A stretch of DNA of 32,000 bases from an uncultured bacterium. GTDB lineage: Bacteria > Margulisbacteria > WOR-1 > CAVSGV01. Under the pieces are notes generated by a model. That model was not told the origin of the DNA. It worked only from the letters and a program-made list of their open reading frames with translations, and ran no database searches. A program made the position numbers and the translations under genes. Location: positions 450,001 through 482,000 of the forward strand of contig OY969425.1 of assembly GCA_963699255.1 (NCBI GenBank). The letters are read 5' to 3'. This document shows positions 1 to 32,000 of this stretch, piece by piece. Every line of letters starts with the position of its first letter. Positions within the stretch are counted from its first letter, which is position 1.

Positions 1-288
1 CTCAACGAAGACCGGGAGAAGCGCCGCGTTTATCACAAGGGTCGCCGCATAGACGATTATGAACCTCGGAAGTTCTCTTTTGAAGTGATGCTCGGACGTG
101 AAGACCCAGTATTTGTTCCAGAAATAGCTATTGAGAAGCCCGATGAAGAATGAGATCAGCAGAGCGATAAAATAGTGGAACTTAAGATACAGGAGCAGAT
201 AATATATGCCATATCCGATGACGGTATTAGCTGCGCCGATGATCGCGAATTTAATGAGTTGAACAGAAATGTTGAATAGCCAGGGCAT
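1..288 (-). CDS. GtrA-family membrane protein (N-terminal part; the gene runs off the window edge)
   Basis: Absent from the ORF track because it is open at the window edge. Manual reverse-strand translation from ATG at 288 gives MPWLFNISVQLIKFAIIGAANTVIGYGIYYLLLYLKFHYFIALLISFFIGLLNSYFWNKYWVFTSEHHF..., with no stop down to position 1. The hydrophobic helices and the NSYFWNKYWVF-type motif are typical of GtrA-like proteins. It lies directly downstream of rfbF-rfbG on the same strand. Confidence 0.7.
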   Translation of the reverse strand, partial: MPWLFNISVQLIKFAIIGAANTVIGYGIYYLLLYLKFHYFIALLISFFIGLLNSYFWNKYWVFTSEHHFKRELPRFIIVYAATLVINAALLPVFVE

Positions 289-307
289 TACTGATCTTTT
301 CCTTTTT

Positions 308-1351
308 TCACGCTTCCATATACTCCGATATTTGATCGATGCATACTTTTCTCATGTCTTTTTTCCCTTTGTAAGCGCGCGTCCATTGTGTGATATTATC
401 GATGGCGCTTTCGATATCCACTTTAGGGCTCCATTTAAGGGCATCTTTTGCCTTTGAACTGTCGAGCATCAATAATCGGGTTTCATGCGGATGTTCCTTC
501 TTGTCCACCACATATGAAGCATCTTTCCCCCATTTAGAGCAGAGCGTTCTGACAAGCCATTCAACGGTCTTCGCATCCTTATCAGCTGGGCCAAAGTTCC
601 AGGCTTCGGCGTATCTCTGCCCGCCCTCATAAAGCTTGCGCGCCAGGATCAGGTATCCGTTTAGAGGATCCAGGACATACTGCCACGGCCTGATCGCTTT
701 TGGGTTCCTTATGTGGATCTTTTCGCCTTTAAGTATGGCCCTGATGAAATCGGGCACCAGCCTGTCAACTCCCCAGTCGCCGCCGCCGATGACGTTGCCG
801 GCCCTTGCTGTTGCCACAGCAATGCCGTTTTTCAAGAAAGAATCCCTGTAAGCGGAGGTTACGAGTTCGGAACAAGCCTTGCTGCTTGAATAAGGGTCAT
901 ATCCTCCGAGCGGCTCGGTCTCTCTGTAGCCGGTCGTCTTTTCCTTGTTCTCATATATCTTGTCGGTCGTCACGTTAATGACGGCTCTTACGCTTGGACA
1001 GCTTCTGATCGACTCGAGGAGATTGACCGTTCCCATAATGTTCACGGCGTAGGTTTCAACGGGGTCCTTGTAAGACCTCCTGACCAGAGGCTGGGCAGCC
1101 ATATGGATAACGATCTCCGGCTTTGCCGCCATAATAGTTTTTTTCAATGATCCAAGATCCCGGATATCGGCTGTTATTGACCTGACAAGATCGTCCATCT
1201 TGCAAATTTCAAATAGACTGGGCTTTGTTGGAGGTTTAAGGGCGTATCCGGTCACTTTCGCTCCCAATAGATTCAGCCAGAGACAAAGCCAGGAGCCTTT
1301 GAATCCAGTGTGGCCGGTAATGAAGACCTTCTTGTTCTTCCAGAAGTTCAT
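308..1351 (-). CDS. rfbG: CDP-glucose 4,6-dehydratase
   Basis: 347-aa ORF with the Rossmann motif VFITGHTGFKGSWL and the catalytic YSSSK (YxxxK). It is colinear end to end with the CDP-glucose 4,6-dehydratases I know. Its start overlaps the rfbF stop by 4 nt (1348-1351). Confidence 0.9.
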   Translation of the reverse strand: MNFWKNKKVFITGHTGFKGSWLCLWLNLLGAKVTGYALKPPTKPSLFEICKMDDLVRSITADIRDLGSLKKTIMAAKPEIVIHMAAQPLVRRSYKDPVETYAVNIMGTVNLLESIRSCPSVRAVINVTTDKIYENKEKTTGYRETEPLGGYDPYSSSKACSELVTSAYRDSFLKNGIAVATARAGNVIGGGDWGVDRLVPDFIRAILKGEKIHIRNPKAIRPWQYVLDPLNGYLILARKLYEGGQRYAEAWNFGPADKDAKTVEWLVRTLCSKWGKDASYVVDKKEHPHETRLLMLDSSKAKDALKWSPKVDIESAIDNITQWTRAYKGKKDMRKVCIDQISEYMEA

Positions 1352-2145
1352 TTCCAGACTTTCCAGGGAGCTTTATTGGAATTCCACAATTCATTCAGGT
1401 GATTTACGTCCCTCATGGTATCCATGCAGTGCCAGAATCCGTCGTGGCTGAAAACATTCAACTCACGTTCTTTTGTAAGCTTCTTTATAGGCTCTCTTTC
1501 AAAGAAACAATCTTTATCGCCGATATAATCAAAGCTTTCTTTTTTTAACGCGAAGAAACCGCCGTTTATGTAAGCATCAGTGACCTGAGGCTTTTCATGG
1601 AAATCCGATACAAGGCCGTCCTTTATGATAAGCTCGCCGAAACGGGATTCGGCATGAATTCCCGTAAGTGTCGCGATCTTGCCAGACCTGAGATGGAAGT
1701 CATAAAGCTTTTTTATGTCTATATCAGATACGCCATCGCCGTATGTGAGCATAAAATCATCGGTATCGACGTACTTTTCGATCTTCTTTATCCTTCCTCC
1801 GGTCATCGTGTTCTGCCCAGTATCAACAAGCGTGACATTGAATTTTTCACGGTCGGATTTTTTGTGTATGGTGACCTTCGCGCTAGAGCCGAACTGAAGA
1901 GTAAGGTCGTTGTTCAGCGCCTCGTAATTCAGGAAATACTCTTTTATCATGTCACCTTTATACCCCAGGCAAATAATGAAATCATTGAAACCGTGGCTCA
2001 TGTATATTTTCATTATGTGCCATAAGATAGGGTAGGGGCCGATCTGGACCATGGGCTTCGGCTTGTATTCAGTTTCTTCCCTCAGCCTCATTCCCATGCC
2101 GCCGGCTAGTATAACGACTTTTGGCTTGAGCAGTTTAGCAGACAT
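1348..2145 (-). CDS. rfbF: glucose-1-phosphate cytidylyltransferase
   Basis: 265-aa ORF with the nucleotidyltransferase signature VILAGGMGMRLREETEYKPKPMVQIGPYPILWHIMKIY. AGGAGG lies 5 nt upstream of the ATG. Confidence 0.92.
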   Translation of the reverse strand: MSAKLLKPKVVILAGGMGMRLREETEYKPKPMVQIGPYPILWHIMKIYMSHGFNDFIICLGYKGDMIKEYFLNYEALNNDLTLQFGSSAKVTIHKKSDREKFNVTLVDTGQNTMTGGRIKKIEKYVDTDDFMLTYGDGVSDIDIKKLYDFHLRSGKIATLTGIHAESRFGELIIKDGLVSDFHEKPQVTDAYINGGFFALKKESFDYIGDKDCFFEREPIKKLTKERELNVFSHDGFWHCMDTMRDVNHLNELWNSNKAPWKVWK

Positions 2146-2167
2146 TGGAGCCTCCTTTTTTTAATTG

Positions 2168-3217
2168 TCAGTATCCAAGTTCCTTAATTACGGCGGAGAC
2201 TTTACACGGGATCTCTGTGGGCTTGGCTCCCTGTTTGACCGCGTTATCGGGATCCTTAAGGCCGTGTCCGGTAAGAACGCATACTACGACAGAGCCGTCA
2301 GGAATTATCCGTTTTTTGGCAAGTTTCATCATTCCGGCTATCGATGCGGCGGACGCCGGTTCGCAGAAGACCCCCTCTAATTTCGCGACCAGCCTGTATG
2401 CTTCCAGTATTTCATCATCTGTGACGATCGATATAGAACCTGCTGATTCTTCCGCCGCAGCAACGGCTGTTTTCCAGCTCGCCGGGTTTCCTATCCTTAT
2501 GGCGGTCGCAACAGTTTCCGGTTTTTCTATCGGATGCCCCATTACTATGGGAGCCGCGCCTTCAGCCTGAAAACCCACCATCTTCGGCAGCTTTGATATT
2601 TTTTTCTTGTCATAATATTCCTTGAATCCTTTCCAGTAAGCGGTGATATTTCCCGCATTGCCGACAGGGATCGCAAGGAAATCAGGGACGGATTCAAGCT
2701 GCTCGCAGACCTCGAATGCCGCTGTTTTTTGGCCCTCTATCCTGAAAGGATTAATAGAGTTCACGATCTCGATGGGATATTTTTCGCCGAGTTCTCTGAC
2801 AAGGTTCAGGGCTTCATCGAAATTCCCCTGGACTGCAAAGACCTTTGCTCCGTGCATCATCGCCTGGGCAAGTTTTCCAAGGGCTATTTTCCCGCTGGGG
2901 ATTATCACTATGCAGTCGAGCCCGGCTCTTCCTGAATAAGCAGCCGCCGATGCAGAGGTATTGCCTGTTGAGGCGCAGATGACGGCTTTGAACTTCTTTT
3001 CAACCGCTTTGCTTATTGCCATTGTCATGCCGCGGTCCTTGAACGAACCGGTGGGGTTCAGTCCCTCATATTTCAGATACACTTTGCATTTCGTGAGCTT
3101 ACTGAGTTTTTCAGCGTATATCAGCGGCGTATTGCCTTCGTTCAGCGTAACAACGGGGGTTTTGTCGGTAACCGGCAGATATTCTCTGTATTTATCTATT
3201 AAACCTTTCCATCTCAT
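2168..3217 (-). CDS. thrC: threonine synthase
   Basis: PLP-lysine motif SFKDRGMT, plus [15 protein letters not shown] and the overall fold pattern. I moved the start from the track's 3292 to ATG 3217 ([16 protein letters not shown]...). The 25 extra upstream codons overlie a promoter-like TTGCCC-17nt-TGgTATCAT. Confidence 0.88.
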
Positions 3218-3224
3218 TTTTCCA

Positions 3225-3253
3225 ATGATACCACCTGAAAATGAGAGGGGCAA
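3225..3253 (-). promoter_or_regulatory. candidate extended -10 promoter of thrC; leaderless geometry
   Basis: Read on the minus strand: TTGCCC (3253-3248), a 17-nt spacer ending in TGg, TATCAT (3230-3225), then 7 nt to ATG 3217. Confidence 0.45.
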
Positions 3254-3363
3254 GAGGGAAAGTTCGTATGTAATCCTGAAATTTCCGACCAAAATTGGCG
3301 ATATATAGTACAGAGGGGAATTATATAGTTACATTCCAATACTGCGGAAAAGGAGCCATTTGC

Positions 3364-4497
3364 GTGTCAGCAAGTATGATCGAAAGGTTTCAAAGCCCTA
3401 AAACAGCTTTCAAAAAAACATTGAAAAGCGTACGAATGGAATTCAAGGAAACGGCGCAGGCGACAAAATATGTGCTGACAAAAACATTCTACCCTAACTC
3501 AATATTGCCTGAAATAAAACAGCCGAGCCTAAGAACTGCGATAAATGAATTGGCCCGTCAACTTTCATCTAATATTTCCACGGGTGAAAAGATCCTGTTT
3601 TTTGGGGGAAGGGTCTTCAGGGAAAATGGCGAAATTATCGCTAGCGATCCGCTATTAAAGATCGGCAAGGATATGGGCGGCATGACGGTCAGGACTCCGC
3701 TTACGACAGAACGGGGAATGCGAACATTTTTAAAGGATATCTATCTGAAACCCGAAAGATGGGGGATCAGGATATCTGACGAATTCAATGAAGAAGCTAG
3801 ATCAGAGATACATTCTCAAATAATGTTGATGAACGCCATCTTGGATATTGAACCAGACAATAGCATGGCGTTATCAGTTGTTCCCAACGATCACAAGTAT
3901 CATTCTTTGGGCATTATATCGCTAAACATTTTCTGTAGCGTTTATTTTTTATATGCTTATTTGAAAGGGGGGGCTCACGCATCTCTTTTTAAGCATCTCT
4001 CACTAATAAACTTCGCATCTGGTCTGCTTATGTTATGCGCACATATTCTAGCTTCAAGTAAAGGGGTCGGCACATATCACAAAAATCAAATTAAATGTAA
4101 TTTTTCACAAGAAGCTGCCGATTCCAAAGTCCCTACACATGAATACGTTCACTTCTTAAAGGATATAGGTATATTAAAAAACGAGATAACTGCCAGTTCA
4201 TATGAATCTCTTATGCAGGTGAGAACTTATGGAAAAGTATTTGGAAAAACCGAGGCGTATGAAAAAGGATTATTAATGGACGCTAGAACGCTCCTTGCGG
4301 AAAAATTGCATTTCAAGGTTGAAAAAGAAAAAACATACAAGATCGGCACAAGACTGGCCGGGTTGGCTGTGCAATTATCAACAAAGCTTAACGATCCTAA
4401 AGCCAAGTGGGATTTTTTGAACATTGTCTCTTGTTCCGATAAGGATGAACTTTTCCCCAATCTCTTTAATAGCAAGTTCAAACAATTTTTCGAGTAA
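3364..4497 (+). CDS. hypothetical membrane protein (ORFan; two central TM helices)
   Basis: Long open frame. AAGGAG (3349-3354) lies 9 nt upstream of GTG 3364; the alternative start is ATG 3376. Central hydrophobic segments are LGIISLNIFCSVYFLYAYL and LINFASGLLMLCAHILASS. I recognise no family motif. Confidence 0.55.
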   Translation: MSASMIERFQSPKTAFKKTLKSVRMEFKETAQATKYVLTKTFYPNSILPEIKQPSLRTAINELARQLSSNISTGEKILFFGGRVFRENGEIIASDPLLKIGKDMGGMTVRTPLTTERGMRTFLKDIYLKPERWGIRISDEFNEEARSEIHSQIMLMNAILDIEPDNSMALSVVPNDHKYHSLGIISLNIFCSVYFLYAYLKGGAHASLFKHLSLINFASGLLMLCAHILASSKGVGTYHKNQIKCNFSQEAADSKVPTHEYVHFLKDIGILKNEITASSYESLMQVRTYGKVFGKTEAYEKGLLMDARTLLAEKLHFKVEKEKTYKIGTRLAGLAVQLSTKLNDPKAKWDFLNIVSCSDKDELFPNLFNSKFKQFFE

Positions 4498-4511
4498 ATA
4501 TTTAAATTTTT

Positions 4512-4546
4512 TCTCGTCTCACGTCTCGCACCTCACATCTCATTAT
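4512..4546 (+). repeat. 5 x 7-nt degenerate tandem array TCNCRTC (reverse complement GAGAYGN)
   Basis: Units: TCTCGTC TCACGTC TCGCACC TCACATC TCATTAT. It starts 15 nt after the ORFan stop and abuts the hisS -10 box. Confidence 0.75.
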
Positions 4547-4554
4547 GCTATAAT
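4546..4554 (+). promoter_or_regulatory. candidate extended -10 (TGcTATAAT) of hisS; leaderless geometry
   Basis: TG at 4546-4547 and TATAAT at 4549-4554, then 8 nt to ATG 4563. There is no Shine-Dalgarno sequence and no room for a leader. Confidence 0.45.
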
Positions 4555-4562
4555 CCCCGCGT

Positions 4563-5813
4563 ATGAAATACACAAGACAAAGAGGCACCCGTGATATCCT
4601 GCCGGGCGAAATAAAGACCTGGCAGTTCCTGGAAGAAAAGGTCCGGGCTGTTTTTGAGAACTACAATTACGCGGAAATAAGGACCCCCATATTCGAGCAG
4701 ACGGAAGTATTCACCCGCAGCATCGGCGAGGATACCGATATCGTCGGGAAAGAAATGTACACCTTCACCGACAAAGGCGAGCGTTCCATCACTCTCAGGC
4801 CGGAAGAAACAGCCCCTGTCGTAAGGGCCGCAATAGAGAATAATCTGCTGGGCAAGAACGATGTCGTAAAACTTTATTATTTGGGACCGATGTTCAGGTA
4901 TGAGAGGCCGCAAGCGGGAAGATTCAGGCAGTTCCATCAGGCCGGCGTTGAAGTTTTCGGATCTTCGGATCCACTTATAGATGTTGAAGTGATAGAACTG
5001 GGTCTCAGGTATTTCATGGAGATCGGCTTAAAAGAGCTTGAGGTCAATGTTAACAGCGTAGGATGCAATACCTGCAGGCCGAAATACAAAGAAGAACTGA
5101 TCAAATATTTCAAGGGAAGCTCCGCTGACATGTGCGATACATGCCGCGGCCGCCTGGACAGGAACCCTTTAAGGGTGCTTGATTGCAAAGATGCGAAGTG
5201 CCAGAAGCTGATAGATCATGCCCCTTCATCGACCGATTTCCTGTGTGAAGAATGCGGGACGCATTTTGACAAAGTTATTTATAACCTGGACCGGTTCAAG
5301 ATCCCGTATAAGCACAACAAACGCCTTGTAAGAGGGCTGGATTACTACACAAAGACCACATTTGAGATCATTTCAGGGTCGCTTGGGGCCCAGAACGCCG
5401 TCTGCGGAGGCGGCAGATACGATACTCTTGTCCAGGAACTTGGCGGCAAGGAAACGCCGGCTATAGGGTTTGCCATCGGCCTTGACAGGCTTGTTCTTGC
5501 GCTGGAAGAACAGAAGATCAACGTTTCCAAAGGCCTCAGGCTGCAGGCTTATGTCGTCACATTGGGAGATGCCGCCAGGCAAAAGGGTTTTGAAGTCTTA
5601 AGGAACCTCAGGAACATGGGGATAAGGTCTGATATGGACTATCAAAGCAGGAGTCTGAACTCACAATTAAGAACAGCTGATACACTAAAGGCGCAATATG
5701 CCATAATAATAGGGGATGATGAGCTTAAAAACGAGATCGCGCTGATACGATCTATGGACGATAAAACGCAGGAAACGGCTAAATTTGACGATATATTAAG
5801 GAGATTTAAATGA
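4563..5813 (+). CDS. hisS: histidine--tRNA ligase
   Basis: 416 aa. N-terminus is [16 protein letters not shown]. Class II motifs include [16 protein letters not shown] and [10 protein letters not shown]. The anticodon-binding C-terminus is present. Confidence 0.95.
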
Positions 5814-7606
5814 AACGGACACATAGTTGCGGAGAGCTGAGAAAGAAAGATGTTAACAAAGAGGTTGTACTGGCCGGATGGGTGCACAGAAGGCGCGACC
5901 ATGGGGGGCTGATCTTCATAGACCTTCGAGACAGGTCGGGTTTATGCCAGGTGACGATTAATGTGACGAACAAGGATCTGCATCAAATAGGGGAACAATT
6001 GAGGTCTGAATTCGTCACCATGGTAAAAGGGACCGTTGTGGAACGCTCAAAAGAGACCGTGAACTCAAAACTTCCGACCGGTGACATAGAGGTCATCGCT
6101 TCCCATATGGAAATATTGAACAAAGCCAAGACCCCGCCGTTCGAGATAGCCGATCCTAGCCAGGAGATCGACGAAAATGTCAGGATGAAATACAGATATC
6201 TCGACCTTCGCAAGGATGAAATGAGGGAAAATCTGGTATTCCGCCACAAGATCATTAAGTCTTCAAGGGACTTCCTTGATAAAGAAGGCTTCCTTGAGAT
6301 AGAAACGCCGTTTTTGACCAAATCCACCCCTGAAGGGGCCAGGGATTACCTTGTGCCGTCAAGGGTGAATCCGGGCAAATTCTACGCTCTTCCACAGTCG
6401 CCTCAGCTTTTCAAGCAGATCCTGATGGTTGCTGGCATGGAAAAATATTTCCAGGTCGTCAGATGCTTCCGGGATGAGGACCTTAGGGCGGACAGGCAGC
6501 CGGAATTCACCCAGATAGACATGGAAATGAGCTTCATCGAGCGCGATGACGTTATAGAGGTCATTGAGCGGATGATGGTCCACATAATGAAGCAGGTCAA
6601 AGAGGATGAGGAAAAGTATTTTATCCATAAAAAGATACCGGATTTCAAGCTTCCTATACCAAGATTGACCTGGGACGAAGCAATGTCGAGATACGGAACG
6701 GACAAACCGGATACGCGGTTCGGGCTTGAGCTGGTGGACGTTACCGATATCGCAAAGGGGTCGGAATTCAAGGTGTTTTCTTCGACGGCGAATGCAGGAG
6801 GGCTTGTTAAAGGGCTTAACGGAAAGGGCTGCGCGAAATTCTCCAGGAACGAGCTCGACAACCTTGAGGCTGAAGCGAAAAAACTCGGAGCAAAAGGATT
6901 GGCATACATCGTGATCGCGGCGGACGGCATCAAATCGCCGATAGCCAAATTCCTGAAGAAAGAAGAGATAGATGCGATCGTAAGCAGGCTCAAAGGGGAA
7001 ACAGGGGATATCCTTTTCTTTGTTGCCGACAAGCCGGATACCGCTAACTCCGTTCTGGGACAGATAAGGCTTGAACTGGGAAAGAAGCTGAATTTGATCG
7101 ACAAGGCAAAATTCAATTATGTCTGGGTGACCGATTTCCCGCTTATGGAATACAGCGAGAATGACAAGCGATGGGTTTCCAGGCATCATCCGTTCACAGC
7201 GCCGCAGGGCAGCTGGGATGACATAGAAGAAAGGTTCGTGAAAGATCCGGCATCTATAAAAGCGCAAGCGTATGATTTTGTCCTTAACGGCGTCGAGATA
7301 GGCGGCGGGTCAATAAGGATCCACAGGCCTGACATCCAGGCCAAGATATTCAAGATCTTGAGGATGACGGAAGAAGAGGCCAATCTGAGATTCGGATTCC
7401 TGCTGGAAGCGTTCGAATACGGCGCTCCTCCGCACGGCGGGATAGCTTTGGGTCTGGACAGGCTTGTCATGATGCTTGCCGGGATGGATTCAATAAGGGA
7501 CGTTATCGCATTTCCGAAGAACCAATCAGCTGTATGCCCCATGACGAACGCGCCTGATGCTGTGGATCCAAGACAGCTGAAGGATGTTCACATAAAACTG
7601 GCTTAA
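5810..7606 (+). CDS. aspS: aspartate--tRNA ligase (bacterial type)
   Basis: 598 aa. OB-fold N-terminus ([22 protein letters not shown]), plus [34 protein letters not shown] and [11 protein letters not shown]. The ATG overlaps the hisS stop (ATGA at 5810-5813), and AAGGAG lies upstream. Confidence 0.95.
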
Positions 7607-8628
7607 AGCTTGTTGATCTCGCGGATAAGACCGGTAAATTTTCCATAACTATTCCTGTCAAATTTCAGGCTGAGCCTGAAAAGGTCCAGTTTATCATCGG
7701 TCTTTATTTCTTCTTTTACCGGTTTGCAGCATTCGATCTTCCCTGACAGCAGTATGTCCTTGTACTTCTTGTTGAGCTTTTCGATCTGATGCGCGGAAAG
7801 TTCCTTGTTCAATCTTATGATAGTGGTGTCCCCGACATATCTGAGAGAGTTATAGACCTTATAGAAATCCGTGATCTCATTTACAGCGTCGCGGACGGTA
7901 TTGACGACCCTGAATAAATTTAGGTCATCCTTGTACAGGAGGTTCTTCTTCATCATCGCGTCCTTGACGAATCTAAGCCAGCTCTTCCAGTATGAGCCGA
8001 ACAGGGTGTCAACAAAAACAAGAGGGCGGGGAGATGTCTTTCCCGTCTGCAGAAGGGTCAGCACTTCAAAAGCTTCATCGTGTGTGCCGAAACCGCCTGG
8101 AAAAAGTACCGTCGCATCCGATTCCTTGATGAAAACCAGTTTTCTGTTGAAGAAATATTTAAGTGTAACAAGCTTCTCGCCCCTTATGTATGGATTAGGT
8201 ACCTGCTCGGTCGGGAGCTTGATGTTTACGGCAAAACTCTTGCCCGGCCTTGCTCCTTTGTTCCCGGCTTCCATGATGCCGCCGCCGCCGCCGGTTATTA
8301 CCATCCATCCCATTTCAGAGACCTGTTTCGCGAAACTCTCCGCCATTTTATATTCAGAGGACTTGGCGCTTATTTTGTGTGACCCGAAGATGACGACCTT
8401 TCGGATGCTGCGGTAAGGGGAGAAGACCTTGAACGCATATCTCAGCTCTTTCAGGGTCGAATTAAGGATCTTGATGTCCCCGACATCCCTCAGGTCGCCG
8501 GAAAGCTTGCAGATCGTAGTGAACATCTGGCGGTAGAACTCTGTGGTTTCGCTGTTCCCGTATTTTCTTGCCAATTCATCGATCACTTTGTCGTCATTAA
8601 TATTGCCCAGACAGTACTTCTTTTCCAT
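7603..8628 (-). CDS. LOG-family (TIGR00730-like) protein with N- and C-terminal extensions; possible nucleotide 5'-monophosphate nucleosidase (PpnN-like)
   Basis: Motifs [24 protein letters not shown] and [12 protein letters not shown] (LOG PGGxGTxxE). The track start at 8646 is a TTG. I prefer ATG 8628 (MEKKYCLGN...) because TTGACC-17nt-TATGAT sits 6 nt upstream of it. Confidence 0.78.
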
Positions 8629-8634
8629 GGCGGT

Positions 8635-8663
8635 ATCATATATCAAAAAGAAATAAAGGTCAA
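8635..8663 (-). promoter_or_regulatory. sigma70-like promoter of the LOG-family gene; predicts a leaderless mRNA
   Basis: Read on the minus strand: TTGACC (8663-8658), a 17-nt spacer, TATGAT (8640-8635), then 6 nt to ATG 8628. Confidence 0.55.
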
Positions 8664-8679
8664 AACAGGAAAAACACTT

Positions 8680-8714
8680 GAGATGAGAGACGGGAGATGT
8701 GAGATGAGAAGTGA
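8680..8714 (+). repeat. 5 x 7-nt degenerate tandem array GAGAYGN (inverted partner of 4512-4546)
   Basis: Units: GAGATGA GAGACGG GAGATGT GAGATGA GAAGTGA. Positions 8679-8709 match the reverse complement of 4512-4542 at 25/31, ungapped. Confidence 0.75.
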
Positions 8715-9829
8715 AATTCTTGGGAAATATCGCCGATAAACAAGCGGATATAGGCGAACATATTATTGATATTGAGAGGAAGATTATATTGGCATTATTT
8801 AAGATGTATGGCAGGACTTTTGTTTCCGGAAAAATGCTGGCAGGCGCAATGATACAGGCTCACGCGGCCACGCCCGGAAAGGTAAAAGAAAAACAGGCTG
8901 CCGGGATATCGTTATTGAGCAAATATCTGGCAGACACCAGGCTGCGAATGAATGCATGGAATAAATTATCCGCTCTGTCGCCTGAAAAAGTGATCGCGCG
9001 CGCGAGTTTAAGCGAAAAGTGGATGGAAACCGCGGGAGAGCTCATTGAAAAGACCACGAACGTTTTGGTCCGCAGAGCTCTGATGAGCAAGATAATAGAT
9101 GCATACCCCAAAAAGCAGTTCGTTTTCAAGGAAGCTGAATTGATGACCCTGTTGCCGAAGATCAATCATGAGATGGTGGAAATCCCCGCGGGAACATTCA
9201 AAATGGGAAGCCTGTGCTACGGCAACGAACATCCCGTAAGGCAGGTATCGCTTTCAGGTTTTTTGGTGGGAAAATATCCAGTGACCAACGCGCAGTACGG
9301 GATATTCATGGATCAAACAGGGTATAAAGAACCGCTTTTTTGGAACAATCCGGAATTCGGAAAGGGGAAGCCCAACAATCCTGTGGTTGGAGTTGACAAA
9401 AATGACTGTGAAGCATATGTGAGATGGCTGGCAATGCAGCTTCCAACGGAAGCGCAGTGGGAATACGCTGCCAGAGGCCCAAAGGGATTTGAATACCCGT
9501 GGGGGAATACATGGGATCCTTCAAAGATAACTCCTGACAAAATGTATGGGACTCATCCGGTAGATGCCCATCCTGAAGGGGCCAGCCCTTTTGGTGTCGT
9601 AGATATGGTAGGCAATATTTGGCAGTATACATCCGACAGGTATGGTAAGTATGAGCCTATGAACCTGAAAGACCCAAAAGGTTCTTTGGACGGCTACAAT
9701 ATAGTTCTACGCGGCTGCGCTTGGTATATTGATGTTCCTGTTTATATGCGCGGAGCATTCCGGTTCTTCAATAATGCCGAGACCCGCGACAACGGCACCG
9801 GTTTCCGCACCACGGAAAGCATAAGGTAG
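8711..9829 (+). CDS. FGE-sulfatase (SUMF1/EgtB/PvdO-type, C-type-lectin fold) domain protein with an unknown ~150-aa helical N-terminal region
   Basis: The C-terminal 220 aa carry MVEIPAGTFKMGS, HPVRQVSLSGFLVGKYPVTNAQY, EAQWEYAARG, YPWGN, GNIWQYTSD, VLRGCAW and GFR. The start is uncertain. GTG 8711 lies inside a heptamer array, and TTG 8789 (preceded by GAGAGGAAG) or ATG 8804 are alternatives. Confidence 0.78.
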   Translation: MKFLGNIADKQADIGEHIIDIERKIILALFKMYGRTFVSGKMLAGAMIQAHAATPGKVKEKQAAGISLLSKYLADTRLRMNAWNKLSALSPEKVIARASLSEKWMETAGELIEKTTNVLVRRALMSKIIDAYPKKQFVFKEAELMTLLPKINHEMVEIPAGTFKMGSLCYGNEHPVRQVSLSGFLVGKYPVTNAQYGIFMDQTGYKEPLFWNNPEFGKGKPNNPVVGVDKNDCEAYVRWLAMQLPTEAQWEYAARGPKGFEYPWGNTWDPSKITPDKMYGTHPVDAHPEGASPFGVVDMVGNIWQYTSDRYGKYEPMNLKDPKGSLDGYNIVLRGCAWYIDVPVYMRGAFRFFNNAETRDNGTGFRTTESIR

Positions 9830-9953
9830 ACGATCCATATCATATCCTGCTATTTAGCTCTCCAAAGCTCAAATCCGGGCCTGTTCAAGTCTCCATAACC
9901 GTGAAATTTACATGCTTTTTTGACGATATATTAATTAGAGGGGATTTATAACA

Positions 9954-12287
9954 GTGAGCACCGCGGAACCGCTAATAACTAACAGAGCGTTGATAAGACA
10001 AGCCCTTTCCCTTAACAGGACGGAATACAAAAAATTCAAAACACAGCATATAAATGATCCTGTGATGAACAAGGAACACCAAATATGGAACATTAGCTCG
10101 AACGCCGCCAAATTCCTTTATGATGCCTTTGGTAACCATAAAGCAGTTGTAGCCGCATTGCTGATGCCCGTTGAAAGAAATAAGATCAAGGAAATCGACC
10201 AATCCCTGTATTCCATCATAACAGCATATGACAAGATGATGGATTTCACCGTCCCGACCAAACCTGACGCGTCTATTATAAATAATCACTACAAAATGCT
10301 TATTGCTGATCCGTTACTGAGAGGAAAGTTTTCCGGAGAAGACCTTTTAAGCGCCCATTTTTTGATGTTCGGCATGATGCAAAGCACCCTAAAAAAAGGG
10401 ATACCGGTGATCGAGCTCTTTTACAGGGATCCGCTCATACTGTCGCAAATGGCGCTTTCCACGGCAAAGCTTTTGAACCGGTTTCAAAAAGATCTCGAAG
10501 CTTGCCAGTTGAAAGACGCGGCACTTAACATAATCAACCCCGACTTATACAAATTTGCGGAAGAACATGGTTACAATGATATACCGGAGTTCGTTTTGCT
10601 GAAAAAAAAGGATGAATTGCTGGCCGAACTAAGTAATAAATGCACGGAAGTATTTCAATATCAGGAGGGTTTCAGTTTCGAGGTTAAAGGAAGGCTGAAA
10701 GCGCGCCAGAGCATAGTGGACAAAATGGAAAAGAAAAAAGGTAAAAAGGTCCTTGATATTCTGGGCCTCAAAGTGATCGTTCATTGCCCGCATGGTCCAA
10801 GCCAGATCAGGGCACTTGAGGAAGCGCTAAAGGCGGCTAAAATAGATGAACAAAAAAGTGAAATAAAAAGACTCTATAAGGAAAGCTCTGATCAGCTTTA
10901 TTATCTAAGATCAGCAATATACTCTTACGCTCAAAAGAATGGTTGGATAATAAATAAAAAAGAATCTGATAATTATGTGGCGAAACACAAGGAAAACGGA
11001 TATCAGGCATTGCACGATAATTATCAGATCAAAATAGGGAATAATGCCATCACGGTCGAGATCCAGCTTCTCACGGATCAGATGTACCACTATAACAACA
11101 CGATAGCAAGCCACGATGAATACAAGGGAGGAGAGGGGCTAAAAGGGGATTATGCGCCAAATGAGACAAATAAGATGTTTGACGAGATCCAAAACGACCT
11201 CTCACCTAATGTTTACGCGTTCGTCAAAGAAGAAAATGACATATCCGGGCCATATGAGTTATGCCCGAAAGAAAATTCCTATGGGATGCCGCTTGACTTG
11301 CTTTCCCACATTAATTCTTACGACTCGCAGCGTTTTTATATATATCAGCAGGGCAGGGAATCACTCATAAAAAGTGATGACAGGGTCAGGAATGGATCTG
11401 TTATAGGGGGTAAGGGAAAAGCCAATCCAGGAATGGGAAGGATCGAAAAACTTTACGGTACGGAGACCGGAAAGAACGCGGCTCGATTTAATTTGGACAG
11501 CAAAGCCTTGAAGGAAAGTGAAATCCTGGCCATGGAAAGGAACGGAAAAACTTTCCTTGACAATTTGATCAGCAATGGGAGCAACGGCCGGGAAAACGGA
11601 ACAAATGGCGGATCAAACGTTGTTTTCCTTGAAAATCATTTTCTTGACGAATTAAAATATAATGATATTGTCACCGCTTATTTTTATATTGGCAAAAATG
11701 AGACTTTTCGCGAGAAACTAAAAAATGAAAAAAACAAATATCTGCTAAATTATACGTTTGATGCTGAAAAGGGGAAGATCACTTTTAGCGGGCATAACGA
11801 CTCGCTCTTTGTAAGGGCCATCATGAGGTATTTAGCCGACACGAACCGCAGCATGAGATCCGTGCGCCAGTCCCCTGACGGGGATAAGATGATCTTCACC
11901 GCCGAATTGGACAACTTCTCAAAAGAGGACCTTATGAAATTGACGGAGTATCTGAAAAAAACAGGCAACGTCAGAAAGCTATATAATAACCTGCCCGCAA
12001 AAACCGTCATTGATAAGAAGCTGAAGATCACGTTCAAAAGCGATGAACCGGGAATGATCTACAAGGTATATTTGTTATTATGCAAGAATAGTTGTTATAT
12101 ATCCTCGTTCGAATCCGGCGAAACGGCGCCGGGAACCAGCGCCTCGGCTGATTTTATGGTAAAGTTCCCCGGTAAATTCAACGATGAAAAATACAAACAG
12201 CTGCTAAATGAAATAAAGGACCTCCCTGACGCGTATGTTAAGAGGGCCAGATTAGACGTGACAAAGGGCGTTACTTTCGAAGTTTGA
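9954..12287 (+). CDS. highly divergent long RelA/SpoT homologue (degenerate HD region, RelA_SpoT synthetase-like, TGS-like and ACT-like C-terminus)
   Basis: GTG start with GAGGGG 9 nt upstream. Synthetase-like block: KGRLKARQSIVDKMEKK...VLDILGLKVIV...DNYVAKHKENGYQALH...TVEIQLLTDQMYHYNNTIASHDEYKG. HD-like remnant: AVVAALLMPVERN (canonical AALLHDvvED). TGS-like: VYAFVKEENDISGPYELCPKENSYGMPLDLLSHI...DDRVRNGSVI. ACT-like: LKITFKSDEPGMIYKVYLLL. The 777-aa length fits a long RSH. Confidence 0.7.
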   Translation: MSTAEPLITNRALIRQALSLNRTEYKKFKTQHINDPVMNKEHQIWNISSNAAKFLYDAFGNHKAVVAALLMPVERNKIKEIDQSLYSIITAYDKMMDFTVPTKPDASIINNHYKMLIADPLLRGKFSGEDLLSAHFLMFGMMQSTLKKGIPVIELFYRDPLILSQMALSTAKLLNRFQKDLEACQLKDAALNIINPDLYKFAEEHGYNDIPEFVLLKKKDELLAELSNKCTEVFQYQEGFSFEVKGRLKARQSIVDKMEKKKGKKVLDILGLKVIVHCPHGPSQIRALEEALKAAKIDEQKSEIKRLYKESSDQLYYLRSAIYSYAQKNGWIINKKESDNYVAKHKENGYQALHDNYQIKIGNNAITVEIQLLTDQMYHYNNTIASHDEYKGGEGLKGDYAPNETNKMFDEIQNDLSPNVYAFVKEENDISGPYELCPKENSYGMPLDLLSHINSYDSQRFYIYQQGRESLIKSDDRVRNGSVIGGKGKANPGMGRIEKLYGTETGKNAARFNLDSKALKESEILAMERNGKTFLDNLISNGSNGRENGTNGGSNVVFLENHFLDELKYNDIVTAYFYIGKNETFREKLKNEKNKYLLNYTFDAEKGKITFSGHNDSLFVRAIMRYLADTNRSMRSVRQSPDGDKMIFTAELDNFSKEDLMKLTEYLKKTGNVRKLYNNLPAKTVIDKKLKITFKSDEPGMIYKVYLLLCKNSCYISSFESGETAPGTSASADFMVKFPGKFNDEKYKQLLNEIKDLPDAYVKRARLDVTKGVTFEV

Positions 12288-12304
12288 AGCGATTATTTGC
12301 TTTC

Positions 12305-13615
<1,311 letters not shown>

Positions 13616-13617
<2 letters not shown>

Positions 13618-13745
13618 GAAATTGGGGAATTAGGAAATTTGGAACAAAGTTTAGGAATACAGGAAAACGGGAAATTGGTTACCCATTTTCCATATCCCCT
13701 TTTCCCTAAACTCATTTCCTCTATTCCTGTCCTTCCATATTTCCT
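13616..13745. repeat. 130-nt imperfect palindrome with a purine-rich left arm and a pyrimidine-rich right arm (GGAAA-type ~8-nt units)
   Basis: Left arm 13616-13678 (47/63 purines), loop TTAC 13679-13682, right arm 13683-13745 (52/63 pyrimidines). The outer AGGAAAT/ATTTCCT, the loop-proximal GGAAAxTGG/CCAxTTTCC, and GTTTAGG/CCTAAAC are complementary. The interior pairs only with bulges. Confidence 0.7.
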
Positions 13746-13772
13746 TAGTAATAATTTTGATCGGATAAAAAT

Positions 13773-14441
13773 ATGATTAAGAAAGCCATTGTACTGCTCT
13801 CAGGCGGGCTTGACTCAACGACCACCCTCTATTACGCAAAGAGCAAAGGATATGAATGCCGCGCGCTGATATTCGATTACGGCCAGAGGCATAAACGGGA
13901 GATCCGTTCAGCGGTTGCGGTGGCGAAGCGCGCCTATATACCGTATCAGATATTAAAGATCAAGCTGCCCTGGAGGGGATCGGCGCTTCTTGATGCCGGA
14001 TACAGGATGCCAGAACGATCATTGAAAAAAATCGGCAAAGGGATACCTTCGACATATGTTCCCGGCAGAAATACGATCTTTCTGAGTTTCGCGGTTTCTT
14101 ATGCAGAAGCTATCGGCGCGAAAGCTATCTTTATCGGCGCGAACGCGATAGATTTCAGCGGATATCCTGATTGCAGGCCGGGATATTACAGGGCTTTCCG
14201 GAGCGTTATCGGCAAAGGGACGAAAGCAAAGAACATAAGGATCATAACGCCGTTGATTAAATTGAAGAAATCGCAGATAATAAAGCTCGGACTTAGGCTC
14301 GGCGCGCCTCTCGACCTGACATGGTCATGCTACAGGGGCGGAAGGCGGCCGTGCGGCGTGTGCGACAGCTGCAGGCTGCGTGAAAGGGGATTCAGGGAAA
14401 TTGTTAAGGAACCCGCGACTAAACGTCGCGGTTCCAAATAA
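13773..14441 (+). CDS. queC: 7-cyano-7-deazaguanine synthase
   Basis: 222 aa. PP-loop VLLSGGLDSTT, FDYGQRH, and the C-terminal Zn-cysteine cluster WSCY...CGVCDSCRLR. Confidence 0.93.
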   Translation: MIKKAIVLLSGGLDSTTTLYYAKSKGYECRALIFDYGQRHKREIRSAVAVAKRAYIPYQILKIKLPWRGSALLDAGYRMPERSLKKIGKGIPSTYVPGRNTIFLSFAVSYAEAIGAKAIFIGANAIDFSGYPDCRPGYYRAFRSVIGKGTKAKNIRIITPLIKLKKSQIIKLGLRLGAPLDLTWSCYRGGRRPCGVCDSCRLRERGFREIVKEPATKRRGSK

Positions 14442-14487
14442 TCATATCGGTATGAACAGTATTAGCAGAACCCATGAAGATATAAAG

Positions 14488-14513
14488 GAGCCGAGGCGTT
14501 TAGCCTCAGGCTC
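14488..14513 (+). terminator. GC-rich hairpin downstream of queC
   Basis: GAGCCGAGGC (14488-14497), loop GTTTA, GCCTCaGGCTC (14503-14513), with one bulge. No clear U-tract follows. Confidence 0.4.
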
Positions 14514-14527
14514 ATAGGAAATTAAAT

Positions 14528-15346
14528 ATGAATCCGTTGATATTTGTCTGTGTATTCACGGGAATAATACATTTCATCGAGACGATCGCGTCCTCGATGA
14601 GGCTTGCGGGGGTGCGGACAAAGAACATCGCCACATCGCTTTCGTTCGTCAACGCCACGCTTCTCGTATCAAGGCTCTCGAACATGCTCCAGGCCCCCAT
14701 TCTTGGAGGGATGGTGGATTCTGCGATACTGAAGCACGACACCTCAATTCTTCTCAGCCAGTTCAGGATGGTGGTGTTCGCGGCGTTCATCGGCAATCTG
14801 GTCGGGGCGGCGCTTGTCCCGTTCTTCGTCTCGGTCTTCACGGAGGGCATAGCAGAATTCGAGAAGATCGGGTCGCTTCCAAGGCTTTTGCTGGGGACCT
14901 TTCATCCTAAGAACATCGCTTCCATGGCGAAGAAATTCAGGCTGCCGTCAAAGAAGACATTCTCAAGGCTTAGCCTTCACAACCTGCCGAAATGGTTCAT
15001 CTTCTGGAACCTCCTTATGGTCTCGATATACGCCATCGGAGTGCTTGCGTCGCTCTATGCCGGAGCGAGAGTTCCCGAGTACAGGGTAACGGCCACGCAG
15101 CTTTCAGGGATAGTCAACGGCATCGCGACGATACTTCTGACCCTGCTGGTGGACCCCACCTGCGCCCTTTTAACGGACCAGGCGATAAAGGGGAAAAGGA
15201 AAGAGGACGACGTAAGGACAATGGTCTTTTACATCATCGCGGGCAGATTGCTCGGGACCCTTATGATCTCGCAGCTCATATTCCTGCCGGCATCCGATTA
15301 TATAATGAACGTTACCCTGCTCGTTAAGAGGATGTTCGGGCAATAG
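14528..15346 (+). CDS. amj: Amj-family (DUF2837) lipid II flippase-like membrane protein
   Basis: 272-aa polytopic membrane protein. The N-terminus (IIHFIETIASSMRLAGVRTKNIATSLSFVNATLLVSRLSNMLQAPILGGMVD) resembles what I recall of B. subtilis Amj/YdaH. AGGAAA lies upstream of the ATG. Confidence 0.6.
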   Translation: MNPLIFVCVFTGIIHFIETIASSMRLAGVRTKNIATSLSFVNATLLVSRLSNMLQAPILGGMVDSAILKHDTSILLSQFRMVVFAAFIGNLVGAALVPFFVSVFTEGIAEFEKIGSLPRLLLGTFHPKNIASMAKKFRLPSKKTFSRLSLHNLPKWFIFWNLLMVSIYAIGVLASLYAGARVPEYRVTATQLSGIVNGIATILLTLLVDPTCALLTDQAIKGKRKEDDVRTMVFYIIAGRLLGTLMISQLIFLPASDYIMNVTLLVKRMFGQ

Positions 15347-15360
15347 AAAAAATAGCAATT

Positions 15361-15386
15361 CACAATGACACAATGAACAACAATGT
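15361..15386 (+). repeat. left inverted-repeat arm flanking the Avd-like gene (CACAATGA CACAATGA ACAACAATGT)
   Basis: It matches the reverse complement of 15833-15858 at 22/25 with one 1-nt gap. Confidence 0.7.
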
Positions 15387-15434
15387 TGCCTCGCTTACGC
15401 TCGGCGGTTAATATATAATAATGCACAATCAACT

Positions 15435-15800
15435 ATGAAATTCGACATTAGAGACAGATCTAAAAAGTTCGCTATAAGAGTAATTAAACTTATTAATAAG
15501 TTCTCAAAGGAACTGGCTTTACAGGAGATCGCGCATCAGTTGGTCAGATCTGCCTGCTCGATAGGCGCTAATCTTGAAGAGGCAGATGCTGCTTCTTCGC
15601 GAAAAGATTTCTTCCATAAAGTATCGATTTCTTATAAAGAAGCGAAAGAAACAAGATATTGGCTTGACTTGATCCTTGAAGCAGAACTGCTTAAGAACCA
15701 ATCAAATATAAAAGAGGCTGAAGCTTTGCGCAACGAAGCTATTGAATTAAGCAGGATCTTATTTACGATTTTTGAAAAGAAGGATAAAAATAATTGTTAA
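15435..15800 (+). CDS. four-helix-bundle protein (23S rRNA intervening-sequence protein / Avd-like family)
   Basis: 121 aa. Family signature LVRSACSIGANLEEA...SRKDFFHKVSISYKEAKETRYWLDLI. TATAAT (15414-15419) lies upstream. Confidence 0.85.
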   Translation: MKFDIRDRSKKFAIRVIKLINKFSKELALQEIAHQLVRSACSIGANLEEADAASSRKDFFHKVSISYKEAKETRYWLDLILEAELLKNQSNIKEAEALRNEAIELSRILFTIFEKKDKNNC

Positions 15801-15819
15801 AGAGTAATAATTTTGATGA

Positions 15820-15843
15820 TGTCGCGGAGCGACACTTTGTTGT
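15820..15843 (+). terminator. small hairpin with a T-rich tail downstream of the Avd-like gene
   Basis: TGTCGC gga GCGACA (15820-15834), followed by CTTTGTTGTT. Confidence 0.3.
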
Positions 15844-15858
15844 TAATTGTTAATTGTG
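15833..15858 (+). repeat. right inverted-repeat arm flanking the Avd-like gene
   Basis: CACTTTGTTGTTAATTGTTAATTGTG is the reverse complement of CACAATTAACAATTAACAACAAAGTG. It overlaps a possible ribF promoter: TTGTTA 15840-15845, 17 nt, TATTAA 15863-15868. Confidence 0.7.
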
Positions 15859-15872
15859 AAATTATTAATTAA

Positions 15873-16802
15873 ATGAAGATAATCAAATTTAATGAACATA
15901 TAAAAACCAGATCGATCGTTTTAGCCCTTGGCAACTTTGACGGCGTCCACGCAGGCCATCAAAAACTGATCCTTGAGGCGCTAAGATTTGCCAGAAGGAA
16001 AAAGCTTCCGTGTTTCGCGATGACTTTCGATCCGCATCCCCAGGAAGTGGTCGATCCGGGACGGGGGCTTTGTCTGCTGACCACTTTATCCGAAAGGATC
16101 GGCCTGATGCGAGGTCTGGGCGTTGACGGGGTCATGGTCAAGGAATTCAGCGAGAAGATATCAAAGCTGCCGCCTGAAAAGTTCATATATGATTTCCTGG
16201 TGAAACACCTTAAGGCCAGGAAAGTATTCATAGGCTATGATTTTGCGTTCGGCCACAAGAGGTCCGGGACCATATCCACCCTGAAGAAGCTCGGGGATAA
16301 ATACGGTTTTGCGGTCAGCGCTGTCAAGCCCGTGATGACGCACGGCCATCTCGTAAAAAGTTCCACAATACGCGACATGCTTTCCCGCGGCGACTTCAGC
16401 AAGGCGGTCAAGCTTCTGGGACATCCTTACACGATGACCGGCCTGGTCGTAAGGGGCAGGGGGAGGGGAAGGGCACTGGGGTTCCCCACGGCCAACCTTA
16501 GCATCGCACCGGACAAGCTGGTGCCCGCCCAGGGAGTATATGTGGGGCATGTCGGCAGACGCATGTGCCTTGTTAATATCGGTTCGCGGCCCACTTTCGC
16601 CGAGGAGAAGTTCGCGATAGAGGTCCACATCCCCGGCTTTCACGGCGACCTGAGGGGAAAAGTGGTCCAGGTGGACTTGTTCAAGAGACTTAGAGATGAG
16701 ATACATTTCGCGGATGTTGAAAAGCTGAAATATCAGATCAGAAAAGATATTGAAAAAGCAAAATTATTAATCCCCCGCTCGCTTCACTCGCACCCCCTTT
16801 AA
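15873..16802 (+). CDS. ribF: bifunctional riboflavin kinase / FMN adenylyltransferase
   Basis: 309 aa with LGNFDGVHAGHQ, GRGRGRALGFPTANL and EVHIPGFHGDLRGK. The last ~11 codons (LIPRSLHSHPL) are encoded by a C-rich hairpin element and look like a non-homologous tail. Confidence 0.92.
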   Translation: MKIIKFNEHIKTRSIVLALGNFDGVHAGHQKLILEALRFARRKKLPCFAMTFDPHPQEVVDPGRGLCLLTTLSERIGLMRGLGVDGVMVKEFSEKISKLPPEKFIYDFLVKHLKARKVFIGYDFAFGHKRSGTISTLKKLGDKYGFAVSAVKPVMTHGHLVKSSTIRDMLSRGDFSKAVKLLGHPYTMTGLVVRGRGRGRALGFPTANLSIAPDKLVPAQGVYVGHVGRRMCLVNIGSRPTFAEEKFAIEVHIPGFHGDLRGKVVQVDLFKRLRDEIHFADVEKLKYQIRKDIEKAKLLIPRSLHSHPL

Positions 16803-16822
16803 TAAAGGGGGAAGGGGGGATT
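16769..16822. other. two-tier C-rich/G-rich hairpin between convergent ribF and the histidine kinase
   Basis: The inner stem CCCCCTTTA (16793-16801) / TAAAGGGGG (16803-16811) contains the ribF stop codon. The outer stem is AATCCCCC (16769-16776) / GGGGGATT (16815-16822). There is no adjacent U-tract on either strand. Confidence 0.55.
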
Positions 16823-16832
16823 CACGCGTTCT

Positions 16833-18989
16833 TTATTGCGTCGCCGGCAGCTCTACTGTGAAAGTCGTTCCCTCGCCGACCTTGGACTTTATCTTGACTT
16901 CCCCTTTATGCTCCTCGACGATCCTGCGCGTTATTGCGAGCCCCAGTCCGGTGCCGCCTTCCTTTGTCGTGAAGAAAGGCGCGAAGAGCTTCTTCAGGTT
17001 CTCTTCGGAGATCCCGACCCCCGTGTCCTTGATGTCGATGCACACTTTTTTAATGAAGTCGTCCACGTAATAGGTCTTAACGGTAAGGGTGCCGCCGTTC
17101 GGCATTGCCTGGGCGCCGTTCATTATCAGGTTAAGGAATATCTGCATCATCTGCTGGGGATCCACGGTCACCATCGGGACCTCGCTGAATTCCTTGACGA
17201 CCTTCACGTTAAGCTTCTTGAAGGATATCTCGGATAGCCTTATGGTCTTATCAAGGATGTCGTTTATCTGCAGAGGTTCCTTGATGAGCTTTGCGGGCTT
17301 GGCGAAGGAAACAAGGTCATTGACTATCCTGTTAAGCCGATCAATCTCAGGAGGCACTATCTGCGTGAACTTCTCCCTGAACTCGCGGTCATCGTAGCGC
17401 TCCGCCATCATCTGGACGAATAGCTGAAGCGATGTGAGGGGGTTCCTGATCTCGTGCGCTATTCCCGCGGCCATTGTCCCCAGAGCGGCTAGCTTTTCCG
17501 ACTGCACCAGCTGGTCCTTTGTCTCTTTCAGCTCCTGGAATTGTTTCATCAGGTCGCTGTACATTATGGCGTTCTCCACCGCGACCGCGGCCTGGTTGGA
17601 CAGGGTGGAGAGGAGCTGGATGTCCTCGTTCGTGTACATGTCGCCCGATTTTTTCTCGCCGATGCAGAACACGGCTACAAGCTTGTTCCCTATATACTTG
17701 CCCCTGCTGATAGAGGGGACGCATATTTGGGCGTGGAGCTGTTCCATTTCCTTTTTGATGGCGTTCAGCCGTTTTCTTTCTTCAGGCAGGATCATTTTAT
17801 TTTCAAGGGTGTGCTTTATTTCGTCCTTAAGGAGTATTCTCTTGGCTGCGAACAGGTGCTTGAATAATTCATGGTTATCGCTCAAGGCAAGCCCGAGCAG
17901 TTCCTTGCTTTTTCCCGCGAACGCTTTTACAACGTAACGGTGGCCCGCTTCTTCATAAATCAATGCTGAGGCCTCCTCCAGGAACATGTCTCTGGCAAGT
18001 ATCCTTGTTGACAGCCTGATCAGCCGGTCGATATCGGTCAACAAGCTTAACGCCTCGCTTGATTTCTTCAAGGTGTTTTGATAATCGACTTTTTTCTTGA
18101 AGAAATATTCGTTGGTGATCTCGGTAATAAAACTTTCAAGGGGTTTATAGCCGACCGCGATCGCAAAAGCGGTGATGATAGTAGCAACCCACTGGTTTAT
18201 ACCAAGAGTCGACTGGAATAGATTTTGACCCAGGAATATCAAGAAAGAATAAACGCCGACAATAGCCGCCATGAGGGTTGAATAGATAATGCCTTTTTTG
18301 ATGACAACTTCTATGTCCATGAGGCGGTGACGGACAATGGCATAACCCATCATAATACTGTAAACAACGACTAAAAAATTATCTATTGGGGGAGTTTCAA
18401 TCTTAAACACTAAAAGTAAATAGAAAAGCGCGCCTATTATTACGGTTGAATATGCTATCAATAAGTACGTCAACTGTACTTTTTTAAATCCTTCGGATTG
18501 TTTTCTAGCTTTATATAATTCATATAACCCATAAAATGAGGCAATAGTAAAGAAAAGAATATAAATATACCAAAATGGCCCTGGGGATGCTATATACCTA
18601 AATGAAATCTTGTGTGTGACTTCGGGAATGTAGATTGATCTAAAAAAGAGATTTAAGATAACGAAAAAAAACGAACAAAAATATGAACTATATATTCTGT
18701 ACTTTAATTGTTTCGCTCTATTTATTATTATTAAAATTGAATGTAAAAAAGATGATGGTGCAAACGCAGCCCCAAGATATAAGAATTTATCAATTAATAT
18801 GTTAGTCCCAGCGTCTGTAAAAGTGCTTTCCATAAAACAGCCAGACACCCAAACAGCAATTGTTATGCTTAGCCAAAGAAATACTCTATTGATTGGTGAT
18901 TTCCAATTATAAAAAAACACAAAAACCCCGACACATAATACTGTCAGCCATGCTATCAACGAGGAAAGAGAATATAATGTAAAAATCAT
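16833..18989 (-). CDS. sensor histidine kinase (N-terminal 7TM sensor module, GAF-like, HisKA, HATPase_c)
   Basis: 718 aa with a polytopic N-terminal half. GAF-like CIGEKKSGDMYTNEDIQLLSTLSNQAAVAVENA. H-box AAGIAHEIRNPLTSL. N, G1 and G2 boxes: FLNLIMNGAQAM, DTGVGI, GGTGLGLAI. Confidence 0.9.
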   Translation of the reverse strand: MIFTLYSLSSLIAWLTVLCVGVFVFFYNWKSPINRVFLWLSITIAVWVSGCFMESTFTDAGTNILIDKFLYLGAAFAPSSFLHSILIIINRAKQLKYRIYSSYFCSFFFVILNLFFRSIYIPEVTHKISFRYIASPGPFWYIYILFFTIASFYGLYELYKARKQSEGFKKVQLTYLLIAYSTVIIGALFYLLLVFKIETPPIDNFLVVVYSIMMGYAIVRHRLMDIEVVIKKGIIYSTLMAAIVGVYSFLIFLGQNLFQSTLGINQWVATIITAFAIAVGYKPLESFITEITNEYFFKKKVDYQNTLKKSSEALSLLTDIDRLIRLSTRILARDMFLEEASALIYEEAGHRYVVKAFAGKSKELLGLALSDNHELFKHLFAAKRILLKDEIKHTLENKMILPEERKRLNAIKKEMEQLHAQICVPSISRGKYIGNKLVAVFCIGEKKSGDMYTNEDIQLLSTLSNQAAVAVENAIMYSDLMKQFQELKETKDQLVQSEKLAALGTMAAGIAHEIRNPLTSLQLFVQMMAERYDDREFREKFTQIVPPEIDRLNRIVNDLVSFAKPAKLIKEPLQINDILDKTIRLSEISFKKLNVKVVKEFSEVPMVTVDPQQMMQIFLNLIMNGAQAMPNGGTLTVKTYYVDDFIKKVCIDIKDTGVGISEENLKKLFAPFFTTKEGGTGLGLAITRRIVEEHKGEVKIKSKVGEGTTFTVELPATQ

Positions 18990-18990
18990 T

Positions 18991-20221
18991 TTATTGTTTT
19001 ACATCCCCTTTATTAATCAAGCCAAAATGCCTTGTTTTTGCGTATCGAATCAATTTTAAGAAATTGCCTGTATTTATTTCTGGGCAAGATGGAAGATAGG
19101 GTTTTTCGATATTTGACATATTTTTATTCGCAAAAGAAATATCGTCCATTACAAGATAAGGTGTATATATTTTTCCAACGCTCTTATAATATATTTTTTC
19201 AAGTTTGTTTTGGTCGGTTGGTTCCTTTTCTGTGAAACTGTATCCTGAAATATTCAACTCGTTTAATATTAATGATAGATATTTTGTGTGAGCGAATGTG
19301 CTTTTGTTAGCTATATGATAACTCTCTCCTGGTGCATTGTTAAAACATACTGAACAGATGAATTTGGCCGCATAATCGGCTGGCACGATATTTAGCCCCG
19401 TTTTTAGATTGCAGGTCACTCTTATATTTAGCTCAACATGGGTTTTATATAATGCAGCAAAATCATTAGTTTTATTCATTTTTTCTTTTAAGAAGAATGT
19501 TGCCCAGCCATAGAACAGATCATGGAATTTGTTAATGCTTCCTATTGGCTTTTCAATTAATCGCCCGCAAATCCCAACCGGCCTAAAGATTCTATATTTA
19601 ACTTTTTTAAATGAAAGAAATCTTCGGAAATTAATCTCCGCAAGAAGTTTGGATTCCTCGTAATAATTTCTGAAATTGCCTTTAGTAATAATATCGTCCG
19701 GATAGATTTCTTTTAAAGTTCCCCCAAATGAATATGCAGATCCAGTATAGATCGCCTCATTTGTATCTAATTTATCGATTAATTTAAGAATTCGATTGGT
19801 GCCCTCAATGTTAATATTCTCAAGCTTCTTTTTTGTTTGATTATCCAGCCGGAAGTCTGACAAAGAAGCGAAGTGAAAGAAATAATCTATCTTTTTAGAC
19901 TTTAATATATTCATACTATCTTGAGAAATATCCAGGATCTTCTTTAGCCAAGTCAAAAGAGATTGGAACAATGCATTTATCAATTTTGCTAATAATATCC
20001 TTTGAACTTTTTGGGTTTATTCCAATGTATTCATAGCCCTCATCAGAAAGTATGTTTTTGATTCGCTCGTAAAGTGACACTGTTTTATGAGACCTGCCAA
20101 GAATGAGAATCTGAATATTGCCCAGATTTTTTATGTTTTCCTTGAGGATTTCGAAAACTAAATTTCTCCCGAGTAATCCAGTTGCTCCGGTTATAGCGAT
20201 ACGCAAAATAATTACCCCCAA
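18991..20221 (-). pseudogene. thioester-reductase-like SDR (NAD_binding_4-type) split by a 1-nt frameshift
   Basis: Two overlapping ORFs in different frames. ORF 19916-20221 encodes (M)RIAITGATGLLGRNL...ISFDLAKED. ORF 18991-19983 encodes ...ISQDSMNILKSKKIDYFFHFASLSDF...NIEGTNRIL...YYEESK (YxxxK). Removing one base near 19936-19937 gives a continuous FDLAKEDLDISQDSMNIL. The stop at 18991 lies 1 nt from the HK start at 18989. Confidence 0.7.
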
Positions 20222-20227
20222 TTTTTG

Positions 20228-20237
20228 TTCGTTGATT
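20228..20237 (-). repeat. further copy of the AATCAACGAA core
   Basis: TTCGTTGATT on the plus strand is AATCAACGAA on the minus strand. It lies immediately upstream of the SDR pseudogene's 5' end. Confidence 0.5.
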
Positions 20238-20378
20238 TATTATCCCATACCCTTAAATCACTGTCAATTCTTCCTGTGCCTGTCGAAAAAATCAACTCCA
20301 GTGGACAAGGTTTGTTCTTAATATGCTTTAGTGATAAAATCACAGCCAAATGTTAATCAAAGCAGGTATTATAAATTT

Positions 20379-23222
20379 ATGAATTATTATTCAATTGCTC
20401 AACTGATCAATTTTTTTGCGCTTATGGGGTTAGGATTATTTGTCTTCTTTTATGACCACAGAAACCGGATAAATCAAACATACGCTTTAGTTAACTTTAG
20501 CTTGGCATTTTGGGGGTTATTTTATGTGTTTTGGCTCACTTCCTCTGATTATGATTCTGCTTTCATGTATCTTAAATGGCTAATGATATTTGCCGCGATA
20601 ATTCCTGTAACATTACTGCATTTTGTATTTAACTTTCTAAATATTAAAAAGTACAGAGATATAATCTTACCTGTTACATATTGCCTGGCTTTCATTTGTA
20701 TTGTTTTGGTTTGGCAAAACCTCTTTTTCGACGCAATGAAGCCAAAAATGGCTTTTAGGTTTTGGCCGGACGCCGGAAGATATTTTGTTTATTATCTTAT
20801 ATATTTTTATTATGGTGTTTTGACTTCTTTCTTTCTTTTGATGCGTGCATACTTCAAATCGAGCGGCCAAGAAAGAAATAAGCTCACATATTTTATTTTC
20901 GGCGCTCTTCTTGCTACAATAGGGGGATCTTTAAGTTTTCCATTATGGTATGATATAAATATTCCACCTTTCTTAAATTTATTTGTTTCGGTTTATGCAA
21001 TTGTTGTAGCTTATACAATACTCAAGCATCATCTCATGGGTATCGAAGTTATTCTTCGAAAAGGCCTGATATATTCAGTTATAACAGCGGTTTTCGTTTC
21101 GCTTTATTTCATATTGCTCCGATATTCTAATTTGCTGATTGTCGGAGGCCTTGTTCAGCCGCCATTAAAGATCGTGTATATTATTGCGGCTTTTAGTGCA
21201 ATGATCCTGCATTTCGTCTTAGGGATATTCGTTTTTTTAAACAACCCGCGCAAGCCTCTTAATAGGGTATTTTCACTATTAAGTTTATTTATTTTCGTTT
21301 GGATCGTTGGATGCTGTATTCAAACGGTAATAAAAGATACTTTTATAGCACTTATAACAGAAAAGATCGTTAGCAAGTTTTATGTGTTTACTCCAGCATT
21401 ATTTCTGCACACTTTTTATGAAATATTGCATATAAAACAAAAACGTCTTATATTGTTCAGCTATCTATTTGCTGGTCTTATATGTGTTTTATCATGCACC
21501 AAATTGTTTTTAATGGGTGTTTCATATAATTTTGGAGCAAGATATTTAACCGCCCCAGGGCCATTGTTTTTCCTTTTTCCGCTGTCAATCATAATTAATT
21601 CCTATTTTTCTTTGTCAGGGCTTCTGACAGTTAGGCGGCAAGCATCAGGGTATTATAAGATACAGTTGGATTATTTGTTATTAGCCGGCAGTTTAATTAT
21701 TATTGCCGTGTTTTTCTCCAATTTGCTCATTTACAATGTTGTTTTTACTCCATTTGATGAAATGCTGAATATTGCTTATGGTGTGACGATCGGCTACGCG
21801 ATCCTTCGACACCGATTAATGGACATTACCATAGTCATCCGCAAAGGATTAATATATTCCGTCCTTATCGGCTTTTTTACCGGACTTTATATCCTTATGC
21901 TCTACATTTTCAGCAGCCTTCTTGGCGGGATCGGAGCCAGAACATCGATCTATTTTTCGGCATTACTAATTATCTTTTTCGCGATCACCTTCCAGCCCCT
22001 CCGCGACAAAATACAGGAATTTATCGATAAGGTGTTTTTTCGAGGCAAATACGATTACCAGAAAACGCTTAAAGAATTGAGCCTTGCCGCCAGATCAATT
22101 GCTGGAATTGATGAATTGTTCGATAAAATTTTAACCGCCATCGTAAGCATCATTAAGCTAAAGAATGCCTCCATCTATATGGAGGACAAAAGGGCAGGGC
22201 AGTACATAGTCAGGAAATCGATCGGGATCGATATAAGAAGATCTGGTCTATCCCAAAACGACGATATCATCAGGCAGCTCATATCAAGGAAAGAAGCTAT
22301 CATGTATGACGAAACATCAAAAACTTCCGGGAATGTCGGAAGTTTCATGAGAGACACAGGCGCGGCAATAGTATTTCCGATGATAGCGAAAGATGAACTC
22401 GTCGGCTTCCTCTGCCTCGGAGAAAAGCTTTCCGGAGAGGTCTACAGCAACGAAGATATCGATCTGCTTACAACGCTCTGCAACCAGATGGGCGTGTCTA
22501 TCGAAAACGCTATGCTTTACGAAGATGCCATGGAAGCCCAGAAGCACTTATATCAGGCGGATAAACTTGCGACCGTCGGCGCGCTGGCTGCAGGGCTGGC
22601 CCATGAGATAAAAAACCCCATCGCGGCCATCAAAGGCTTTACGCAGGTCATTGATAGGGCGGTCAAGGAAAACGACCAGGAAACACTGAATGATTTCAAG
22701 GAAGTTGTCCCAAGACAGCTTGACCGTATCAATGAAATTGTTGAAAAACTCCTAACGCTAAGCAAGCCGCAGAGCCTTGTGAAGACCAAGGTTGACATCA
22801 ATAAGCTGCTTACTGACATTATTCGACTTGTTGAGAAGCAGGCGTTGAAACAAAAAGTGCAAATCATAAAAACCTTTGGTGATATCCCGCAGACTCTGGC
22901 CGATCCTCAGCAGCTTACCCAGGCATTTCTTAATCTGATACTGAATGCGATACAAGCTATGCCGGATGGCGGAGCGTTGGAGATCAGAACGAAATCCGTC
23001 GGCACAGATAGTATCCTTGTCGAGTTCATCGATAACGGAGTCGGCATCTCAAAGGACAAGCTGTCGCGTATTTTTGACCCCTTCTTTACCACAAAATCGG
23101 GAGGATCAGGTTTGGGACTCTCCGTAACCCGTAAGATAATACTTGACCATCATGGAAAGATCGAGGTTGAGTCCGAAGCAGGGAAATGGACGAAGTTTAC
23201 CGTAATGGTACCGGTTAGATAA
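20379..23222 (+). CDS. sensor histidine kinase with two tandem 7TM sensor modules, GAF-like, HisKA, HATPase_c
   Basis: H-box AAGLAHEIKNPIAAI, plus FLNLILNAIQAM, DNGVGI and GGSGLGLSV. The module signature appears twice: GLFVFFYDHRNRINQTY from 20433 and GIFVFLNNPRKPLNRVF from 21222. I prefer ATG 20379 over the track's GTG 20331 because TATTAT sits 6 nt upstream of it. Confidence 0.88.
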   Translation: MNYYSIAQLINFFALMGLGLFVFFYDHRNRINQTYALVNFSLAFWGLFYVFWLTSSDYDSAFMYLKWLMIFAAIIPVTLLHFVFNFLNIKKYRDIILPVTYCLAFICIVLVWQNLFFDAMKPKMAFRFWPDAGRYFVYYLIYFYYGVLTSFFLLMRAYFKSSGQERNKLTYFIFGALLATIGGSLSFPLWYDINIPPFLNLFVSVYAIVVAYTILKHHLMGIEVILRKGLIYSVITAVFVSLYFILLRYSNLLIVGGLVQPPLKIVYIIAAFSAMILHFVLGIFVFLNNPRKPLNRVFSLLSLFIFVWIVGCCIQTVIKDTFIALITEKIVSKFYVFTPALFLHTFYEILHIKQKRLILFSYLFAGLICVLSCTKLFLMGVSYNFGARYLTAPGPLFFLFPLSIIINSYFSLSGLLTVRRQASGYYKIQLDYLLLAGSLIIIAVFFSNLLIYNVVFTPFDEMLNIAYGVTIGYAILRHRLMDITIVIRKGLIYSVLIGFFTGLYILMLYIFSSLLGGIGARTSIYFSALLIIFFAITFQPLRDKIQEFIDKVFFRGKYDYQKTLKELSLAARSIAGIDELFDKILTAIVSIIKLKNASIYMEDKRAGQYIVRKSIGIDIRRSGLSQNDDIIRQLISRKEAIMYDETSKTSGNVGSFMRDTGAAIVFPMIAKDELVGFLCLGEKLSGEVYSNEDIDLLTTLCNQMGVSIENAMLYEDAMEAQKHLYQADKLATVGALAAGLAHEIKNPIAAIKGFTQVIDRAVKENDQETLNDFKEVVPRQLDRINEIVEKLLTLSKPQSLVKTKVDINKLLTDIIRLVEKQALKQKVQIIKTFGDIPQTLADPQQLTQAFLNLILNAIQAMPDGGALEIRTKSVGTDSILVEFIDNGVGISKDKLSRIFDPFFTTKSGGSGLGLSVTRKIILDHHGKIEVESEAGKWTKFTVMVPVR

Positions 23223-23225
23223 GCT

Positions 23226-23294
23226 ATCAACGGATATGGAAAACGGACCAACGGATAGGAACGCTATCAACGAATTAAGAACGAATCAACGAAT
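23226..23294 (+). repeat. array of seven direct RAACGRA units at about 10-nt phasing
   Basis: AACG starts at 23229, 23242, 23250, 23260, 23269, 23280 and 23288 (spacings 13, 8, 10, 9, 11, 8). ATCAACGAAT occurs at 23266-23275 and 23285-23294. The array begins 4 nt after the HK2 stop. Confidence 0.75.
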
Positions 23295-23319
23295 GGGGAT
23301 ACAAATATAAATATATGGT

Positions 23320-23354
23320 TGTCGACTTTATCGACACATACTGTCGATTTCGAC
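23320..23354. promoter_or_regulatory. two adjacent operator-like palindromes, TGTCGA-N5-TCGACA and TGTCGA-N2-TCGAC
   Basis: Site 1: TGTCGA 23320-23325 and TCGACA 23331-23336. Site 2: TGTCGA 23342-23347 and TCGAC 23350-23354. The centres are about 20-21 bp apart, and the pair lies about 170-200 nt upstream of the 23526 gene. Confidence 0.45.
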
Positions 23355-23525
23355 GACACTTTCACAAAAATGCAAATGCCAAGATAATGTTTTTGTTGTG
23401 ATAGAAGCAAATAATTATTAATTGAATTGGTAAGAATATTGCTATTTAGATATATATGTATTATTTGTTGTTTGTGGAGGGACTAATGCTTTTAAATCTG
23501 CATTTTAAGGATTGGAGAATATAAC

Positions 23526-26500
23526 ATGGCAAAACGAATGGTATTGTTTATATTGATTATAATTTCGATTTCTATAACCTGCTTTGCTGAAACACGTACA
23601 GTCACAAATACTGCGGATTCAGGAGCAGGATCCCTTAGAAGCGCGCTAAGTGCAGCAGTTTCAGGCGATACCGTAGAATTTAATATCCCAACAACAGATC
23701 CGGGCTATACAACAGAATCAGGCGCCAGCTGGTGGAGAATAAAAAATCAAAGCTCCTCCTATTTAGGAGTAAATGGCGGTGTTTCAGTATTAGGTTCTTC
23801 ACAAACTTCTAATCAAGGGGATACTAATACTTTTGGCCCAGAAATAGAGCTTACTACAACTGCAACGAATACATGTTGGTATGGATTTTCATTCAATGCG
23901 GACCACGTTACTATCGAAGGATTTACGATCACAAACTTTCCAAGACAGGGCATATCAATTAACGGGAATTATAGCCATATATATAATAATTATATTGGCA
24001 TTTCACCAAAAGGGGACAGGGCTGATCCTAACAGGCAGGGTATTGGACTATCTTGCGCTTATAACAGAATAAATAATAATGTTATTTCAGGTAATAATTG
24101 GGATGGTATTTACATGTACGGCACATCTAGCAATGAGATTGTCGGAAATTATATCGGAGTTGATCATTTGGGAACAGCTAAAATAGGAAATGCGATTGGA
24201 ATAAATATCGATATTTGTACAGTCCCAACAATAAACAATACAATTGAGAGCAATATTATTTCTGGGAATGGTGACGGGATATGGGCTGATGGAAATCATA
24301 GCGACCTATATGTTAACAATAACGTTATTTTAAATAATTATATTGGAACGGATAAGAACGGCACCCTTGAACTTGGCAATAATAACACAGGCATTTCATT
24401 TTACCATGGGCCTAATCATAATTTAATTAAAGGGAATGTTGTTTCAGATAACGGGTCTTATGGGATACGTTTTTATGACAGAATAAATTACAATCAGATC
24501 GTTTCAAACTATATTGGCACTGACAAATTTGGAACAGGTAATTTAGGGAATAGTTATCACGGAATATATATCGGTGATCCCGGATGGATTATTAATCCTT
24601 CAAGCTATAATACCATTGGTGGATCCGGAGTAGGCAACACAATTGCTTTTAACGGCAAAGCTGCGCCGGGATGTAACGGCATATGCATAGATGGCACAAA
24701 CAATGATGCTTTCAATAAAATCTCTTCAAACTCGATTTTTTCAAACAGCGGGCTTGGTATAGCGCTTAATAACTCTGCAAATCAGAATATAAATTATCCA
24801 TCAATTGTTTCTGCCGAATATAGTGAACTCACGGATCAAACAACAGTTTGCGGGACTGCTAGCATCAATAATATTATAGAGATATTTAAGGCTGAGCCGG
24901 ATCCTTCGGGATCAGGGGAAGGAAAAGTTTTTCTTGGATCAACCACAGCTGAATCCAATGGGAGCTGGTCGATAGCGGTAAGCGGACTAACGCCCAGTGA
25001 TGAGGTCACTTCTACAGCAACCGATAACATGGGAAACACTTCGGTATTCTCTCAAAACAAGCCGGTTGTCACAGCTGTATTTACCTATCGCCCAGATCTG
25101 GCTATCGCTACTTTGGAATCGGGATCCGATTACATTGGTGAGAATATTTCCGATCCAAGCGGGGAAGGTCAAACAATGGTTCAGTATTCTTATGCTAATC
25201 AGAAGAATATATTTTATGTTTTGCTCAATAATTCGGGAGCTTTAACCGATGATTTAATTGTTACGGGAGAATCGGGAGCAAGCGGATGGGATGTAAAATA
25301 CTTTGACGGAAAATCATCTTCAACCGAAATAACCTCACAGGTCACAAGCGGCGGATGGTCATCTGGTGATTTGGCCTCCGGAGTTAGCAGAGAGATCAGG
25401 GTTGAAATTGTACCCAGTGGAAGCGGCATTTCTACTGAAGATGTCATGATCACACTCACCTCATCAAATGACACTCAAAGAAAAGACGTTGTTAAAGCGG
25501 TTTCAGTTGTGGTCAATACTGCCCCTGCCATCTCACTGATACTGCCTAACGGAGGAGAAGCTCTATCAGGCGGGAACAATTATAATATTATTTGGAGTTG
25601 TACCGATCCGAATGGTTTCACTTCTGAGCCGATCTCAATATATTATTCAACTAATGAAGGAGCAAGTTATCTTAATGTGATCACTTCCGAATACGCGAAT
25701 AGTGGAAGCTATTCCTGGTTTGTCCCCCATATAAAAGCAACTAATGTGCGGATAAAGATCGTTGCGGAAAATCTTTTAGGCAATATTGCCTCAGATGAAA
25801 GCGACGCAAGCTTTACGATTTCGCCTTGTAAACCTTATGTTAATCCAGTTACATCTCCTACGAATATAATTCATCATACTATCACAGGGACCATGTCTGC
25901 TTATACCCTTGCAGTTAAAGTTAACGGGTCAACCTCTGGGGTTGAAACATGGCTATCAAGTTGCACATGGGAATATAATGCGTCACTTTCAAGCGGCGTC
26001 AATGATTTCAGCTTTCAGGCTGTGGACATTGCTTCTAACGAGAGCGATCCGCTTAATTTGTCGATATTGCTTCAGGGTTTGAGCTTTTCCTCCCCGGGAA
26101 CAGGGACTTCTACGATGATCCCAATCGGCGCTTCTACCATAGAGCCGACAATCTCTGCGACCGTATTTGCGAGTTCCGCAAATGATTTGCCCGGGCCGCC
26201 GCCATCAGGGGTTTTACTGTTTGGCAACGCGATCGATTTCATTTCAAATGTGTCGAGTTTTTCATTGCCAATATATATCACTATGCCTCTTTCAGGCGGG
26301 GTTGCTAATCCCATCCCATATTATTGGGACAATGGAACAAGCTCATGGAAAAACAGCGGGTTGAGCGTAACAAGTAAGACCAATTCTTCAATTACTTTTA
26401 CCACTAATCATCTTTCGATTTACGCGATATTTGGCGTAACTGGATTACTTTCGGGTGTAAGGGTATACCCAAGTCCTTATAAGATAGGCGACCCTCCGAA

Positions 26501-26720
26501 CGGTGTTATCTTTGACCAGTTAGCGGGCAATGAAACCATCAGAATATACACTATCTCAGGGGAACTTGTGAGATCGCAAAATGTTTCAGGGGCTTCATGG
26601 ACATGGAATATCAAGAACGACAGCGGCCAATTATGCGCGAGAGGGATCTACCCGTTCATCATTTCAAATCCCGACGGCGATAAGCGCACAGGGAAAATCG
26701 CGATTATCAATAAAGGATAA
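23526..26720 (+). CDS. secreted right-handed parallel beta-helix repeat protein with Ig/CARDB-like domains and a T9SS/FlgD-Ig-like C-terminal sorting domain
   Basis: Signal peptide MAKRMVLFILIIISISITCFA. Reiterated NNYIG(I/V/T)(S/D)xxG(D/T) beta-helix turns. Ig-like block ISLILPNGGEAL...YSWFVPHI. The C-terminal ~85 aa read VRVYPSPYKIG...IRIYTISGELVRS...GIYPFII...GKIAIINKG. GGAG lies upstream of the ATG. Confidence 0.85.
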   Translation: MAKRMVLFILIIISISITCFAETRTVTNTADSGAGSLRSALSAAVSGDTVEFNIPTTDPGYTTESGASWWRIKNQSSSYLGVNGGVSVLGSSQTSNQGDTNTFGPEIELTTTATNTCWYGFSFNADHVTIEGFTITNFPRQGISINGNYSHIYNNYIGISPKGDRADPNRQGIGLSCAYNRINNNVISGNNWDGIYMYGTSSNEIVGNYIGVDHLGTAKIGNAIGINIDICTVPTINNTIESNIISGNGDGIWADGNHSDLYVNNNVILNNYIGTDKNGTLELGNNNTGISFYHGPNHNLIKGNVVSDNGSYGIRFYDRINYNQIVSNYIGTDKFGTGNLGNSYHGIYIGDPGWIINPSSYNTIGGSGVGNTIAFNGKAAPGCNGICIDGTNNDAFNKISSNSIFSNSGLGIALNNSANQNINYPSIVSAEYSELTDQTTVCGTASINNIIEIFKAEPDPSGSGEGKVFLGSTTAESNGSWSIAVSGLTPSDEVTSTATDNMGNTSVFSQNKPVVTAVFTYRPDLAIATLESGSDYIGENISDPSGEGQTMVQYSYANQKNIFYVLLNNSGALTDDLIVTGESGASGWDVKYFDGKSSSTEITSQVTSGGWSSGDLASGVSREIRVEIVPSGSGISTEDVMITLTSSNDTQRKDVVKAVSVVVNTAPAISLILPNGGEALSGGNNYNIIWSCTDPNGFTSEPISIYYSTNEGASYLNVITSEYANSGSYSWFVPHIKATNVRIKIVAENLLGNIASDESDASFTISPCKPYVNPVTSPTNIIHHTITGTMSAYTLAVKVNGSTSGVETWLSSCTWEYNASLSSGVNDFSFQAVDIASNESDPLNLSILLQGLSFSSPGTGTSTMIPIGASTIEPTISATVFASSANDLPGPPPSGVLLFGNAIDFISNVSSFSLPIYITMPLSGGVANPIPYYWDNGTSSWKNSGLSVTSKTNSSITFTTNHLSIYAIFGVTGLLSGVRVYPSPYKIGDPPNGVIFDQLAGNETIRIYTISGELVRSQNVSGASWTWNIKNDSGQLCARGIYPFIISNPDGDKRTGKIAIINKG

Positions 26721-26724
26721 TAGC

Positions 26725-27633
26725 ATGATTCAAAAAATGATTATTTATTCTTTGGTTTTTATGTTTACAACTATCCCAGTTCTGGCTGCAAGCGATTCCA
26801 CCGGAACTACCGCAGCAAACTATTTAAAAATATCCGGTGGTGTGCGTGCGGCAGGGATGGGGGATGCCTTTATTGCGGTATCTGACGATTCAAGTGCGAT
26901 ATATTGGAACCCGGCCGGTCTAGTGCAGAATGATGCAATTGAGCTTTGTTCAGCATATACCAAATGGTTTCAGGACATTTCTCTTACGAATATCAGCGCA
27001 TCAAAGCACCTGTGGGATAGTGATTATGCCGGCATGTCGCTCACGCTATTAAATATGGGCGAAATCGAAGAAACAACACTTGCGAACCCTGATGGGTCTG
27101 GCAGAAGTTTCTCACCTTCGGATATGATAGCTGTTACTTCTTACGCAAGAAAGTTATCACCTGTCTTCTCGATCGGCATAAATGTTAAGTACATCAGCGA
27201 TACGATAGACAAATCAAATGTTACTGGATACGCATTTGATCTGGGAACGCTATATTCCACTCCTTTTAAAGACCTGAATATGGGGCTGTCAATAAGGAAT
27301 ATTGGCGGTTTATCCGGAGTTGATTCTCCTTTGCCAGTCAATATTGGTTTAGGGTTGGCATATAAATTACTTAATAGAAAGAACCTCTTGCTGGCTTGCG
27401 ATGTAAATTTCCCGAATGACGATCAAATGTCCATTCACATTGGATGCGAATACAATATTGTCGAATGGTTCGCGTTGAGGATCGGATGCAATACAAGAAA
27501 GGACGATGGTTCAGGCGGAAATCTAGGCGTCGGATTGGGCCTCATTTGGAATGGATTGGCTGTTGATTATGCCTATGCTCCTTATGGGGATCTTGGGGAA
27601 GCACATAGAGTATCGTTTGGAATTAGAATGTAA
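26725..27633 (+). CDS. PorV/PorQ-like outer-membrane beta-barrel protein
   Basis: The start is set at ATG 26725 (MIQKMIIYSLVFMFTTIPVLAAS, a signal peptide), not the track's 26581, which overlaps the upstream gene. The N-terminal signature is TTAANYLKISGGVRAAGMGDAFIAVSDDSSAIYWNPAGL. Alternating beta-strand-like segments run to the C-terminus. Confidence 0.68.
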   Translation: MIQKMIIYSLVFMFTTIPVLAASDSTGTTAANYLKISGGVRAAGMGDAFIAVSDDSSAIYWNPAGLVQNDAIELCSAYTKWFQDISLTNISASKHLWDSDYAGMSLTLLNMGEIEETTLANPDGSGRSFSPSDMIAVTSYARKLSPVFSIGINVKYISDTIDKSNVTGYAFDLGTLYSTPFKDLNMGLSIRNIGGLSGVDSPLPVNIGLGLAYKLLNRKNLLLACDVNFPNDDQMSIHIGCEYNIVEWFALRIGCNTRKDDGSGGNLGVGLGLIWNGLAVDYAYAPYGDLGEAHRVSFGIRM

Positions 27634-27724
27634 ATATCTAAACAAGGATAAAACGATGATAAAAGTAATGTCATACAAAATTAGCATGGTTTTTGAGGTA
27701 AAACTATTAGAAAGGATGTAAACT

Positions 27725-28480
27725 ATGTTTATTAAAAAAGCTTTAGTTTTATTAATTGTTATACTTATTCCTTCTGTCGTGTATGCCGCAGACATTTCCG
27801 CTGAGGGGCTGATAGCTAAATTGAAGGATACACGAGCTCTCATTCTTGACCTCCAGGCGGATACCAAAACAACAATTACTTCAAACATCTCAATTCCCGG
27901 AGCGCCGTCAAAAGGGCCACAGACGGTAACACAAATTGGCCATATCTGGCAGAAGGGCAGTGACAAGTCGAAGGTTGAGATAACAAGTCCAATGAAGCAG
28001 ATCACTATCACCAAGGGTTCGATCATGACGATGATCAGCCCGGATACGGGACAAAAAGTGACGCAAGATTTGAGCAAGGGGTTAGGGGCTGGGGGACAGG
28101 GGATGGATGCTACCAAGGCGTTGGATTATTTTAATTTGACGGTAAGCACTAACGAGGCTGGAACTGGGGAAGCAAAAGTGTATGTGATATCCGGCACGCC
28201 GAAAGAGGCGAATCAATTCCTTGGCAGGATGGATTTCTTCATTGATGCCGAAAAATATATTCCGATCCGCATCGCGATGTATACGCCGCAGGGTGCTCTT
28301 ATGTCGCTTTCGGAGATGGAGTATGAACCGATAGAAGTATCAACAGGCGAGACAGTATATGTGCCAAAGAGGATCAAGTCCGTTGTAACAATGCAGATGG
28401 GATCGATAAATACGGAAATGGAGTATGAGAATATTCAGGTGAATCAGGGGATCGAGGATGACGTGTTTGAAGCGCAATAG
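27725..28480 (+). CDS. LolA-like / outer-membrane lipoprotein-sorting-like periplasmic protein
   Basis: Signal peptide MFIKKALVLLIVILIPSVVYA. The pattern LIAKLKD...LDLQAD..., FFIDAEKYIPIRIAMYTPQGAL and the terminal NQGIEDDVFE is typical of LolA_like/DUF4367 proteins. This call comes from my recall of the family pattern. Confidence 0.55.
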   Translation: MFIKKALVLLIVILIPSVVYAADISAEGLIAKLKDTRALILDLQADTKTTITSNISIPGAPSKGPQTVTQIGHIWQKGSDKSKVEITSPMKQITITKGSIMTMISPDTGQKVTQDLSKGLGAGGQGMDATKALDYFNLTVSTNEAGTGEAKVYVISGTPKEANQFLGRMDFFIDAEKYIPIRIAMYTPQGALMSLSEMEYEPIEVSTGETVYVPKRIKSVVTMQMGSINTEMEYENIQVNQGIEDDVFEAQ

Positions 28481-28481
28481 C

Positions 28482-28553
28482 AATCAACGAATGACTCAAA
28501 AAATATATGAATGGAGGTAAATCTCTTACTATTCGTTGATTCGTTTGGATTCG
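28482..28553. repeat. perfect 11-bp inverted repeat AATCAACGAAT / ATTCGTTGATT (38-nt spacer) plus extra TTCG units
   Basis: 28482-28492 pairs with 28531-28541. ATTCG recurs at 28531, 28539 and 28549. The same 11-mer occurs at 23284-23294. The element starts 2 nt after the LolA-like stop. Confidence 0.8.
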
Positions 28554-28583
28554 ATGATAGCTGTAATTGAAGGAGGAAAAAGT

Positions 28584-29342
28584 ATGAAAAAGTTTCTATT
28601 GTCCCTCTGCTTCTGTTTGCTCCTTGTTCCGTCAGTTTATGCAGGCACCAATGAAGCATGGCTTCCCTGGACGCCTGTCCAAGCGTCGCTAATTTCCCCG
28701 ATAGCATTGCCCCCGATGACTGATAATGTATATGGAGCAAGAGGGAATCTTATATACGGCTGGAATAAAAGAGTGATCGGCTTTGATGCGGGAGTGATCC
28801 AGCATTCTGAAAGGACGACCGGGTTCCAGATGGGTATGCTTGCAAATATTTCAGGAACGATGGAAGGTATTGCTATGCCGTTTTCCGTGTTCCCCTGCAT
28901 AAATGTTTCGCGCGATTTCGCAGGCCTGCAATTGTCTTACATATGTAATTATTCCGATAATATTACTGGATTCCAGGGAATACCGATCTTCAATGTTGCA
29001 AAAAACGTGTCCGGAATTCAGATCGCTTTTATAGTCAATAACGCGCAAGACGTGTGTTTCTGGCAATCTGCGTTTCTTGCTAATATTTCCGAGAACTTAT
29101 CCGGATATCAGGGGGGCTTCTCGAATACCGTGAATAATGAAATGATCGGATGGCAATCCGGACTTGCGATCAATAACGCGAAGAAAATGAGCGGTTTGCA
29201 GAACTCGTGGCTTCTTAACAGGGCAAAAGAACTTCACGGCATCCAGTTCGGCGCGATAAATTACACTGAGGAGATCAATGGAATTCAAATCGGTTTGATA
29301 AATATTAATAAGAACAGGATATTGCCGTTTATTAATTTTTAA
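28584..29342 (+). CDS. exported repeat protein (about 11 x 15-residue G-x-Q...N units, C-terminal ...LPFINF)
   Basis: AGGAGG (28571-28576) lies 7 nt upstream of ATG 28584. Signal peptide MKKFLLSLCFCLLLVPSVYA. Nine units are exactly 15 aa, e.g. GFQGIPIFNVAKNVS, GIQIAFIVNNAQDVC and GWQSGLAINNAKKMS. It resembles the Leptospira-type surface repeat lipoproteins that I recall only vaguely. Confidence 0.7.
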   Translation: MKKFLLSLCFCLLLVPSVYAGTNEAWLPWTPVQASLISPIALPPMTDNVYGARGNLIYGWNKRVIGFDAGVIQHSERTTGFQMGMLANISGTMEGIAMPFSVFPCINVSRDFAGLQLSYICNYSDNITGFQGIPIFNVAKNVSGIQIAFIVNNAQDVCFWQSAFLANISENLSGYQGGFSNTVNNEMIGWQSGLAINNAKKMSGLQNSWLLNRAKELHGIQFGAINYTEEINGIQIGLININKNRILPFINF

Positions 29343-29374
29343 GATCAAAAATGTCCGTAATAAAAGGTAATAAT

Positions 29375-30556
29375 ATGAAAAGATTGATTTTCACAGTGTT
29401 AACGATATTAATGGTTTCCAGCGCCATATGGCTTTTATCCGGTTGCGGATCTAATCCGACGGGAGGGGGAGGCGGAGGAAGGAGTGTTCCCAATAGTGGG
29501 TTGCCATTAGTATATGTCTCTACCACTGGAAGTGATGAAACTGGCACTGGGACGTCAGAGTTGCCTTATAAAACAATTCAAAAGGGCCTTATGAAAGTTG
29601 CTTCAGGAGGCTTGGTAAGTGTAGAGGCTGGGATATACACTGAAAATATTACATGGTGTGCCAATGCAAATGTTACCCTTAGAGGAGCATCTTATGAAAC
29701 AACAAGCATCGATGGTAACTTTTCAGGAATGTGTGTGAATATCTACAACACGTCAAATGTTAAAACAGCGACTATAGAGAGTTTTACTATCATGAAAGGA
29801 CATGCAGTTAATAAAGGAGGTGGAATATGCCTACATGGGAATGCGATGACATTATATCTAAATAATTGCATTATTAAGGATTGCTCAGCAGAAGGCTATC
29901 CCAATGGAGGGGGAATTGCTATTTTTGATTGGCCAACTCTTTTAGAAGCAACAAATTGCAAAATAATAAATAATAATAGTGATCTCTATTACGGAGTAGG
30001 TGGGATATTGTGCGAGGGCATTCTAAATCTATCAAAGTGTGAGGTTTCTGGCAACACAGGAGGGTTCGGTGGGGGTGTTGTATGTTTATATAATGGCAAA
30101 ATATCAAATTGTTTGATAACCAATAATATCGCGGGTGGGATATCTCTTTTCGATTATTATGGGATGAGTGTCGATGTTGTTAATTGTACAATTGCATCAA
30201 ATGAATCACAAGGTAGTTATACTCCAGGAAGAGGTGTTTATTCTTATTATAGTTTAAGTAAAATAATTAATTGTATAATTTGGGGTAATGTATCTCAAAT
30301 TAGCGTCGCGACTGATAATTATGGTGATCCATATGGAACATTAACAGTTAATAATTGTGATGTCCAAGGTGGCTATACAGGCGTTGGCAATGTTGATGCA
30401 GATCCCTGTTTTTCATCAGGTTCCGATTTTCATTTAACAAGCAGTTCCCCTGCAATTGCAACGCAGGGTGGCACACAAGAGGGTTGCCCAGCTTGTGACT
30501 ATGATGGGCATACAAGAACATATCCATATTCGATGGGAGCATATGAATATGATTAA
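29375..30556 (+). CDS. beta-helix lipoprotein with a choice-of-anchor-Q-like C-terminus
   Basis: Lipobox at MKRLIFTVLTILMVSSAIWLLSGC. VYVSTTGSDETGTGTSELPYKTIQKGL (DUF1565-like start of a pectate-lyase fold). GGGI-type turns. C-terminus: IIWGN...NVDADPCFSSGSDFHLTSSSPAI...DYDGHTR...MGAYEYD. Confidence 0.78.
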   Translation: MKRLIFTVLTILMVSSAIWLLSGCGSNPTGGGGGGRSVPNSGLPLVYVSTTGSDETGTGTSELPYKTIQKGLMKVASGGLVSVEAGIYTENITWCANANVTLRGASYETTSIDGNFSGMCVNIYNTSNVKTATIESFTIMKGHAVNKGGGICLHGNAMTLYLNNCIIKDCSAEGYPNGGGIAIFDWPTLLEATNCKIINNNSDLYYGVGGILCEGILNLSKCEVSGNTGGFGGGVVCLYNGKISNCLITNNIAGGISLFDYYGMSVDVVNCTIASNESQGSYTPGRGVYSYYSLSKIINCIIWGNVSQISVATDNYGDPYGTLTVNNCDVQGGYTGVGNVDADPCFSSGSDFHLTSSSPAIATQGGTQEGCPACDYDGHTRTYPYSMGAYEYD

Positions 30557-30601
30557 CGTTTCTTCATATTTTCGATTATATTATGAAAGGAAGTATTCTA
30601 A

Positions 30602-31093
30602 ATGAATAAACTGATCCGATCGATCACCCCGGTTGTGCTAGTCTTGTTTGTTTCCGTCTTTGTTTGTCCATGCTGGGCAAAAGAAGGAGATATAACGGCA
30701 AAGGTTGAGATGCAAGGCGGAGTTGATCAAGGCACAATATTTGTAATGAAAGCGAGCTTATTCCGAGAAGATGCTTCGGGTATGAAGAATCCAATCTTAG
30801 AAAACAACGCCATTAGGATTGAGGTTCCTGATGGATTCAATGTTCGAAGCGAAACAATTTCAACCACCAACGAAGGACAACACATATATCAGATAGTTGC
30901 CCCAATAAATGAAAAAGAGTATCCCATCACATTAATATTCGACAATCAAAAAGAAGCCCCTTTGAGATTCGGCTATAAGATCAAAGTTGTTAATCCAGGA
31001 TCATACTATATGCAATTAGCGATAGGTTTTGGAGTGGTAATATTACTGTTGATCGGCTTAAAAGTGTTTTGCGATTCTTTTATAATAAAATGA
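30602..31093 (+). CDS. hypothetical exported protein with a C-terminal TM anchor
   Basis: 163 aa. N-terminal hydrophobic signal (VVLVLFVSVFVCPCWA), a beta-rich middle, and a C-terminal helix (LAIGFGVVILLLIGLKVF). GAAAGGAAG lies upstream. The stop overlaps the next ATG. Confidence 0.6.
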   Translation: MNKLIRSITPVVLVLFVSVFVCPCWAKEGDITAKVEMQGGVDQGTIFVMKASLFREDASGMKNPILENNAIRIEVPDGFNVRSETISTTNEGQHIYQIVAPINEKEYPITLIFDNQKEAPLRFGYKIKVVNPGSYYMQLAIGFGVVILLLIGLKVFCDSFIIK

Positions 31094-32000
31094 AAACAAA
31101 ATTAACTTTATTATTAATGATGTTTATGCTGCTGTTTTTAAGCAAAGCATTTTTTAGTTGTTATGGCGTAGAATCAGTAATCAAACCCTCACCCAATTAT
31201 TTAGTAATTTTGGTTCACGGTATAGCTGAAACCAGCGATATATTTGATGATGATGGTAGCGGTCATCTAAAACCTTATCTAGAAGATTCCCTAAGTCTTC
31301 CAGGCTATGTCTATGCTTACGATTTTAATGATAACAAAGGATCAAATGTTGTCGCCGCAGATGAACTAGGCAATCAGTTTATCCCTCGGGCATTAAATGA
31401 TTTTAAAGCATGGTATGCCAGTAAAAACCACATAGCAGTTAATGATATCCCGCAAAATGTTATCCCTCAAAAAGTCGTTTTAATAGCCAAGAGTGAGGGC
31501 GGCCTAGCTTCCAGAGTGTACCTGACTTCCAATTATTATCATGATAATGTAAGAAAGCTCATCACATTGGATACCCCTCATCTAGGCTCAGATGCGGTAA
31601 CTTACAAAAAGCTACTATATACACCGGAGAATGTTGCCATGACTATGGCATATGCTGGTGTTGGCTTGGGATACATAATATTGCAAATGCAGGCACATAC
31701 AGCTTCCTTTGCGGATATATATTTTGATGGCGCGATATTTGCAGGGATTGTATCGCCAACAGAGCAGTTCATTTTAAAAGATTTTGTTGCAAAATGGGGC
31801 GATCCTGCCCTAGATGAGATGGACCCGGAAGGGGATTTTATTAAGCATTTGAAAGGTGCTGAAGTCCTCCCAAATAAATCGCCGATTGAATACCGATTGG
31901 TTTCTGCGCATGGCTTTCCATCTCCGGATATAGAAGGGATTAAAAGCTTTTATTTGCTTAAAGGAATTCCTCTAATTAATGCCATTGCAACCCCTTTTGA
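31090..32000 (+). CDS. alpha/beta hydrolase, PGAP1/lipase-like (5' part; runs off the window)
   Basis: Absent from the track because it is open-ended. Manual translation from ATG 31090 gives MKTKLTLLLMMFMLLFLSKAFFSCYG...NYLVILVHGI...VVLIAKSEGGLASRVYL...LITLDTPHLGSD..., with no stop to 32000. The nucleophile elbow is A-K-S-E-G. Confidence 0.72.
   Translation, partial: MKTKLTLLLMMFMLLFLSKAFFSCYGVESVIKPSPNYLVILVHGIAETSDIFDDDGSGHLKPYLEDSLSLPGYVYAYDFNDNKGSNVVAADELGNQFIPRALNDFKAWYASKNHIAVNDIPQNVIPQKVVLIAKSEGGLASRVYLTSNYYHDNVRKLITLDTPHLGSDAVTYKKLLYTPENVAMTMAYAGVGLGYIILQMQAHTASFADIYFDGAIFAGIVSPTEQFILKDFVAKWGDPALDEMDPEGDFIKHLKGAEVLPNKSPIEYRLVSAHGFPSPDIEGIKSFYLLKGIPLINAIATPF

Follow-up and report, generated by a model that had tools for sequence, protein, structure and literature searches.

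The window, by which we mean the whole 32,000-nt stretch of DNA analyzed here, contains six intergenic elements (Table 1) that an earlier note had described as short-period arrays, each with a unit of its own, each starting at or near an upstream stop codon and each with an inverted partner. All six elements check out on the sequence, as do the stops and the starts, and the observation itself is confirmed. E1 lies 15 nt 3' of the stop (4495-4497) of an accessory ORF (3295-4497) and is directly followed by the extended -10 promoter of hisS, TGcTATAAT (4546-4554). E1p touches the GTG start (8711) of an accessory FGE-sulfatase gene and lies upstream of the -35 of the promoter of the divergent LOG gene (TTGACC-17-TATGAT at 8663-8635), that is, between two divergent starts and not 3' of a stop. 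The purine-rich arm of E2, (GGAAATTN)n at 13615-13678, and its pyrimidine-rich arm (13684-13745) together form a hairpin of about 60 bp (-43.4 kcal/mol, z -3.3) that starts in the purA stop, the TAG at 13615-13617 falling within the first GGAAATTN unit. The amj stop occupies 15344-15346, and the E3 array runs from 15361. Behind the HK2 stop (23220-23222), an AACGRAT-rich stretch begins at 23223; the core of E5 (23263-23294, GCTATCAACGAATTAAGAACGAATCAACGAAT) has its inverted partner at 28531-28561, and a conserved TGTCGAC...TCGACA operator and the promoter of the beta-helix/PorV/LolA-like operon lie downstream. The E6 dyad (local fold z -3.05; array also called by TRF) begins at 28481, after the LolA-like stop at 28478-28480. 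At least four units are present in the window; the arrays at 23226 and 28482, previously assigned different units, have one in common.

Table 1. Coordinates and parts of the repeat elements in the window
Feature	Position	Strand	Description	Basis
E1	4512..4542	+	Pyrimidine-rich heptamer array, TCNCRYC x4.4 (TCTCGTC TCACGTC TCGCACC TCACATC TCA)	TRF period 7
E1p	8679..8710	+	Purine-rich heptamer array, TGAGATG x4.5; inverted partner of E1	TRF
E2	13614..13748	+	Dyad without an ORF	Arms and fold energy
IVP cassette	15353-15872		Full cassette, between amj and ribF	
E3 left arm (E3L)	15353..15385	+	(AGCAATT)(CACAATGA)(CACAATGA)(ACAACAATG)	TRF, duplex energy, homology
E3 inner left segment	15386..15434	+	Imperfect GC hairpin GCCTCGCTTACGCTCGGC, then promoter-like TTAATATATAAT (-10 at 15414-15419)	
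IVP gene	15435..15800	+	121-aa four-helix-bundle protein, PF05635 (23S_rRNA_IVP)	E 7.5e-21
E3 inner right segment	15820..15834	+	GC hairpin TGTCGCGGAGCGACA, then CTTTGTTGTT	Terminator-like for IVP gene
E3 right arm (E3R)	15835..15872	+	CTTTGTTG(TTAATTG)n	TRF period 7, 4.3 copies
E4	16769..16822	+	Nested GC hairpin: C5...G5 outer stem, CCCCCTTTAATAAAGGGGG inner stem	Fold z -3.1
E5	23223..23294	+	Irregular A-rich array of (N)AACGRAT units	
E6	28481..28561	+	Local dyad: one ATCAACGAAT unit (28481-28493), loop, right arm (ATTCGTTG)n (28531-28561)	

Arrays of this kind are far more frequent than expected by chance. TRF (period 5-12, score of at least 30) called 7-8-nt tandem arrays in 6 of the 15 intergenic regions of the window, whereas in 200 dinucleotide shuffles such regions numbered 0.4 on average and never more than 3, and array density was 4.1 per kb in intergenic as opposed to 0.23 per kb in coding sequence; in a comparison set of 76 unrelated bacterial loci, 4.7% of the 658 intergenic regions contained arrays. 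The description as short-period arrays stands with two exceptions: 16769-16822 is a hairpin only, and the array at 23223-23294 is irregular and is not called by TRF. The inverted partners exceed the composition-matched expectation as well, all five or six partnerships lying above the shuffles: the top five scores for inverted local alignments among the intergenic regions were 42, 35, 34, 34 and 33, with shuffle 95th percentiles for the same ranks of 37, 30, 27, 26 and 24. The adjacent dyads fold with z of about -3 each, and the duplexes E1/E1p (-45.9 kcal/mol, z -5.1), E3L/E3R (-22.2 kcal/mol, z -4.4) and E5/E6R (-44.3 kcal/mol, z -9.2) are cognate-specific, other arm combinations yielding only -3 to -14 kcal/mol. 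The four arrays and dyads covered by an independent assembly, possibly of the same sample (L081, Logan ERR10755942, which covers the window from 4528 onward, beginning inside the 4512 array), are identical base for base and, accordingly, are not assembly artefacts.

E4 belongs to a separate family of hairpin insertions, with a GC hairpin rather than a tandem array. Located between the convergent ribF and histidine kinase genes, it encodes the last ~12 codons of ribF and the stop (16800-16802), which falls within the CCCCCTTTAATAAAGGGGG loop. Compared with L082, in which ribF and the kinase gene have an 8-nt overlap, E4 is inserted sequence; related copies occur in the hisS-aspS spacer of L085 and downstream of purA in L090.

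Between amj and ribF, the two arms of E3 bracket a gene of the PF05635 family, that of the "23S rRNA-intervening-sequence protein" (IVP), forming a full cassette. The encoded protein also matches PDB 2rld (E 3.8e-20), an entry with five chains. The left arm is homologous to the left arms of L094-L103, which retain the same order of array, hairpin, ttattatataat and ATG as the inner left segment; L095 and L097 possess counterparts (gtcgccgaaggcgac) of the inner right hairpin. The right arm stops 1 nt short of the ribF start codon.

Comparison with the nearest relatives (Margulisbacteria/Saganbacteria, 81-88% nucleotide identity) shows what these junctions look like without the elements. None of the six is found at the orthologous junction in the closest relatives (L082, L083, L085, L087, L090, L092), contrary to the expectation that the architecture is kept at orthologous spacers while the sequence drifts. 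Orthologous junctions measure -1 to 25 nt in the relatives versus 103-526 nt in the window. Specifically, purA and queC overlap or abut, spacer-free, in L082, L085, L087, L092 and L093; the amj-ribF gap is 13-25 nt, and the IVP gene is missing from L082, L085, L090 and L092; the LolA-like gene of L082 is separated from the next gene by 12 nt. L085 lacks both the accessory ORF and the E1 array (PALP to hisS, 42 nt), and L082 lacks the FGE gene together with E1p and has another low-complexity stretch at the E5 position. Arrays were absent from five of the six relatives' loci scanned (L087 has them in 2 of 4 spacers and L001 in 1 of 8). Because the genes of the relatives abut or overlap without the elements, the latter are insertions of recent date, and they account for almost all of each spacer. 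Insertion into formerly tight junctions accounts for elements that start at stop codons; filling the spacer almost completely, the elements also come within 10-27 nt of the downstream start codon, which is as close as they are to the upstream stop. The proximity to stop codons is therefore largely geometric, reflecting insertion into spacers of once about 0-40 nt.

These findings bear on the possibility that the elements are a lineage-specific, non-canonical punctuation, with conserved terminators, processing sites or insulators placed after stops. The starts 0-15 nt past stop codons and the stable folding of the adjacent dyads would fit such a role, and so would the finding that canonical terminator-like sites in the window are no commoner than in shuffles, which agrees with the reported lack of a canonical U-tract and might lead one to expect another 3'-end signal. 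However, besides the absence of the elements from the orthologous junctions, the overlap or tight coupling of purA-queC and amj-ribF in the relatives implies that a terminator would break operons there, some partner arrays precede start codons (8679-8710; 15835-15872), and the same architecture is present in other phyla. We consider this explanation very unlikely.

The wider distribution comes from 80 metagenomic IVP loci that were picked by protein pattern only and hence without selection on the flanks. Arrays were detected in 50 of 75 upstream and 59 of 78 downstream flanks (67-76%), with a period of 7 in 95 of 109 (87%) and of 8 in 11 of 109, and a median copy number of 4.6 (IQR 4.3-4.9). 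Within the same loci, array density was 4.21 per kb up to 200 nt from the IVP gene compared with 0.255 per kb elsewhere, a 16-fold enrichment, and the downstream arm begins no more than 10 nt from the stop codon in 26 of 57 loci. Same-locus array pairs were inverted in 59 cases and direct in 12; among the inverted pairs, 41 flank the ORF at a gap of 300-600 nt, 9 form dyads without an ORF, and the other 9 span long ranges, enclosing, for example, pilC (L153), a 3-hydroxyacyl-CoA dehydrogenase gene (L168) or IVP, jag and yidC (L131). In those of the twelve closest homologues (L094-L105) for which both flanks are present, the parts follow one another as in the window (array, GC hairpin, TATAAT, ORF, GC hairpin, inverted array), in unrelated genomic contexts and with ORF-less copies alongside. 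A and purines predominate in the 5' arm, T and pyrimidines in the 3' arm. Arm units are locus-specific, and their similarity follows protein identity: cassettes whose proteins are at least 55% identical have arms in common, and below 55% the arms are unrelated, so that the arm sequence is inherited together with the cassette gene. In the AATTAACA subfamily, the similarity of the two arms of one cassette does not exceed that of arms from different cassettes. Covariation thus gives no direct evidence of pairing beyond conservation at the family level, a point against the model of paired arms set out below. The same build flanks PF05635 genes in Nostoc punctiforme (pNPUN02, NPUN_RS35560, with (CAATTCG)4.5 and (GCGAATT)4.5), N. 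flagelliforme and Chlorohelix, and cassettes lie between cas2 and cas1 in Anabaena cylindrica and between the genes for an RND adaptor and permease in Chondrinema. The architecture thus extends over metagenomes and over plasmids of Cyanobacteriota, Bacteroidota and Chloroflexota. With its occurrence around IVP genes in many bacterial phyla, the proposed class of variable sequence and conserved architecture stands, as ~30-nt arms of 7-8-nt units in inverted pairs at gene ends, but not as a lineage-specific punctuation system.

These regularities are hard to reconcile with neutral, microsatellite-like slippage and chance low-complexity matches of no common origin. Many bacterial genomes have an excess of heptamer simple sequence repeats (PMC4692102), and copy number varies among Coxiella strains (PMC4990558), as slippage would predict; nevertheless, the cognate-specific inverted partners far beyond shuffles, the narrow spread of copy number, the enrichment beside a single gene family and the conserved polarity refute it for the pattern as a whole and leave it a negligible prospect, except that it could still hold for the irregular stretch 23223-23262. 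The earlier note's alternative of a repeat-generating or inserting process at gene ends was nearer the mark. Insertion might imply that the arms are the terminal inverted repeats of a DNA transposon or MITE mobilized by a transposase in trans, with no role in RNA. The presence/absence polymorphism among relatives, the ORF-less derivatives beside ORF-bearing copies and the varied contexts, including tRNA-proximal and intra-operon sites, are what such an element would produce, but no transposase was found in or near the cassettes, target-site duplications were not evident in the flanks inspected, and arms also occur singly or at long range around core genes. Moreover, the arms differ wholly between subfamilies, so that many co-evolving transposases would be needed, and we regard this origin as improbable.

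Taken together, the results somewhat favor a model in which the arrays are the arms of a widespread, poorly characterized small inserted element that probably acts through an RNA stem. Two inverted arms of ~30 nt, each with ~4.5 tandem heptamers or, sometimes, octamers, bracket a PF05635 four-helix-bundle (IVP) gene in the full form. Judged by architecture (period, arm length, polarity and a cognate inverted partner), 13614-13748 and 28481-28561 would be ORF-less hairpin derivatives, and 4512/8679 and 23263/28531 long-range arm pairs of the same class. The rRNA IVSs suggest, by analogy, that the most likely function is that of an RNA stem which RNase III processes; RNA processing, among the roles suggested earlier, was a reasonable proposal, and the earlier interpretation overall is partly supported. 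In a read-through transcript, the two arms would pair into a 25-35-bp stem looping out the cassette, which is the structure cut by RNase III in the 23S rRNA IVSs of both Coxiella and Leptospira. Such a stem could make the insertion tolerable inside operons and define transcript ends for the flanking genes. Several observations count against this model. Only one arm pair in the window encloses an IVP gene, tblastn detected no IVP remnants near the other pairs, and these other pairs have units unlike those of the cassette in the window. The 4512/8679 pair has a polarity opposite to the cassette rule and encloses three core genes, one on the opposite strand, which makes a single transcript with both arms unlikely. 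Furthermore, window-type cassettes have the promoter of the gene inside the left arm, and an mRNA of the gene itself would therefore not include this arm.

Alternatively, the arms could be DNA sites for a nucleoid-associated or global regulator (IHF/HU) or for the cassette's own, putatively pentameric IVP. PF05635 relatives are pentameric (the five chains of 2rld; Xcc0516, cited as a pentamer, PMC3936711), and IHF/HU binding has been proposed for the paired tandem hepta- and octanucleotide sites catalogued in Geobacter metallireducens (PMC2700814). The build of the arms from phased tandem units, with a total length that is roughly constant, the position of several arms directly upstream of promoters (hisS, LOG, beta-helix operon, IVP) and the conservation of arm sequence within a protein subfamily beyond the needs of complementarity alone are all compatible with protein binding. 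However, the dozens of units across cassettes, with at least four in this 32-kb window, are too many for one host protein to recognize, and repeats spaced 7 nt apart do not stay in phase with the turns of the DNA helix. We therefore hold DNA binding to be a rather doubtful candidate.

Related arrays have been recorded before, piecemeal, the cyanobacterial STRR among them. The contention that no element class with these properties has been described does not hold, given the precedents in Geobacter (PMC2700814), Xanthomonas, with inverted GGGAATC arrays about 28 nt after ORFs (PMC4692102), and Coxiella (PMC4990558), and we found no paper that connects heptamer arrays to PF05635. In the Coxiella 23S rRNA IVS, a PF05635-type ORF is accompanied by tandem GACAGAT heptamers, whose copy number differs between strains, and by a terminal inverted-repeat stem of 28 bp that RNase III cleaves (PMC4990558).

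The tandem arrays and dyads between the genes of the window are real, inserted sequences, and one of them is a complete cassette, that is, a gene for a PF05635 protein ('23S rRNA-intervening-sequence protein', IVP) together with its two inverted arms. Arrays with periods of 5–12 nt were detected with TRF in 6 of the 15 intergenic regions, compared to 0.4 such regions on average, and 3 at most, in 200 dinucleotide shuffles, and their density was 4.1/kb in intergenic versus 0.23/kb in coding sequence; in 76 unrelated bacterial loci that served for comparison, arrays were present in just 4.7% of the 658 intergenic regions. The stop codons and element starts that the earlier note had read from the sequence were all correct. 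Most of its six intergenic elements are indeed arrays, the exceptions being 16769–16822, a nested GC hairpin with no array, and 23223–23294, which is irregular; three to five tandem units of 7–9 nt per site describe the arrays in the table, fit 23223–23294 loosely and do not fit 16769–16822. Nor is the unit different at each element, as had been thought, given that those starting at 23226 and 28482 have one unit in common. In an independent Logan assembly of the region (L081; 99.96% identity over 14 kb), the arrays are unchanged, so they are not assembly artefacts.

Tandem arrays (TRF) and other features of the window
Feature	Position	Detail
Array	4512–4542	7 nt ×4.4
Array	8679–8710	7 nt ×4.5
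Array	13615–13674	8 nt ×3.8 plus 2.8
Array	15361–15380	8 nt ×2.6
Array	15840–15870	7 nt ×4.3
Array	28531–28558	8 nt ×3.2
IVP gene	15435–15800	121 aa
Cassette inner hairpin	15820–15834	
Exact 15-mer AGTAATAATTTTGAT, first copy	13746–13760	just past right arm of purA–queC dyad
Exact 15-mer AGTAATAATTTTGAT, second copy	15802–15816	just past IVP stop, before inner hairpin
Difference from L081	15550	one C fewer in L081
Weak IVP matches	10785–10925	inside RelA/SpoT-like ORF 9954–12287
ribF 3′ end	16763–16802	…LLIPRSLHSHPL*
Hairpin GCCGAGGCGTTTAGCCTCAGGCTC	14486–14512	~24 nt; L082 6760–6790, L085 11800–11828
Repeated palindrome TGTCGACTTTATCGACA...CTGTCGATTTCGACGACA	23318–23360	L082 ~14085–14125
hisS promoter	4546–4565	TGcTATAAT, 8 nt, ATG
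LOG promoter	8626–8663, minus strand	TTGACC-17-TATGAT, 6 nt, ATG
Low-GC block	18345–21814	33–36% GC versus about 45–50%

Because the output of a default repeat finder consisted mostly of chance pairs, inverted partners were assessed by all-versus-all local alignment of intergenic sequences only. The five partnerships proposed in the earlier note were exactly the top five (scores 42, 35, 34, 34 and 33), and all of them exceeded the rank-matched shuffle 95th percentiles. The paired arms lie on opposite strands, in intergenic sequence beside gene ends, at variable distances (5 nt, 37 nt, about 450 nt, 4.1 kb and 5.2 kb). The three adjacent dyads each fold with a z of about −3, and the duplexes of the three distant pairs reach −45.9, −22.2 and −44.3 kcal/mol (z −5.1, −4.4 and −9.2), as opposed to only −3 to −14 kcal/mol for non-cognate arms. 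Intergenic alignment yielded nothing above background for a degenerate right arm 3′ of the FGE-sulfatase gene (9830–9953), and blastn-short against the full set of fetched loci yielded no additional copy of any element at E<0.05; the portion of the genome that was read consists of the 32-kb window and 5 kb of coding DNA (L089).

The gene map of the window, obtained by Pfam scans and ORF calls, is compact and mostly co-directional, and includes hisS, aspS, a LOG-family gene, FGE-sulfatase, a RelA/SpoT-like gene, purA, queC, amj, ribF, two 7TM histidine kinases and a beta-helix/PorV-like/LolA-like operon. The nearest genomes identified via purA and Amj are Candidatus Saganbacteria/Margulisbacteria MAGs, from which we fetched loci with Amj identities of 96% (L082/83), 80% (L092/93), 79% (L084–86), 76% (L087/88) and 71% (L090). 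The coding DNA aligns with that of these relatives at 67–90% nucleotide identity, and all elements fall in alignment gaps. Thus, purA and queC overlap or abut in five relatives but are separated by 155 nt in the window; the amj–ribF spacer is 25 nt in L082, 13 nt in L085 and 1 nt in L090 versus 526 nt, including a gene, in the window; ribF and the kinase gene overlap by 8 nt in relatives but lie 30 nt apart in the window, where the ribF C-terminus is rewritten by the hairpin; and the LolA-like gene is 12 nt from the next gene in relatives versus 103 nt here. Most of the relatives' loci lack arrays altogether, and L087 has dyads of its own at other junctions (AAATCCC/GGGATTT and GCTAG/CAACTGG), as L085 and L090 have C5/G5 hairpins. 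The ORF 3295–4497 upstream of the 4512 array, the FGE-sulfatase gene downstream of the 8679 array, and the beta-helix and PorV-like genes are likewise missing from at least one relative.

The window elements are, accordingly, recent insertions rather than assembly errors or conserved regulatory punctuation. The proposal of a punctuation element conserved in this lineage, with an architecture that persists in orthologous spacers while the sequence drifts, is contradicted by these gaps and array-free loci: the architecture is not kept where the orthologous genes overlap, abut or are only shortly spaced. The adjacency to stop codons that had suggested punctuation follows from the ancestral spacers of 0–40 nt, in which any insert must adjoin a stop; the next start codon is 10–27 nt away, so that the elements are equally close to starts and stops.

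The earlier note had set the elements apart from REP/BIME sequences and CRISPR arrays, and this distinction holds. A REP/REPIN identity was rejected given that non-cognate arms do not match each other in a cross-matrix and no transposase-like Pfam domain is found among the scanned window genes; a CRISPR array, because the units are 7–8 nt long and head-to-tail with no spacers, versus repeats of 24–48 nt with unique spacers. An attC/integron origin seems at odds with arms that flank the ORF rather than lying only 3′ of it, with the lack of an integrase among the scanned genes and with the absence, by eye, of the GTTRRRY core, and a plain microsatellite reading was rejected as well. Intrinsic terminators do not account for the dyads either: terminator-like sites numbered 14 and 11 versus 13.9 and 11.9 in shuffles, scans showed no enrichment of canonical terminators and promoters, and the dyads do not coincide with terminator-like sites, except for the inner hairpin of the IVP cassette. 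Rfam at gathering thresholds gave 0 matches and no tRNA or tmRNA was found in the window, so the elements do not belong to any known RNA family.

The arm pair 15353–15385/15835–15872 encloses the IVP gene, the product of which, a four-helix-bundle protein, matches PF05635 (E 7.5e-21; 74.8 bits, the cutoff being 33.8) and PDB 2rld (E 3.8e-20). Only this element, 15353–15872, encodes a PF05635 protein, and tblastn detected no significant IVP pseudogene remnants near the other, ORF-less arrays. The cassette is bounded by terminal inverted repeats that can form a stem in the ~25–30-bp range (15355–15390/15832–15872; −22.2 kcal/mol, z −4.4), and 0 of 300 shuffles gave a duplex as good. It is located between amj and ribF, not in helix 9, 25 or 45 of a 23S rRNA, and there are no rRNA or Rfam matches in the window; with no rRNA setting, the cassette resembles an intervening sequence (IVS) in build but is not an rRNA IVS.

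Several further observations concern the cassette gene. The single-nucleotide difference from L081 within the IVP ORF would frameshift the gene, and represents either a population polymorphism, with the cassette gene decaying, or an assembly error; the other five differences over the 14 kb are substitutions in aspS. The two exact copies of AGTAATAATTTTGAT differ in position relative to the arms, the second copy being inside the cassette, and the copy at purA–queC may have been left by an older cassette at that site. Several divergent IVP proteins gave weak tblastn matches (E 0.2–9) inside the RelA/SpoT-like ORF, which may be due to chance or to a four-helix-bundle-like segment.

The hairpin at the end of ribF belongs to a separate GC-hairpin family, with a clear relative in the hisS–aspS spacer of L085 and C5-6/G5-6 hairpins of similar style in L090. 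In the window, the last ~12 codons and the stop of ribF are supplied by the inserted hairpin; in L082, ribF terminates in …KQSDYV*, with an 8-nt overlap with the convergent kinase gene. Another hairpin, GCCGAGGCGTTTAGCCTCAGGCTC, is conserved in the queC–amj spacers of the window and L082, and occurs downstream of ribF instead in L085; it looks like a small REP-like element at differing loci of related genomes. The repeated palindrome TGTCGACTTTATCGACA...CTGTCGATTTCGACGACA, kept in L082 upstream of the LolA-like operon, is probably the operator of a putative regulator. The hisS promoter, with its arrangement kept in L085, L087 and L092, and the LOG promoter would, judging from their sequences, produce leaderless or nearly leaderless mRNAs. 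The low-GC block takes in an epimerase-like gene and, of the two 7TM histidine kinase genes, the sensor halves; its lack of nucleotide similarity to L082 points to a sensor module that was replaced or is variable. In the 322-nt LOG-purA spacer of L087, a structured-looking GC-rich segment (7900–8010) lies between two arrays (…GGGAGTTGAACGCGGAGGCGACAGTATCGCTGATGGTCGACACCCACC…GGTGGGGCTTTTT) and could be a putative small RNA or a riboswitch-like leader.

The architecture of the cassette is not peculiar to the window. Scanning metagenome contigs with the window IVP protein alone, we recovered 80 loci encoding proteins of 40–69% identity. When the upstream flank was compared to the reverse complement of the downstream flank, ~45% of 66 loci scored above the 95th percentile of mismatched-locus controls, and the matching arms were short-period tandem arrays, with a unit that varied by locus (among others GAATTGA, AAATTGA, GGCAAAA, AATTAACA, AAATGCCT, AAATGAC, AATGCCG and ATTTCGC). 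Arrays were present in 50 of 75 upstream and 59 of 78 downstream flanks, with a period of 7 in 95 and of 8 in 11 of the 109 cases and a median of 4.6 copies (IQR 4.3–4.9); their density within 200 nt of the gene was 4.21/kb versus 0.255/kb elsewhere in the same loci. The downstream arm starts at a median of 15 nt past the IVP stop, and at 10 nt or less in 26 of 57 loci. Among array pairs at the same locus, inverted pairs outnumber direct ones by 59 to 12; 41 of the inverted pairs span the IVP ORF, 9 are ORF-less dyads (gap <300 nt) and 9 are long-range, enclosing ordinary genes such as pilC (L153), a 3-hydroxyacyl-CoA dehydrogenase gene (L168) or IVP, jag and yidC (L131). The arms are also polar, with A-rich upstream arms in 79% and T-rich downstream arms in 85% of loci, and the window pairs follow this rule with the exception of 4512/8679, the reversed polarity of which is also seen in an extra arm of L153 and L168.

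The twelve closest homologues (L094–L105) show the element order of the window wherever both flanks are present: on the 5′ side, the stop of the upstream gene, a (AATTAACA/AATGAACA)n array, a small GC hairpin, ttattatataat and the ORF; on the 3′ side, the ORF, a GC hairpin, CATGTTGTT(AATTGTTA)n and the next gene. Their genomic contexts are unrelated, some sites being directly 5′ of tRNA genes, and ORF-less copies adjoin the cassettes in L094 and L095. Arms are common to 39–68% of locus pairs at 55% or higher protein identity but to at most 2% below 55%. Within the AATTAACA subfamily, arm scores are equal within and between cassettes (33.6 versus 33.3) and so give no evidence of covariation at that level.

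Cassettes of this kind are found in named organisms as well. A tblastn search of PLSDB yielded 31 plasmids, mostly from Nostocales. On pNPUN02 of Nostoc punctiforme, NPUN_RS35560 ('four helix bundle protein') is preceded by (CAATTCG)4.5 and has (GCGAATT)4.5 immediately past its stop, and the N. flagelliforme IVP gene is accompanied by (TAATTCG)4.5 and its inverse. IVP genes with arrays are located between cas2 and cas1 on pANACY.01 of Anabaena cylindrica and upstream of cas1 on Pseudanabaena pPg_04. In Chondrinema (Bacteroidota), the IVP gene lies between RND adaptor and permease genes and has TCAGTTA/TAACTGA units; in Chlorohelix (Chloroflexota), the arrays are GGATTTT/AAAATCC. PF05635 genes inserted within cas operons have been described previously (Zhang & Ye 2013); the reported CRISPR association of the family may reflect just promiscuous intergenic insertion, and repeats flanking IVP genes could be mistaken for CRISPR-like arrays.

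Taken together, these results define a type of PF05635 cassette that carries inverted arms of ~4.5 heptamers across phyla and exists also in ORF-less and long-range versions. From architecture only, we infer that 4512/8679, 13614–13748, 23263/28531 and 28481–28561 are in the same class as the cassette arms. The observation made in the earlier note is confirmed, and its interpretation is supported in part. By analogy with rRNA IVSs, the arms would pair as an RNA stem that RNase III could process, and such processing might make the insertion tolerable within operons. This mechanism fits 4512/8679 poorly, where the arms enclose convergent transcription units, and binding of proteins to the arms at the DNA level, including binding by the cassette's own pentameric protein, is a live alternative.

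A more specific scenario, which we consider rather unlikely, is that PF05635 proteins and their flanking arrays form a cognate protein–repeat system, in which the pentamer would read its own arms, in the form of RNA or single-stranded DNA, through about five phased heptamer cores, and the cassette, along with unit-matched ORF-less pairs, would be inserted, maintained or processed through its action. Consistent with such recognition, arms and protein co-diverge, arm conservation within subfamilies exceeds the needs of complementarity, the copy number clusters at 4.3–4.9 units, and the solved PF05635 relatives are pentamers (PDB 2rld; PMC3936711). If it were true, STRR, TAACTGA and GGGAATC repeats, the Geobacter 'paired sites' and rRNA IVSs would be one kind of mobile element. 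Should the link between arrays and PF05635 hold, it would provide a testable partner sequence for a very common 'hypothetical' family, which includes the DGR accessory protein Avd, account for PF05635 genes within operons, cas operons included, and suggest that a small selfish cassette has left some of the annotated 'regulatory repeats' as its footprints.

Heptamer arrays by gene ends have been reported separately from cyanobacteria, Xanthomonas, Geobacter, Beggiatoa and the Coxiella rRNA IVS, with functional guesses that ranged over G-quadruplexes, global regulator sites and translational control. Cyanobacterial STRR heptamers were reportedly described by Mazel in 1990. In Xanthomonas, GGGAATC arrays lie at a mean of 28 nt past ORFs, some over the stop codon, and form 70–75 convergent inverted pairs, and Nostoc has heptamer SSRs with the unit GGGGA(C/T)T (Rehm et al. 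2015, PMC4692102); the ends of TAACTGA arrays lie a few nucleotides short of start codons (MacGregor 2015, PMC4679880). All these are intergenic heptamer arrays by gene ends, like those described here, and TAACTGA units recur at the Chondrinema IVP gene; however, each of these genomes is reported to have one dominant unit, as opposed to several within 32 kb here, and the repeats were read as G-quadruplex or translational-regulator sites, with no gene association reported. REP/BIME/REPIN elements and MITEs are similarly extragenic hairpins with presence/absence variation that occur as singlets and inverted doublets, but REPs are a single conserved palindrome of 20–40 nt per genome that depends on a RAYT transposase, whereas the arms here are tandem heptamers of differing units with no RAYT or transposase in view.

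The paired 'global regulator binding sites' of Geobacter metallireducens (24, 21 and 8 pairs in classes 1–3), for which IHF/HU binding was proposed, consist of 3–5 tandem hepta- or octanucleotides in opposite-strand pairs at variable distance between biosynthetic genes (Aklujkar et al. 2009, PMC2700814). As in the window, these sites are intergenic, following one gene and preceding another (e.g. moaA/mosC and proB/proA), and fall into several sequence classes per genome, one of which, TCTCCGTS, resembles the TCTCNNC unit of the window; the 8–24 pairs per class in Geobacter are genome-wide counts, compared with the 32 kb (+5 kb) read here, and no PF05635 link was reported there. Within the searchable papers, we found none that joins PF05635 with heptamer or tandem repeats, and Xcc0516 was not reached by sequence starting from the window IVP protein.

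A further counterpart is the 23S rRNA IVS with an S23p/PF05635 ORF, as in Leptospira and Coxiella burnetii. In Coxiella, the IVS has a PF05635-type ORF and terminal inverted repeats that form a 28-bp stem, which RNase III cuts, and ahead of the ORF lie tandem GACAGAT heptamers in strain-variable number (Warrier et al. 2016, PMC4990558). The likeness to the cassette extends from the small ORF bounded by terminal inverted repeats to the tandem heptamers and to a sporadic distribution that looks horizontally acquired. By contrast, the elements described here lie between protein-coding genes rather than in 23S rRNA helix 9, 25 or 45, their arms are themselves the tandem repeats, they include ORF-less and long-range versions, and RNase III excision, known for rRNA IVSs, is extrapolated to them from PMC4990558 only. 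Rather than lacking any described counterpart, as the earlier note had supposed, the window elements belong to a kind that was glimpsed in Geobacter, Xanthomonas, Coxiella and cyanobacteria and left unexplained; the new handle on it is the association with PF05635 cassettes, which ties the window arrays to a single architecture in at least four phyla.

Follow-up and report, generated by a model that had tools for sequence, protein, structure and literature searches.

Two short arrays of the heptamer GAGAYGN stand, in inverted orientation, at either end of a block of three genes within the window (the whole 32,000-nt stretch of DNA that we analysed). Do they form a single regulatory device, or do they belong to something larger? 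The original prediction favoured one common element, whether an operator, an UP-like element or structural DNA, by which hisS-aspS and the LOG gene would be regulated together; its fallback was membership in a family of low-complexity elements. We show that both arrays belong to a dispersed heptamer family, that they are not specifically paired, that the array at hisS is not conserved, that the family prefers neither promoters nor one orientation, and that the synteny of the block is conserved. As an explanation of the whole, it is likely that arrays 1 and 2 are independent solo-arm copies of this heptamer-word family and are passengers here.

The two arrays and the genes between them

Array 1 occupies positions 4512-4541 (genome 454515-454541), with its GA strand on the minus strand, and array 2 occupies 8680-8714 on the plus strand (genome 458680-458713). 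The letters first reported at 4512-4546 and 8680-8714 are exact on re-reading, and Tandem Repeats Finder gives a period of 7 at both sites. Each array had been counted as five heptamers, which holds for array 2, a solo arm of five units, but not for array 1, which consists of four units plus TC. The supposed fifth heptamer of array 1, TCATTAT, belongs mostly to the promoter-proximal region (…TATGCTATAAT), which is also present in relatives that have no array. The last unit of array 2, GAAGTGA, is a common variant in the GAGAYGN family and contains the GTG start of the ORF at 8711-9829.

The arrays lie 4.1 kb apart and, as first described, bracket exactly two converging transcription units, whose gene identities are borne out by Pfam. 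The first unit comprises hisS (4563-5813, plus strand), encoding histidyl-tRNA synthetase (tRNA-synt_His, E=6.5e-48), and aspS (5810-7606, plus strand), encoding aspartyl-tRNA synthetase (tRNA-synt_2, E=5e-128, plus GAD and OB domains), the start of which overlaps the hisS stop. The LOG/Lysine_decarbox-family gene (7603-8628, minus strand; PF03641, E=2e-24) is convergent with aspS. Array 1 is placed between the hisS -10 element and the stop codon of an ORF of about 400 amino acids (3295-4497, plus strand) that has no Pfam family and is a lineage-extra gene between a PALP gene and hisS. The FGE-sulfatase-domain gene at 8711-9829 (plus strand; PF03781) is likewise a lineage-extra gene, between LOG and purA.

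The coordinates confirm that each array lies just upstream of a leaderless-type promoter. Upstream of hisS there is an extended -10 element, TGcTATAAT (4546-4554, plus strand; TG at 4546-4547, TATAAT at 4549-4554), and the ATG at 4563 is 8 nt past it, so that the mRNA is leaderless or nearly so. The LOG promoter (8635-8663, minus strand) combines TTGACC at 8663-8658, a 17-nt spacer and TATGAT at 8640-8635. Since this -10 element ends 6 nt ahead of the ATG at 8628, the LOG mRNA is also leaderless, and from the position of its -35 element (8663-8658) it follows that array 2 ends 16 nt upstream of the promoter. The arrays do not qualify as UP elements, which are A/T-rich, lie at about -40 to -60 and are conserved along with their promoter: the arrays are C/T- or G/A-rich, and relatives keep the hisS promoter without one.

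The similarity between the two arrays is that of the family at large. The reverse complement of 4512-4542 does match 8679-8709 at 25 of 31 positions without gaps, as had been claimed. However, random in-register pairs of GAGAYGN family members are identical at 23.6±2.0 of 31 positions, and the probability of at least 25 identities under this family null is 0.34, so the match does not indicate a specific pairing. Both arrays are closer to copies at other genomic sites than to each other: array 2 is matched best at genome position 1639751 (29/31), with array 1 in 27th place of 54. A related 8-mer, CTCGCACC, is indeed present near the ribF 3' region, but at 16787-16794 and not at 16786-16793; we reject a link to that region and attribute the occurrence to chance (2 matches versus 0.52 expected, reached in 7 of 100 shuffles).

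A genome-wide family of heptamer arrays

GAGAYGN arrays recur throughout this 1.77-Mb genome. We counted 55 arrays at 46 loci, compared with 0-1 in third-order Markov genomes. This number is far beyond chance and supports the earlier fallback reading of the two arrays as members of a low-complexity element family. At period 7 there are 45 loci versus 0 simulated, and other periods within 4-12 give 0-3; 7 is the sole repeat period in excess. The genome has 117 period-7 loci with many different words, and GAGAYGN is one vocabulary among these many word arrays, occurring both as single arms and as inverted, mismatched hairpins. The hexamer is strongly conserved and position 7 is free (A30/C31/G11/T28%), which is partly an effect of how arrays were selected. 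Eight loci are strict hairpins. Regular one-base mismatches are a feature of the family hairpins.

The family lies mainly at gene boundaries, irrespective of spacer type. Thirty-five of the 46 loci are at boundaries (P=7e-17) and 11 are inside ORFs, counts that are approximate because the census genes came from a crude longest-ORF caller. Of the boundary loci, 25 are in tandem spacers, 6 in convergent and 4 in divergent ones, as the abundance of each spacer type would predict (chi-square P=0.59), and the solo arms in tandem spacers are divided between 10 GA-sense and 9 CT-sense. Five of the internal loci were checked with Pfam and are real coding sequence (tsaD, proS, thiE, a hydrolase and dinB), with in-frame copies within tsaD, proS, thiE and dinB. 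The proposed association with promoters is not a property of the family, whose members favour neither promoter-bearing spacers nor either orientation and also occur in convergent spacers and in coding sequence. Nor are the arrays confined to promoters, as omega-like operator sites would be. For 9 of the 55 arrays a CT arm has a leaderless-type promoter no more than 70 nt downstream, versus 5.9% of control positions (nominal P=0.005); the nine include the pair from which the idea came and one doubtful match. We regard this enrichment as a weak residue of the promoter idea.

The word extends beyond this genome. It is found in four other genera of this bacterial family, with 0 for a reversed-pattern control. 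For about 9-10 of the 16 loci in G001, a GAGAYGN array also stands at the syntenic position in G000, although the flanking non-coding DNA is unalignable. Such persistence at orthologous sites is not readily explained by neutral slippage alone and may point to selection or sequence-specific maintenance.

Small PF05635 (23S-rRNA-IVS/Avd-like) genes are bracketed by inverted pairs of other words. At the family locus genome 716297-716783, GAGAYGN inverted arrays bracket one such gene (716346-716744), and they likewise bracket its orthologues in G001 and G006. Arrays 1 and 2 are not the arms of a PF05635 cassette, as they lie 4.1 kb apart and enclose hisS, aspS and LOG but no PF05635 gene. An obligate link between the family and the GAGAYGN-armed gene was also rejected: its orthologues are found only in G001 and G006, there is no match at E ≤ 1e-8 in the array-bearing genomes G003, G004 and G011 (G003 and G004 being incomplete assemblies), and the best match in G002 is 45% identical. 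The resemblance of PF05635 to Avd suggested a reverse-transcriptase (DGR-like) origin, which was discarded because the genome has no PF00078 gene. A REP/RAYT origin was discarded too; the sole PF01797 (Y1 transposase) gene (genome 1290815-1291165) has GGAACC-type hairpins and GGAAA-word arms on its flanks and no GAGAYGN.

Conservation at the block and rival explanations

The hisS promoter is conserved and its array is not. We examined 16 hisS relatives, 11 of them from genomes and 5, which are closer, from metagenomes, with up to ~83% amino-acid identity; the single genome-collection scan did not reach the closest relatives. The promoter (TGcTATAAT, then ATG) is kept in 16/16, whereas an array upstream of hisS was found in 0/16; TATGCTATAATCC followed by 5-9 nt and ATG is conserved in family and metagenome relatives without the array. 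This comparison of array and flank, together with the family-level match and the lack of promoter preference, removes the basis for a shared element that co-regulates hisS-aspS and LOG. At LOG, family relatives have a comparable -10 element and start, and in three other genera the spacer carries different words instead of GAGAYGN: TTTGTAA-type (G001), ATTTGTN-type (G019) and a GA/CT-word hairpin (G005). Arrays 1 and 2 are thus not shared with the relatives examined, unlike many other positions of the family.

G001 and G002 have hisS-aspS and LOG in the same order and relative orientation, and lack the arrays. G002 has the order PALP gene, hisS-aspS, LOG and purA-side gene, with no inversion; its PALP gene directly adjoins hisS, and in G001 a different gene, of 993 amino acids, lies between them. 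In both genomes LOG adjoins the orthologue of the window gene at 12340-13617. The extra genes of the present lineage fall in exactly the two array-bearing spacers. Among 12 relatives searched, the 8711-9829 gene has one weak, domain-only match (G008; 39% identity, amino acids 153-369), and none in same-family relatives.

These comparisons suggest how the two copies may have come about. Array 1 is probably an acquisition of this lineage. It separates the lineage-specific ORF from the hisS promoter, which is of the leaderless, extended -10 type and appears to work in relatives without any array, and it takes up the -35/UP position of that promoter. Array 2 sits where LOG meets a lineage-specific gene, in a spacer that is a hotspot for word arrays in several genera. 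Arrays may be created and renewed in place when strands slip or templates switch on a seeded word, or they may be copied from other family members. At both sites here the arrays would be tolerated passengers, and any effect on neighbouring promoters would be incidental, through altered upstream DNA or unstructured CU-/GA-rich RNA in the flanking transcripts.

It is possible, but unlikely, that the arrays are instead word-specific binding sites of a dispersed regulon or insulator, in which a trans-acting protein recognizes GAGAYG every 7 nt, in DNA or RNA, so that arrays beside leaderless promoters, those of hisS and LOG among them, would modulate transcription. The omega repressor binds contiguous 7-bp heptads, and HutP and TRAP read spaced triplets. 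A protein of this kind would suit a word that has six of seven positions conserved and is common to several genera, with many positions orthologous between G000 and G001. In the hairpins, 14/49 N positions are paired versus ~40% by chance, and no compensatory covariation was found there; since these positions do not co-vary, the word, not the stem, seems to be kept. The excess of CT arms ahead of promoters points the same way, as do three G001 loci (L114, L116 and L117) in which a CT arm directly precedes TGnTATAAT and a leaderless ATG. However, binding sites that modulate hisS sit poorly with the absence of the array from all 16 relatives, and a regulon with the equal orientations, the members in convergent spacers and the in-frame copies in essential genes. 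Furthermore, dozens of other vocabularies behave alike, and no binding protein is known for GAGAYGN.

We give a rather small chance to the idea that GAGAYG and its free seventh base constitute a recognition code, with a 7-nt period, for a trans-acting factor conserved across genera. That factor could be an Avd-like four-helix-bundle protein whose gene sits between such arrays, but G003, G004 and G011 have arrays and lack a match to the GAGAYGN-armed gene at the threshold given above. If the code is real, the ~46 arrays would not be junk but a genome-wide set of protein-bound sites (insulators or promoter modulators), which the copies at hisS and LOG would have joined recently.

Termination, RNA processing or insulation is improbable as the role of these two arrays. 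On this account they would be hairpin halves that end or process the upstream transcript, by RNase III or intrinsic termination, shortly ahead of the next promoter. Paired members of the family do form long regular stems of -22 to -41 kcal/mol, often past a stop codon and before the extended -10 element that follows it, and PF05635 genes lie inside such hairpins, as in rRNA intervening sequences. T runs follow some CT arms (e.g., at 1134595 and 644614), but several family hairpins have no T run, lie in a divergent spacer, or are located within tsaD. No inverted partner arm was found in the flanks of array 1 or array 2. Their four strand contexts gave fold z-scores of -0.8, 0.0, -2.2 and +0.8 versus shuffles, so that only the plus strand of array 2 folds modestly better (z=-2.2) and the other three do no better. 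A terminator scan returned nothing at either array and no Rfam family matched anywhere in the window; these results speak against an intrinsic terminator or structured RNA element, which would require a stable local stem-loop. Finally, inverted orientation, 25/31 complementarity and exact bracketing of two converging units might suggest that the arrays are the ends of a 4.2-kb hisS-aspS-LOG segment able to move or invert, but this is extremely unlikely, being contradicted by the block's unchanged place and orientation in G001 and G002 without arrays, by an array similarity at family background, and by the lack of a recombinase or transposase gene within or beside the block.

Relation to other bacterial heptamer repeats

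Cyanobacterial STRR heptanucleotide repeats were reportedly described by Mazel in 1990. Heptamer repeats are also present in Xanthomonas (GGGAATC) and Nostoc (GGGGAYT), where they occur intergenically as singles and inverted pairs with a conserved gene context (Rehm et al. 2015, PMC4692102). An excess of heptamers among long simple repeats is credited to Mrazek 2007, as cited in PMC4692102. TAACTGA direct repeats are found in marine Beggiatoaceae, cyanobacteria and Bacteroidetes; a binding protein was proposed for them but not found (MacGregor 2015, PMC4679880). The GAGAYGN arrays match this class of published, unexplained bacterial heptamer repeats.

The likeness to the STRR, Xanthomonas and Nostoc heptamers is extensive. 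All have few head-to-tail 7-nt units per array (four in array 1 and five in array 2, where three would suffice for the class) and tens to hundreds of arrays per genome, with one word at many loci, above chance. They are mainly intergenic, near stops and starts, as singles and inverted pairs, and related genomes share their gene context while length and sequence vary. In contrast, GAGAYGN is not G-rich and allows no G-quadruplex, its position 7 is fully degenerate, and some members are in frame in essential genes. There are also many unrelated vocabularies in one small genome here, and conservation of GAGAYGN spans genera at only ~70% protein identity. Like the TAACTGA repeats (PMC4679880), which have 2-6 copies, the GAGAYGN arrays are built from a specific heptamer and are intergenic, near the starts of unrelated genes, including housekeeping genes. 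However, TAACTGA is nearly all forward and just upstream of start codons, whereas GAGAYGN has no preference for orientation or start codons and often forms inverted pairs.

Two better-known systems share some of these features. The heptad operators of the omega repressor, from plasmid pSM19035, are contiguous 7-bp units, direct and inverted, upstream of promoters, and to our knowledge this is the only well-understood way in which DNA arrays with a 7-bp period are read. Omega sites are restricted to a few plasmid promoters or centromeres and have a cognate ribbon-helix-helix protein, whereas GAGAYGN has ~46 chromosomal loci, many of them off promoters, and no known cognate protein. REP/REPIN elements with their RAYT transposase, and the Rickettsia palindromic elements, are short dispersed repeats that occur as singlets and hairpin doublets at gene boundaries. 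GAGAYGN resembles REP/REPIN in its singles and hairpin doublets, its long persistence at orthologous sites and the small gene between inverted copies, and the Rickettsia elements in its in-frame insertions in coding genes. Unlike REP/REPIN, its units are tandem heptamers with no fixed palindrome, and the gene between inverted copies encodes a PF05635 protein with a four-helix bundle instead of an HUH transposase.

The idea that the LOG gene is co-regulated with two aminoacyl-tRNA synthetases thus falls away. The hisS and LOG promoters are ordinary, conserved and leaderless, and do not need the arrays, which become two more solo members of the family and indicate that arrays can appear in freshly remodelled spacers. 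With over 100 period-7 arrays in 1.77 Mb and a word kept across genera, the genome itself is a good and compact example of a class, the bacterial heptamer repeats, that has long lacked an explanation. This one case combines orthologous positions, hairpin mismatches, in-frame copies in essential genes and a PF05635 link in the GAGAYGN genome.

Heptamer arrays across the genome

The arrays upstream of hisS (array 1, 4512-4546) and of the LOG gene (array 2, 8680-8714) read letter for letter as originally reported, and Tandem Repeats Finder assigns both a period of 7. Array 1 comprises four units plus TC (4512-4541); its nominal fifth unit (TCATTAT) is mostly promoter-proximal sequence that is also present in array-less relatives. 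Neither array has an inverted partner arm, and no Rfam family matches in the window. Three of four strand folds of the array contexts are no better than shuffles; the plus-strand surroundings of array 2 fold modestly better (z=-2.2).

The original prediction paired the arrays as one cis-element co-regulating hisS-aspS and LOG. It alternatively allowed that they belong to a repeat family, and this is what we find. We scanned the source genome (G000; a single contig of 1.77 Mb, 47.5% G+C, with the window at C1:450001-482000) for (GAGAYGN)x3 at ≥16/18 positions, which returned 55 arrays, merging into 46 loci, versus 0-1 in third-order Markov control genomes. Among repeat periods, only 7 is in excess (45 loci versus 0 simulated), other periods within 4-12 giving 0-3 loci each. 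The 117 period-7 loci draw on a varied vocabulary, with words such as GAGATGN, GAGATYA, AATTGTT, CAAATGA, AAGAAGT, and ATTTCGG. Across 225 GAGAYGN units, the logo (in percent) is G97, A99, G88, A90, T82/C14, G92, and a free seventh base (A30, C31, G11, T28).

The agreement of 25/31 between the reverse complement of 4512-4542 and 8679-8709 is correct on recomputation. Random in-register array pairs drawn from the logo, however, agree at 23.6±2.0 of 31 positions (P(≥25)=0.34). Eight other family members equal or beat array 2 as a match to array 1, while the best partner of array 2 lies at genome position 1639751 (29/31), with array 1 at rank 27 of 54. The match therefore reflects the family consensus, and a specific pairing of the two arrays does not hold when judged by the refuting condition that the original prediction set for itself. 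The related 8-mer CTCGCACC near the ribF-end hairpin is present, but at 16787-16794, and its resemblance to array 1 is due to chance (two matches versus 0.52 expected).

Other repeats also occur in the window. Several spacers share the motif (A)TTATATTGG(CATT) (8783-8796, 23989-24002, and 24333-24346; repeat families D3 and D19), which may be a promoter-like element. Purine-rich TAGGAAAT / AGGAAAAC arrays at 13615-13674, in the spacer after gene 12340-13617, have period 8, not 7. A CCCCC-TTTAATAAA-GGGGG hairpin (16797-16815) at the convergent junction after ribF overlaps the last ribF codons and is probably a bidirectional terminator.

Placement at gene boundaries and promoters

The GAGAYGN family is strongly non-random because it favors gene boundaries. 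With genes called by a crude ORF caller, 35 of 46 loci fall at boundaries, which make up 19% of the genome (P=7e-17). These comprise 25 tandem, 6 convergent, and 4 divergent spacers, proportional to spacer numbers (1221/185/185; chi-square P=0.59). In tandem spacers, solo arms read as the GA strand and the CT strand of the word almost equally often (10 GA-sense versus 9 CT-sense).

The remaining 11 loci lie inside ORFs. The five that we checked (TsaD, ProRS, ThiE, an alpha/beta hydrolase, and DinB) are all real genes with the array in frame, encoding peptides such as RDARREMR and KRCEMRDERCEK. In tsaD (locus L157, G000:C1:1153013-1153081), an entire hairpin is encoded in frame as amino acids 123-145; the others lie, in genome coordinates, at 786378-786411 (proS), 5041-5067 (thiE), 699100-699133 (hydrolase), and 1764724-1764750 (dinB).

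The family is not promoter-associated. At 9/55 arrays, a leaderless-type promoter begins no more than 70 nt beyond the CT arm, compared with 4/55 for the same geometry on the GA side and 5.9% of random boundary positions. The nominal P=0.005 for the CT geometry rests on a count that takes in both prompting arrays and one dubious case, and CT and GA do not differ significantly (P=0.27). The genome-wide count proposed as a check on promoter association thus shows boundary preference with no promoter link.

The hisS-aspS-LOG region in relatives

Pfam identifies hisS (4563-5810), aspS (5810-7603), the LOG/Lysine_decarbox gene (7606-8628, minus strand), an FGE-sulfatase-domain ORF (8711-9826), and a PALP enzyme (2171-3292, minus strand), and finds no family for ORF 3295-4497. 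The opening GTG of the FGE gene sits within the last unit of array 2. Both promoters are of leaderless type, as predicted: the hisS extended -10 TGcTATAAT (4546-4554) precedes an ATG at 4563, and LOG has TTGACC, a 17-nt spacer, TATGAT, and an ATG 6 nt past the -10.

The hisS promoter is kept in relatives and the array is not. Same-family relatives conserve TATGCTATAATCC, 5-9 nt, and ATG, and most other class relatives examined have a TGnTAtAAT-like leaderless promoter. No heptamer array lies upstream of hisS in any of 11 genome relatives. Scanning metagenomes with the promoter pattern yielded five closer relatives, whose HisS proteins are about 71-83% identical across the aligned portion; each carries the promoter but lacks the array. 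These comparisons make array 1 a gain in the G000 lineage.

At LOG, the family relatives examined keep the -10 and the start, and the upstream spacer carries word elements of other kinds in three other genera: a TTTGTAA-type array (G001), ATTTGTN-type inverted arrays (G019), and a GA-word/CT-word hairpin abutting the -35 (G005). The tsaD loop site holds a GAGATNN hairpin with similar loop sequence in G002, CCAACWT words in G003, and CCAAATC words in G001. In their place G005 has a short palindromic insert of ACGCGT type, and G008 has no such element. These different words at the two sites indicate that certain sites are array hotspots with word turnover. A near-palindromic ATTATATGATTATT, about 60-80 nt upstream of LOG in G001 and G002 (L015 and L016), is absent from G000; it could be an operator lost there during spacer remodelling.

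Gene order in G002 is PALP / hisS-aspS / LOG / orthologue of window gene 12340-13617, and G001 has the same hisS-aspS-LOG block. The extra genes of G000 (ORF 3295-4497; the FGE gene and a 777-aa gene at 9954-12287) fall exactly in the two array-bearing spacers. Among 12 relatives searched, the FGE gene has a single match, weak and confined to the domain (G008, 39% identity, aa 153-369), and none in the same family. Both arrays thus sit in recently remodelled spacers.

Origin and significance of the arrays

The GAGAYGN word persists across genera. Pattern matches number 38 in G001, 17 in G003, 8 in G002, and 4 in G004, with none in G005; outside the family they are sporadic (6 in G011), and a reversed-pattern control gave 0 in every genome scanned. 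For about 9-10 of 16 G001 loci, G000 carries a GAGAYGN array at the syntenic position, even though the non-coding DNA on either side cannot be aligned. A typical layout runs from a stop codon through a GA arm, an A-rich loop, and a CT arm to TGnTATAAT and a leaderless ATG. Hairpins of paired members have folding energies of -22 to -41 kcal/mol and consist of 6-bp helices split by 1x1 mismatches. Within them, the seventh bases pair in 14/49 cases versus about 40% expected by chance, so compensatory covariation is absent.

Ten G000 genes encode PF05635 (23S-rRNA-IVS / Avd-like four-helix-bundle) proteins, and most have inverted arrays on both sides, each with its own word. The one at genome positions 716346-716744 has GAGAYGN arms, and arms of this word also flank its orthologues in G001 (69% identity) and G006 (67%). 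At E ≤ 1e-8 it has no match in the incomplete assemblies G003 and G004 or in G011 (100% complete), and the best G002 match is only 45% identical; arrays are nonetheless present in all four. G000 lacks a reverse transcriptase, and the flanks of its only Y1 (HUH) transposase-like gene (within G000:C1:1290365-1291615) differ from GAGAYGN arrays: GGAACC…GGTTCC hairpins and GGAAA-word / TTTCC-word arms surround it in a RAYT-like arrangement that has a separate repeat. Within the window, PF05635 gene 15438-15761 (cassette 15361-15870) lies between inverted arrays of another vocabulary (CACAATGA-type, 15361-15386; TTGTTAATTG-type, 15836-15862). This cassette is an insertion, since in G002 just 13 nt separate the two neighbouring genes.

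The phenomenon closely resembles published heptamer repeats. Xanthomonas GGGAATC has about 186 repeats per genome and 70-75 inverted pairs, mostly between aligned ORFs (PMC4692102). That source also cites cyanobacterial STRR repeats, another heptamer class, and a general heptamer excess among long simple repeats. Beggiatoaceae TAACTGA forms 169 sets, for which a binding protein was proposed and never found (PMC4679880). Unlike these, the G000 word is not G-rich, its seventh base is degenerate, many vocabularies coexist, in-frame copies occur in essential genes, and there is a PF05635 link.

The best-supported reading is that arrays 1 and 2 are independent solo arms of this word family and passengers here. 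Slippage or template switching, acting on a seeded word, could have produced them, as could copying between members. That the hexamer and many array positions persist from genus to genus, with a free seventh base, fits neutral slippage poorly; this leaves room for a minority reading, in which some factor recognises the word. That the arrays are ends of a mobile hisS-aspS-LOG segment is excluded, because the block is kept in relatives with no inversion in G001 or G002.

On the passenger reading, neither promoter needs its array. Array 2 lies upstream of a full LOG -35/-10 promoter, in an array-prone spacer. The hisS promoter, of extended -10 type, needs no -35, and array 1 simply fills that space. 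In most class relatives examined, TGnTATAAT ends 5-10 nt before the hisS start (window 4546-4565; L002-L012 and L145-L156). This spacing suggests that hisS is leaderless or nearly so, and that leaderless housekeeping expression is the norm in this lineage.

Follow-up and report, generated by a model that had tools for sequence, protein, structure and literature searches.

A 12-copy hairpin repeat inserted at the purA-queC junction of a bacterial genome and its probable relation to PF05635 cassettes

Features of the locus

The window analyzed here is a stretch of 32,000 nucleotides covering positions 450001 to 482000 of the genome of an uncultured bacterium, and window coordinates are genome coordinates minus 450000. 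It contains purA, encoding adenylosuccinate synthetase (12340 to 13617, plus strand; PF00709, E = 6e-186), followed by queC, encoding 7-cyano-7-deazaguanine synthase (13773 to 14441, plus strand; PF06508, E = 4e-73). An earlier note on this DNA had described a 130-nt purine/pyrimidine palindrome at 13616 to 13745 in the spacer between these genes, and the description proved accurate to the base. The left arm is 63 nt long (13616 to 13678) with 47 purines, the right arm is 63 nt long (13683 to 13745) with 52 pyrimidines, and the loop between them is TTAC (13679 to 13682). The core GTTTAGG (13649 to 13655) pairs with CCTAAAC (13705 to 13711), the end AGGAAAT pairs with ATTTCCT, and the left arm starts within the purA stop codon TAG (13615 to 13617), the triplet with which pairing begins at the hairpin base.

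Profile searches with models of the repeat family described below place the whole element, copy c463611, at 13611 to 13751 on the plus strand (genome 463611 to 463751). The full-length nhmmer match has an E value of 2.4e-34 and scores 118 bits on the plus strand versus 54.5 bits on the minus strand, and the plus orientation used here is the one favored by the family hidden Markov model (HMM). The 5' purine-rich arm (13614 to 13677, plus strand; arm HMM E = 5.7e-11) consists of four GGRAWWNN units, the core GTTTAGG, and three further units. The 3' pyrimidine-rich arm (13684 to 13743), a minus-strand match to the arm HMM (E = 4.5e-5), shows the GGRAWWNN units when the minus strand is read, and its core appears as CCTAAAC on the plus strand. 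The apical loop region between them, G-TTAC-C (13678 to 13683), is 6 nt long, the shortest loop in the family, and holds no ORF. An A+T-rich leader (13744 to 13772, plus strand) separates the element from the queC start codon and is missing in the closest relatives. This leader includes the TAATAAT that the earlier note had read as a -10-like box for queC; the motif does follow the right arm, but no sigma-70-like promoter was scored there, and neither such a promoter nor an intrinsic terminator with a GC-rich stem and a T-run was scored anywhere at the element.

As RNA, the region from 13600 to 13760 is predicted to form a single long hairpin with bulges (-44.5 kcal/mol). For dinucleotide shuffles of the same region the mean is -34.0 kcal/mol (z = -2.94), with 1 of 200 folding equally well. 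As single-stranded DNA, the region folds at -21 kcal/mol (z = -2.6). The longest uninterrupted helix of the window copy is about 9 bp, and with the arms in register only about 60% of positions are complementary. The copy at genome positions 1174540 to 1174672 is more perfect than this one. The statement in the earlier note that the element resembles no known RNA family was borne out by a search against Rfam, with zero matches at the gathering threshold; at E ≤ 1, the only matches were eukaryotic miRNA-precursor hairpins, at 21 to 26 bits against thresholds of 85 to 97. A role as a CsrA sponge was considered because of GGA motifs of the ACAGGGAUAC type, which are similar to the SELEX consensus for CsrA, and was rejected because PF02599 was not found in this 95%-complete single-contig genome.

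Across the spacers of the genome as a whole, hairpins of at least 30 bp occur in 142 of 600 real spacers versus 100 shuffled ones, a threshold that barely discriminates. Hairpins of at least 40 bp occur in 62 real versus 26 shuffled spacers, which is a modest genome-wide enrichment.

Genomic distribution and architecture of the repeat

The genome is a single contig of 1,770,855 bp (1.77 Mb). A BLASTN comparison of the element with its own genome, as the earlier note had proposed, recovered partial copies and thereby revealed a repeat family. A full-length HMM built from four seed copies found by BLAST detects exactly 12 full-length copies (E values from 1e-41 to 1e-21, with the next match at E = 0.07), and an arm HMM detects exactly 24 arms, which form 12 inverted pairs; solo arms, or arms split by cargo, were not found in the genome with the arm HMM. 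All 24 arms stack without gaps on the consensus of four GGRAWWNN units, a GTTTR phase shift of 5 nt, and three to four further GGRAWWNN units. Across the 24 arms, GG.A recurs every 8 nt and is invariant or nearly so, and there is a position-specific preference for GGRATA in units 3 and 4. A strict pattern, GGN ANNNN three times plus GTTTRG, matches 22 of the 24 arms and has no other match in the genome. The window copy, with its two inverted arms detected by the arm HMM, belongs to this GGRAWWNN/GTTTRGG palindrome family, and membership in the family is itself the strongest evidence against a chance palindrome.

The copies range from 133 to 173 bp in length and share pairwise identities of only 60% to 76%, which indicates that there was no recent burst of copying. 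Their loops, from 6 to 47 nt long, are mutually unrelated apart from those of c598192 and c1299020, which have a 33-nt segment in common (94% identity). On a crude ORF-based gene call, all 12 copies are intergenic and fill their spacers almost exactly, with neighboring genes that are codirectional in eight cases, convergent in three, and divergent in one. Each copy is predicted to fold as RNA on either strand, at -43 to -71 kcal/mol. A 30-nt pattern of the family had zero matches in 40 related genomes, none of them of the same genus, and the matches listed over the genome contigs were single ones attributable to chance.

Comparative analysis of the purA-queC junction

The order purA-queC is retained across the family and the class to which the genome belongs; the nearest named PurA homologues are from Margulisiibacteriota, Saganbacteria, and WOR-1, with identities of 72% to 76%. 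The names of these homologues suggest a place for the genome among Margulisbacteria, Saganbacteria, or WOR-1. In the closest PurA homologues for which contigs were retrieved (94, 92, and 88% identical), the purA stop codon overlaps the queC start codon as TGATG or TAATG. On contigs of these closest relatives (L182 and L183), queC overlaps amj as well, and the amj-ribF gap is about 25 nt in L182. The purA-queC spacer is 0 to 4 nt in genomes G001, G002, and G012. These overlaps and minimal spacers indicate that a gapless junction is ancestral, and the gapless junction in the closest relatives indicates in turn that the palindrome in the window is an insert and not an ancestral regulator of purA or queC. 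In other genera, the junction has been filled from the purA stop codon onward by other elements, namely, a palindrome of CTCAAGR words in G005, a palindrome of ATGACAA words in G003, and a REP-like doublet in G004.

The operon affected in the window, relA-purA-queC-amj-ribF, is gapless in close relatives and has gained three inserts in this lineage: the palindrome, a REP-like two-hairpin element, and a PF05635 cassette. The two-hairpin element (14409 to 14513, plus strand; inverted repeat I1) lies in the queC-amj spacer, and its hairpins also bracket the only IS200-type transposase gene of the genome. The cassette (15360 to 15860, plus strand; inverted repeat I19) consists of inverted arrays of ACAATGA-type words around a gene at 15435 to 15800, whose product is a member of PF05635, the four-helix-bundle "IVS protein" family (E = 7.5e-21), and also matches TIGR02436. 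No target-site duplication was found flanking any of the 12 copies of the GGRAWWNN family or by comparison of the window copy with the empty-site junction.

Conservation of the arms

Metagenome contigs were scanned with a 41-nt family pattern, which recovered 14 stretches in total, most of them family members and several of them from an organism with roughly 80% to 86% nucleotide identity to this genome. One contig (L167) is orthologous to the region around copy 197585 and carries a palindrome at the equivalent place. Between the two, 99 of 120 arm positions are identical (82.5%), compared with 47.5% of the loop and, in the pair of genes that flank the copy, 67.5% of the third codon positions, and the gap between arms and synonymous sites amounts to about 3.5 standard deviations. 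Two further contigs of the related metagenome organism (L174 and L180) carry extra copies that are not syntenic with any copy here. The recurrence of GG.A every 8 nt and the conservation above synonymous sites indicate that the arms are under selection; it is the sequence of the arms that is kept, and the loop is free.

The same arms give a different picture when they are compared for pairing. No covariation between arms was detected among the 12 copies. The identity between the two arms of one copy (0.616) is lower than that between arms of different copies (0.651; permutation p of about 0.003, lower tail), these being values after corrected anchoring, with 0.61 versus 0.62 under the earlier anchoring. 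Nor is there a G·U bias on the transcribed strand, with 47 G·U versus 44 A·C oppositions in the eight codirectional copies. The lack of both signals means that there is no positive support for selected base pairing or for a selected RNA strand. The lower identity within copies arises largely because the two arms differ systematically; for example, 9 of 12 5' arms have A at arm position 44, where 11 of 12 3' arms have G. For non-seed copies, the score advantage of one orientation reaches about 33 bits and is only about 2 bits in one copy. The systematic arm difference and the orientation preference indicate that the element has two distinguishable ends, although the arm asymmetry is partly circular in that orientation was fixed by the HMM built from four seeds. 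The G's never switch from one arm to the other, which argues for sequence-specific reading or for a design against folding of a single arm.

Relationship to PF05635 cassettes

The sole cargo found together with related arms is a PF05635 gene. On metagenome contig L170, from a related organism, such a gene (E = 1e-22; also TIGR02436) lies between two inverted strict matches to the 41-nt pattern. The L170 arms consist of four units, GTTTGGG, and three units, with words that have drifted to GGGARTGA, and only one of the two arms reaches the arm HMM threshold (E = 1.8e-4). The earlier note had suggested that the Avd-like gene 1.7 kb downstream lies in an inverted-repeat cassette of which the palindrome may be a relative without an ORF. 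At the level of the class, this suggestion is supported by PF05635 genes flanked by word arrays, L170 among them; for the specific cassette downstream it does not stand, as the ACAATGA-type words of that cassette differ from those of the palindrome.

PF05635 genes number 10 in this genome, and most have flanks of inverted short-word arrays, each with a vocabulary of its own. Three of these cassettes have arms that are repeated at other sites in the genome, and in two of the three cases ORF-less, hairpin-bearing spacers are among those sites; the arms of the window cassette recur in at least six such spacers. Among 30 PF05635 genes from 30 related genomes, 14 have flanks whose complementarity exceeds the 99th percentile of cross-pair controls, and the flanks of these 14 are visibly built of 7- to 9-nt words. 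Members of the protein family are encoded by 37 of the 41 related genomes, the highest number in one genome being 14, versus 1 of 14 control genomes. No ORF-bearing copy with the exact family arms was found in this genome; the cassette that comes nearest (gene at genome positions 999835 to 1000302) has degenerate arms that retain 15 of 24 invariant positions, and no remnants of a PF05635 gene were found in the loops of the 12 copies. The window copy has complementary arms bordering an insert, as in the class of intervening sequence (IVS)-type hairpin cassettes, around a loop without an ORF.

Interpretation

The palindrome is probably a copy of a nonautonomous, ORF-less hairpin repeat that belongs to the class of IVS-type PF05635 cassettes and was inserted at a gapless gene junction. 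The family would have spread by copying within the genome, and the window element would be the ORF-less form, comparable to a MITE beside its insertion sequence or to an rRNA IVS that lacks the ORF beside one that has it. The machinery that copies or handles the element may recognize it by its arms; no transposase or recombinase attributable to the family was found in the flanks of the copies. In the purA-queC transcript, the arms would pair as a long stem with bulges (about -44 kcal/mol), which would juxtapose the purA stop codon and the queC leader. Alternatively, the stem may be cleaved by RNase III, by analogy with the stems of rRNA IVSs. The genome contains an RNase III gene, and efficient cleavage is doubtful because the longest perfect helix is about 9 bp. 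By either route, juxtaposition or cleavage, an insert at a translationally coupled junction could be tolerable.

A more speculative and rather improbable extension of this interpretation concerns the proteins. To our knowledge, PF05635 proteins have no known catalytic function, and these four-helix-bundle proteins are relatives of the pentameric diversity-generating retroelement (DGR) protein Avd. They may be oligomeric nucleic acid binders that read periodic 7- to 9-nt words, each subunit contacting one word as in TRAP or HutP, so that the arrays around their genes would be their own targets and the ORF-less palindromes would be sites acted upon in trans. If so, the elements would represent a previously unrecognized kind of self-recognizing mobile cassette, or a post-transcriptional network, that colonizes operon junctions, and rRNA IVSs and STRR-like repeats would be explained as well.

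The locus links three puzzles that have gone unexplained for decades, i.e., the ORF-bearing 23S rRNA IVSs, the function of PF05635/TIGR02436 proteins, and the intergenic arrays of 7- to 9-nt words such as STRRs and those of Geobacter. It is also a clean natural experiment, in which three different hairpin elements have entered a previously gapless operon within one lineage. The questions that it makes testable are what reads the GG.A/8-nt code, whether the stems are excised from mRNA, and how they remain harmless at coupled junctions. For genome annotation, it is a caution against calling such spacer hairpins gene-specific regulators.

Alternative explanations

An RNA element of the host, i.e., a purA 3' stem-loop that acts as a terminator, as a barrier to 3' exonucleases, or as an intercistronic processing site and is selected for purA/queC expression, is an unlikely alternative. 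The strength of the hairpin (-44.5 kcal/mol, z = -2.9), its beginning at the purA stop codon, the conservation of the arms of the orthologous copy above synonymous sites, and the presence of RNase III are all consistent with it, and 11 of the 12 copies lie directly downstream of at least one gene 3' end. REP elements in Escherichia coli are known stabilizers of mRNA. However, the element is missing in the three closest relatives, whose genes overlap, so that such a function could not be ancestral. A T-run and a terminator-like site are both lacking, one copy lies between divergent genes, and the orientation of the copies is independent of transcription (three sense and five antisense). Moreover, the arms show neither covariation nor an excess of G·U over A·C, and GG.A is conserved in identity on one strand, beyond what mere pairing would demand. 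The absence of a spacer in the closest relatives and of a terminator-like site, together with the divergent-gene copy and the missing covariation and G·U bias, thus speaks against the purA terminator or stabilizer proposed in the earlier note as the reason for the element.

The one-strand conservation of GG.A could also be explained if a nucleoid-associated or regulatory protein bound the two inverted arrays as double-stranded DNA, with the hairpin potential as a by-product, an explanation that we consider quite improbable. In its favor, GG.A is invariant every 8 bp in the 24 arms while neighboring positions vary, the arms are no more complementary within copies than between them, and the two arms differ systematically (position 44). 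There is also a precedent in Geobacter metallireducens, where paired arrays on opposite strands at variable distance were read as IHF/HU sites (PMC2700814). Nevertheless, there is no candidate binding protein, arrays with a period of 8 bp do not keep phase with the DNA helix, and the site is dispensable in close relatives. The dozens of word vocabularies in one small genome would require dozens of binding specificities, and the arm asymmetry carries the partial circularity of the four-seed HMM orientation.

A REPIN- or PATE-type element, mobilized in trans through its single-stranded hairpin by a single transposase of the IS200/IS605 family (Y1), is very unlikely. The substrates of Y1 transposases are hairpins of single-stranded DNA, and RAYT genes are flanked by REPINs, which consist of two hairpins. 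The only Y1_Tnp gene of the genome (genome positions 1290782 to 1291270; PF01797, E = 7e-24) does lie inside a palindrome of GGRA-type words. However, the gene is immediately bracketed by GGAACC...GGTTCC hairpins, which have ORF-less copies of their own (14409 to 14513 in the window), and the outer GGRA arrays lack the GTTTRGG core and have no arm HMM match. The protein scores as IS200 (81.6 bits against a cutoff of 55) and falls below the cutoff for REP-associated transposases (50.4 against 80), and the palindrome may simply have been there before the transposase gene inserted into it.

Non-B DNA, a cruciform or an intramolecular triplex acting at the DNA level through purine/pyrimidine asymmetry and dyad symmetry, which the earlier note had also raised, is hardly credible: the arms are 75% purine and 83% pyrimidine and the single strand folds at -21 kcal/mol (z = -2.6), but the roughly 60% in-register complementarity with mismatches every few bases disfavors cruciform extrusion, the arms are not homopurine, H-DNA requires a mirror repeat whereas these repeats are inverted, and families of the same class use words without purine bias, e.g., GCCGTAAGCTGTT.

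Comparison with known systems

The probable placement of the palindrome among IVS-type PF05635 cassettes can be set against several known kinds of repeat. Elements of this kind are partly cataloged, as rRNA IVSs, as the paired arrays of Geobacter, and as MITEs and REPINs, and the present variant and its links are undescribed in the literature searched. The rRNA IVSs have complementary borders that are cut in midstem by RNase III, with an S23p ORF inside (PMC4990558). Those in the 23S rRNA of Leptospira, Coxiella burnetii, Salmonella, and others share with the repeats described here a short insert with complementary borders that form a long stem, ORF-bearing forms that carry PF05635/TIGR02436 as well as ORF-less forms, a sporadic, gain-like distribution, and toleration of the insert inside a transcript. 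They differ in that the inserts here lie between protein-coding genes and not in rRNA helices 9, 25, and 45; with its purA-queC location and no rRNA in the window, the window element is not a 23S rRNA IVS in the strict sense. Furthermore, the arms here are mismatch-rich arrays of 7- to 9-nt words, whereas the IVS has a near-perfect stem of 28 bp; the 12 ORF-less copies here constitute one sequence family; and RNase III processing is putative here.

Paired tandem arrays of octa- and heptanucleotides, in classes 1 to 3, were reported from Geobacter metallireducens as "putative global regulator binding sites" (Aklujkar et al. 2009, PMC2700814). Like the repeats described here, they are multicopy and intergenic, consist of three to five tandem 7- to 9-nt words in opposite-strand pairs at variable distance, are lineage specific, and are sometimes associated with IS elements. 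In contrast to the present family, they have other words and another architecture without the GTTTR phase-shift core, and they were cataloged in supplementary figures only and interpreted as IHF/HU sites; that paper reports no link to PF05635, no insertion polymorphism, and no test of selection.

MITEs and REPINs (Correia, ERIC, and RUP elements and REP doublets with RAYTs) resemble the present family in being ORF-less elements of 130 to 170 bp with inverted arms, dispersed in spacers, cotranscribed with their neighbors, hairpin forming, and related to an ORF-bearing parent element. The present family differs from them in lacking target-site duplications as well as a cognate transposase or RAYT, in the age of its copies (60% to 76% identical), and in arms that are internally periodic word arrays instead of unique terminal inverted repeats. 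Searches of the genome with the arm HMM found no transposase-encoding parent with identical ends, as would be expected for a MITE, and no cognate RAYT flanked by identical repeats was found in the genome, as would be expected for a REP/REPIN-RAYT system.

The STRR heptamers of filamentous cyanobacteria and the TAACTGA direct repeats of Beggiatoaceae are likewise tandem 7-nt words that fill spacers, occur in many families, and are lineage specific (PMC4679880). They are described mainly as direct tandem arrays, with 169 direct sets versus one indirect set given for Beggiatoaceae, whereas the family described here pairs two inverted arrays in a fixed architecture.

Hairpin polarity and loops

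Among the hairpin-bearing spacers of at least 60 nt in the whole WOR-1 genome, the 5' arm is clearly rich in purines in 44 and the polarity is reversed in 13; the purine-rich-5'-arm polarity is identical when read from either strand. Two unlinked copies of the hairpin family have a 33-nt loop segment in common with 94% identity (at genome positions 598256 to 598304 and 1299083 to 1299127), although the loops are otherwise the fastest-diverging part of the family copies. These two loops may thus have been copied or converted more recently.

Associated inserted elements

The queC/amj spacer contains a REP-like two-hairpin element (window positions 14409 to 14513), with GAACC-GCGAC...GTCGC-GGTTC as hairpin 1 and GGAGCC-GAGGC...GCCTC-GGCTC as hairpin 2; in the closest relatives, queC and amj overlap. 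The same two hairpins fill the purA-queC spacer of the related genome G004 and bracket the sole Y1/IS200-family transposase gene of the WOR-1 genome. At this locus (genome positions 1290608 to 1291245), the gene is also enclosed in a palindrome of GGRA-type 8-nt words lacking the GTTTRGG core; either the insertion sequence landed in a word palindrome or the gene-palindrome association is functional.

PF05635 genes are unusually abundant in the class of this genome, being present in 37 of 41 related genomes (up to 14 per 1.5- to 2-Mb genome) versus 1 of 14 well-known control genomes. One cassette (window positions 15360 to 15860; gene, 15435 to 15800) lies between amj and ribF, a gap of only about 25 nt in relative L182, and its gene, for a PF05635/TIGR02436 four-helix-bundle protein, is flanked on both sides by inverted ACAATGA-type word arrays. 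At other places in the genome, at least six hairpin spacers that have no ORF contain the arms of this cassette again. A second cassette, with GGCGATA words (genome positions 676907 to 677323), lies less than 500 nt from the family copy at 676338 to 676476, as does an ORF6N/Rha-like gene, and together they form a small cluster of inserted elements (676338 to 677606).

Word arrays within reading frames

Single purine-sense word arrays reading GGGAGTGA...GTTTGGG... occur within genes of relatives (L169, positions 1110 to 1225; L177, 5468 to 5508; and L176, 1664 to 1726), the host genes being a ligase-like gene and one encoding an SBP_bac_5 solute-binding protein. At the ligase site, the WOR-1 genome carries no more than a short run of GGGATCRG (about 682431 to 682451). 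The word arrays within the relatives' reading frames resemble the in-frame palindromic elements of Rickettsia.

Follow-up and report, generated by a model that had tools for sequence, protein, structure and literature searches.

The AT-rich segment of ~514 bp (positions 15357-15870) that lies between the amj stop and ribF start codons is probably an inserted counterpart, outside rRNA, of the 23S rRNA intervening sequences (IVS) that contain an ORF, and a representative of a large class of cassettes, the arms of which would form a stem that is cut by RNase III and would be recognised by the protein encoded between them. The window, that is, the whole stretch of 32,000 nucleotides that was analysed, covers positions 450001-482000 of a Margulisbacteria genome consisting of a single contig of 1.77 Mb with a GC content of 47.5%; positions refer to the window unless the genome is named. 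The GC content of the cassette is 35%, compared to 53% for amj and 52% for ribF. The features of the cassette and its neighbours are listed in Table 1.

Table 1. Positions, in the window, of the features of the amj-ribF cassette and of the adjoining genes.
Feature	Position	Strand	Remarks
amj (alternate lipid II flippase)	14528..15346	+	upstream neighbour; PF10997, E=8.6e-90
Left arm, AATTCACAATGACACAATGAACAACAATGT	15357..15386	+	about four AAT-type units of 7 or 8 nt
Inner hairpin 1, GCCTCGC-TTAC-GCTCGGC	15388..15405	+	imperfect here (5/7 pairs)
AT-rich spacer with TATAAT at 15414-15419	15406..15434	+	TATAAT 15 nt 5' of ATG
Gene for four-helix-bundle protein	15435..15800	+	121 aa; GC 36%; PF05635/TIGR02436 family
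AT-rich spacer 3' of stop codon	15801..15819	+	AT-rich at the same position in all relatives of the subfamily
Inner hairpin 2, TGTCGC-GGA-GCGACA, then CTTTGTTGTT	15820..15834	+	perfect stem; terminator-like
Right arm, CTTTGTTGTTAATTGTTAATTGTGAAATT	15835..15863	+	complementary to left arm; AT tail to 15872
ribF (riboflavin kinase / FAD synthetase)	15873..16802	+	downstream neighbour; PF06574, PF01687, TIGR00083

The protein encoded in the cassette was assigned by profile searches, in which it exceeded the curated cut-offs of both PF05635 (E=7.5e-21; 74.8 bits versus 33.8) and TIGR02436 (E=7.3e-25; 87.3 bits versus 24). The nearest solved structure is that of a Bacteroides protein (PDB 2RLD, five chains; E=3.8e-20), and these three matches bear out the Avd-like four-helix-bundle identity that had been read from the sequence alone. 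No catalytic site is evident in the helical bundle of 121 residues. Purifying selection on the protein is strong: dN/dS was 0.08 against the orthologue in the related genome G003, with a second value of 0.04. PF05635 is known as the IVS protein and as a relative of Avd (PMC4990558, PMC10053308), and the protein shares its small four-helix-bundle fold with the homologous Avd of the diversity-generating retroelement of Bordetella phage BPP-1 (PMC10053308). This homology is what speaks for the gene being the Avd accessory protein of such a retroelement. That assignment was rejected, with a negligible probability left to it, because there is no RVT_1 match, and thus no reverse transcriptase, anywhere in the 95%-complete, single-contig genome. 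Moreover, a template/variable repeat pair was not seen, and the genomic context differs from that of Avd, the neighbours being amj and ribF.

The arms were examined by a repeat search, which yielded two inverted-repeat pairs at the cassette (15357-15380/15847-15870 and 15370-15386/15834-15850), and by gapped alignment of 15359-15386 with 15834-15860, which gave 24 matches, 3 mismatches and 1 gap over 28 columns. The placement of the ORF between inverted arms, earlier described with 22/25 identities and one gap, is thereby confirmed at 24/28 and one gap. On either strand, the predicted minimum free energy structure and the centroid structure are both closed by the arms; complementary ends forming a long stem around an ORF, as in the rRNA IVS, are thus present. 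When all upstream flanks were paired with all downstream flanks (RNAduplex), the mean energy was −79 kcal/mol for cognate and −58 kcal/mol for non-cognate pairs; the amj-ribF copy ranked 4th in its row, in a matrix of low power for this AT-rich copy since the background of long flanks is too high for it.

Because the arms are rich in AT and repetitive, naive counts of identity come out too high, and their inverted similarity could be a chance product of low-complexity intergenic DNA. The arm score of 34 was, however, reached by none of 3000 random genome positions (maximum 30) and by none of 300 dinucleotide shuffles (maximum 28; z=6.7), so that the similarity stands against composition-matched nulls. 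The same layout recurs in 8/10 paralogues and in 59/72 distant loci (see below), and AAT-N4 arrays of four units number 96 in the genome, versus 1, 6 and 3 for periods of 6, 8 and 9 nt. A chance origin is refuted by the nulls, the recurrence of the layout and the period counts together, and we regard it as next to impossible.

Inside the arms, both small hairpins that had been pointed out earlier exist, but only the one at 15820-15834 has a perfect stem, that at 15388-15405 forming 5 of 7 pairs. Inner hairpin 1 is also found in the cassettes of G003 and G039 (perfect stem) and in a gene-less copy at genome position 241462. Inner hairpin 2 was flagged as intrinsic-terminator-like by consensus match, and in relatives and gene-less copies its stem is kept with compensating changes (TGTCGCC/GGCGACA, TGTGCC/GGCACA, TGTGC/GCACA and ATCGC/GCGAT; these variants were read directly, the MAFFT alignment of the inner hairpin being out of structural register). 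By its sequence, hairpin 2 looks like an intrinsic terminator. The TATAAT motif lies 6-7 nt 5' of the ATG in the cassettes of G003, G135 and G039, and this proximity hints at a leaderless transcript in these relatives. A promoter role may be ascribed to the motif at 15414-15419 as well; there, a promoter scan returned no full −35/−10 match on the + strand. Since the TATAAT lies in the loop and hairpin 2 is terminator-like, the gene's own transcript may lack the left arm. The suggestion that the right arm carries a promoter for ribF did not hold, as 3 promoter-like matches were found versus 2.1 expected and those on the + strand end inside ribF.

Some observations concern ribF itself. A Shine-Dalgarno sequence was not seen for ribF in the source genome, G003, G005 and G002. 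The start of ribF abuts or overlaps the stop of amj in most relatives, and the N-terminus of RibF has ~10 additional residues in family f1 compared to the other families.

The genome contains 10 PF05635 genes, none of which lies inside a 23S rRNA gene; the only 23S gene (genome 1759891-1762832) measures 2942 nt versus a model of 2925 positions and is uninterrupted. Arms were scored for all paralogues, and 8/10 lay above the 99th percentile of the null, 6 of them above its maximum. The expectation that other copies of the family would be flanked by inverted arms of their own was therefore borne out. The arm pairs of the paralogues are all mutually different (GAGATGC, GAAGTTA, ACAAATC and GGCGATA types, for example). 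In 4/10 copies (genome 716331, 182431, 1426332 and 1093498) a sigma-54-type motif, (T)GGCA-N6-TTGCT (GGCA-N6-TTGCW), directly precedes the left arm; only 46 such sites occur in the genome, which encodes sigma-54. No motif of this type precedes the left arm of the amj-ribF cassette.

Two further loci of the genome carry an ORF between inverted arms. At 496633-497225, a 180-aa ORF lies in the loop between CAACGGAT-type arms, and at 951952-952780 a 174-aa ORF on the minus strand, ORF6N-like by eye, lies between GAAGT-type arms.

The history of the insertion was followed by comparing the amj-ribF junction in 29 relatives. In 24/29, ribF lies directly 3' of amj, and in G002, for example, the junction consists of TAG, 13 nt and ATG. 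The sequence-only reading of an IVS-like ORF insertion outside rDNA is supported by these empty sites. The orthologous cassette was found in G003 (Amj 81% identical), with a protein of 72% amino acid identity, the same arm type and inner hairpins, and one additional left-arm copy inside the cassette, 3' of the ORF. In the closest relative, G005 (Amj 89%), the junction is without a gene; a 123-nt hairpin is present instead, with (CAAGACT)n arms quite different from those of the target and a similar core hairpin. The CAAGACT arm type also occurs at several other G005 loci. Synonymous divergence between the source genome and G003 was 2.3 for the cassette gene and 1.55 for amj, and that of amj between the source genome and G005 was 0.81. 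The values for gene and amj fit vertical residence, and the cassette has therefore long resided at the amj-ribF site. It was inserted there in an ancestor common to the source genome and G003, and comparison of the three genomes indicates that the junction was remodelled again in the line of G005. Neither an armless gene in all relatives, nor armless paralogues, nor arms that fail against the nulls, the three outcomes on which the insertion reading was to be abandoned, was observed.

No target-site duplication was seen in filled versus empty sites at amj-ribF and tig-clpP, and no transposase or nuclease accompanies the cassette; a transposase is absent both in it and near it. An extension of the arms by AATT had been proposed as a candidate duplication. 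The extension itself is present on the left (15357-15360) and on the right (15860-15863), the right copy requiring a 1-nt bulge, but AATT is the palindromic end of an AATTAAC-type unit and the empty sites are without it, so it is not a target-site duplication.

In G005, CAAGACT-type matches on contig C104 (L012) lie at 7623, 12179-12206 (the amj-ribF junction) and 13740. The match at 13740 is just upstream of amj (12220-13035), and the junction copy alone was read as a full hairpin.

Gene and arms behave as one unit also outside this junction. The nearest homologues of the protein (63-67% identity) are encoded in G122, G136, G135 and G039, which belong to three other families of the class. Their cassettes lie at unrelated gene junctions, yet match the amj-ribF cassette in arms, inner hairpins and AT-rich spacers. 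The 29-nt left arm is 86-90% identical among these cassettes while synonymous sites are saturated, which indicates that the arm sequence itself is constrained, beyond complementarity. Over 82 cassettes, the sharing of arm 6-mers was 0.51 at 60-80% protein identity versus ~0.06 below 45%, and arm similarity correlated with protein similarity (Mantel rho 0.34; 0/500 permutations). The arms are conserved in sequence, and they vary from one protein subfamily to the next. In other Margulisbacteria, 23/29 loci are armed. Across phyla, arms were found at 59/72 testable loci, in a sample that was drawn with the motifs of one subfamily and is biased to that subfamily; these loci come from Acidobacteriota, Chloroflexota, Planctomycetota, Omnitrophota, Cloacimonadota, Bacteroidota, Gemmatimonadota and CPR lineages, and their arms contain AAT-containing units of 7 or 8 nt in nearly all cases.

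A relation between heptamer arrays and the gene family was also seen at the level of whole genomes. In 146 genomes of the phylum, the number of arrays correlated with the copy number of PF05635 with a Spearman rho of 0.70 (0.44 inside the class and 0.38 outside it), and the median was 34 arrays in genomes with the gene versus 4 in those without; these statistics are inflated by the relatedness of the genomes. Exceptions are G017, with 10 genes and 4 arrays, and G144, with 45 arrays and no gene.

In some cassettes the arms occur in additional copies. In those of G003 (L013/L042), G039 (L046) and G122 (L043), the left arm is repeated in direct orientation downstream of the ORF, by which the 3' part becomes a complete short hairpin, and in G145 (L047) a complete hairpin lies 5' of the ORF instead. 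With such extra copies and complete hairpins beside the ORF, alternative pairings of the arms are possible.

Gene-less hairpins are abundant in the source genome. A genome-wide scan returned 80 strong inverted repeats, most of which are hairpins with a short loop, built of 7-nt repeats, that occupy whole intergenic gaps, typically at 0-30 nt from both neighbours. The arm type of the target occurs without the gene at about 14-26 further loci, and the left-arm 28-mer is present with up to 3 substitutions at 7 loci of the genome. For several gene-less arm types, no gene-bearing partner was found in this genome. The gene-less copies have in common a core, consisting of a GC hairpin and an AT-rich stretch, and an internal mismatch of GACAC opposite GAGAA; because this mismatch is shared, they derive from one another. 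Their counterpart in G003, G122 and G039 is the 3' module that follows the ORF. Seven relatives (G003, G001, G005 and four more) lack the copy between tig and clpP, which is therefore a recent gain in the source genome; G002 has a different hairpin there. Taken together, cassettes are gained and lost at gene junctions.

Several known systems resemble the cassette in part. Intergenic elements made of heptamer repeats are known from cyanobacteria as STRR sequences, and the tandem period of 7 nt and the intergenic position are both found here. Similar elements are the GGGAATC arrays of Xanthomonas, which include ~70 inverted pairs (PMC4692102), the elements of four tandem heptanucleotides in Geobacter metallireducens (PMC2700814) and the TAACTGA repeats of Beggiatoaceae (PMC4679880). 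Like the arms of the cassette, heptamer elements consist of tandem 7-nt units, often four per array, lie between genes near gene ends, often occur as inverted pairs able to form stem-loops, and turn over rapidly between relatives. They differ in that the papers on them make no connection with a gene family (PMC4692102, PMC2700814, PMC4679880), whereas here a gene cassette and its gene-less copies have such arrays for arms. In the literature searched, we found no description of the PF05635 family inside heptamer hairpins outside rRNA.

The Correia elements of Neisseria are MITEs with inverted repeats that, once transcribed, are cleaved by RNase III. Like these, the gene-less copies are multicopy and have terminal inverted repeats, and elements of both kinds are short hairpins at gene junctions; those studied here would likewise be co-transcribed with their neighbours. 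Unlike Correia-type MITEs, those studied here are without target-site duplication and without a transposase-bearing parent, the sole gene-bearing copy encoding the helical protein of 121 residues, and their arms are tandem heptamers that differ between copies.

The closest likeness is to the 23S IVS of Coxiella burnetii (the S23p IVS) and Leptospira, which encode a protein of the same PF05635 family (PMC4990558). The IVS measure 428-444 nt, versus ~514 nt for the cassette, and have a stem of 28 bp with one mismatch and one bulge, versus ~27 bp with three mismatches and one bulge (PMC4990558). Both have an ORF in the loop of a terminal inverted-repeat stem, a GC content below that of the host and a sporadic distribution. 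The IVS lie in helix 9, 25 or 45 of 23S rRNA and the cassette lies between protein-coding genes; excision by RNase III has been shown for the IVS and is inferred for the cassette; and heptamer-array arms and many gene-less copies are peculiar to the cassette.

By analogy with the rRNA insertions, the cassette could be tolerated as follows. Transcription of the amj-ribF operon would read through it, and the arms would pair on the operon RNA to form a stem of ~27 bp. In Coxiella, the 28-bp stem of the IVS is cut mid-stem by RNase III (PMC4990558). The host enzyme, the gene of which is encoded in the genome, would cut the arm stem likewise, and the insert would thereby be removed from the operon RNA. 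Excision of the cassette by RNase III is plausible. The heptamer arms, in turn, would be recognised by the cassette's own protein, which would explain that arm and protein co-vary.

An excess of G:U over A:C among the arm mismatches was not found, either in 34 Margulisbacteria cassettes (66 versus 61) or across phyla (109 versus 111). The mismatches do not point to selection for an RNA stem on the sense strand, and a role of the arms at the level of DNA is therefore a serious rival: the arms would be terminal inverted repeats, or a single-stranded DNA hairpin, of a MITE-like element moved by a host or trans-acting enzyme, and pairing in RNA would be incidental. The symmetric complementarity, the multicopy gene-less derivatives with their common internal mismatch and the recent gain at tig-clpP are all in line with this explanation, as is the apparent position of terminator-like and promoter-like signals inside the arms. 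It has to contend with the lack of a target-site duplication and of a transposase in or near the cassette, and with arms that differ among the copies of one genome, so that one enzyme could not recognise them all. Furthermore, the same layout is known from rRNA, where it is transcribed and cut (PMC4990558), and the four other copies with a sigma-54-type promoter before the left arm would have both arms transcribed. We consider a DNA-level role possible, and clearly less probable than the reading as an IVS counterpart.

More doubtful is a third explanation, by which the hairpin is a host regulatory device at operon junctions (a terminator, insulator or mRNA-stability element) and the gene a passenger in its loop. 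Many gene junctions are filled by gene-less heptamer hairpins, the core is a GC hairpin between A- and T-rich runs and resembles a two-way terminator, and the heptamer arrays of Geobacter have been read as regulatory sites (PMC2700814). On the other hand, the orthologous junctions of most relatives work without a hairpin, the arm type tracks the protein subfamily across genomes and phyla, and a terminator that separates ribF, an essential gene, from amj would do harm rather than good. We think it improbable that regulation accounts for the hairpin.

The reading as an IVS counterpart can be widened to one that we offer tentatively and think rather unlikely as a whole. PF05635 proteins would be sequence-specific readers of their own heptamer arms, and protein and arms together would constitute mobile cassettes without a conventional transposase; the heptamer hairpins of many genomes would be gene-less derivatives of such cassettes, and the 23S IVS would be one landing site among others. 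Three puzzles that are decades old touch here, namely the nature and origin of the rRNA IVS, the role of the very abundant 'IVS protein / Avd-like' family outside retroelements and the excess of 7-nt repeats between genes. The amj-ribF locus and its relatives join them in one object with a defined anatomy, with filled and empty sites and with an arm sequence that co-varies with the protein. For annotation, it is relevant that such inserts lie inside operons beside essential genes, in this case ribF.

Other hairpins were noticed upstream of amj in the window. The whole gap between purA and queC (13619-13747) is a gene-less hairpin of GGAAATT/GGAATAC-type heptamers, with arms at ~13619-13682 and ~13686-13747 of a type different from that of the target. 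Two small dyads lie at 14409-14435 (GGAACCCGCGAC..GTCGCGGTTCC), overlapping the last codons of queC, and at 14487-14513 (GGAGCCGAGGC..GCCTCAGGCTC). Both are members of another multicopy family, that of the paired GGAACC hairpins, which is present at no fewer than 10 loci of the genome and looks REP/BIME-like.

Follow-up and report, generated by a model that had tools for sequence, protein, structure and literature searches.

In this study, we identified a strongly conserved two-gene unit, in which a gene for an exported protein with a CTD is followed directly by a gene for a PorV-like barrel, in the window (the whole 32,000-nt stretch of DNA that was analysed). DNA comparison with relatives indicates that this pair was inserted into an older operon. 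The seven genes concerned (g1 to g7; Table 1) are best explained as one co-directional operon of exported proteins composed of two separable units, Unit A (23526–27633) and Unit B (27725 to beyond 32000). We put the probability of the whole explanation, including a role for g2 as the dedicated shuttle and anchor of g1, at about 0.6.

Table 1 Features of the seven-gene block and of the region upstream of it (positions in the window)
Feature	Position	Strand	Description
Conserved, putatively regulatory region	23320..23388	+	two repeat elements and a promoter match
g1: exported surface protein	23526..26720	+	1064 aa; signal peptide, beta-helix, Ig-like domains, GPS/MAIN-like domain, CTD
g1 GPS/MAIN-like autoproteolysis motif	26316..26429	+	aa 931–968; H962-L963-S964 = nt 26409–26417
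g1 T9SS-type CTD	26457..26717	+	aa 978–1064; VYPSPY...IRIYTISGELV...GIYPFII...GKIAIINKG
g2: PorV/PorQ-family outer-membrane barrel	26725..27633	+	302 aa; NF033709, fold model, 14 strands
g3: periplasmic LolA-like (TP_0789-like) protein	27725..28480	+	PF17131; first gene of the older operon
g4: exported LA_2272/VC2662-type repeat protein	28584..29342	+	about 12 repeats of 15 residues; ends ...LPFINF
g5: lipoprotein	29375..30556	+	LLSGC lipobox, Gly-rich linker, beta-helix, weak choice-of-anchor-Q tail
g6: 163-aa protein	30602..31093	+	signal peptide, C-terminal hydrophobic helix
g7: 5′ part of a giant exported protein	31090..32000	+	PGAP1-like N-terminus, then Ig-like repeats; runs past the window end

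Layout of the block and identity of its products

The seven consecutive ORFs are separated by gaps of 4, 91, 103, 32 and 45 nt and then by a 4-nt ATGA overlap between g6 and g7 (ORF coordinates), and each product has a basic-then-hydrophobic N-terminus. The ORF list and reading by eye agreed with the sequence-only reading on the gene order, the spacings, the signal-peptide-like N-termini and the lipobox of g5. That reading had also given all seven genes a Shine-Dalgarno site; AGGA/GGAG-type ribosome-binding sites do lie 5′ of g1 to g6, but none was found before g7, whose start overlaps g6. The block is indeed more AT-rich than the housekeeping half (GC 0.409 against 0.469 for positions 1–18000), but this trait is not unique to it, since positions 18001–23525 have a GC content of only 0.368. 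No terminator-like site was found on the + strand in 23000–32000.

Profile searches with Pfam- and NCBIfam-type models revealed that the family assignments first proposed were essentially right. The g1 product contains a right-handed beta-helix at about aa 142–330 (nt 23949–24515; NosD 40 bits, Beta_helix 38 bits), and the proteins encoded 5′ of the closest g2 homologues conserve its C-terminal 230 aa. A search with the C-terminal 234 aa (the pre-CTD domain plus the CTD) gave 3648 cluster representatives, nearly all matched at the C-terminus of the protein. Judged by its profile matches, g1 carries a remote T9SS-type CTD, with 45 bits on the part of the PorZ model that covers the CTD. The proposed T9SS/FlgD-Ig-like tail stands as a remote type, although it falls below the curated cut-offs of all three CTD models, including TIGR04183 (16.3 against 23) and PF13860 (FlgD_ig; 18.4 against 27). 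When the g1 C-terminal fragment and 66 relatives were scanned, matches at E ≤ 0.01 to CHU_C, FlgD_ig and Por_Secre_tail were obtained for 45–54 of these 67 proteins.

Directly before the CTD lies the HLS motif of the GPS/MAIN-like domain. The Pfam GPS model gave 23.0 bits for the C-terminal fragment (cut-off 22.5) and 21.4 bits for the full protein, and over 140 cluster representatives the W (111/121), the H (102/129) and the S/T (109/129) are kept. The motif matches the HFS site at which microbial GAIN (MAIN) domains are cut (bioRxiv 10.64898/2026.05.12.724683), and cleavage of g1 between L963 and S964 is predicted.

The assignment of g2 as a PorV/PorQ-type barrel was borne out by a score of 193.8 bits on NF033709 (cut-off 90), by a match of its family profile to PorV (6h3i_F, E 1.9e-35) and by its AF2 model (pLDDT 81.8, 14 strands), for which PorV was the top Foldseek match (8gl6_F; E 1.2e-15, TM 0.76). 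It remains below the equivalog cut-offs for PorQ (114 of 220 bits), PorV (106 of 250) and PorV2 (79 of 325), and none of the 11 barrels tested reaches any of the three. Public gene calls place the g2 start at the alternative position 26737.

For Unit B, the LolA-like nature of g3 was confirmed by PF17131 (LolA_like; 44 bits, cut-off 30), and relatives of g3 are 60–88% identical. The g4 product passes the LA_2272 repeat models NF047435 (35.9 against 30 bits) and NF047436 (33.3 against 25), and its 15-residue period is visible as autocorrelation peaks at lags 15, 30 and 45; its single-sequence AF2 model is unreliable (pLDDT 53.7). Of the two models suggested for the later genes, PGAP1 fits g7 as a lipase-like protein (29.4 bits, cut-off 24.3, over an alpha/beta-hydrolase N-terminus), but the choice-of-anchor-Q match of g5 falls short (21.7 bits, cut-off 25); g5 also scores 34.4 bits on Beta_helix. 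The g6 product had no Pfam or NCBIfam match. Contig L001 lengthens g7 to at least 1159 aa, with Big_13/FlgD_ig matches, and the orthologue in the relative L092 is a single 4754-aa protein that covers the g7 ORF together with the following ORF of L001 and has a faint CHU_C and a weak FlgD_ig match.

A conserved gene pair and its insertion before an older operon

With a jackhmmer CTD profile built from g1, a C-terminal CTD was detected in the upstream product of 63 out of 84 PorV-like genes with an upstream ORF. After gene de-overlapping, a CTD was present at position −1 in 55 of 76 cases (72%), against 3–35% at the other positions from −5 to +5, in many phyla. The pair is kept in every close g2 relative whose upstream gene is visible, and the cargo gene followed directly by the barrel gene is thus a conserved unit in other genomes, as had been suspected from this one. 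The passengers differ even among the pairs of the closest g2 relatives, comprising NosD-like, S8 protease, invasin-Ig and fn3/LTD types. Pairs were found in Elusimicrobia/Endomicrobia, Margulisiibacteriota, Aerophobetes, Poribacteria and Glassbacteria MAGs, and some genomes have more than one (L025 with two in tandem; L031, L037 and L038 from one MAG). At one locus (L101) the pair stands alone, flanked by formate-dehydrogenase genes on one side and cobalamin genes on the other. In FCB phyla, barrels of this subfamily occur within a five-gene block containing a TonB-dependent receptor, which may tie the role of the subfamily to nutrient uptake rather than simple anchoring.

Unit B is best read as the operon ancestral to this lineage. 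It lies downstream of 7TM-GAF histidine kinases, and in a close relative with the same housekeeping synteny as the window (L092/93) the order PurA-QueC-Amj-RibF-kinases leads straight into g3, g4 and on to the giant protein. In L092–L095, g3 is the next gene downstream of the histidine kinases; it adjoins them in L092/93 and is set off by a spacer of about 1.1 kb in L094/95. No PorV-like gene stands beside the g3 homologue in the relatives with a visible upstream side (L092/93, L094/95, L096/97 and L098), and L092/93, L094/95 and L098 carry g3 and later genes without g1–g2. Orthologues of g4 follow g3 in L092/93 and L100, a g5 homologue is present in L098 (404 bits), and weak to moderate g6 homologues are found in the same operon of L092, L094 and L098. 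In the g2-derived loci, phmmer detected no g3 homologue, and no LolA-like gene follows the pair where the downstream side is visible.

Upstream of g1, two TGTCGA...TCGACA repeat elements (23320–23336 and 23342–23358) precede the best match to a sigma-70-like promoter (TTCACA-16-GATAAT, 23361–23388). This region aligns with the sequence immediately 5′ of the g3 homologue of L092, and in the alignment g1–g2 falls after the conserved promoter and ahead of the ribosome-binding site of g3. Given this promoter homology and the presence in L092 of a g3 operon without the pair, g1–g2 is read as an inserted two-gene cassette; four independent relative loci without the pair argue for insertion here rather than deletion in the relatives.

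Proposed mechanism and alternatives

We propose that g1 is a Sec-exported surface protein whose passenger, made up of a beta-helix and Ig-like domains, is followed by an autoproteolytic domain of the GAIN/MAIN-like kind and a T9SS-type CTD. As in the couples PorZ-PorQ, PorU-PorV and type B CTD-SprF, its uncleaved CTD would most likely be bound by g2 at the external surface of the outer membrane, g2 acting as its dedicated shuttle and anchor; that cognate PorV-like barrels hold on to CTDs is a published concept (PMC10202324, PMC12618676). After self-cleavage at L963/S964, the passenger could be held non-covalently and shed under force. A SprA-type translocon encoded elsewhere is probably still needed for passage through the outer membrane. 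In Unit B, g3 would act as a LolA-like carrier in the periplasm; the other products are an LA_2272-type repeat protein (g4), a lipoprotein with a beta-helix (g5), a small membrane protein (g6) and a giant lipase/Ig-repeat protein (g7), the last of a type that appears to carry its own CTD in relatives. Insertion of Unit A under the Unit B promoter would have put all seven genes on one regulated promoter.

It is also conceivable, although unlikely, that this is an ordinary T9SS arrangement in which g2 is the general PorV (or PorQ), g1 is one of many cargos and their adjacency has no specific meaning. The clear PorV/PorQ-family membership of g2 and the T9SS-type CTD of g1 would fit, and the giant g7 orthologue in relatives has a CTD without an adjacent barrel. 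Furthermore, among the best 120 database matches to g2, the 1.77-Mb contig is represented by g2 alone, which may be the only close paralogue; if g2 is the sole PorV-family protein of the genome, every CTD cargo, g7 among them, may use it, and not g1 alone. However, g2 is far under the PorV and PorQ equivalog cut-offs, the order of CTD gene then barrel recurs at 72% of loci in many phyla with changing passengers, several genomes have more than one pair, and the pair moves as a two-gene unit.

We consider it improbable that, outside FCB, the CTD and the PorV-like barrel form a minimal two-partner display system independent of T9SS, with the barrel, perhaps together with BAM, exporting and holding the passenger. 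The phyla named above as having pairs lie outside those with reported T9SS (PMC11285876). Pairs can be isolated two-gene islands, and an Omp85/BamA-like gene is located 3.4 kb downstream of one of them (L044). On the other hand, a SprA-like gene (TIGR04189 155 bits, E 1.3e-45) lies 2.4 kb upstream of the pair in Aerophobetes L008, the closest named relative, which argues against independence of the pair from the T9SS translocon. Moreover, the FadL and PorV structures establish that 14-strand barrels of the FadL type, with their N-terminal plug, leave too little room for a folded beta-helix protein to pass.

The sequence-only reading had suggested that all seven genes, or the CTD cargo, the PorV-like barrel and the LolA-like carrier, could form a self-contained delivery module without other T9SS parts. 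The tight, co-directional, terminator-free layout of exclusively exported products speaks for it, as does the lack of any T9SS core gene in the window, where the sole candidate was an FGE-sulfatase ORF (8711–9829) with a GldK score of 50 bits (cut-off 350). This proposal now seems very improbable, as the pair and the g3 operon occur apart in relatives: g3–g7 homologues have no PorV-like neighbour in L092/93, L094/95, L096/97 and L098, the pair is not followed by a LolA-like gene where the downstream side is visible, and synteny of the trio is not conserved in the loci compared, only the cargo-barrel pair being kept. The position of g1–g2 as an insert downstream of a conserved promoter and the SprA-like gene of Aerophobetes also speak against it. 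Finally, a reading of g2 as a channel of the FadL/TodX type that takes up hydrophobic molecules and is unrelated to g1 is scarcely credible, since PorV is its best sequence and fold match and a systematic partnership with CTD proteins is unexpected for a lipid channel, although FadL, TodX and TbuX are its next-best fold matches and weak Pfam UPF0164 and Toluene_X signals are present.

Comparison with known systems

In PorQ-PorZ and PorV-PorU, sub-complexes of the T9SS attachment complex of Porphyromonas gingivalis, a FadL-like 14-strand barrel holds a surface protein via its retained CTD (PMC10202324, PMC10947112). The g2 barrel is of the same family, the PorQ model gives slightly better scores than the PorV model for most barrels of its subfamily, and the best matches of g1-type CTDs are those of PorZ and PorU, which are likewise retained. 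However, g2 is under both equivalog cut-offs and shorter, its partner is a variable passenger and not PorZ or PorU, and the host here is not a known Bacteroidota. Unlike g1 and g2, the P. gingivalis barrel and partner genes (PorQ/PorZ, PorV/PorU) are presumably not adjacent.

The type B CTD-SprF systems (PMC12618676, PMC9143113) share with the pair a cargo gene with the barrel gene directly downstream, multiple pairs per genome and the proposed dedicated shuttle/anchor role. They differ in that g2 belongs to the PorV/PorQ and not the PorP/SprF family (TIGR03519 24 bits against 90.55) and that the g1 CTD is type A/FlgD-Ig-like, though many relatives also match CHU_C weakly; in the published view, the general PorV serves every type A CTD.

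MAIN-domain surface proteins, e.g. Bacillus subtilis YfkN, have a large ectodomain, an autoproteolytic H-[LF]-S motif and a cell-surface anchor (bioRxiv 10.64898/2026.05.12.724683), and g1 has the same order of ectodomain, motif and anchor, the conserved W/H/S positions and the GPS model match. Its anchor, though, would be a T9SS-type CTD with a PorV-like barrel in a diderm and not a sortase signal, and for its residues 831–975 the MAIN fold and the cleavage are putative. The terms 'T9SS', 'type IX', 'type 9' and 'PorV' are absent from the main text of that preprint.

FadL/TodX channels and BamG, from the BAM complex of Bacteroidota, have the same 14-strand fold as g2, and BamG uses its extracellular loops to bind a surface protein (PMC12578637), but both are much less similar to g2 than PorV is (19.7 bits on the BamG model, cut-off 250) and neither is linked to CTD proteins. 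The F. johnsoniae flexirubin locus has an extra LolA2/LolB2 in a specialised envelope locus and not with the general Lol machinery (PMC11885536). Similarly, g3 is a LolA-fold periplasmic protein within a specialised envelope locus, but it is of the PF17131 (TP_0789-like) type and has no LolB-like or ABC partner nearby; that the g5 lipoprotein is its cargo is only a guess. Taken with these comparisons, the g1–g2 pair may represent a variant of type IX-style surface anchoring.

Composition of the seven-gene block

Seven + strand ORFs (g1–g7) were recovered where the sequence-only reading had placed them, with gaps of 4, 91, 103, 32 and 45 nt from g1 to g6 and an ATGA overlap between g6 and g7. 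All seven products have the signal-peptide-like N-terminus claimed for them, with a basic and then hydrophobic start, and the claimed LLSGC lipobox is present in g5, a beta-helix lipoprotein (both features were read by eye). Shine-Dalgarno sites had been claimed for every gene; AGGA/GGAG-type sites precede g1–g6, but g7 has none and overlaps g6. The block is more AT-rich than the housekeeping half of the window, as described (GC 0.409 versus 0.469 for positions 1–18000), but the kinase region at 18001–23525 is lower still in GC (0.368). The remainder of the window carries housekeeping genes (HisRS, AspRS, PurA, QueC, Amj and RibF) and two 7TM-HisKA kinases, and an Rfam search of the window gave no match.

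The seven genes, or a trio of cargo with a type IX secretion system (T9SS)-type C-terminal domain (CTD), PorV-like barrel and LolA-like protein, had been proposed as a self-contained surface-delivery module. Synteny in relatives contradicts this, as it separates g1–g2 from g3–g7. In a close relative (L092/L093), whose PurA falls in the 90% cluster of the window's PurA and whose gene order RelA-PurA-QueC-Amj-RibF-kinase is that of the window, the kinase gene is directly followed by g3, g4, a lipoprotein gene, a g6-like gene and a gene whose 4754-aa product matches CHU_C faintly and FlgD_ig weakly, and both g1 and g2 are absent. Elsewhere (L094/95, L098, L099 and L100), g3 is accompanied by g4-, g5-, g6- or g7-like genes but by no gene of the PorV type, though only L094/95 and L098 show their upstream side; g2 homologues with a visible downstream side, for their part, have no LolA-like gene there. 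What had been read as a seven-gene 'module' is a composite, and the trio is peculiar to the genome studied here.

DNA alignment placed TGTCGA/TCGACA repeats and a promoter-like site upstream of g3 in L092 and upstream of g1 in the window, with the last ~45 nt before g3 kept in the g2–g3 spacer. This arrangement supports an insertion: g1–g2 is a cassette of ~4.2 kb that separates g3 from its promoter. The search for terminator-like sites on the + strand found none downstream, so the seven genes are probably carried on one transcript. The repeats and promoter-like site look like a binding site for a regulator, perhaps the one that partners the neighbouring 7TM-GAF kinases, beside which the window has no response-regulator gene. 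Such 7TM-HisKA kinases also lie upstream of the g3 operon in L092–L095, and the linkage of kinase and operon is thus conserved. The window shows how such a pair cassette can be captured under a kinase-linked promoter that already drove an adhesin operon. Genes for PF05635 ('23S rRNA intervening sequence protein') recur near the locus at differing positions in the window and its relatives, which suggests mobile or duplicated copies.

Positions of features in the window and in loci of relatives
Source	Position	Feature
Window	3295–4497	400-aa ORF, TTG start, between a PLP-enzyme gene and hisS; no Pfam or NCBIfam match
Window	8711–9829	EgtB/FGE-sulfatase-like ORF
Window	15435–15800	PF05635 gene
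Window	16833–23222	two 7TM-HisKA histidine kinases, one on each strand, either side of an epimerase-like gene; most AT-rich part of the window (GC 0.33–0.37)
Window	23228–23294	four direct CAACGRAT copies, 19–21 nt apart, between the histidine kinase stop codon and the TGTCGA repeats; absent from the aligned L092 region
Window	23320–23388	repeat elements TGTCGAC..TCGACA and TGTCGA..TCGACGACA with promoter-like site
L092	9851–9890	same elements and site, kept
Window	23526 to beyond 32000	g1–g7, + strand
L001 (extends the window)	9396–9507 (~34480–34595, beyond the window)	overlap of the g7 ORF with the next ORF (748 aa), in different frames
L094	17118–17555, 20617–20750	PF05635 genes
L095	7805–8002	PF05635 gene
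L008 (Aerophobetes)	56–4600	SprA-like protein
L010	1043–12323	five-gene block; fifth gene encodes a solute-binding protein
L014	1354–12373	five-gene block; fifth gene CTD-bearing
L023	1358–12237	five-gene block; fifth gene CTD-bearing
L074	1620–12573	five-gene block; fifth gene CTD-bearing
L083 (Margulisiibacteriota SAG)	15539–19726	1395-aa fusion of an N-terminal PorV-family barrel (62 bits) and leucine-rich-repeat-like sequence; comes after a second CTD protein

Among the genes of the older operon, the LolA-like assignment of g3 was borne out by PF17131 (LolA_like/TP_0789-like; 44 bits versus 30, residues 144–249). All 29 detectable g3 homologues carry PF17131, many being 60–88% identical; the best named relative is from Margulisiibacteriota (46% identity), where the gene surroundings are unrelated, and a metagenome scan with g3 gave 3 loci. 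The 15-residue period described for g4 was confirmed, and g4 passes the LA_2272 models (NF047435, 35.9 versus 30; NF047436, 33.3 versus 25) and does not reach the VC2662 equivalog (54.5 versus 140); its single-sequence AF2 model (pLDDT 53.7) is too poor for use. No family match was obtained for g6, and g7, with a PGAP1-like hydrolase domain at its N-terminus, encodes the first part of a giant protein with Ig repeats. Both the g7 ORF and the 748-aa ORF that follows it align to one 4754-aa L092 orthologue, and the split means either that this genome has a frameshift or pseudogene here or that the Logan contig is misassembled.

The CTD protein, its barrel and their distribution

Assignment of g2 to the PorV/PorQ family was upheld by model NF033709 (193.8 bits, E 5.4e-57, residues 28–301; cut-off 90). 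It falls below the equivalog cut-offs for PorV (NF033710, 106 versus 250 bits), PorQ (NF033711, 113.9 versus 220 bits) and PorV2 (NF052325, 78.6 versus 325 bits), as do 10 g2 homologues from other loci, and at 24 bits it does not reach the cut-off (90.55) for PorP/SprF (TIGR03519), the cognate shuttles of type B cargo. For most barrels tested the PorQ score exceeded the PorV score, and all are generic members of the PorV/PorQ family. The AF2 model of g2 (pLDDT 81.8) predicts a FadL-like outer-membrane barrel of 14 strands; its top Foldseek match was PorV in the substrate-bound T9SS complex 8GL6 (8gl6_F, E 1.2e-15, TM 0.76), with FadL next, and a profile of g2 and 25 homologues matched Flavobacterium johnsoniae PorV (6h3i_F, E 1.9e-35).

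In the upstream protein, g1, a NosD-type beta-helix is accompanied by Ig-like domains. The claim that it ends in a CTD holds for the T9SS CTD superfamily in the broad sense: the C-terminal 87 residues matched the PorZ model in its CTD segment (45 bits), but all curated cut-offs were missed (TIGR04183, 16.3 versus 23; PF13860 [FlgD_ig], 18.4 versus 27; PF18962, cut-off 27, no match). The CTD motifs PxP, IxIYxxxGxLV, GxYxY and GKxxIIK are visible in the ~85-aa C-terminal domain when it is aligned with its neighbours. Because 54, 52 and 45 of 67 proteins (the g1 fragment and 66 tail relatives) matched CHU_C, FlgD_ig and Por_Secre_tail, respectively, at E ≤ 0.01, the g1 tail was treated as a remote member of this superfamily. 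A word-indexed search with the 94-aa CTD alone gave one match only, and sequence searches of solved structures with g1, g3 and the SprA-like protein of locus L008 gave none.

A scan with the g2 family, using one genome per species, yielded 80 loci in many phyla, both within Bacteroidota and allied phyla (FCB: Ignavibacteria, Bacteroidota, Rhodothermales, Calditrichota, Marinimicrobia, Kryptoniota, Zixibacteria and Cloacimonadota) and elsewhere (Poribacteria, Aerophobetes, Elusimicrobia/Endomicrobia, Margulisiibacteriota and Glassbacteria), the best match being from Aerophobetes (38% identity). With a CTD profile grown from g1, a CTD-ending protein was found to precede 63 of the 84 barrels that have an upstream ORF, and in de-overlapped gene sets the CTD frequency was 72% at position −1 versus 3–35% at other positions. 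The closest g2 relatives (39–52% identity) all keep the pair where the upstream gene is visible; in L101 it forms a two-gene island with formate-dehydrogenase and cobalamin genes either side.

The upstream proteins comprise one conserved, uncharacterized family of ~1000–1200 aa, present at 49 loci in FCB genomes, TonB-dependent receptors without a CTD (15 loci) and, in the remaining lineages, unrelated passengers forming 10 groups of one or two members, mostly non-FCB, which include beta-helix, S8 protease, invasin-Ig, FG-GAP and CarboxypepD_reg proteins. Solved structures matched the FCB family only via the CTDs of PorU and PorZ; identity with PorU or PorZ was rejected, as the CTDs alone match and there was no Peptidase_C25 or propeller match. 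A five-gene block common to FCB genomes encodes a CTD protein, a TonB-dependent receptor that starts with CarboxypepD_reg, a second CTD protein of ~1100 aa and no assigned family, a PorV-like barrel and a variable fifth product, and resembles a nutrient-uptake locus with CTD-anchored proteins in place of SusD-type lipoproteins.

Putative self-cleavage motif and translocon

Pfam GPS matched residues 931–968 of g1 with 21.4 bits in the full protein and 23.0 bits in the fragment (cut-off 22.5). An exhaustive search with the last 234 residues of g1 returned 3648 cluster representatives, matched nearly all at the C-terminus. In an alignment of 140 of these, the motif is conserved at W (111/121), H (102/129) and S/T (109/129), the S/T site lying ~17 residues ahead of VYPNP, the start of the CTD. 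A GPS-like motif is also present in pair cargo of Endomicrobia (L011), Margulisiibacteria (L083) and the loci L089, L091 and L101, and is absent from the FCB upstream family. Microbial GAIN (MAIN) domains self-cleave at H-F-S and adjoin a cell-surface anchor (bioRxiv 10.64898/2026.05.12.724683, 2026); 'T9SS', 'type IX', 'type 9' and 'PorV' do not occur in the main text of that preprint. Given this precedent, the predicted self-cleavage motif before the CTD favours a CTD that would be retained and anchor g1. Such a motif directly before the CTD would link an outer-membrane anchor with a microbial autoproteolysis domain described only recently, and this link suggests force-releasable surface proteins in diderm bacteria.

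As claimed, the window holds no T9SS core gene (SprA/Sov, PorK/L/M/N or PorU). The ORF at 8711–9829 was rejected as PorK/GldK (GldK, 50 bits versus 350). In the Aerophobetes locus L008, which holds the best named g2 match, a 1514-aa SprA-like protein, about two-thirds of SprA length, is encoded 2.4 kb upstream of the pair. It scored 155 bits against the SprA/Sov model (E 1.3e-45), under the cut-off of 200, and is possibly a reduced form of the translocon, here in a non-FCB phylum. It was the only SprA-like ORF in the window and loci L001–L100. On the strength of this gene near the L008 pair, we consider the odds to lean towards a SprA-type translocon elsewhere in the genome studied here.

Comparison with known systems

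In current T9SS models, all type A CTD cargo shares one general PorV, and private shuttles serve type B cargo only. A conserved CTD–barrel pair in many phyla, including ones without a reported T9SS, would widen the cognate-shuttle principle to include PorV/PorQ barrels, give a genomic rule matching cargo to anchor and point to T9SS-like export beyond Bacteroidota. Our literature search found no description of CTD–barrel pairs for the PorV/PorQ family, nor of PorV-like or PorV2 pairs outside Bacteroidota. The most far-reaching interpretation is that non-FCB phyla share a widespread, undescribed display device, in which a passenger with a GAIN/MAIN-like self-cleaving domain and a CTD would be held permanently by a dedicated, PorV/PorQ-like barrel encoded immediately downstream; the device might operate with just a reduced SprA-like translocon, or dispense entirely with the canonical T9SS motor and ring. 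We regard this as unlikely, with a probability of about 0.2; if true, the device would parallel, at the bacterial outer membrane, the layout of adhesion GPCRs.

Of the T9SS proteins, PorU and PorZ are the two that keep their CTDs, which bind PorV and PorQ, and it has been speculated that CTDs are protected from cleavage by cognate PorV-like barrels (PMC10202324). g2 lies outside the PorV, PorQ, PorV2 and PorP/SprF equivalogs. The g1–g2 pair most resembles PorZ–PorQ and PorU–PorV, and also type B CTD cargo whose gene is followed by that of a SprF-like shuttle (PMC12618676).
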